This document shows positions 1-26,230 of a stretch of DNA of 26,230 nucleotides, piece by piece. Positions within the stretch are counted from its first letter, which is position 1, and every line of letters starts with the position of its first letter. This DNA comes from a virus (taxonomy: Duplodnaviria; Caudoviricetes). The stretch spans positions 1-26,230 of the IMG/VR virus record IMGVR_UViG_3300032221_000476; one strand, 5' to 3'. Made by a program: the position numbers and the translations under genes. A model generated the notes under the pieces. The model was not told the DNA's origin. It searched no databases and worked only from the letters and a program-made list of their open reading frames with translations.

Positions 1-438
1 ATATGCCCCGTAGGTAGGGGATGCGGCATTAGTTGTACCCCAATTCAGTGTACTACCGTTAATTACAAGCGAACCACCTATGGCAAAACTGGTGTCATTG
101 ATAGTAATTAAACCGCTGCTTGCTACTATTGTACCGCCGATGCCGTTTAAACGGAGAGCAACTATAAATGTTACACTACCTTCAGTGGTAGCATCATTAG
201 TGGGTGTTACTGTAAATGAGCCACTGTTGTCGGTAATAATAACTTCTCCGGTATTTGCGACAAAGTTACCTGTACCGACGCCTACAATAGTTATAGTCCA
301 GTAATAAGTTCCGTTCGGAATATTAGTTCCACCAACTGTAAGTGTTAAACTACTACCTTCATCAACATTGTTAGCTGCTGGGGTTAGTGTATAAGTTGGT
401 CCTCCGCCGGCCGTTAGTAATATCTGTGTTATAGGCAT
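1..438 (-). CDS. Virion structural/adhesin-like protein with an N-terminal Ig-like (Calx-beta-like) domain; runs off the window's left edge
   Basis: Not in the ORF track. ATG at 438 with SD-like TAAGGA upstream, 9 nt after the stop of the 1489-aa ORF. Open to position 1: MPITQILLTAGGGPTYTLTPAANNVDEGSSLTLTV...YYW...GSFTVTPTNDATTEGSVTFIVALR...ITINDTS. The VDEG / ND..TEG / ITIND pattern is typical of Calx-beta-like domains in T4-like phage structural proteins. Confidence 0.8.
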   Translation of the reverse strand, partial: MPITQILLTAGGGPTYTLTPAANNVDEGSSLTLTVGGTNIPNGTYYWTITIVGVGTGNFVANTGEVIITDNSGSFTVTPTNDATTEGSVTFIVALRLNGIGGTIVASSGLITINDTSFAIGGSLVINGSTLNWGTTNAASPTYGAY

Positions 439-447
439 CTTGATTCC

Positions 448-3400
448 TTAGTCTAGTGTAACATTACCATTAATGTACCAGTAGTTATAATCAACTTTGA
501 TCAATGTAGCCATACCGTAGGCAGCAAGATCCCAATAGGTACCACTACTACCGTCACTGCTATTTCTAATGTTGATACCACCACCATCAGCATCTACATT
601 TATAATAGCACCACTGTCATTGATGATTACAACTGTAAATCCAATTGGTAGCGGACCGTCTTCATTGTAAGGAACGATGATGTCAGTGTCGCTGTTAGTA
701 ACAAAGATATGCTTGCCCGAATCTTCTGGTTGTAGTCTATGATCCGCACCGTTGAATATCTTACGCTGTGGAATTTGTTGTGCTGAACTTGTTTGTCTTG
801 TACCATCAGCAAATTCAATAGCACCGCCATCGCGATCTACAATTTCTGCTAGGGTGTGATACTCTTCGTTACTGCTTGGGTCATACCAGTTAGTAGCAAA
901 GTCTGGTGTCCAATCTTCAAACTCACCAGCACTTACAACTGGAGTAAATGTAGTTGCTTCTGTTGAGGTAATCTTATTGACATTATAGATGTCATTTTGT
1001 AGAACCCAACCACCGTATGCTCCTTCACAATTTGCTGACTTAGGTAGTTTGACTAGGAAACTGTTATCGAAGTTGTTATTAAAGGCTGTGGTATAACCTG
1101 ATATGTAAAGATTATCTGCGTCCAAGGTCAAGTTACGGCCGTTCTTGAAGTATTCGTTAGTACCACCTAACTGTCGTAATAGTGTGCCAAAGAACTTACG
1201 ATAGGTTATCTCACCTGTGGCATTGAACTTAATTAACTTGATACAACTTTCATATTGGTTTTCAAACTGTGCTTCTATGACAGCGTAAACATCACCGTTA
1301 GTGTCTATTGCTACACTACTGTCATCCCATGAACTAGTTTCACGCTGCCACTTGATATTACCAGCGGCATCTAGTTTGGTGACCACAGTTGAACTGGTAC
1401 CTGTGTTTTCGTAACTGACTACGATTGTGTTAGTACCTTGTACGCTCACACACTTGGCATAACAATTATGTATTGAATTGTTTAGTGCTTTGGTCCAAGC
1501 ATGTGTACCGTTAGTATCAAACTTAGATACCACAGCACACCAATAACTGTTAAGGTCTGCTCCTGCTACATTGTTTCTAGCAATCATTTCACCTGCGGCA
1601 TAGATAGCATTATCACTGCCTACTGCTACTGATAGGTAACGCTCTGTGTCGTTAACTGTTCCAGCACTGAGTACTTTGCTCCACAAATAACCAAACTCAT
1701 CATCTGCTTTATAAACAAATGCTTCACCACTTAGAGCGTATTCTAAACTCCAAGTACCTACTCCGCCAAAGTCTACAGCGTTTGCTATTACTATCTTGAA
1801 AGTATTTGTCTGTCCTGTACCTGTAAACTCATGTACATATTGTACTTGGCCACCACTAACACTAACTCTAACTGTAAGGTCGTTGGCAGGACTTGTACCA
1901 TCTAAACTAGTACCAGGAATAACTATGATATCGTTTTCAACATAGTTAGATCCGCTGGTAACTACGCCATAATTGCCGTAACTTGCGTAATTTGCTGTTG
2001 AGTCTAGCTCATACATCAATTCAAATCCGCTACCTACTTGGTAGTTAGTACCTGTAACCTCATTATAAGTAAATGGTGCGGCCCGTGCGTTTCCATAAGT
2101 ACCCGAAATTGTAGCACCGGTAATGCCGCCTGATTCGTTTACACTAGTAACAGTTATGATAGCATCGTTAGTTCCTGTTAGACCTTCTAATGCTGTTCCA
2201 TCAACTAAAATCTTGTGTCCTGGAAGATAGTTGGTACCAAGTGTAGTTGCTGTAACACTATCATAAGTATATGGGCCAGCTCCGCCGATAACAATGTCAA
2301 ACTCAGCCCCACTACCTTGACGGGTTGTGCCACTTAGTGGTGTATATCTATTAACTGTTGTTATACTAGCACGGCCAGTGATGCCTGTTCCACTTACATA
2401 CCAGTCGTTAGCATTAACATTACCTACTGATTGTAGAACATACAATATGCTTGTAGTGCTTCCAGTTTGTGGAGTTATTGAAACAGTGTTATACTCGTCC
2501 CACTTACGACCAACTATTATGATGTTACCAGCATTGTCAAAAGTAAAGTCGTAAGGTATAGCATCACCGTTTTCGCTACTATCTCTAAATCCAGCACTAA
2601 CAACTACACGAGCAGTTTCTGGATCAATCTGTAGGAATAATGCTCCTACTTGATTACCATAGTATTCACATAGGACTACGATGTTTCCGTTAGTCGGATG
2701 GATCTTGACAGCGTTACAACGAGTATTATTACCGAGATCGTTGTCGTTAAGTATAATACTCCATACTACCTGTCCTTGGCTGTTGTAGCGAACTATGATA
2801 CCGTCATTGATGTCATCGTCTTGACCTACAGCATATACATCACCATTACTAGGATCTACACAGTTAGCACGGAACCAAACATCCTCGTTGTTATTATTAG
2901 CATTGCCAAATATTGAGAACCAACCAATCTGTGTTTGTGTTAGACGAATATCACCGTCGTTAGGTATTGTTAGTGTGCCATCGTTGCCAAACATATATTC
3001 ATGAGGTGCTGATGTTGAGCGTACTTGTGCCAATTCAGCATCCACAAAAGTTAATGTTGGTGTGACTACTAGCACATCTTCTGTGAGATCAGTTAGTAGA
3101 CCTACTGCTCCACCTTCTTCAGCAAGTAATGTAACAAACTTACCTGGGATACGGCTGGCAACCACAGTGAACTTGTCTACTCCAGATCCTATGGTCATTT
3201 CACGACCATCTTGATCTATCTGTAGTACCACACCTTGTTTGTTTCTGTCGCCGCCGAAGGGGCCATCGCTGTCTTCCTCAAGTACAGAGCCCTGTATGGC
3301 CAACTTACCATTAGGTCCTAGGCTTAAATTACGAGCACGATTGTAGTTGTAGTCGTAATCGTAGTCGCTGTTGTTAATATCATCATAGCCTATGAATTCG

Positions 3401-4917
3401 TAGTGGTCTGATTCAATGTATCTCTGCCATAAAACTTCACCGTCTGTGCTGTACTTGGCCAGAGCCATAGTAGTTTTGCCAGTAGTTGCGAATTCAAATA
3501 TATCTCTATTAGGATTATCCTGTGTAACAGTTAGTACACTTAGGTAAACATTACCAGTATCGTCACAGTCAATGCCTGAAGCTACTGAAGCACAAGGTCC
3601 TGGCCCTGCTCTGCGACTCCATACTATGTCTCCTGTACTGTCAATCTTTGATATGTAGGCTACAGTTTTAGTAGTGTCTCCGCCATCGGTGGTAATATCT
3701 TCACGAGTGTTTAAGGTAACGAAAACATTGTTTTGACTGTCTACAACTATGTCGCCACCAGCAGTATCAACTTCACCTAAACCTTGGATTGCGGTACCCC
3801 AGATATAAGCACCAGTAGTGCCGTCAAACTTGTTGACCCAGGCTCCTACTAATCCGGGACCGTCGGGACCATAATACCCCATAGCCACGATGTCGCCGTC
3901 TGCTCCTACATCTGCCCCGTACATTTCAACTACAGAACCTGGAATTTCTAGAACCTTAGCCCATATTAAATTACCGTTAGTGCCTGCTAGTTTTAATATG
4001 GCTGACTTGGTTAGATTAGGACCACTGGCACCATCTTGGTATTCAGCGATCACAAACACATCATCACCGTCTGTGGTGATAGAACTGGTTTCGTGCCAAC
4101 TGTTGACTTCTTCAGTGGCTACTCTATATGATTTAGTTGGATAATCTAAGTCGCCTGTGAATGTAAGATCTGGGAACAATAGGCTAGTTTCGTTGCCAAT
4201 ATTGTCATAGGTAGCCAACGCAACTGTATCTATTGTGGTCCAATTTGTACCATCTGTGCTTTCTTGGAATACCCATCCCTGATAGTATGTATAATCTCCA
4301 GAGACAAATACTACTTGATAGTCTGTGCCTTCAACAGTTATTCCGCCTATACCGTTTAGGGCAGGAGTAACAGATTCTATGAGTTCAACAGGTTGATTAC
4401 CGCTTAATACCTTGCTCCATACTAGACCGCCTTCATCATCAAGTTTCATCACTGCGATGCTGTCTCTGTTGTCAACACCATAACTGTCAATGGTAAATGT
4501 TATTACCATACTGTTGTCATCAAATACGACTAGGTCAGCATTTACACTGGTATCAACATCGTGATTGTTCAGTTGCTGTTGCCACAATAACTCACCTGTA
4601 TCACTAAACTTTGAAATGACCAATTTGTCATTGCCTATATCGTAGAGGCTGATGTGTAGGGTAATCATATTACCTGCGGTATCATAGGCTACTGCTTGTG
4701 GTGATACACCGTTTATATCTGCCTGTTGGGCGCGGCTGATTAGAGCAAAGTAATCTGTATTTCCTACAGTGACTTTGATTTCCTTGTCATCTGTGAGTGA
4801 ACCAACACCGCTTATCGGATTATTATCGATGTTTATATCACCTTCTTGAGTAATTTGTAATTCAACGCCGTTTAGTACTATTGCGTCGTCTTGTACTTCA
4901 AATGGTTTATTTGTCAT
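448..4917 (-). CDS. Large (1489 aa) tail fibre/spike-like structural protein with two beta-propeller repeat regions
   Basis: Many propeller-blade repeats (K.D..G...W.+ and D..GNVY/GDVY, e.g. SKFSDTGELLWQ, KLDDEGGLVWSK, KIDSTGDIVWSR, KFDTNGTHAWTK). Fibre-like motifs FGNDGTLTIP and IEFADGTRQTSS. C-terminal domain ...LPIGFTVVIIN...ATLIKVDYNYWYING. SD AAGGA upstream; lies within a structural gene cluster. Confidence 0.7.
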   Translation of the reverse strand: MTNKPFEVQDDAIVLNGVELQITQEGDINIDNNPISGVGSLTDDKEIKVTVGNTDYFALISRAQQADINGVSPQAVAYDTAGNMITLHISLYDIGNDKLVISKFSDTGELLWQQQLNNHDVDTSVNADLVVFDDNSMVITFTIDSYGVDNRDSIAVMKLDDEGGLVWSKVLSGNQPVELIESVTPALNGIGGITVEGTDYQVVFVSGDYTYYQGWVFQESTDGTNWTTIDTVALATYDNIGNETSLLFPDLTFTGDLDYPTKSYRVATEEVNSWHETSSITTDGDDVFVIAEYQDGASGPNLTKSAILKLAGTNGNLIWAKVLEIPGSVVEMYGADVGADGDIVAMGYYGPDGPGLVGAWVNKFDGTTGAYIWGTAIQGLGEVDTAGGDIVVDSQNNVFVTLNTREDITTDGGDTTKTVAYISKIDSTGDIVWSRRAGPGPCASVASGIDCDDTGNVYLSVLTVTQDNPNRDIFEFATTGKTTMALAKYSTDGEVLWQRYIESDHYEFIGYDDINNSDYDYDYNYNRARNLSLGPNGKLAIQGSVLEEDSDGPFGGDRNKQGVVLQIDQDGREMTIGSGVDKFTVVASRIPGKFVTLLAEEGGAVGLLTDLTEDVLVVTPTLTFVDAELAQVRSTSAPHEYMFGNDGTLTIPNDGDIRLTQTQIGWFSIFGNANNNNEDVWFRANCVDPSNGDVYAVGQDDDINDGIIVRYNSQGQVVWSIILNDNDLGNNTRCNAVKIHPTNGNIVVLCEYYGNQVGALFLQIDPETARVVVSAGFRDSSENGDAIPYDFTFDNAGNIIIVGRKWDEYNTVSITPQTGSTTSILYVLQSVGNVNANDWYVSGTGITGRASITTVNRYTPLSGTTRQGSGAEFDIVIGGAGPYTYDSVTATTLGTNYLPGHKILVDGTALEGLTGTNDAIITVTSVNESGGITGATISGTYGNARAAPFTYNEVTGTNYQVGSGFELMYELDSTANYASYGNYGVVTSGSNYVENDIIVIPGTSLDGTSPANDLTVRVSVSGGQVQYVHEFTGTGQTNTFKIVIANAVDFGGVGTWSLEYALSGEAFVYKADDEFGYLWSKVLSAGTVNDTERYLSVAVGSDNAIYAAGEMIARNNVAGADLNSYWCAVVSKFDTNGTHAWTKALNNSIHNCYAKCVSVQGTNTIVVSYENTGTSSTVVTKLDAAGNIKWQRETSSWDDSSVAIDTNGDVYAVIEAQFENQYESCIKLIKFNATGEITYRKFFGTLLRQLGGTNEYFKNGRNLTLDADNLYISGYTTAFNNNFDNSFLVKLPKSANCEGAYGGWVLQNDIYNVNKITSTEATTFTPVVSAGEFEDWTPDFATNWYDPSSNEEYHTLAEIVDRDGGAIEFADGTRQTSSAQQIPQRKIFNGADHRLQPEDSGKHIFVTNSDTDIIVPYNEDGPLPIGFTVVIINDSGAIINVDADGGGINIRNSSDGSSGTYWDLAAYGMATLIKVDYNYWYINGNVTLD

Positions 4918-4928
4918 TTCCTTTTTCC

Positions 4929-5630
4929 TTAATCCGATGTTTCTATTTCTGTAGCGAAGATTTTAATATTTAATGGATATCCTGCGTTAGTTGCTGTTGC
5001 TATTACTTCCATTTTGTTTGTTACAACATTAAATTGTGTAGTAAAAGTTGCTAACGCTGATACACTTGTGTAAGTTATACCATATACTGATAATGCCGGA
5101 GCAGTTGTAAAATTCACTCTCTTAACGACATGTGCTTCACATACTTGAGTATGCCATGTTGCTGATCCGTTTGTATCTGGGCTTACTGTGCCTTCTGCTT
5201 GAATAACAAGTTTAGCACTGGCGATATTAGTGTTAAATGATGTCCAAATAATAGTTGGTGTATTAGCAGGAACTACGCCGGCTGTTGTCCTTGTATAGAC
5301 ACTGTTAGGTAGTGTGACTACATTTGTAACCAGTTCTGCTGTAGTAACATATTCTATGATGTTTGCGCTGACAGCGTTTAGATGTGTAGTTGATACGTTA
5401 TTGGCTGTTAAATCTGTGGCATATACTTTTCCAGTAATTCCATCAACTATAAGAGTTGAATCATCAGCAAAAACAGATCCTGATAAGTTACCAGAGAAAT
5501 TATTACCTCCCTGACCTATAAGTGTATAAAGTTCCGAAAAGTTTTGATTAGTTAGATTAAAGGCCTGACGGACGGTATCTCCATCCTTTGTATTAGGCCC
5601 TGTACCTATGTTTATTATGCGTTGAGACAT
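4929..5630 (-). CDS. Baseplate/fibre-associated structural protein with T4 gp9/gp10-type N-terminal motif
   Basis: N-terminus MSQRIINIGTGPNTKDGDTVRQAFNLTNQNFSELY matches the INIG..PND..GD.LR.AF.K.N.NF.ELY motif of the T4 gp9/gp10 N-terminal region. Start moved from the track's TTG (5645) to ATG 5630, which has a GGTGGA SD. Confidence 0.7.
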   Translation of the reverse strand: MSQRIINIGTGPNTKDGDTVRQAFNLTNQNFSELYTLIGQGGNNFSGNLSGSVFADDSTLIVDGITGKVYATDLTANNVSTTHLNAVSANIIEYVTTAELVTNVVTLPNSVYTRTTAGVVPANTPTIIWTSFNTNIASAKLVIQAEGTVSPDTNGSATWHTQVCEAHVVKRVNFTTAPALSVYGITYTSVSALATFTTQFNVVTNKMEVIATATNAGYPLNIKIFATEIETSD

Positions 5631-5660
5631 ACTTTTTCCACCCAAACGAGTTGCTTATCG

Positions 5661-5682
5661 TATTTATCGCTACCGATAAATA
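5661..5682. promoter_or_regulatory. Back-to-back divergent T4-late-type promoters (GATAAATA on both strands)
   Basis: Perfect 9-bp inverted repeat tatttatcg-ctac-cgataaata between divergent structural genes. Each arm resembles the T4 late promoter TATAAATA. Confidence 0.75.
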
Positions 5683-5687
5683 GTTAC

Positions 5688-7208
5688 ATGCCCAGGTTAT
5701 CGCTTTATAAGCCCGAAAAAGGTAATGATTTTAAGTTTATAGACAAACAAGTCTATGAAATGTTCCAAGTTGGTGGAACTGATGTTCTAGTTCACAAATA
5801 TATAGGACCTATAGATCCTACAGATCCTAATAAAGCTATGGGCGAAAGTACTATTCAAGATGTACTATTCTTAGAAAATAGAGATCGCAAATACGATACT
5901 TCAATATATCCATTACGTGGTGTGTATAACGTAAACGATATTGATTTTAACCTGAGTCAATTTGGTCTATTTCTACAAAATGATACTATCTTTATGACTG
6001 TACATATTAATAATACTGTAGATACCCTTGGACGCAAAATTATTACAGGCGATGTTATAGAATTACCGCATCTTGTAGATCCTTATGCTTTGGGAAATTT
6101 AGCATATGCTCTTAAAAGATTCTATGTTGTAGAAGATGTTAACAGAGCCGCAGAAGGATTTTCAGCTACTTGGTGGCCACATCTTTACAGACTTAAATTA
6201 AAGCCACTTGTTGATAGTCAAGAATATAAAGATATTTTTATGACTCCTGTAAACAGCGATATGTTTGCTGGAGAATACGACGAAACAAAACATTACTGTG
6301 TAGGTCAAATTGTAAGAGATAAAGGTGTGCTATACGAAGTTATTGCCGAGACAACCGGTAACGAGCCTCCTAATTCAACATATTTCCGTCCGCTAGATCC
6401 TAATGAGATTACTGGTAGCGGAATGAGTGATTATTTAAAGATACTTGCTATTAACGAAGCAGTTGTAGCAGAAGCAGAATCAGATTCTCCGCTAAGTGGA
6501 TACGAAACTAGTCAGTTCTGGACATTAAGTGTTGATCCTAATTCTGGAAATGTTAATTTAGAAACAGTTGACCAAGATACTCTTGCTATCGACGATTCTA
6601 ATACAGCAGATGCTACAATGGTATCTCCTGTAAAAGACGGATATAGAGGATTTTTATTAGGCGACGGCATTGCTCCAAATGGTGCTCCATATGGGTTTGG
6701 TATTAAATTTCCAGACAATGCTGCTAGAGGTGACTTTTATTTGAGAACAGATTATTATCCAAATAGACTTTTTAGATTTAGTGGAAAGCGTTGGGTTAAG
6801 TATGAGGATCAAAGTCGTCATACTATGACAAACAACGACGTAAGAACAACATACAAAACTAAATTTATTAATAATACTGAACAAAGCGGTGTTGGTATGC
6901 TTGAAATGGATGTATTCACTATTACAGATCCTCACACATTCCGTCCAACAGATCCTACATCATTCATGGATGTTGCAGGCAAAAAGATTGTTACTAAGGT
7001 TCCTTATGTTTCAACTTATGGAGTTGATGTTTGGATAGGCGAAGCAAGAAATCCAGTTACAAGTGTATTTGAAGAAGATGGATGTATTGCCTTTACTGTA
7101 AGATTTTCATTACGAGTTGGCGAAGAATTACGTTGGACAGTTTACAAAGAAACAGTAAAACAAAAACAAGCCTTATCAAAGGCACTTAGACCTAGGGCAG
7201 ATTTCTAA
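5688..7208 (+). CDS. Neck/head-completion protein (T4 gp14-like) with C-terminal extension and a small CBM-like insert
   Basis: True start is probably ATG 5688 (MPRLSLYKPEKG), directly after the late promoter. Motifs LSQFGLFL.NDTIFMTVH and GDVIELP resemble the gp14 family. It lies immediately upstream of a gp15-like gene (TAATG overlap), matching T4 gene 14-15 order. Confidence 0.65.
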   Translation: MPRLSLYKPEKGNDFKFIDKQVYEMFQVGGTDVLVHKYIGPIDPTDPNKAMGESTIQDVLFLENRDRKYDTSIYPLRGVYNVNDIDFNLSQFGLFLQNDTIFMTVHINNTVDTLGRKIITGDVIELPHLVDPYALGNLAYALKRFYVVEDVNRAAEGFSATWWPHLYRLKLKPLVDSQEYKDIFMTPVNSDMFAGEYDETKHYCVGQIVRDKGVLYEVIAETTGNEPPNSTYFRPLDPNEITGSGMSDYLKILAINEAVVAEAESDSPLSGYETSQFWTLSVDPNSGNVNLETVDQDTLAIDDSNTADATMVSPVKDGYRGFLLGDGIAPNGAPYGFGIKFPDNAARGDFYLRTDYYPNRLFRFSGKRWVKYEDQSRHTMTNNDVRTTYKTKFINNTEQSGVGMLEMDVFTITDPHTFRPTDPTSFMDVAGKKIVTKVPYVSTYGVDVWIGEARNPVTSVFEEDGCIAFTVRFSLRVGEELRWTVYKETVKQKQALSKALRPRADF

Positions 7209-8578
7209 TGCAATATTTTTATGACGGGCAAATACGTAGATACCTTGCTCAAGTAATTCGAATGTTAAGTAACTTTAAGTACAGAACAGCCGACGGTGTT
7301 GAAAAAGTTGTTCCAGTTATTTACGGTGATATCTCTAGACAAGTTGCTTCAATTTTAAAAGATAATTCTGAAAATAAAATGCCTTCGGCACCTCGTATCG
7401 CTGTCTATATGACAGACTTAGAATTAGACAGATCTAGATTAAGTGATGCTACGTTCACTAGTAAAGTTCATATTAGAGAGCGAGAAGTTTTAGAAGATGG
7501 ATCATCCGCAAGCGGAACATACGGAACTGCTCAAGGATTAAATTATACTGTTGAGCGTTTAATGCCAACTCCATATAAGTTATCAATTAAAGCAGATATC
7601 TGGTCCACTAATACAGATCAGAAATTACAAATTCTTGAACAAATTTTAGTTTTATTCAACCCAAGTTTTGAAATACAAACTACAGACAATTATGTTGACT
7701 GGACTAGTTTATCAGTTGTAGAACTTACAGATGTTACTTTAACAAGCCGTTCAATACCTCAAGGAATTGATAGCGAAATTGATATTGCTACATTAGAATT
7801 TGAAACACCTATATACATTACTCCACCTGCTAGAGTTACTAGAATGGGTGTAATTCACACTATTGTTGCTAATATTTTTACTGAAGCAACTGGAGAAATT
7901 GATCCAGATTTTCTTTATGGTCTTCCAGAATCAACACAATATATCACACCTGGTAGATTTGGTCTACTTGTTATAAACAATCAAGCACGTTTACTTGGAC
8001 CAGGTGAAAGTGTAACTGAAGATGATATACCAGAAAAGTACGGTCCAAATGTTAATTGGTACAAACTATTAGATCAATATGGAAAATTTAGAGCAGGTAT
8101 AAGTCGTATATTCTTAAAGAAAGCAGATGGTACTGAAGTTGTAGGTACTATGAGTATTCATCCTAGCGACGACACTATTGCTGTAGTTAATTTTGATCCA
8201 GATACATATCCGACAAATACTATTATTGATGGTAGAGGAAATGTTGATGCTATTATAGATCCTCTTACATATAATCCACCAGATACTATTGCTGCTGGAA
8301 TTAGATATCTTCTTTTAGATAGAATAGGAAAGGATGAAAATAACGATGGCCCTGACGCTTGGAAAAATGCTGATCTCTCTGATTTTATTACTGATGCTAA
8401 TAACATCATAGAATGGGACGGTAGTCAGTGGAATGTAATTTTCGAAGCTGCTACAGTAACCGAGATCACTTATATAACTAACTTAAGAACAGGTGTTCAA
8501 TATAAGTGGGATGGCGATGAATGGACCAAGAGTTTCGAGGGCGAGTACGTAGAAGGACGCTGGCGTCTGGTCCTATGA
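7208..8578 (+). CDS. Tail sheath stabilizer / tail completion protein (T4 gp15-like) with C-terminal DUF2793-like extension
   Basis: MQYFYDGQIRRY...F..F...VPVIYG...PRIAVYMT...MPTPYKLSIKADIWSTNTDQKLQILEQILVLFNPS is the recognisable gp15 pattern. The C-terminus has RYLL...AW...IIEWDGSQW...YKWDGDEW. Confidence 0.8.
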   Translation: MQYFYDGQIRRYLAQVIRMLSNFKYRTADGVEKVVPVIYGDISRQVASILKDNSENKMPSAPRIAVYMTDLELDRSRLSDATFTSKVHIREREVLEDGSSASGTYGTAQGLNYTVERLMPTPYKLSIKADIWSTNTDQKLQILEQILVLFNPSFEIQTTDNYVDWTSLSVVELTDVTLTSRSIPQGIDSEIDIATLEFETPIYITPPARVTRMGVIHTIVANIFTEATGEIDPDFLYGLPESTQYITPGRFGLLVINNQARLLGPGESVTEDDIPEKYGPNVNWYKLLDQYGKFRAGISRIFLKKADGTEVVGTMSIHPSDDTIAVVNFDPDTYPTNTIIDGRGNVDAIIDPLTYNPPDTIAAGIRYLLLDRIGKDENNDGPDAWKNADLSDFITDANNIIEWDGSQWNVIFEAATVTEITYITNLRTGVQYKWDGDEWTKSFEGEYVEGRWRLVL

Positions 8579-9012
8579 TTAAAAAGGTCCGTGGTAGTGG
8601 TGCTTTGTTTTTAAGTCAAAGCACTAAAAGGTTTCTAGTCTTACAAAAAGCAAGTGGAAAAAAAGAAGGAATATGGGGCCTTGTAGGGGGTAAAACAGAA
8701 TCCGGTGAATCTATTTGGCAAGGTCTTTGTAGAGAAGTTATTGAAGAAATAGGATTCATGCCAGATCTAATAAAAACAATTCCTTTAGAAACTTTTGTTA
8801 GTGATGATACACATTTTAATTTTCAAACGTATATTTGTATAATAAAAGAAGAATTTATCCCAACTCTGAGTCGAGAACATAAAGGATGGGCTTGGTGCGA
8901 GTTAGATAGCTGGCCAAAACCTACACATCAAGGTATACGAAATACCATTAATAATAAAGTTATAAGAGCTAAAATAGAAACCATTTTTGAATTTTTAGAT
9001 AACTTATCGTAG
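8575..9012 (+). CDS. Nudix hydrolase
   Basis: Nudix box GKTESGESIWQGLCREVIEEIG (GX5EX7REUXEEXG), preceded by WGLVG, with LSREHKGWAW downstream. Start is probably ATG 8575, overlapping the gp15-like TGA (ATGA). Confidence 0.9.
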   Translation: MIKKVRGSGALFLSQSTKRFLVLQKASGKKEGIWGLVGGKTESGESIWQGLCREVIEEIGFMPDLIKTIPLETFVSDDTHFNFQTYICIIKEEFIPTLSREHKGWAWCELDSWPKPTHQGIRNTINNKVIRAKIETIFEFLDNLS

Positions 9013-9045
9013 TAAATACAGCGCCAAATTTATATAATTAGGAGG
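9013..9045 (+). promoter_or_regulatory. Putative late-promoter core (TAAATA) and strong SD (AGGAGG) for groES-groEL
   Basis: gTAAATA at 9012-9018; AGGAGG at 9040-9045 before ATG 9050. Confidence 0.5.
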
Positions 9046-9049
9046 CGTA

Positions 9050-9361
9050 ATGACAAAATTCATTCCAATAAGAGATCGTCTTCTTGTTAAAAAAATAGAA
9101 GATGATCTTAAAACTAAATCTGGACTTATATTATCAGAAGATACAAAAGAAAGACCAACTAAAGGTACTGTTCTTGCTGTAGGCGAAGGAGCGATAAATG
9201 AGGACGGAAAAATACTTCCAATGGTGATAAAGGTCGGAGATACTGTTCTGTATCCTAAGTATGCCGGACATCCAGTAAAACTTAATAAAGATGAGTATCT
9301 AATATTAGAAGAAAAAGAAGTTTTAGGTATTGTTACAGAGGGAGAAATTGAAAATGTCTAA
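9050..9361 (+). CDS. groES: Co-chaperonin GroES (Cpn10)
   Basis: PIRDRLLVK...KTKSGLIL...GTVLAVGEG...IKVGDTVLYPKYAG...EYLILEEKEVLGIV; 103 aa. Confidence 0.97.
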   Translation: MTKFIPIRDRLLVKKIEDDLKTKSGLILSEDTKERPTKGTVLAVGEGAINEDGKILPMVIKVGDTVLYPKYAGHPVKLNKDEYLILEEKEVLGIVTEGEIENV

Positions 9362-11018
9362 AATTAGTCCTAGAGTTGTAGTCATGGGACAGGAAGCCCG
9401 AGACAGAATTGTTAAAGGAGTTAACATTTTAGCTGATGCTGTTAAGGTAACTTTAGGTCCTAAAGGAAGAAATGTTATTATTCAGAGACAATTTGGTGCT
9501 CCACATATAACTAAGGATGGTGTTACAGTCGCTAAAGAAATCTTTCTAGAAGATAAGTTAGCAGACACCGGCGTTAGAATGATTAAGCAGGCCGCTAGTC
9601 AAACATCAAATGATATTGGAGATGGCACTACTACTGCTACTATTTTAGCTCAGGCTATGATTAGAGAAGGATTAAAGTTTGTTACAGCAGGAATTAGTCC
9701 TATTAATCTTAAGAGAGGTATTGATAAGGCAGTAGCAGCAATTGTTGACGAATTAGATAACATAAGCCAGGAATGCTCAGAAGAAAAAAGAATTGCTCAA
9801 GTAGCTTCTATCTCAGCTAATAATGATGAAGATATGGGAAAATTAATTGCTGAAGCATTAATAAAGGTCGGTCCGCTCGGCGCTGTCTCTGTAGAGAACG
9901 GTACTAGTCTTAAAGACGAACTAATAATTGTAAATGGTGTACAATATGAACAAGGATATTTAAGTCCGTACTTTGTTAATTCAGATAAGCAGAAATGTAT
10001 ATTAGAGAATCCTTATATTCTAATATGCGATCGTCCGATTCTTAATATGAATGACTGTATGGATATCCTAGAAAAGTTAGTACATACAAAAAGACCATTT
10101 CTTATTATGGCCGAAAGTATCGAAACAGATATTCTTGCTACTTTGGTTATTAATAATGTTAATGGTTCTATTCAGACTTGTGCAGTTCGTGGTCCTGATT
10201 GGAAGGGACCAAAGCGTAGTCAACTAATAGAAGACATTGCTATCCTAACCGGTGGTAAGGTTATTAGTGATGCTACAGGTAAACGTGTTGAAAATGCTGA
10301 ACTTGAAGATTGCGGACAATGTAATCGTGTTGAGATAACAGCACACACTACAACAATTATCGGTGGCCATGGTGATAAAGACAAGATAGAAGAAAGAATT
10401 AAGACAGTTAAGGAACATATAGAAAGCGGTGAAAGAGATACAGTTTTTAGCGATCAATCATTAGAAGATCGTCTTGCTCAACTAGCTGGTGGTATTGGAA
10501 TTATTCGTGTGGGACATGCTACTAAAATGGAGCTCGGTGAGAAGAAGGATCGTATTGACGATTCTCTACATGCTACAAAGGCTGCTATTAAAGAAGGTGT
10601 AGTTCCGGGCGGTGGTGTTGCTTATATTCGTGTAAAAGAAAAACTAAAAAACCTTAAAGGATCAAACACTGAACAAGATGCTGGCATACAGATAGTATTA
10701 AGAGCATTGGAAGAACCACTTAGAGCAATCGCTAATAATGCTGGTGATAGTCCAGACGTTATTGTTAACAAAGTTATCGAAGGCGATAACGAGTTTGGAT
10801 ACGATGCTAGTAACAGTTCATTTGGAAATATGTTTGAGATTGGTATTATTGATCCAACAAAGGTTTCTAAAATGGCCTTAATCAATGCTGCTAGTGTAGC
10901 TGGATTATTACTAATAACAGACTGTGCTATATACGAAGACGAGTATGAGCCGGATCTTAGAATTGCTGGTCCAAGTCCAGCAGCAGGACAGGAATTACCT
11001 CAACAATATGCTCAATAA
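9354..11018 (+). CDS. groEL: Chaperonin GroEL (Cpn60), phage-encoded and divergent
   Basis: TLGPKGRNV, TKDGVTVAKEI, GDGTTTAT, GYLSPYF, RIDDSLHATKAA, EGVVPGGG, GIIDPTKV. Start is probably ATG 9354 (SD GAGGGAG, overlapping the groES end). Confidence 0.97.
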   Translation: MSKISPRVVVMGQEARDRIVKGVNILADAVKVTLGPKGRNVIIQRQFGAPHITKDGVTVAKEIFLEDKLADTGVRMIKQAASQTSNDIGDGTTTATILAQAMIREGLKFVTAGISPINLKRGIDKAVAAIVDELDNISQECSEEKRIAQVASISANNDEDMGKLIAEALIKVGPLGAVSVENGTSLKDELIIVNGVQYEQGYLSPYFVNSDKQKCILENPYILICDRPILNMNDCMDILEKLVHTKRPFLIMAESIETDILATLVINNVNGSIQTCAVRGPDWKGPKRSQLIEDIAILTGGKVISDATGKRVENAELEDCGQCNRVEITAHTTTIIGGHGDKDKIEERIKTVKEHIESGERDTVFSDQSLEDRLAQLAGGIGIIRVGHATKMELGEKKDRIDDSLHATKAAIKEGVVPGGGVAYIRVKEKLKNLKGSNTEQDAGIQIVLRALEEPLRAIANNAGDSPDVIVNKVIEGDNEFGYDASNSSFGNMFEIGIIDPTKVSKMALINAASVAGLLLITDCAIYEDEYEPDLRIAGPSPAAGQELPQQYAQ

Positions 11019-11042
11019 AAAAGGCGCTTAAAGCGCCTTTTT
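11018..11042. terminator. Bidirectional rho-independent terminator
   Basis: aaaaaggcgctt-a-aagcgccttttt: GC stem with A-tract and T-tract on either side, between convergent groEL and the tail-assembly chaperone gene. Confidence 0.9.
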
Positions 11043-11044
11043 AC

Positions 11045-11485
11045 TTACTTTGGCTTTACTGGCCAATCAACGTCCCAAGGAAATCCTTCTTGAGCTGTCA
11101 TATCTCTAAGAGCTTGACGGTATTCTGCCCATTCAGTTTTTTGCTTATCTGATAGTCTTGCTTGGGTAACGGGTAGATCAGAAAAATCACTTTCTACTAG
11201 TAGTTTTAAACGCTTCTCTAGAGCAGCTTCTTCGAGTTTATACTGATCTGGGGGAATAGTAATATACCATTCTCCAGAACCGTCACGTACTTTACCAAAC
11301 TTTTCTTCTTTAAGAATTTTATACATTTCTCGTTGGAAGTCATCTTCGGCACGTTCCCAAGCATAAAATTCTACTGGGTTTTTACAACCTTTGAAAAGTA
11401 TAGTACACCAAATAGCATCGACACCCATCATTCCGGCTATTTTTGTGACTTCTACAATATCATCTACTGTAAATCTTTTTGACAT
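11045..11485 (-). CDS. Tail fibre assembly chaperone (Phage_tail_APC/Tfa-like)
   Basis: C-terminus RLKLLVESD...W.EYRQALRDMTAQEGFPWDVDWPVKP is the classic tail-assembly chaperone signature. The N-terminal F.A....D...REMY..L....FG.V is also Tfa-like. Start is probably ATG 11485 (SD GGGAG). Confidence 0.85.
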   Translation of the reverse strand: MSKRFTVDDIVEVTKIAGMMGVDAIWCTILFKGCKNPVEFYAWERAEDDFQREMYKILKEEKFGKVRDGSGEWYITIPPDQYKLEEAALEKRLKLLVESDFSDLPVTQARLSDKQKTEWAEYRQALRDMTAQEGFPWDVDWPVKPK

Positions 11486-11514
11486 AGTATCTCCCAACAT
11501 TAATAAATCACTGT

Positions 11515-12117
11515 TTATTTATACTTATCATTTCTCACGCCTAATCCAGATCTAGAATCATAAGCAAATTTTGGGTAATACGGCCCGTTAACATTAATGT
11601 AATGAAAAAATGCCTGTACTTGGTAACTGCCGGTCCCAGCGTCAAAAACATCTCTCCAGTGGTTAATTTCACATCCTCTATATATTATAGCATCTCCCGG
11701 GTCCTGATTAATAAGAGTTCCGGGCTCAACATACATTCCCCATTTATAATCAGGATCTTTTTGTGTATAATTAAATCCGAAGCATATAGTTGTGCTTATT
11801 TCACAACTTTCTCGATCTCGGTGAATATCAAGTTTCATACCAGGATGATATACACGATAATATGTATAAGTTGGACATAATTTTAATCCTGTGTTTTTCT
11901 CCATATGAGGATGTAAAAAATAAAGCATAGTTTCCATTAATGTATCGCTGTACACTGAATGTGCATTTTCTACTTGAGCTTCTTTTCCAATTTCTGGCGT
12001 AAATTCTGTTTCTTCTTTTAAAAGGGCATACTTGGTAATAATTCTACACAAATCAGTCGGTATCATTTTTTGAACTGCAACGTATTTGTTTTCACTAAAA
12101 AAGTCCGAGTTAGTCAT
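11515..12117 (-). CDS. 2OG-Fe(II) oxygenase-fold protein (phage 'HxDRxSCEIS' type)
   Basis: YYRVY..G..L.IHRDRESCEIS...GDAIIYRGCEINHWR...QAFFHY: HxD...H triad. Confidence 0.75.
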   Translation of the reverse strand: MTNSDFFSENKYVAVQKMIPTDLCRIITKYALLKEETEFTPEIGKEAQVENAHSVYSDTLMETMLYFLHPHMEKNTGLKLCPTYTYYRVYHPGMKLDIHRDRESCEISTTICFGFNYTQKDPDYKWGMYVEPGTLINQDPGDAIIYRGCEINHWRDVFDAGTGSYQVQAFFHYINVNGPYYPKFAYDSRSGLGVRNDKYK

Positions 12118-12902
12118 CTAAACGGAGCTCCTAAACTCCAGCAAACTAAACTGTACCTAGTTCCTCTAGTAATTGGAGTTACTTGATGAGGAATATGAGA
12201 AGGGAATACAATTACTGAGCCTCTTGGTCTGATTTCAGTACATGTGTGAAACCGATCCGAACGATGAGGGCCTAGATCAAATTGTAAATTTCCACCATCG
12301 TATTCTTTTGGATCATTTAAGCTAACAGTAACACTAATCTTTCTTATTTTTCCCATCATTTGGGGATTAGAAGTTTTATTATGATCTTCTGGCATAGTTT
12401 CTCCCATTTGATTATAAAAAGGAGTACCATCAGAATTTTTATGAATTGGATCAACTTCTGGATCAAATGGTTGATAAGGAATTGATGAAGAATCAGTATG
12501 CCAGCCATAAAACTGATTTATTCCGTATTTTGTAAATTGCATATCTTCAGTATAATCCCAATCAAAATTCCACTTGGCACGTTTATTAGCCTCAACTATA
12601 TAGGGCCATACAAGATCGTAAAGTTCAGAATTATTTAAGAATGTTACACTTGAATCTCTAATATAAATGTTATTAAGATCAATACCTTTTTTTACTAAGG
12701 ATTCTGTGGTCTCATGATTTGTTGGTATAGCATTAGTATCTTTATGTTTTTCTTTCCAGCCGCCGGTTGTCCCTATTAGTGCTTCTTCGCCATATTTCTT
12801 TTGTTCATCGAGCATCTTAGTTATACCCATTTCAAGTATTTGATCACAAATAGTTAAAGGTATAGCTGATTGAAAGTACCAATAGTGGTATTCTAATATC
12901 AC
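12114..12902 (-). CDS. 2OG-Fe(II) oxygenase, prolyl-4-hydroxylase/PKHD-like
   Basis: FYGWHTD...RKISVTVSLND..EYDGG.L...GSVIVFPS.IPHQVTPITRGTRYSLVCW: complete HxD...H...RxS set. GTG start overlapping the upstream TGA. Confidence 0.92.
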   Translation of the reverse strand: MILEYHYWYFQSAIPLTICDQILEMGITKMLDEQKKYGEEALIGTTGGWKEKHKDTNAIPTNHETTESLVKKGIDLNNIYIRDSSVTFLNNSELYDLVWPYIVEANKRAKWNFDWDYTEDMQFTKYGINQFYGWHTDSSSIPYQPFDPEVDPIHKNSDGTPFYNQMGETMPEDHNKTSNPQMMGKIRKISVTVSLNDPKEYDGGNLQFDLGPHRSDRFHTCTEIRPRGSVIVFPSHIPHQVTPITRGTRYSLVCWSLGAPFR

Positions 12903-13498
12903 TTAAATAACGCTCCGTGAATATGTCCGACTAAAACATACTTATTTCCCTTTGTAATTGGGGTTATACTGTAAGGAATATAAGAAGGAAAAATCAAACA
13001 AGATCCCTGTTCCTTTAAAAGAGAAGAGTCAGCATTGATATTTAAAAATTCAATATCCCCACCTTCATATTCGTTAGGATCATTTAAATTGATAATAAAT
13101 GTAATTTTTCTAGAAGGAGCCATTAGATTTAATTCCAAATGCATTTTATAGTAATCACCTTCTGAATATTTGAATACTTGAGGAAAATCTTGATCAATAA
13201 TACCTAATAAACTAAAATCATATATTTCGTCGTTTGCACTTTTAGTTACTTCTCTAATATTTAAAAATGGAAATCCTGCTGTATCACCTCTTAATTTTTG
13301 TCTTTTAGACTGATGAAGATTTGAATCTCCGATAACTGTCGATTGCAACCATAATTCTTCAACGCATGTAGATAATATATCTTTACAATCCTCTGTAGAG
13401 AATAAAACAGATTTATTAATTGACATAATTTCTAAAGAAGCTGTTTTTTTTGCTGCGTCTACAGCAGCATCGGTAAAATTACTATCAGTATTTGTCAT
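12899..13498 (-). CDS. 2OG-Fe(II) oxygenase paralogue, P4H/PKHD-like, with degenerate metal triad
   Basis: YYKMHLE...RKITFIINLNDPNEYEGGDIEF...LIFPSYIPYSITPITKGNKYVLV: same fold motifs as its neighbour, but HxE, distal His replaced by Tyr176, and Arg replaced by Lys. Confidence 0.8.
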   Translation of the reverse strand: MTNTDSNFTDAAVDAAKKTASLEIMSINKSVLFSTEDCKDILSTCVEELWLQSTVIGDSNLHQSKRQKLRGDTAGFPFLNIREVTKSANDEIYDFSLLGIIDQDFPQVFKYSEGDYYKMHLELNLMAPSRKITFIINLNDPNEYEGGDIEFLNINADSSLLKEQGSCLIFPSYIPYSITPITKGNKYVLVGHIHGALFK

Positions 13499-13519
13499 AA
13501 AACCCCCATTATTTTCTGA

Positions 13520-13574
13520 TATTTATTGTTAAAAAATCAACTTATTTTTTTTTCAAGCATATGATGGTTAAGTA
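13520..13574. promoter_or_regulatory. Divergent late-type promoter region
   Basis: tatttat at 13520-13526 (ATAAATA on minus) upstream of the 13498 ATG (SD GGGGG). tTAAGTA at 13568-13574 upstream of the 13595 ATG (SD AAGGA). Confidence 0.55.
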
Positions 13575-13594
13575 TTAATATAAAGGAATCAACG

Positions 13595-14197
13595 ATGTCT
13601 AATTTAGAATCTATTATATTACAAAAACCAATACATGTAAATGATAGAGAAAAAGAATTTATAGAAAAGTTTGTATTAGGCCCACATTTTCCTTGGTTTT
13701 GGCAAGATAAACAAACATTCGGTGATGAAGAAAATATACCAAAAGAGATAAAACCTCATATTAAATTTGACAATGGATCTTTTTTAAGTCATACTCTTTT
13801 AATACGAACAGAAGAAGAAAATGTCAAACATACTGAAAGACCTGCTAACGAAGTAAGTTCATATTTTGAATTCTTTCTTGAACTATTTCACAGATTTATG
13901 AGTGAAAATAATCTAAAATATAAAAATATATTTAGAGCTAATTTAAACCTTACATGGCATAATAGCGATTTGCATACAGCTCCTCATTTGGATCATCACT
14001 GGCCACACAACAATTTTATTATGTATCTTACATCATGTGACCAAGGACAAACGATTGTATGGCCTGATGACTTTTCTTACACTTATATGATTCCTAGTAT
14101 TCAATATACAGCAGTAACTTTTAAAGGGCACTGGCACGCTCAAAGATATCCCGCATCAGGATCTAAGAGATTAGTGCTTGTTGTAACATATATATAG
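13595..14197 (+). CDS. 2OG-Fe(II) oxygenase-fold protein ('FPW' phage subfamily)
   Basis: FPWF...RANLNL...APHLD...IMYL...GQT...F...WHA...RLVLV: HxD...H...R. Confidence 0.75.
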   Translation: MSNLESIILQKPIHVNDREKEFIEKFVLGPHFPWFWQDKQTFGDEENIPKEIKPHIKFDNGSFLSHTLLIRTEEENVKHTERPANEVSSYFEFFLELFHRFMSENNLKYKNIFRANLNLTWHNSDLHTAPHLDHHWPHNNFIMYLTSCDQGQTIVWPDDFSYTYMIPSIQYTAVTFKGHWHAQRYPASGSKRLVLVVTYI

Positions 14198-14215
14198 TTA
14201 GAAAAAGGTACTAAC

Positions 14216-15775
14216 ATGGATATAGTTATTGTCGGTGGTGGAACAGCAGGTTGGATTACTGCATTATTAGCAGCAAAAAGACATCCGAATCATAATGTTA
14301 AAGTAATTGAATCATCAAAAATAGGAGTAGTTGGAGTAGGAGAAAGCACTACAGGAAGATTTACCGATGTATTGATGAATATTTTCTATGATTTAGGTTG
14401 TGATATAAATGAATTTATATTAGAAACTGGTGCTACATTAAAGTTTGGGATCAAACACAAAGGATGGACTAACAATATAGATCAATATTATATTGGACCT
14501 ATAGACGGAAGTTGGACAAATACTAGTACTCCTGATCCTTTATTTGCTTGGGGACTTAATAACTTAGATTATTCTAAATTGTTAACAGCTTCGAAATGCG
14601 GATTTTTAACTTATCATGGTATGTCTTCGTTTAATAAACATGTAGGAACTTTTTTAGATCCTAGACAAGCAATGCATGTTGACGCTTACCAAGTAGGCCA
14701 ATATTTTAAAAAGTTATGTCTTAGATGTGCTAACTTAGAATTTATCGACGGAGAAGTTGTAAAAGTTGCTCTCAACTCCGAAACAGGAAATATCGCAAGT
14801 GTTGATTTAAGTGATGATCGAACAATTAATGGAGATATGTTTATTGATTGTTCTGGATTTCATAAGATTTTAATTAATGCGTTAGGAGGTAAGTGGATTA
14901 GTTATCAAAAAAATCTACCTCTTAATACTGCTATTCCTTTTTGGTTAGAATACGAAGATGGTGAAGTTCCGGATATTTCTACTACAGCCTGGGCGCAAAA
15001 AAATGGCTGGATGTGGCAAATTCCGTTAATGGATCGTAGAGGTTGTGGATATGTATTTTGCGATGCGTATACAACCCCAGAAAAAGCACAAGAAGAAGTT
15101 GAAATAATTTTAGGTAAAAAAGTTGATATTCGTAAAGTTATAAAGTTTGACGCAGGAAGACAAGAAAAATCATGGATAAAAAATTGTGTTACTATAGGCT
15201 TAAGTTCTGCTTTTCTTGAGCCATTAGAAGCAACATCAATCCATTCGTCAATTGTACAAGCTCAAACTTTTATATTTGAATTCTTAAAATCCACAATTGA
15301 CGAAACATTAAATGATGGTTCAAGAAATATCTATAACAAAAGAACTAGTAGAATGTATGATGATATCAAAGAATTTTTAATTATGCATTACATGGGTGGT
15401 AGAGATGATAGTGAATTTTGGAAGTATATTAAAACTGGAGTTACTAAAACTGACTATGTGAATGATATATTAGAAATGGCAAAAACTAGAGTTCCTTCAA
15501 TACATGATTTTCCTTCCTATGATGGATCAGCTGGATGGCCACTGTATAGTTATGTAATGGCTGGATTACATCTTATAAGCAAAGAAGCAGCTAAAAAAGA
15601 TTTACAATTAGATTTACCCGATTACGGACCATTAGAACCAATTACTGCTATTACATATTACGATCTACAAGATCAATGGAGGGCAGAATCTACAAATTTA
15701 TATACATATAAAGAATTTATAAATTATTTTAGAAATTTAAGGTACGAGAATGGATTTTCAGATAAAAAATATTAA
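14216..15775 (+). CDS. Flavin-dependent halogenase 1 (tryptophan halogenase family)
   Basis: GGGTAG FAD motif, GVGES, ATLKFGI (catalytic Lys position), FIDCSG, WMWQIP (WxWxIP), FLEPLEATSI. Confidence 0.92.
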   Translation: MDIVIVGGGTAGWITALLAAKRHPNHNVKVIESSKIGVVGVGESTTGRFTDVLMNIFYDLGCDINEFILETGATLKFGIKHKGWTNNIDQYYIGPIDGSWTNTSTPDPLFAWGLNNLDYSKLLTASKCGFLTYHGMSSFNKHVGTFLDPRQAMHVDAYQVGQYFKKLCLRCANLEFIDGEVVKVALNSETGNIASVDLSDDRTINGDMFIDCSGFHKILINALGGKWISYQKNLPLNTAIPFWLEYEDGEVPDISTTAWAQKNGWMWQIPLMDRRGCGYVFCDAYTTPEKAQEEVEIILGKKVDIRKVIKFDAGRQEKSWIKNCVTIGLSSAFLEPLEATSIHSSIVQAQTFIFEFLKSTIDETLNDGSRNIYNKRTSRMYDDIKEFLIMHYMGGRDDSEFWKYIKTGVTKTDYVNDILEMAKTRVPSIHDFPSYDGSAGWPLYSYVMAGLHLISKEAAKKDLQLDLPDYGPLEPITAITYYDLQDQWRAESTNLYTYKEFINYFRNLRYENGFSDKKY

Positions 15776-16400
15776 AGATGAAATTCTCTTAATAGATAAT
15801 ATAGTTCCTAAATCTTTACAGGATTCTATTATTACTAGAGTACAAGGTGATCAACATTTTCCGTGGTTCCTTCTTCATAGAATAGGACATCCAGATCATT
15901 ATGGTATTGGAACAACTCCAGATTATGTTGATCCTAATATTACAGATGATGTTGGATTCTTTCATATGGCTTTTGACGGTGGATCGTATTCTCCGCACTA
16001 TGATTTTTTTAAATCGATATTAGATTTTTTTACAGATAAAACAGGTATAGAAGTTAAAGAAATATTAAGAATTAGATTAAGGTATACACATAAAGGACAA
16101 GGTCATACAGCATTTAAATATGCTGCGCCGCATGTTGACTTTAATACTAATAGCCCATATAATACATTAATTTATTATGTAGACGATAGTGATGGTGATA
16201 CAATTATTTTTAATAAAATTTTTAATACTAACGAAGAAATATACAATCCAGCATTAGCAGATCCGTTACCTGAGTTGTTACGTATAACCCCTAAGAAAGG
16301 AACAGGATTATTTTTTAATGGACATAGATATCACTCTGGAAATTATCCAGTAGAATATAGTTCAAGAATAATAATTAACTTTGATTTTGAAATATTATGA
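15750..16400 (+). CDS. 2OG-Fe(II) oxygenase-fold protein ('FPW' subfamily)
   Basis: IDNIVP...FPWF...RIRL...APHVD...YYVDDSDGDT...PKKG..LFFNG.RYHSG...RIIINFDF. Confidence 0.8.
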   Translation: MDFQIKNIKDEILLIDNIVPKSLQDSIITRVQGDQHFPWFLLHRIGHPDHYGIGTTPDYVDPNITDDVGFFHMAFDGGSYSPHYDFFKSILDFFTDKTGIEVKEILRIRLRYTHKGQGHTAFKYAAPHVDFNTNSPYNTLIYYVDDSDGDTIIFNKIFNTNEEIYNPALADPLPELLRITPKKGTGLFFNGHRYHSGNYPVEYSSRIIINFDFEIL

Positions 16401-17056
16401 CTGAATACCATCCTTATCAAAATTACTTAATTTGTAGAGACAATTATTTTGAGAAACCCCAGGATGTTGTTAAGATGTCTACATCGTTAAATTTTTCTAG
16501 ATCTACATATTATCCTGGAAGAAGAACTGGAAACTTATTAGGATTTGAGGAGCCTGAAATAAAACAATTTGCTGATTGGTTTGCTAATAGAATTAGTCTT
16601 GATGTTTTTCCAGGAATAAGAATGTTTGAATTATTTCTTTGTTTTCATATAAACGATCCTGTAGAGTATCCCTATTATAACAGAGGGTGGATTCATACTG
16701 ATTATGGTAATTTAGCAGGTTTAGTGTATCTTACAGAGAATGAATGTAATTTTGATACAGGAACATCTATTTTTGATCCTGCTCTTGATAATATAGATGA
16801 TATTCAAGAGCTACCTGACGACAAAGAAGCTTTGAAAAACTTTTATCTTCATGATAAACTTACAGAAGAATATGTTATTGGATTTGAAAATAATTTAAAA
16901 TTATTTGAAGATAAAGAAACTATTAGAATAGGAAATAAATTTAATCGACTAATTGCTTATGATTCTAAGTTATGGCATAGACCTAATAGTTTTGTTACAG
17001 AAACAGGTACACCTAGATTATCATTACTTTTCTTTGTTTCACAATTTAATTATTAG
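16397..17056 (+). CDS. 2OG-Fe(II) oxygenase-fold protein (DUF6445-like)
   Basis: DNYFEKP..V...YPGRRT...GWIHTD...AGLVYL...GTS...FNRLIAYDSKLWH...RLSLLFF: HxD...H...R. Confidence 0.75.
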   Translation: MTEYHPYQNYLICRDNYFEKPQDVVKMSTSLNFSRSTYYPGRRTGNLLGFEEPEIKQFADWFANRISLDVFPGIRMFELFLCFHINDPVEYPYYNRGWIHTDYGNLAGLVYLTENECNFDTGTSIFDPALDNIDDIQELPDDKEALKNFYLHDKLTEEYVIGFENNLKLFEDKETIRIGNKFNRLIAYDSKLWHRPNSFVTETGTPRLSLLFFVSQFNY

Positions 17057-17670
17057 GAAAAATTAAAGGCTAAAGATACTCTATCACTGTCGAGATCGTC
17101 AGTTAAATTCTGTTCTACATAGTGTGTTAAATAACTTGGAAATAATATTAAAAGTCCTTCATAAGGTACAAACCAATGTTCACAATTAATTCTATTATTA
17201 TCAACATTCATTCCTTTATTAGATAATACTGATGTAATAAAATTCATTCGATCACATTCTGTATTAGACCTTAAGAAAAATATTTTCCCACTGTTAGTAG
17301 GAATTTTTAAATAAAAAACTCCACTTAGAAAACAGTTTGGATGATTGTGTTCTTGATTATATGAATATTTAGGGTTGATATTATACCAATAACTTACATT
17401 GTTCATATCAGAAGGTAATCCCCATTCTTTAGATATTCTTTTACCTATTGGAATTACTAAATTCTCAAATAATTTCATAGTTTCTAAACAATCATAGTTA
17501 GGAGATTTTAAAGAATGAGATTGATACCCTCCAGCATTACTAAGTTGATTGCCTTTTTGAGTTTGTTTAATAGAATTTACAGATTCAATTATTTTGTTTC
17601 TATCAACATCTTTTAGGTAAGTAGTGTAACATGAAGTTACAAATAAAAGTGTTTCTTGTAGTTCTATCAT
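17053..17670 (-). CDS. 2OG-Fe(II) oxygenase, TIGR02466/2OG-FeII_Oxy_5-like (HxH)
   Basis: WYNIN...NQEHNHP..FLSGVFYLKIP..SG.I.F...P.EGLLILFPSYLTHYV...RVSLAFN. Confidence 0.88.
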   Translation of the reverse strand: MIELQETLLFVTSCYTTYLKDVDRNKIIESVNSIKQTQKGNQLSNAGGYQSHSLKSPNYDCLETMKLFENLVIPIGKRISKEWGLPSDMNNVSYWYNINPKYSYNQEHNHPNCFLSGVFYLKIPTNSGKIFFLRSNTECDRMNFITSVLSNKGMNVDNNRINCEHWFVPYEGLLILFPSYLTHYVEQNLTDDLDSDRVSLAFNFS

Positions 17671-17675
17671 AGGGA

Positions 17676-17683
17676 TATTTATT
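17676..17683 (-). promoter_or_regulatory. Late-type promoter directly abutting a start codon (leaderless candidate)
   Basis: Minus strand reads AATAAATA-TCCCT-ATG, with no SD between the motif and the ATG. Confidence 0.6.
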
Positions 17684-17686
17684 GTT

Positions 17687-19153
17687 ATGAATAAATTAGA
17701 AAAATTTTCCGTAGTAGGCGGAGGAACAGCAGGATTTGTTGCTGCTTTAATTTTAAAGACTAGGTTTCCCGAGATAGAAATTGAAGTAATTCGTTCTAAG
17801 AAAATTGGTATTGTCGGAGTTGGAGAAGGTAGTACCGAACATTGGAATGAATTTATGAATTATATAGGTGTAAACTATCGAACAATTATTCGTGAATGTG
17901 ATTCTACTTTTAAATGTGGTATTATGTTTAAAGGATGGGCAGAAAATGATTATATGCATAGTATCGGTCCAGAAGCAGATTTTAAAAACGGACAATATCT
18001 ATCAATCTATGGCAAGCTAATAGGCGAGGGCTATCCTAATAAATTTTTAAATCCTAGCTATACCTGGGAAAATAAAGTATATCGTGATAGACTAAACCCA
18101 GACGCAGAAACTCCGTGGAATCAATATCATTTTAATACACATAAACTTAATGACTTTCTTACAAAGGTTTCTATTATTAAAGGTATTAAAGTTGTTAACG
18201 ACGAAATACTAGATATAATCATAGACGAAGACGGTAACATTGACCATTTAATAGGTGAAGATAATAATTACTCTTCTGACTTTTATATTGATTGTACAGG
18301 ATTTGCTAAGGCATTAATTTCTAAGTTAGGTGCAAAATGGGAATCTTACGGAAAATATCTCAAGATGAAATCTGCTATTACATTTCCTAATGATGATACT
18401 GAAGAATATAATATGTGGACACTAGCACAAGCAATGGATTATGGGTGGATGTTTACACTTCCGGTATGGGGAAGAAGTGGAAATGGATATATCTTCGACA
18501 GTGATTATATAAGTGTTGATCAAGCTAAAGAAGAAGTAGAAAGATTCTTAGGAAAAAAGATTGAGTTTGGTAAAGCATTTAATTTTGATCCAGGAAAATT
18601 AGATAAAGTTTGGATTAAAAATTGTTGTGCTATAGGTCTAAGTGCTAATTTTGTTGAACCTTTAGAAGCAACATCAATAGGCACAAGTATTCAGCAAGCC
18701 TTTTTGTTAATGCATCGCTTACCGAATTACGATGAAAAAACTATAGAAAAATATAATAAAGATATTAGTGATATTCTAATTAATATCAGAGACTTTGTTA
18801 TATTACACTATGTTACTAAAAAGGATAACACACCATTCTGGAGAGATATTCAGAATATTAAACTTCCCGAAAGTCTTGAAGAAAATTTAAAGAAATGGAA
18901 AAAGAATTTACCTATTGCTGATGACTTTAGAGGAACAACCGATTATAAATTATTCAGTGAAGCACATTACATTCATATTCTTTCGGGTTTAAATTTATTC
19001 AATCGTGATTTGATTAGAAAAGAATATGAAATGATGCATCCTGAAATTAAGAAAAGGGACGATAACTTTCTTAGAGAACTTAGAACTCTTGAAAAAATCC
19101 AACCTACTATCGGGCATAAAGAATTTATATCACATATAAGAAATTCATTTTAG
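17687..19153 (+). CDS. Flavin-dependent halogenase 2 (tryptophan halogenase family)
   Basis: GGGTAG, GVGEGS, STFKCGI (catalytic Lys), YHFN, YIDCTG, WMFTLP (variant of WxWxIP), FVEPLEATSI. Confidence 0.9.
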   Translation: MNKLEKFSVVGGGTAGFVAALILKTRFPEIEIEVIRSKKIGIVGVGEGSTEHWNEFMNYIGVNYRTIIRECDSTFKCGIMFKGWAENDYMHSIGPEADFKNGQYLSIYGKLIGEGYPNKFLNPSYTWENKVYRDRLNPDAETPWNQYHFNTHKLNDFLTKVSIIKGIKVVNDEILDIIIDEDGNIDHLIGEDNNYSSDFYIDCTGFAKALISKLGAKWESYGKYLKMKSAITFPNDDTEEYNMWTLAQAMDYGWMFTLPVWGRSGNGYIFDSDYISVDQAKEEVERFLGKKIEFGKAFNFDPGKLDKVWIKNCCAIGLSANFVEPLEATSIGTSIQQAFLLMHRLPNYDEKTIEKYNKDISDILINIRDFVILHYVTKKDNTPFWRDIQNIKLPESLEENLKKWKKNLPIADDFRGTTDYKLFSEAHYIHILSGLNLFNRDLIRKEYEMMHPEIKKRDDNFLRELRTLEKIQPTIGHKEFISHIRNSF

Positions 19154-19731
19154 TTGTAATTCATTGCTATAGAAATTCTAGGTTCAGTATTTGTTCCAGG
19201 TTCAACTAAATGTCTTAGATATGATCTAAAGATTATTAATGTTCCTGTTTCTGGGGTATATCCTGTACGAGAATATCTTAATTGATTTCTATTTTCTTTA
19301 GTTTTTATAGGACACATATCAGGCTCTTTAGGATCTTCAAATACAATTCTTCCTGATCCTTCTGGAGCACTAACATAGTAAACGGCACTAAAAACATTAC
19401 CATTATGAGCATGAAATTCTTGCCAAGAACTACCTGTAGCAACATTTAACCAAGAATAATTATTTTTGTATGTTTCTTCACAATTATGTGCCCGAGCAAA
19501 TTGATGTATATGATAATTAACTTTATCTAATAGTGATTGACATTCGGGATCGTCATTTAAATTATGAGAAGCATGTGAAGTATAAGTACCTCCAACCCAT
19601 TCTGATCCTCCTGTAGGAATTTTATCATATATAGATAAACAATGTTCTTTCAGTTTATCGTTTTCTTCTTTTGATAAGACATCTTCTTCAAGATAAATTG
19701 CTACAGGAAACCATAGTTCAATTTTTGACAT
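19150..19731 (-). CDS. 2OG-Fe(II) oxygenase, TIGR02466-like (HxH)
   Basis: LWFPVAIY...SWLNV...QEFHAH..VFSAVYYV.AP..SG.IVFEDP...P.TGTLIIFRSYLRHLV...RISIAMN. Start is probably ATG 19731. Confidence 0.88.
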   Translation of the reverse strand: MSKIELWFPVAIYLEEDVLSKEENDKLKEHCLSIYDKIPTGGSEWVGGTYTSHASHNLNDDPECQSLLDKVNYHIHQFARAHNCEETYKNNYSWLNVATGSSWQEFHAHNGNVFSAVYYVSAPEGSGRIVFEDPKEPDMCPIKTKENRNQLRYSRTGYTPETGTLIIFRSYLRHLVEPGTNTEPRISIAMNYN

Positions 19732-20329
19732 CTCTATCCGCCCAAATGTTAAAACCAACTGCTATTCTATCTTCTTCACTGTGATTATGTGTTACAGTAT
19801 GTTGTAACCATGCCTCAAACATTATCATTTCACCTACTATTGGTTCATATTTTACATGGCTAAAATTGTAATCATTTTCTTCTTTTTTAATTCTTTCAAA
19901 GAACGTATTTGTTACTCGACGAGCTTCTAAAGGATTGTGAAAAAGAACGTTGCCAGACTTTTCAGGAACATTTAAGTATAAACATCCACTAATTAACGCA
20001 CCATAATGATCGTGTCTAACAAAATAAGATCCTGGAGGATTATATTGAAGCCATGATGTTATCTCTATGTAACATTTTGGATCGAGTCCTAATATTTCTA
20101 AATATTGTCTTGTTGCTCCATTAATACAATCTAGTAAAGGTCGATCGCCTAAGTTTCCTAGAAAATCTTTATCTTTATAAAATGTAGTTAACAATTCTCC
20201 AGGAGGAGGGTTATCAGCAAAATTAGTATCTTTAATAAACTTTCTAACTAAAAAAATAGAATTATCGATTATTTCTTTGTCTATTGTAAACCTAGCAAGA
20301 GAAATAGGAAAAATATTATTGACTCTCAT
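19718..20329 (-). CDS. 2OG-Fe(II) oxygenase, TIGR02466-like (HxH)
   Basis: IFPISL...SWLQY...FVRHDH..LISGCLYL.VP..SG.VLFHNP...P.VGEMIMFEAWLQHTV...RIAVGFN. Confidence 0.88.
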   Translation of the reverse strand: MRVNNIFPISLARFTIDKEIIDNSIFLVRKFIKDTNFADNPPPGELLTTFYKDKDFLGNLGDRPLLDCINGATRQYLEILGLDPKCYIEITSWLQYNPPGSYFVRHDHYGALISGCLYLNVPEKSGNVLFHNPLEARRVTNTFFERIKKEENDYNFSHVKYEPIVGEMIMFEAWLQHTVTHNHSEEDRIAVGFNIWADRDVKN

Positions 20330-20940
20330 CTCGGCTCCAAATTAATATTAATTATTGCTCTTTTAGTTTCTTCTATTGGATTACTTGCTGTATGATATTG
20401 CAGTCCATTAAACCAAATTAATCGATTAGCTTTTGGAGTAACTCTAGCTTGTGTAGTGAATGTTTCAGGACCGATTGCTGTACCTTTACCAGTATACGTA
20501 CTCCACTCATTAAAAATTCTAGTATCACCATCTGAATCATTTAGATACAGAATAAGAGTTTCATGTGGGTAATAATAATCAACATGTGGCATGTTGTAAT
20601 TATTACTAGTAAAGCCTTGTTTTTGAAATTTTATGCTCATCCTTACTCGAATTAAATGATTTTGAGTAAAGCCTAATTCTTTCTCCATCTTCTGAAATAA
20701 TGGTGTAAGAGTGTTATATGTAAAGCTCTTAATGCTCCATTCTTTTTCAAATACTATATGATGAAACCCCCAAGTTTCCATGGCTAAAGGATCTCTAATT
20801 ACTTCAGCATCGTTTGGATCTATAGAAACATGCTCGCCATAAAACCAAGGAAACTTTTGTCCTAAGACAAATGTAGAAAGTTCGTTAAACTCATCTGTAT
20901 CTAAGAAGTCATCTATTATACATAAACTGCTTTTATTCAT
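20326..20940 (-). CDS. 2OG-Fe(II) oxygenase-fold protein ('FPW' subfamily)
   Basis: IIDDFL...FPWFY...RVRM...MPHVD...YLNDSDGDT...PKANRLIWFNGLQYHTAS...RAIININ. Confidence 0.82.
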   Translation of the reverse strand: MNKSSLCIIDDFLDTDEFNELSTFVLGQKFPWFYGEHVSIDPNDAEVIRDPLAMETWGFHHIVFEKEWSIKSFTYNTLTPLFQKMEKELGFTQNHLIRVRMSIKFQKQGFTSNNYNMPHVDYYYPHETLILYLNDSDGDTRIFNEWSTYTGKGTAIGPETFTTQARVTPKANRLIWFNGLQYHTASNPIEETKRAIININLEPR

Positions 20941-20947
20941 AGTCTAT

Positions 20948-20989
20948 TACTTATGAATTTTTTTAGTCAGATTGAAAAAAATATAAGTA
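20948..20989. promoter_or_regulatory. Divergent late-type promoters (ATAAGTA on both strands), each abutting a start codon
   Basis: tacttat at 20948-20954 (minus: ATAAGTA-ATAGACT-ATG at 20940) and ATAAGTA at 20983-20989 (plus: ATAAGTA-GTTTT-ATG at 20995), with T-tract and A-tract between them. Confidence 0.65.
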
Positions 20990-20994
20990 GTTTT

Positions 20995-22464
20995 ATGAAA
21001 GTAGAAAAATTAGTCATTGTCGGCGGTGGAACTAGTGCTTGGTTAGCGGCCGCTTATCTTCATAACAATCATCCTGCTATTGATATTACCGTAGTTGATA
21101 AGGAAGTAGGAAACTCGATAGGAGTTGGAGAGGCTACGTTACTATCCTTTCTCCCTTTTATGAATGAATGTGGGTTCCAGATAGACGATTGGTTTTCAAA
21201 GATTGATACAGGATACAAGTCAGGAATATTATTCACTAATTGGCGAAAAACTGGAAACGACATCTGGCATCCTTTTTATAAGGGTAATAGAAAAGTTGAT
21301 AAAAACTTTCATCTGTGGGATATTTGGTCTTTAGCACAGGATTTTGATTTTAAAAAATATGTAACAGCATCCTACGAATCTTCTATTATACATAATACTG
21401 TAGATAGTTCTAATTTACATGCATATGCTTATCATGTTGATTGTGGAAAACTTGTTTTGTATATTCAGAATAAACTACAAGATAAAATAAAGATTATTAA
21501 ATCAGAAGTTGTAAATGTTATCAAAACAGATGATACTCATATAGATTATTTGGAACTGAAAAACAGTGATAAAATTAAAGCAGATCTATATGTAGACTGT
21601 ACAGGGTTTCATAGTGTTTTGAGGAAGTCAAAAGAAAGAGTTGATTTACAAGGAAGGTTATTTGTTAATACTGCGGTTGTTTGCCAGGTACCTTATGAAG
21701 ATCGTCCTGAAGAATTTAAACCTTATGCAGTATGCGATGCTGTTGATCACGGGTGGGTATGGAAGATTGGCATTTCTTCAAGAATTGGTAGTGGTATGGT
21801 TTTTAATAGAAACATAACAAATCCAGAAGAAGCAAAAGAATACTTTGTTAACTACTGGAATGGTAGAATTAAGAAAGAAAATGTTCGTGTAATTAACTGG
21901 GATCCTTTTTACAATAAGGATCAGTGGACAGGTAATATAGTTCAAATCGGTTTAAGTGGAGGATTTATTGAGCCTCTTGAAAGTACAGGTGTAGGATTAA
22001 TTACTGTAGGAATTACTCAACTTAGTAATGCTATCTTCGAGCAATGGTATAGCCAGAATGACGTGAATAATTTTAATTCTCAATTAATAACTTTATTTGA
22101 AGATTGTGTTGATTTTGTTAGTATGCATTATGCAGACAATTTAAGAACTAGCAAATTCTGGGAATATGTTAGAAATACATTTGTTCCTTCTGATAGAATG
22201 TTGCATTACCTCGAAGTATTAAAAAACCCAAATGTTAAAGTCCCTGTAGATAGTAAGCACAATTATATGTTCGGTGGAAGTAGTTGGTCTATGTGTCTTC
22301 AACAGTTAGGATACGAAATAACGCCAAGAAATATTCCGTACTCTCAAGAAGAAATAAGGCAAATTATATATGAATACTATGTAGAACATGAAAAAAATAA
22401 ACATGTGTGGTCACGAAAGCACGATTTAGAAATCGATAGAATTAACGAACTTAATAATTTATGA
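20995..22464 (+). CDS. Flavin-dependent halogenase 3 (tryptophan halogenase family)
   Basis: Start is probably ATG 20995 (MKVEKLVIVGGGTSA). GVGEAT, TGYKSGI (catalytic Lys), AYHVD, YVDCTG, WVWKIG, FIEPLESTG (canonical halide-site motif). Confidence 0.92.
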   Translation: MKVEKLVIVGGGTSAWLAAAYLHNNHPAIDITVVDKEVGNSIGVGEATLLSFLPFMNECGFQIDDWFSKIDTGYKSGILFTNWRKTGNDIWHPFYKGNRKVDKNFHLWDIWSLAQDFDFKKYVTASYESSIIHNTVDSSNLHAYAYHVDCGKLVLYIQNKLQDKIKIIKSEVVNVIKTDDTHIDYLELKNSDKIKADLYVDCTGFHSVLRKSKERVDLQGRLFVNTAVVCQVPYEDRPEEFKPYAVCDAVDHGWVWKIGISSRIGSGMVFNRNITNPEEAKEYFVNYWNGRIKKENVRVINWDPFYNKDQWTGNIVQIGLSGGFIEPLESTGVGLITVGITQLSNAIFEQWYSQNDVNNFNSQLITLFEDCVDFVSMHYADNLRTSKFWEYVRNTFVPSDRMLHYLEVLKNPNVKVPVDSKHNYMFGGSSWSMCLQQLGYEITPRNIPYSQEEIRQIIYEYYVEHEKNKHVWSRKHDLEIDRINELNNL

Positions 22465-23186
22465 AAATAATTAATTGGTCATTTATTACTAGTAGTGAAT
22501 TTAATATAGATCACTCTGAATGTGTGAAAGAATTATTAGATAAAAATTTTAATCCTTTTAAAAGTTTGTCTAAGGAAATAATTTCATCTAGAAAGGGATC
22601 TGATTTTTTAAAATGTCCTGCTCATACTGATTTTTTAAAAAACACATTTGTTTTTTGTGCTCCTTTTGATCTTACTATTGAACTAGAAATTGATATAAAG
22701 AATAAATCATTTAGAATTTTTTGTGAAAATATTTCGCAAGAAATTTTCGAATCACTTATAGATATAAGATTTTTAAAAAATCAAAAAAAATTTCCTTTAA
22801 TCGGAATTGATTGGTTAGTTGTATTAACTACAGTTGAGTCGACAATGGTTCAGATATTACCAGCTTTTATGAATTATAATGATTTTACAAGTAAAACTAC
22901 AGTAATTCCAGGTGAATATGATATTAGTAAATGGACTAGACCTGTTGAAACTGTTTTTGAAGTAAAAAATAATTATGAAAAAATTATTATTAAAAAAGGC
23001 GATGCTATATCTTATTTTAAATTTTTAACATCAGATAAAATTAAACTAATTCAATCGCCTACACCATGGAATGAAATTATAGAATGTAACAACTTAGTAA
23101 ATTCTAATAAATTTAGACCTTTAAAAGAACGTTATGAATCTTTAGAAAAAGTAAGGACAAATAAATGTCCCTACTCAAACAATTAA
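22461..23186 (+). CDS. Hypothetical protein (CP-motif, possibly DUF6065-like/beta-clip fold)
   Basis: 241-aa ORF coupled (ATGA) to halogenase 3. Motifs KCPA..D, PFDL, VIPGEYD.SKW.RP, IKKGDAI. The family assignment is tentative. Confidence 0.5.
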   Translation: MKIINWSFITSSEFNIDHSECVKELLDKNFNPFKSLSKEIISSRKGSDFLKCPAHTDFLKNTFVFCAPFDLTIELEIDIKNKSFRIFCENISQEIFESLIDIRFLKNQKKFPLIGIDWLVVLTTVESTMVQILPAFMNYNDFTSKTTVIPGEYDISKWTRPVETVFEVKNNYEKIIIKKGDAISYFKFLTSDKIKLIQSPTPWNEIIECNNLVNSNKFRPLKERYESLEKVRTNKCPYSNN

Positions 23187-24319
23187 TATCTAACTACTAC
23201 GATTCCTGAGCCGCCAGTTCCGCCATGTCCTCCAGATCCACCACCGGTATTATCACCACCATTGCCGCCACCGACGGTAGGATTACATGTTGCTCCATTG
23301 TTCCACGCTTGTCCACCGCCCTCAAATTGTCGACCCGCTACGTTGCCTGTTAATGTATTTTGTGGGTTGGTCGCGTTTTGATTTCCATACGGACCTGCGT
23401 GATGATATCCACCACCACCTCCTCCGCCGATACCTCCGCAATAAGAACCCCAGCCAAGGTGACCACCACCACCTCCACCGCCACCCCAATATAACATTTG
23501 TCCTGTCATATCAGATGCTCTGCCGGCGCCGCCGCAAACTTGATCACTTCTAAAGCTACCTCTATAATTCTGTCTACCATCAGGTGCGGATCCACCGCCG
23601 CCTCCGGCTCCACCGCCGGCGCCGCCGTTGTGAGTGTTTTCAGTATCAGCATTAAATCTTACACCAGATCCACCCGGATATCCTTGGCCTGATACGCTAA
23701 GACCGCCATAACTTCTTATTCTACTATCGGTTCCGTCGCCTGTGTTGGAGCCACCGCCGCCACTTCCTCCAGGACGTCCTGCTGTAGGTGATCCTAATAG
23801 ACCATTTTGTCCTTGTGCCCAAGTTCCACCCTGACCGCCACCAGTTGCTGTAAGAGCACCGAACACTGTATTACTGCCATTTGCTGTTCCAGCACCACCA
23901 CCGCCAACTGTAATCGGAATGCCAGTACCGTTGCTAACAGGATATGAACGACTGCTAATAACGCCGCCACCGCCACCGCCGCCACCCCAGCTTGATCCGC
24001 CGCCGCCGCCGCCAGCGACAACTAGAACGTCTACAGTTCCAGTGAATGTGGGAGTAAATGTATGACCTCCTACTGCTGTAAAAATATGAACTATGCCGCC
24101 ACCGGGTACATAATTAATTTGATTACCACCTGTACCTACAAGGCCTTGGCTAAATCCTGTTACAGGTCTCCAAGTAGTACCGTCAAAAAATTCTAAAGTG
24201 TTTTGTGAGTTCGCACTACTATATCTTAATTTTCCAGTTGCCCCAGAAGTACTTTGAGTATTGTTTGGAGTTAGGATTGTTCCTGTTCCACTAATAGTTG
24301 TATTTCGTAATGTTGCCAT
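23183..24319 (-). CDS. Glycine-rich tail fibre/adhesin-like protein, paralogue A (378 aa)
   Basis: N-terminal fibre-type module (LEFFDGTTWRPVTG), VHIFT..G..TFT, VDVLVVAGGGGGG, many polyglycine tracts, C-terminal GGSGIVVVRY. Confidence 0.75.
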   Translation of the reverse strand: MATLRNTTISGTGTILTPNNTQSTSGATGKLRYSSANSQNTLEFFDGTTWRPVTGFSQGLVGTGGNQINYVPGGGIVHIFTAVGGHTFTPTFTGTVDVLVVAGGGGGGSSWGGGGGGGGVISSRSYPVSNGTGIPITVGGGGAGTANGSNTVFGALTATGGGQGGTWAQGQNGLLGSPTAGRPGGSGGGGSNTGDGTDSRIRSYGGLSVSGQGYPGGSGVRFNADTENTHNGGAGGGAGGGGGSAPDGRQNYRGSFRSDQVCGGAGRASDMTGQMLYWGGGGGGGGHLGWGSYCGGIGGGGGGGYHHAGPYGNQNATNPQNTLTGNVAGRQFEGGGQAWNNGATCNPTVGGGNGGDNTGGGSGGHGGTGGSGIVVVRY

Positions 24320-24363
24320 TTAATCTCTCTTTAATATCTTACTATAACAATACCTGAGCCGCC
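24291..24363. repeat. Direct repeat copy 1 (gene-junction unit; copy 2 at 25439-25511)
   Basis: 73-bp stretch with 3 mismatches, including 42 identical bp (24307-24348 = 25455-25496) spanning stop, 11-bp spacer and start. Confidence 0.9.
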
Positions 24364-25467
24364 GTTTCCTGCTTCGCCATATGCTCCGCCACCACCGCCG
24401 CCAGTATTATCACCAGCATTACCTCCGTGATAATGACTAGCACCACCTGCTCCTGAGTTTAGTGCCATTCCTCCACCTACACTATTAGGTCCATGTTGTG
24501 ATCCAGGATATCTCGGACCACCGTGAGTTTGAGTTGATCCACCACCACCGCCAATTCCACCAGATGCTGCTAATGTACTATTACCGTGATGAATAGAGCC
24601 GCCGCCGCCACCTCCCCAATATAAGGTATATCCCATAATGTCGTTAGCAATTCCAGGGCCGCCGTCTGCTAGTAATCCTTGACGGCAATCGTCCATATGA
24701 CTGAACCCTGGGCCTCCTGCTCCGCCGCCTCCTCCGGCACCATGCATATCCTCGCCTTGACGATTAAATCTAATTCCTGATCCACCTGGAAAACCTTGAC
24801 CGGCAACACCGCGTCCACCCATATTTTTGTTACGACTATCATTAGGTCCGGTATGATTGTTTGATCCTGCGCCATTGCTGCCAGGACAGCCGCCGCCACC
24901 AGAAGCACCAGGACGACCTGCATATCCATCCCATGATCCACCGCCGCCGCCGCCATTAGCTGTGATTGAACCAAATACAGTATTACTTCCAGGAGTTGAG
25001 GACTGTGAATAAGCTGGAGGTCTTGCTGCTGTTCCTGCTACTGTTATACCTATACCCGATCCTGATGTAACTGGAAAAGCACGATTAAAAGTTACGCCAC
25101 CGGCTCCACCTCCAGCACCTAAGTGTCCTCCACCAGAAGCACCACCTCCAATAACTAAAACTTCAACTGTACCGGTAAATGCAGGAGTAAATGTATGAGA
25201 TCCTGCTGATGTAAACATATGAACTACACTATTAGCACGACCAACATTTGATCCGGCAAAAAGAATGGTATTTCCACCTGAGCCTATTGATCCTTTGCTT
25301 ATTCCTGTTACAGGTCTCCAACCTGCATTATCATAATATTCTAAAAGATTATTACTAGTGTTAAGTCTTATCATACCTGGTGTTGGAGATGGTCTAGTGG
25401 AAGTATCACCTTGGGGAAGTCTTAAAAATCCAGTATCGCTAATAGTTGTATTTTGTAATGTTGCCAT
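24331..25467 (-). CDS. Glycine-rich tail fibre/adhesin-like protein, paralogue B (378 aa)
   Basis: LRLPQGDTSTRP...GMIRLNT...LEYYD..WRPVTG, VEVLVIGGG, polyglycine tracts, C-terminal GGSGIVIVRY. Confidence 0.75.
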   Translation of the reverse strand: MATLQNTTISDTGFLRLPQGDTSTRPSPTPGMIRLNTSNNLLEYYDNAGWRPVTGISKGSIGSGGNTILFAGSNVGRANSVVHMFTSAGSHTFTPAFTGTVEVLVIGGGASGGGHLGAGGGAGGVTFNRAFPVTSGSGIGITVAGTAARPPAYSQSSTPGSNTVFGSITANGGGGGGSWDGYAGRPGASGGGGCPGSNGAGSNNHTGPNDSRNKNMGGRGVAGQGFPGGSGIRFNRQGEDMHGAGGGGGAGGPGFSHMDDCRQGLLADGGPGIANDIMGYTLYWGGGGGGSIHHGNSTLAASGGIGGGGGSTQTHGGPRYPGSQHGPNSVGGGMALNSGAGGASHYHGGNAGDNTGGGGGGAYGEAGNGGSGIVIVRY

Positions 25468-25511
25468 TTAATCTCTCTTTAATATCTTACTATAACTATT
25501 CCTGAGCCGCC
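25439..25511. repeat. Direct repeat copy 2 (gene-junction unit)
   Basis: Matches 24291-24363 at an offset of 1148 bp. Confidence 0.9.
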
Positions 25512-26230
25512 TGCTCCATGATAAGAACCGCCACTGCCACCACCGCCTCCGGTGTTAGCTCCGCCATTGCCGCCAAAACGAGCATGACCATCACTGTTTG
25601 TAGAATTACCACCTTGGTTTAATGCTTGTCCACCACCTCGACCATTTCCTAATCCCGGACCATATCCTGGACAAAAGTGAGCAGAGCCGCCGCCGCCTCC
25701 ACCAACGCCGCCGTCGCCGCCTCCGCCGTCGCAAATATGAGGACCACTAGCGCCGCCGCCTCCCCAATATAATACTTCACCGAAAATATCGTGAGCAATT
25801 CCAGGACCGCCGTGTGTAGCTTGTTGTTGATTTTCATCTTGTGAAGCTAGACCAGGACCTCCTGCTCCGCCACCACCACCACCGTTGTGGGTATTTTCAC
25901 CATCGTCATTAAATCTTACACCTGATCCACCTGGAAATCCTTGACCAGTTATGCCAGGACCACCTGCTACTCTAAATCTACTACCGTCTGCAGATGAGTT
26001 ACCACCACCGCCGCCACTTCCTCCAGGACGTCCCGGAGTTGTACTGTCCCAAGTACCGCCTGTTCCTCCGCCTGTTGCTGTTGTAACACCAAAAATAGAA
26101 TTGCCGCCTGCTGTAGCAGAGTTACCAGGACCACCGCCACCGACAGTTAATGGAATACCAACACCAGCAGTAACAGGGTAGGCACGATTATAAATCACTC
26201 CACCACCGCCGCCGCCACCACTCCAACTTG
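25479..26230 (-). CDS. Glycine-rich tail fibre/adhesin-like protein, paralogue C (5' end outside the window)
   Basis: Frame stays open to the window edge (...SWSGGGGGGVIYNRAYPV...), collinear with paralogues A and B, and ends GGSGIVIVRY. Confidence 0.75.
   Translation of the reverse strand, partial: SWSGGGGGGGVIYNRAYPVTAGVGIPLTVGGGGPGNSATAGGNSIFGVTTATGGGTGGTWDSTTPGRPGGSGGGGGNSSADGSRFRVAGGPGITGQGFPGGSGVRFNDDGENTHNGGGGGGAGGPGLASQDENQQQATHGGPGIAHDIFGEVLYWGGGGASGPHICDGGGGDGGVGGGGGGSAHFCPGYGPGLGNGRGGGQALNQGGNSTNSDGHARFGGNGGANTGGGGGSGGSYHGAGGSGIVIVRY

Follow-up and report, generated by a model that had tools for sequence, protein, structure and literature searches.

We analysed a window of 26,230 nucleotides from an uncultured large phage (IMGVR_UViG_3300032221_000476) in which three halogenase genes (H1 to H3), ten genes of the 2OG-Fe(II) fold (O1 to O10) and one DUF6065-like gene lie contiguously, with three Gly_rich_2 genes (G1 to G3) on one side and a PF16778 tail-assembly chaperone gene on the other (Table 1). 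Family searches and motifs placed the halogenases, the 2OG-fold genes, the orphan, the chaperone and the at least three Gly-rich genes where an earlier note on this DNA had located them; H3 is indeed a halogenase gene, but it starts at 20995 and not at 20953. The same note had claimed that scaffold-building and nucleotide-modification enzymes are absent, and Pfam and PHROG family searches agreed, finding no NRPS/PKS, transporter, flavin reductase or nucleotide-modification gene in the window. No Rfam RNA matched the window, and neither a short RiPP-type leader precursor nor a protease/exporter was present among the 25 genes scanned (ORFs of at least 60 aa).

Table 1. Features of the array and its flanks, in window coordinates
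Feature	Position	Strand	Evidence
Tail-fibre/adhesin assembly chaperone	11045..11485 (ORF start possibly 11500)	-	PF16778 E 3e-14; phrog_4912; TATAAATA at 11516 upstream
O1, 2OG-fold dioxygenase, Syn9 gp54 family	11515..12117	-	phrog_2954 E 7e-41; HRD motif
O2, PKHD-type/prolyl-hydroxylase-like 2OG dioxygenase	12114..12902	-	PF13640 E 3e-13; PRK05467 below cut-off; active-site motif complete
O3, O2 paralogue, conserved pseudo-enzyme by motif	12899..13498	-	PF13640 E 3e-9; distal His and 2OG Arg missing
Divergent late-type promoter motifs, ATAAATA (O3) and TTAAGTA (O4)	13513..13576	.	motif scan
O4, 2OG-fold dioxygenase	13595..14197	+	phrog_274; HLD...H...R
H1, flavin-dependent halogenase	14216..15775	+	PF04820 E 3e-89; GxGxxG, Lys76, WMWQIP
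O5, 2OG-fold dioxygenase	15750..16400	+	phrog_274 family; motifs
O6, DUF6445 dioxygenase, Syn9 gp52 family	16397..17056	+	PF20043 E 7e-8; phrog_1644
O7, TIGR02466 / 2OG-FeII_Oxy_5	17053..17670	-	HxH...H
H2, flavin-dependent halogenase, WMFTLP variant	17687..19153	+	PF04820 E 5e-92
O8, TIGR02466 / 2OG-FeII_Oxy_5	19150..19731	-	HxH...H
O9, TIGR02466 / 2OG-FeII_Oxy_5	19718..20329	-	HxH...H
O10, 2OG-fold dioxygenase	20326..20940	-	phrog_274 family; motifs
H3, flavin-dependent halogenase, WVWKIG variant, canonical FIEPLESTG	20995..22464	+	PF04820 E 1e-81
DUF6065-like protein, predicted dUTPase-like fold, Syn9 gp43 counterpart	22461..23186	+	phrog_17480; invariant Cys52
G1, Gly-rich adhesin-like, predicted Pam3 gp24/gp38-like tip	23183..24319	-	PF21722 E 4e-9; phrog_2295
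G2, Gly-rich adhesin-like	24331..25467	-	PF21722; Atlas Gly_rich_2 / PTL_trimer clusters
G3, Gly-rich adhesin-like, truncated by window end	25479..26230	-	358 aa in L001; weak fold likeness to Pam3 fibre

The halogenases were compared with published motif definitions (GxGxxG, Lys, Fx.Px.Sx.G and WxWxIP; PMC8407142). GxGxxG and the catalytic lysine are present in all three, the tunnel motif Fx.Px.Sx.G is canonical in H3 and has the variant form EPLEATS in H1 and H2, and WxWxIP is canonical in H1 only. PrnA matched with an E value of 3e-51 and MibH, the most distant full-length match, with 1e-27; the MibH-type structure 5uao is a homologue.

Six of the 2OG-fold genes scored at or above the Pfam cut-off and two below it, while O1 and O4 were recognised by PHROG family and motif only; together the ten are spread over five PHROG families. 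The PHROG label is 'ferrochelatase' for the family of O1 and 'DNA endonuclease V' for that of O4 (phrog_274). The HxD/E...H triad and the 2OG-binding arginine are all present in O2, O4, O5, O6 and O10; O1 has HRD and a later histidine, its 2OG-binding arginine not being placed, and O7 to O9 have the HxH...H variant (TIGR02466). O3 lacks the distal Fe-binding histidine and the 2OG arginine, and identical losses were found in ten of ten orthologues among those listed. By its motifs O3 is a conserved pseudo-enzyme, possibly a partner of O2. The ten oxygenase folds counted in the earlier note were thus all recovered, but at most nine look active.

The supposed orphan has a family, phrog_17480 (DUF6065-like, Syn9 gp43-like). 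Its product matched Syn9 gp43 by BLAST (E 0.002), its Cys52 is invariant in 50 sequences, and a dUTPase-like fold is predicted for it. This predicted fold, together with the base modifiers that exist among 2OG dioxygenases (PMC2938197), would suit a role of the array in modifying DNA or tRNA bases. We consider such a role very improbable: the dUTPase matches are weak, at E 0.02-0.3, and it is a cysteine that is invariant, no TET/JBP, AlkB or nucleotide-pathway family was matched in family searches of the window, and late promoters and a tail location speak against it.

The late-type promoters reported earlier were borne out. The exact T4 TATAAATA occurs once in the window, upstream of the chaperone gene, and ATAAATA occurs five times, always in sense and 13-38 nt before starts, wedge and neck genes included; further promoter-motif pairs lie at about 17676 and 20948/20983. 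A late motif precedes 62 of 86 divergent operon leaders versus 27 of 195 inner genes (background 6.5%) and is common to structural genes, a TATAAATA-like box being found also at 50 of 59 wedge/neck regions. These motifs indicate that the cassette is likely expressed late; the supplement of PMC7238727 gives orthologues without timing.

G1 to G3 are three paralogues of 358-378 aa, and G3 is complete in the longer record L001/G001, where an S74-type fibre comes next. Their putative adhesin fold, a TNF-like sandwich with a polyglycine lattice, was assigned by family matches, Gly_rich_2 among them, and by a model of low confidence (pLDDT 51), whose top fold match, a weak one, was the Pam3 fibre (E 0.049). 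The predicted beta-sandwich with a glycine-rich domain and variable distal loops, and a chaperone of about 150-160 aa, recall Pam3 gp24/gp25 (PMC9608196) and S16 gp38. Unlike Pam3, the window has three tip paralogues, and a sequence search of solved structures with the tips and the chaperone gave no significant match. Modification of gp24 is not mentioned in the available sections of the Pam3 report (PMC9608196), nor is a Gly-rich ORF named among the 14 detected proteins in those of the S-CREM1 main text (PMC9964418). The tryptophan-bearing tail of the chaperone was rejected as a specific halogenase target, since tryptophan was found in the last 35 residues of 94 of 110 halogenase-linked and of 26 of 26 enzyme-free chaperones, all chaperone families called being pooled and the Syn9 gp40 family not separated out.

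Comparison with known systems showed that the array belongs to the Syn9-type halogenase/dioxygenase cassettes. In Syn9, Iyer et al. (2010) reported ten dioxygenases, two halogenases and a Cys-bearing protein of dUTPase fold, for which they suggested a role in metabolite synthesis (PMC2938197), so that the 'new system' of the earlier note had in fact been published in 2010. Like Syn9 gp41-gp54, the window contains about ten multi-family dioxygenases, at least two halogenases, in tandem, and a conserved-Cys dUTPase-like gene; PHROG families 2928, 2954, 274, 1644 and 81 are common to both, and the Syn9 array too adjoins Gly-rich genes and a chaperone-like gene. The available sections of Iyer et al. 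do not tie that array to fibre genes (PMC2938197). Unlike Syn9, the window belongs to a jumbo-phage clade, has three halogenases, genes on both strands and two PKHD-type genes, one of them apparently inactive, and its array is inserted between the adhesins and the chaperone. It has no JmjC (MINA/NO66) gene such as Syn9 gp49, a variable member of the neighbourhood seen in cyanophage copies only.

The published proposals favour a small-molecule pathway in which the substrates of halogenation and hydroxylation would be free amino acids or host metabolites: besides metabolite synthesis for Syn9, they include antibiotic protection by the PrnA of S-CREM1 (PMC9964418) and 2OG/nitrogen control (Sullivan 2010, PMC3037559). 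VirX1, encoded by the Syn10 copy of the cassette, acts in vitro on small arenes (PMC8407142), and solitary phage halogenases sit among tRNA and metabolic genes. Bacterial homologues lie in proteobacterial TonB receptor-SapC-Cupin_8-tryptophan halogenase-DUF6445 clusters, which share tandem halogenases and DUF6445 with the window but have no chaperone, no DUF6065-like gene called and, among 75 loci, a single Gly-rich call that was not inspected. Auxiliary metabolism of this kind is nevertheless unlikely in our view, because the window has no scaffold enzyme or transporter, because such a pathway does not predict that the array is inserted between adhesin and chaperone genes, is swapped together with the tips or goes with Pro/His-rich tips, and because enzyme content varies freely between close relatives.

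We then examined how often the enzymes lie beside adhesin genes. Of 50 viral halogenase loci whose flanks were complete, 37 have a Gly-rich gene within 7.5 kb of the halogenase (24 of 35 after clustering at 70% identity); within 5 kb, one was found at 37 of 69 halogenase loci versus 1 of 23 gp15 loci. Among the 13 loci without a Gly-rich gene at 7.5 kb, C1q-like His-rich triplets occur at two and a tail-collar pair at a third. In six of the eight complete isolate genomes that have a Gly_rich_2 match over the cut-off, the halogenase lies within about 8 kb of it; tblastn of the Gly-rich queries against isolates, with low-complexity masking, recovered nothing beyond closely similar copies or the N-terminal part. 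Between S-RIM44 isolates, three Gly-rich tips, two halogenases, a DUF6065-like gene and six dioxygenase genes are exchanged for a different tip and one dioxygenase, and the single halogenase gene seen in S-SRM01 is flanked by the tail-fibre gene and by that of a gp38-like adhesin bearing a five-Trp loop. Solitary halogenases are distant from adhesins in S-PM2, S-H38, Syn1 and S-H35 (no Gly_rich_2 over cut-off in the first three), a Gly-anchored scan found a halogenase at 0 of 22 loci, and L472 carries six tips in the equivalent slot without enzyme. The co-occurrence with fibre genes expected in the earlier note is thus real but not universal. In G050/L107 the halogenase and the tip genes seem to decay together, which is uninformative, as the flanks there likewise consist of short ORFs.

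The slot varies greatly among relatives and takes up genes of many kinds. This variability, genes on both strands and tips that work without enzymes in other phages would fit unrelated accessory enzymes accumulating in a recombination hot spot beside tail fibres, with no common substrate. Such hitch-hiking is improbable, given that jumbo myoviruses, T4-like cyanophages and smaller phages all have the same enzyme families beside adhesin genes, that the clade keeps its gene order and the pseudo-enzyme, and that the composition signal described below is enzyme-specific.

Joint swapping is predicted equally if the enzymes alter the host receptor bound by the adjacent adhesin, for superinfection exclusion or progeny protection, and are inherited with an adhesin that they leave untouched. 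Sister cassettes have genes of the kind that typically act on surface glycans (heptosyltransferase-like, ADP-heptose, carbamoyl- and sulfotransferase), and the bacterial homologues flank outer-membrane receptors. Superinfection exclusion is usually early, so late-type promoters suit it poorly; FADH2- and 2OG-dependent enzymes are cytoplasmic, and Pro/His enrichment in the adhesin itself is not predicted. We regard receptor masking as unlikely too, a shade more so than the small-molecule pathway.

Comparison of the tips of 61 halogenase-linked and 20 enzyme-free clusters showed more histidine (2.6 versus 0.2%) and proline (8.0 versus 2.9%) in the former, while tryptophan and tyrosine were not enriched (p 0.55 and 0.9), contrary to the emphasis on aromatic residues in the earlier note. 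Among 59 enzyme-bearing loci, tip proline was 10.1% with a PKHD-type gene (33 loci) and 5.2% without (26 loci, p 2e-6), and tip histidine was 4.5% with a DUF6065-like gene (19 loci) and 1.8% without (40 loci, p 0.003), in statistics that are not phylogenetically independent and comprise 66 enzyme-by-residue tests. Tip proline also follows locus GC (rho -0.68) and hence lineage; an independent-pair test on the tip tree had two or three supported pairs among those listed, which put significance out of reach.

We lean towards the view that nascent adhesin tips are modified late and inside the cell, chiefly through Pro/His hydroxylation plus halogenation. This view accords with the coupling to adhesin and chaperone genes across unrelated phages, the joint exchange in S-RIM44, the late-type motifs and the composition of the tips. 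In its favour, too, other relatives have in the equivalent slot different tips with different enzymes that modify proteins or surfaces (radical SAM/SPASM with Cys/His-repeat tails; carbamoyltransferase, glycosyl- and sulfotransferases), and VirX1 has an open active site (PMC8407142). The cassette would act on the phage's own Gly-rich tail-tip adhesins in the host cell, before or during chaperone-assisted assembly. O2-type PKHD enzymes may hydroxylate prolines of the polyglycine stem and loops, with O3 as a putative inactive partner. His, Asn or Asp of the distal loops may be targets of the remaining dioxygenases, which the Cys-dependent DUF6065-like protein would perhaps assist, and in those loops halogenases using host-supplied FADH2 could halogenate the small number of Trp, Tyr or His residues. 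The likely pay-off would be changed receptor binding, metal binding or tip stability. These folds have peptide- and protein-acting precedents in the RiPP halogenase MibH, in prolyl hydroxylases and in the histidine hydroxylases NO66/MINA53 (PMC9994133, PMC6006756); unlike those systems, the window has no leader peptide, protease, exporter or NO66-type gene. Co-encoded collagen-like/tail-collar proteins were likewise proposed as dioxygenase substrates in beta-hydroxylase/sulfotransferase operons (Iyer et al. 2010), which differ in being bacterial, in their dioxygenase families and in having no halogenase in the proposal.

A broader claim, to which we give not quite even weight, is that tailed phages of aquatic habitats possess interchangeable cassettes for tip tailoring, by which their own receptor-binding proteins are post-translationally hydroxylated and halogenated, the type of enzyme being suited to the chemistry of the tip. 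Genes for viral flavin halogenases (VirX1) and for the many phage 2OG dioxygenases are usually assigned to host metabolism; should the tips be their substrates, this assignment would change for thousands of aquatic phage genomes. Viral halogenases like VirX1 would have tip tailoring as their natural role, halogenated or hydroxylated virion proteins would form a new host-range determinant invisible in the adhesin sequence, and protein-acting halogenases could serve as tools. The proposed matches (PKHD with Pro, DUF6065-like/NO66-like with His, halogenases with Trp/Tyr/His, radical SAM with Cys/His repeats) give residue-level predictions: modified proline where PKHD enzymes are present, histidine with DUF6065/NO66-like enzymes and tryptophan in S-SRM01.

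The window covers part of a large myovirus genome. The window gene scan placed a baseplate connector, a neck gene, a long gp15-like gene and NUDIX, GroES and GroEL genes upstream of the enzyme array, and the 32-kb parent record was rated 9% complete, which would imply a jumbo genome. In the parent record, the third Gly-rich gene is complete, and beyond it come genes for an S74 fibre, a 108-aa protein and a large structural protein. In the clade of the window, the array always had the Gly-rich triplet on one side and the chaperone gene on the other; each record had 3-6 halogenase matches, and the oxygenase content varied.

Positions of the array, of its neighbours and of comparable loci
Feature	Record	Positions	Description
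1489-aa gene	Window	448-4917	Beta-propeller-like repeats; sole match a weak SBBP; probably a large virion appendage
GroES and GroEL genes	Window	9050-11018	Directly adjoin the chaperone gene, a position kept in most close relatives; may fold cassette products or tips
Hairpin	Window	11018-11045	Short, between convergent groEL and chaperone genes, with A and T runs on its flanks; from its sequence, likely a two-way terminator
Enzyme array	Window	11045 to window end	PF16778 chaperone, ten 2OG-fold genes (O1-O10), three PF04820 halogenases (H1-H3), orphan, three Gly_rich_2 (PF21722) genes
O3	Window	12899-13498	Conserved paralogue, predicted to be catalytically dead; translationally coupled to O2
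Orphan	Window	22461-23186	Counterpart of Syn9 gp43
Halogenase locus	L564 (S-SRM01)	4923-7504	Single halogenase between tail fibre and gp38-like adhesin; no dioxygenase nearby
Radical SAM locus	L137	4882-10431	Several radical SAM/SPASM and B12 radical SAM genes in the slot of the array
Radical SAM locus	L199	16502-18138	As for L137
Radical SAM locus	L177	10542-14084	As for L137

Described as a candidate new system in the earlier note, the array belongs to a kind known since 2010, when Iyer et al. (PMC2938197) reported that ten dioxygenase genes are clustered in Syn9 with two genes for tryptophan halogenases and one for a dUTPase-fold protein, in which a Cys is conserved. According to the supplement rows of PMC7238727, Syn10 has orthologues of Syn9 gp38, gp41-42 and gp43; Syn10 is also the source of VirX1, the active site of which is open (review, PMC8407142). 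With the motif definitions of that review, GxGxxG and the catalytic Lys were kept in all three halogenases, and a WxWxIP variant was present in H2 and H3. In O3, a Tyr replaces the distal His and the 2OG Arg is absent, as in 10 of 10 orthologues among those listed, and this protein is possibly an obligate partner of O2, a PKHD-type dioxygenase. The PHROG labels on O1, O4, O5, O6 and O10 ('ferrochelatase', 2954; 'DNA endonuclease V', 274; 'minor coat protein', 1644) look, on sequence grounds, like mis-annotations; these proteins carry 2OG-dioxygenase motifs. The orphan is DUF6065-like, PF19541 being matched by 1 of 50 aligned members; its family has one invariant Cys and weak dUTPase matches, its predicted structure is beta-rich and confident (pLDDT 92), and a halogenase adjoins 56 of its 101 distinct homologues.

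We compared at least 157 halogenase loci, obtained from the best 80 matches of each of two profile scans after exclusion of one repeat and of the record that contains the window, and labelled by local HMMs and composition. Among the matches listed, a Gly-rich gene was present in 94 of the 157 loci, at a median distance of 1.9 kb, and in 37 of the 50 loci with 7.5 kb on both sides; clustering of these 50 gave 24/35, 16/25 and 6/10 at 70%, 60% and 50% identity, respectively. With 5-kb flanks, the proportion was 37/69 among the matches listed, compared with 1/23 for gp15 loci of the jumbo clade. The 13 full-flank misses included L261 and L267, with His-rich triplets resembling C1q heads (no Pfam match; E 4e-5 to a C1q-positive protein), and L377, with a tail-collar pair. 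In L261, L267 and L096 (C1q-like triplets) and in L377 (tail-collar pairs), His-bearing tips stand in place of the Gly-rich tips and adjoin the same enzymes. In another locus (L107), the halogenase, DUF6065-like and Gly-rich genes were all in pieces, by decay or assembly error.

Thirteen hand-picked isolates of the 70 records with a halogenase were inspected. In Syn9, S-RIM44, S-SRM01, S-CREM1 and S-WAM1, the halogenase gene lies next to that of an adhesin or of its chaperone. Collagen-like genes precede the halogenase gene in DSL-LC01, fibre-assembly genes are its neighbours in P-SSM2, and Gly-rich genes are 7-8 kb away from it in S-SSM7 and HTVC008M. The co-occurrence with fibre genes expected in the earlier note held, for Gly-rich genes, in most full-flank loci, and the solitary halogenases of S-PM2, S-H38, Syn1 and S-H35, located without connection to tail genes, show that it is not universal. 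Whole-genome searches gave Gly_rich_2 over the cut-off in 8 of 13 records, and the halogenase was within about 8 kb of it in 6 of these 8 genomes (147-233 kb), one homologous cassette being common to 4 of the 6. Among S-RIM44 records, the Gly-rich tip was matched in the five with three halogenase places and unmatched in the four with one place; in isolate KX349297, the slot was filled by a different tip of 294 aa, together with a 121-aa gene and a single dioxygenase.

Secondary-metabolite synthesis by the enzymes was suggested for the Syn9 cluster by Iyer et al. 2010 (PMC2938197), who proposed collagen-like or tail-collar proteins as substrates in other, bacterial operons, and such genes have been interpreted as host-metabolism genes (PMC3037559, PMC9964418). 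Set beside the placement of the array among tip genes, we consider this explanation unlikely. Pam3 gp24/gp25 (PMC9608196) provides the structural model for receptor-binding tips that are Gly-rich and have a chaperone, and one virion proteome contained a 2OG oxygenase (PMC6224464, PMC12801897). Our literature search, with most subscription papers outside its reach, found no report of phage adhesin halogenation or hydroxylation.

The composition of the non-Gly residues of the Gly-rich domain (14 residues tested) was compared between 61 halogenase-linked and 20 enzyme-free clusters. Halogenase-linked tips had more His (2.6% versus 0.2%, p 5e-6) and Pro (8.0% versus 2.9%, p 1e-6), with Gln and Arg also higher and Thr, Ala and Val lower, while Trp, Tyr, Asn and Asp showed no difference. 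The absence of Trp and Tyr enrichment gives no support to the earlier emphasis on aromatic residues as targets. Overall, the tips contain little Lys or Arg. Among 59 enzyme-bearing representatives, Pro was 10.1% with and 5.2% without a PKHD-type gene, and His was 4.5% with and 1.8% without a DUF6065-like gene, and 4.0% with and 2.4% without a NO66-like gene (p 0.1). PKHD-type enzymes include prolyl hydroxylases. The Pro signal is not explained by codon bias, since tip Pro fell as GC rose (rho -0.68), although it may be explained by lineage. On a tree built after masking of His and Pro, 7-8 changes of enzyme label were required, with only 2-3 supported independent pairs, which made sign tests uninformative.

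The late-type promoters of the earlier note correspond to a sequence motif: five copies of ATAAATA in the window, each just upstream of a start and in sense orientation. The WTAARTA pattern, picked from the window itself and scored in 20 related loci, preceded 62/86 divergent operon leaders versus 27/195 inner genes (random windows, 6.5%), counts that reflect conservation among kin and not 86 independent events; it was present in 50/59 wedge/neck intergenic regions. Superinfection exclusion is usually early, and with these putatively late promoters receptor masking by the enzymes appears unlikely.

Modification of the adhesin tips is the simplest reading, and the one towards which we lean, because it joins the placement, the joint exchange, the late-type promoters and the Pro/His signal. 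The tips would be modified while nascent, in the cytoplasm, and FADH2 would be supplied by a host reductase, since the window encodes no flavin reductase. The weakest link in this reading is what the halogenases act on: an obvious Trp-rich loop was found only in S-SRM01, in the gp38-like adhesin (five Trp among Cys residues). In this form, the substrate hypothesis makes specific predictions that could be tested with phages in culture, S-SRM01 being the cleanest halogenase test case.

Tips also occurred apart from halogenases. A Gly-anchored scan with an enzyme-free lead sequence gave 22 loci, with a halogenase in 0/22 and a dioxygenase in 2/22; the jumbo slot of L472 held six tips and a chaperone with zero enzymes, and a halogenase was present in only 6 of 27 gp15-anchored records, mostly fragments. 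Other slots were empty, or paired Cys-rich tips with carbamoyltransferase, GT9-like and ADP-heptose genes, or contained sulfotransferase and APS kinase genes, or combined radical SAM/SPASM genes with Cys/His-repeat proteins. The Cys-rich variant of the Gly-rich tip accompanied the first of these sets in L213, L018, L105, L202 and L328, with or without a halogenase. The radical SAM genes of L137, L199 and L177 adjoin genes for small proteins with C-terminal Cys/His repeats (CHxSCHxSCH; CxC repeats), and such slots are candidates for a second tip-tailoring chemistry. Tandem halogenases characterized 75 bacterial loci, with one uninspected Gly-rich call; TonB-dependent receptors were 3 of 3 large neighbours tested, with SapC, Cupin_8 and DUF6445 alongside.
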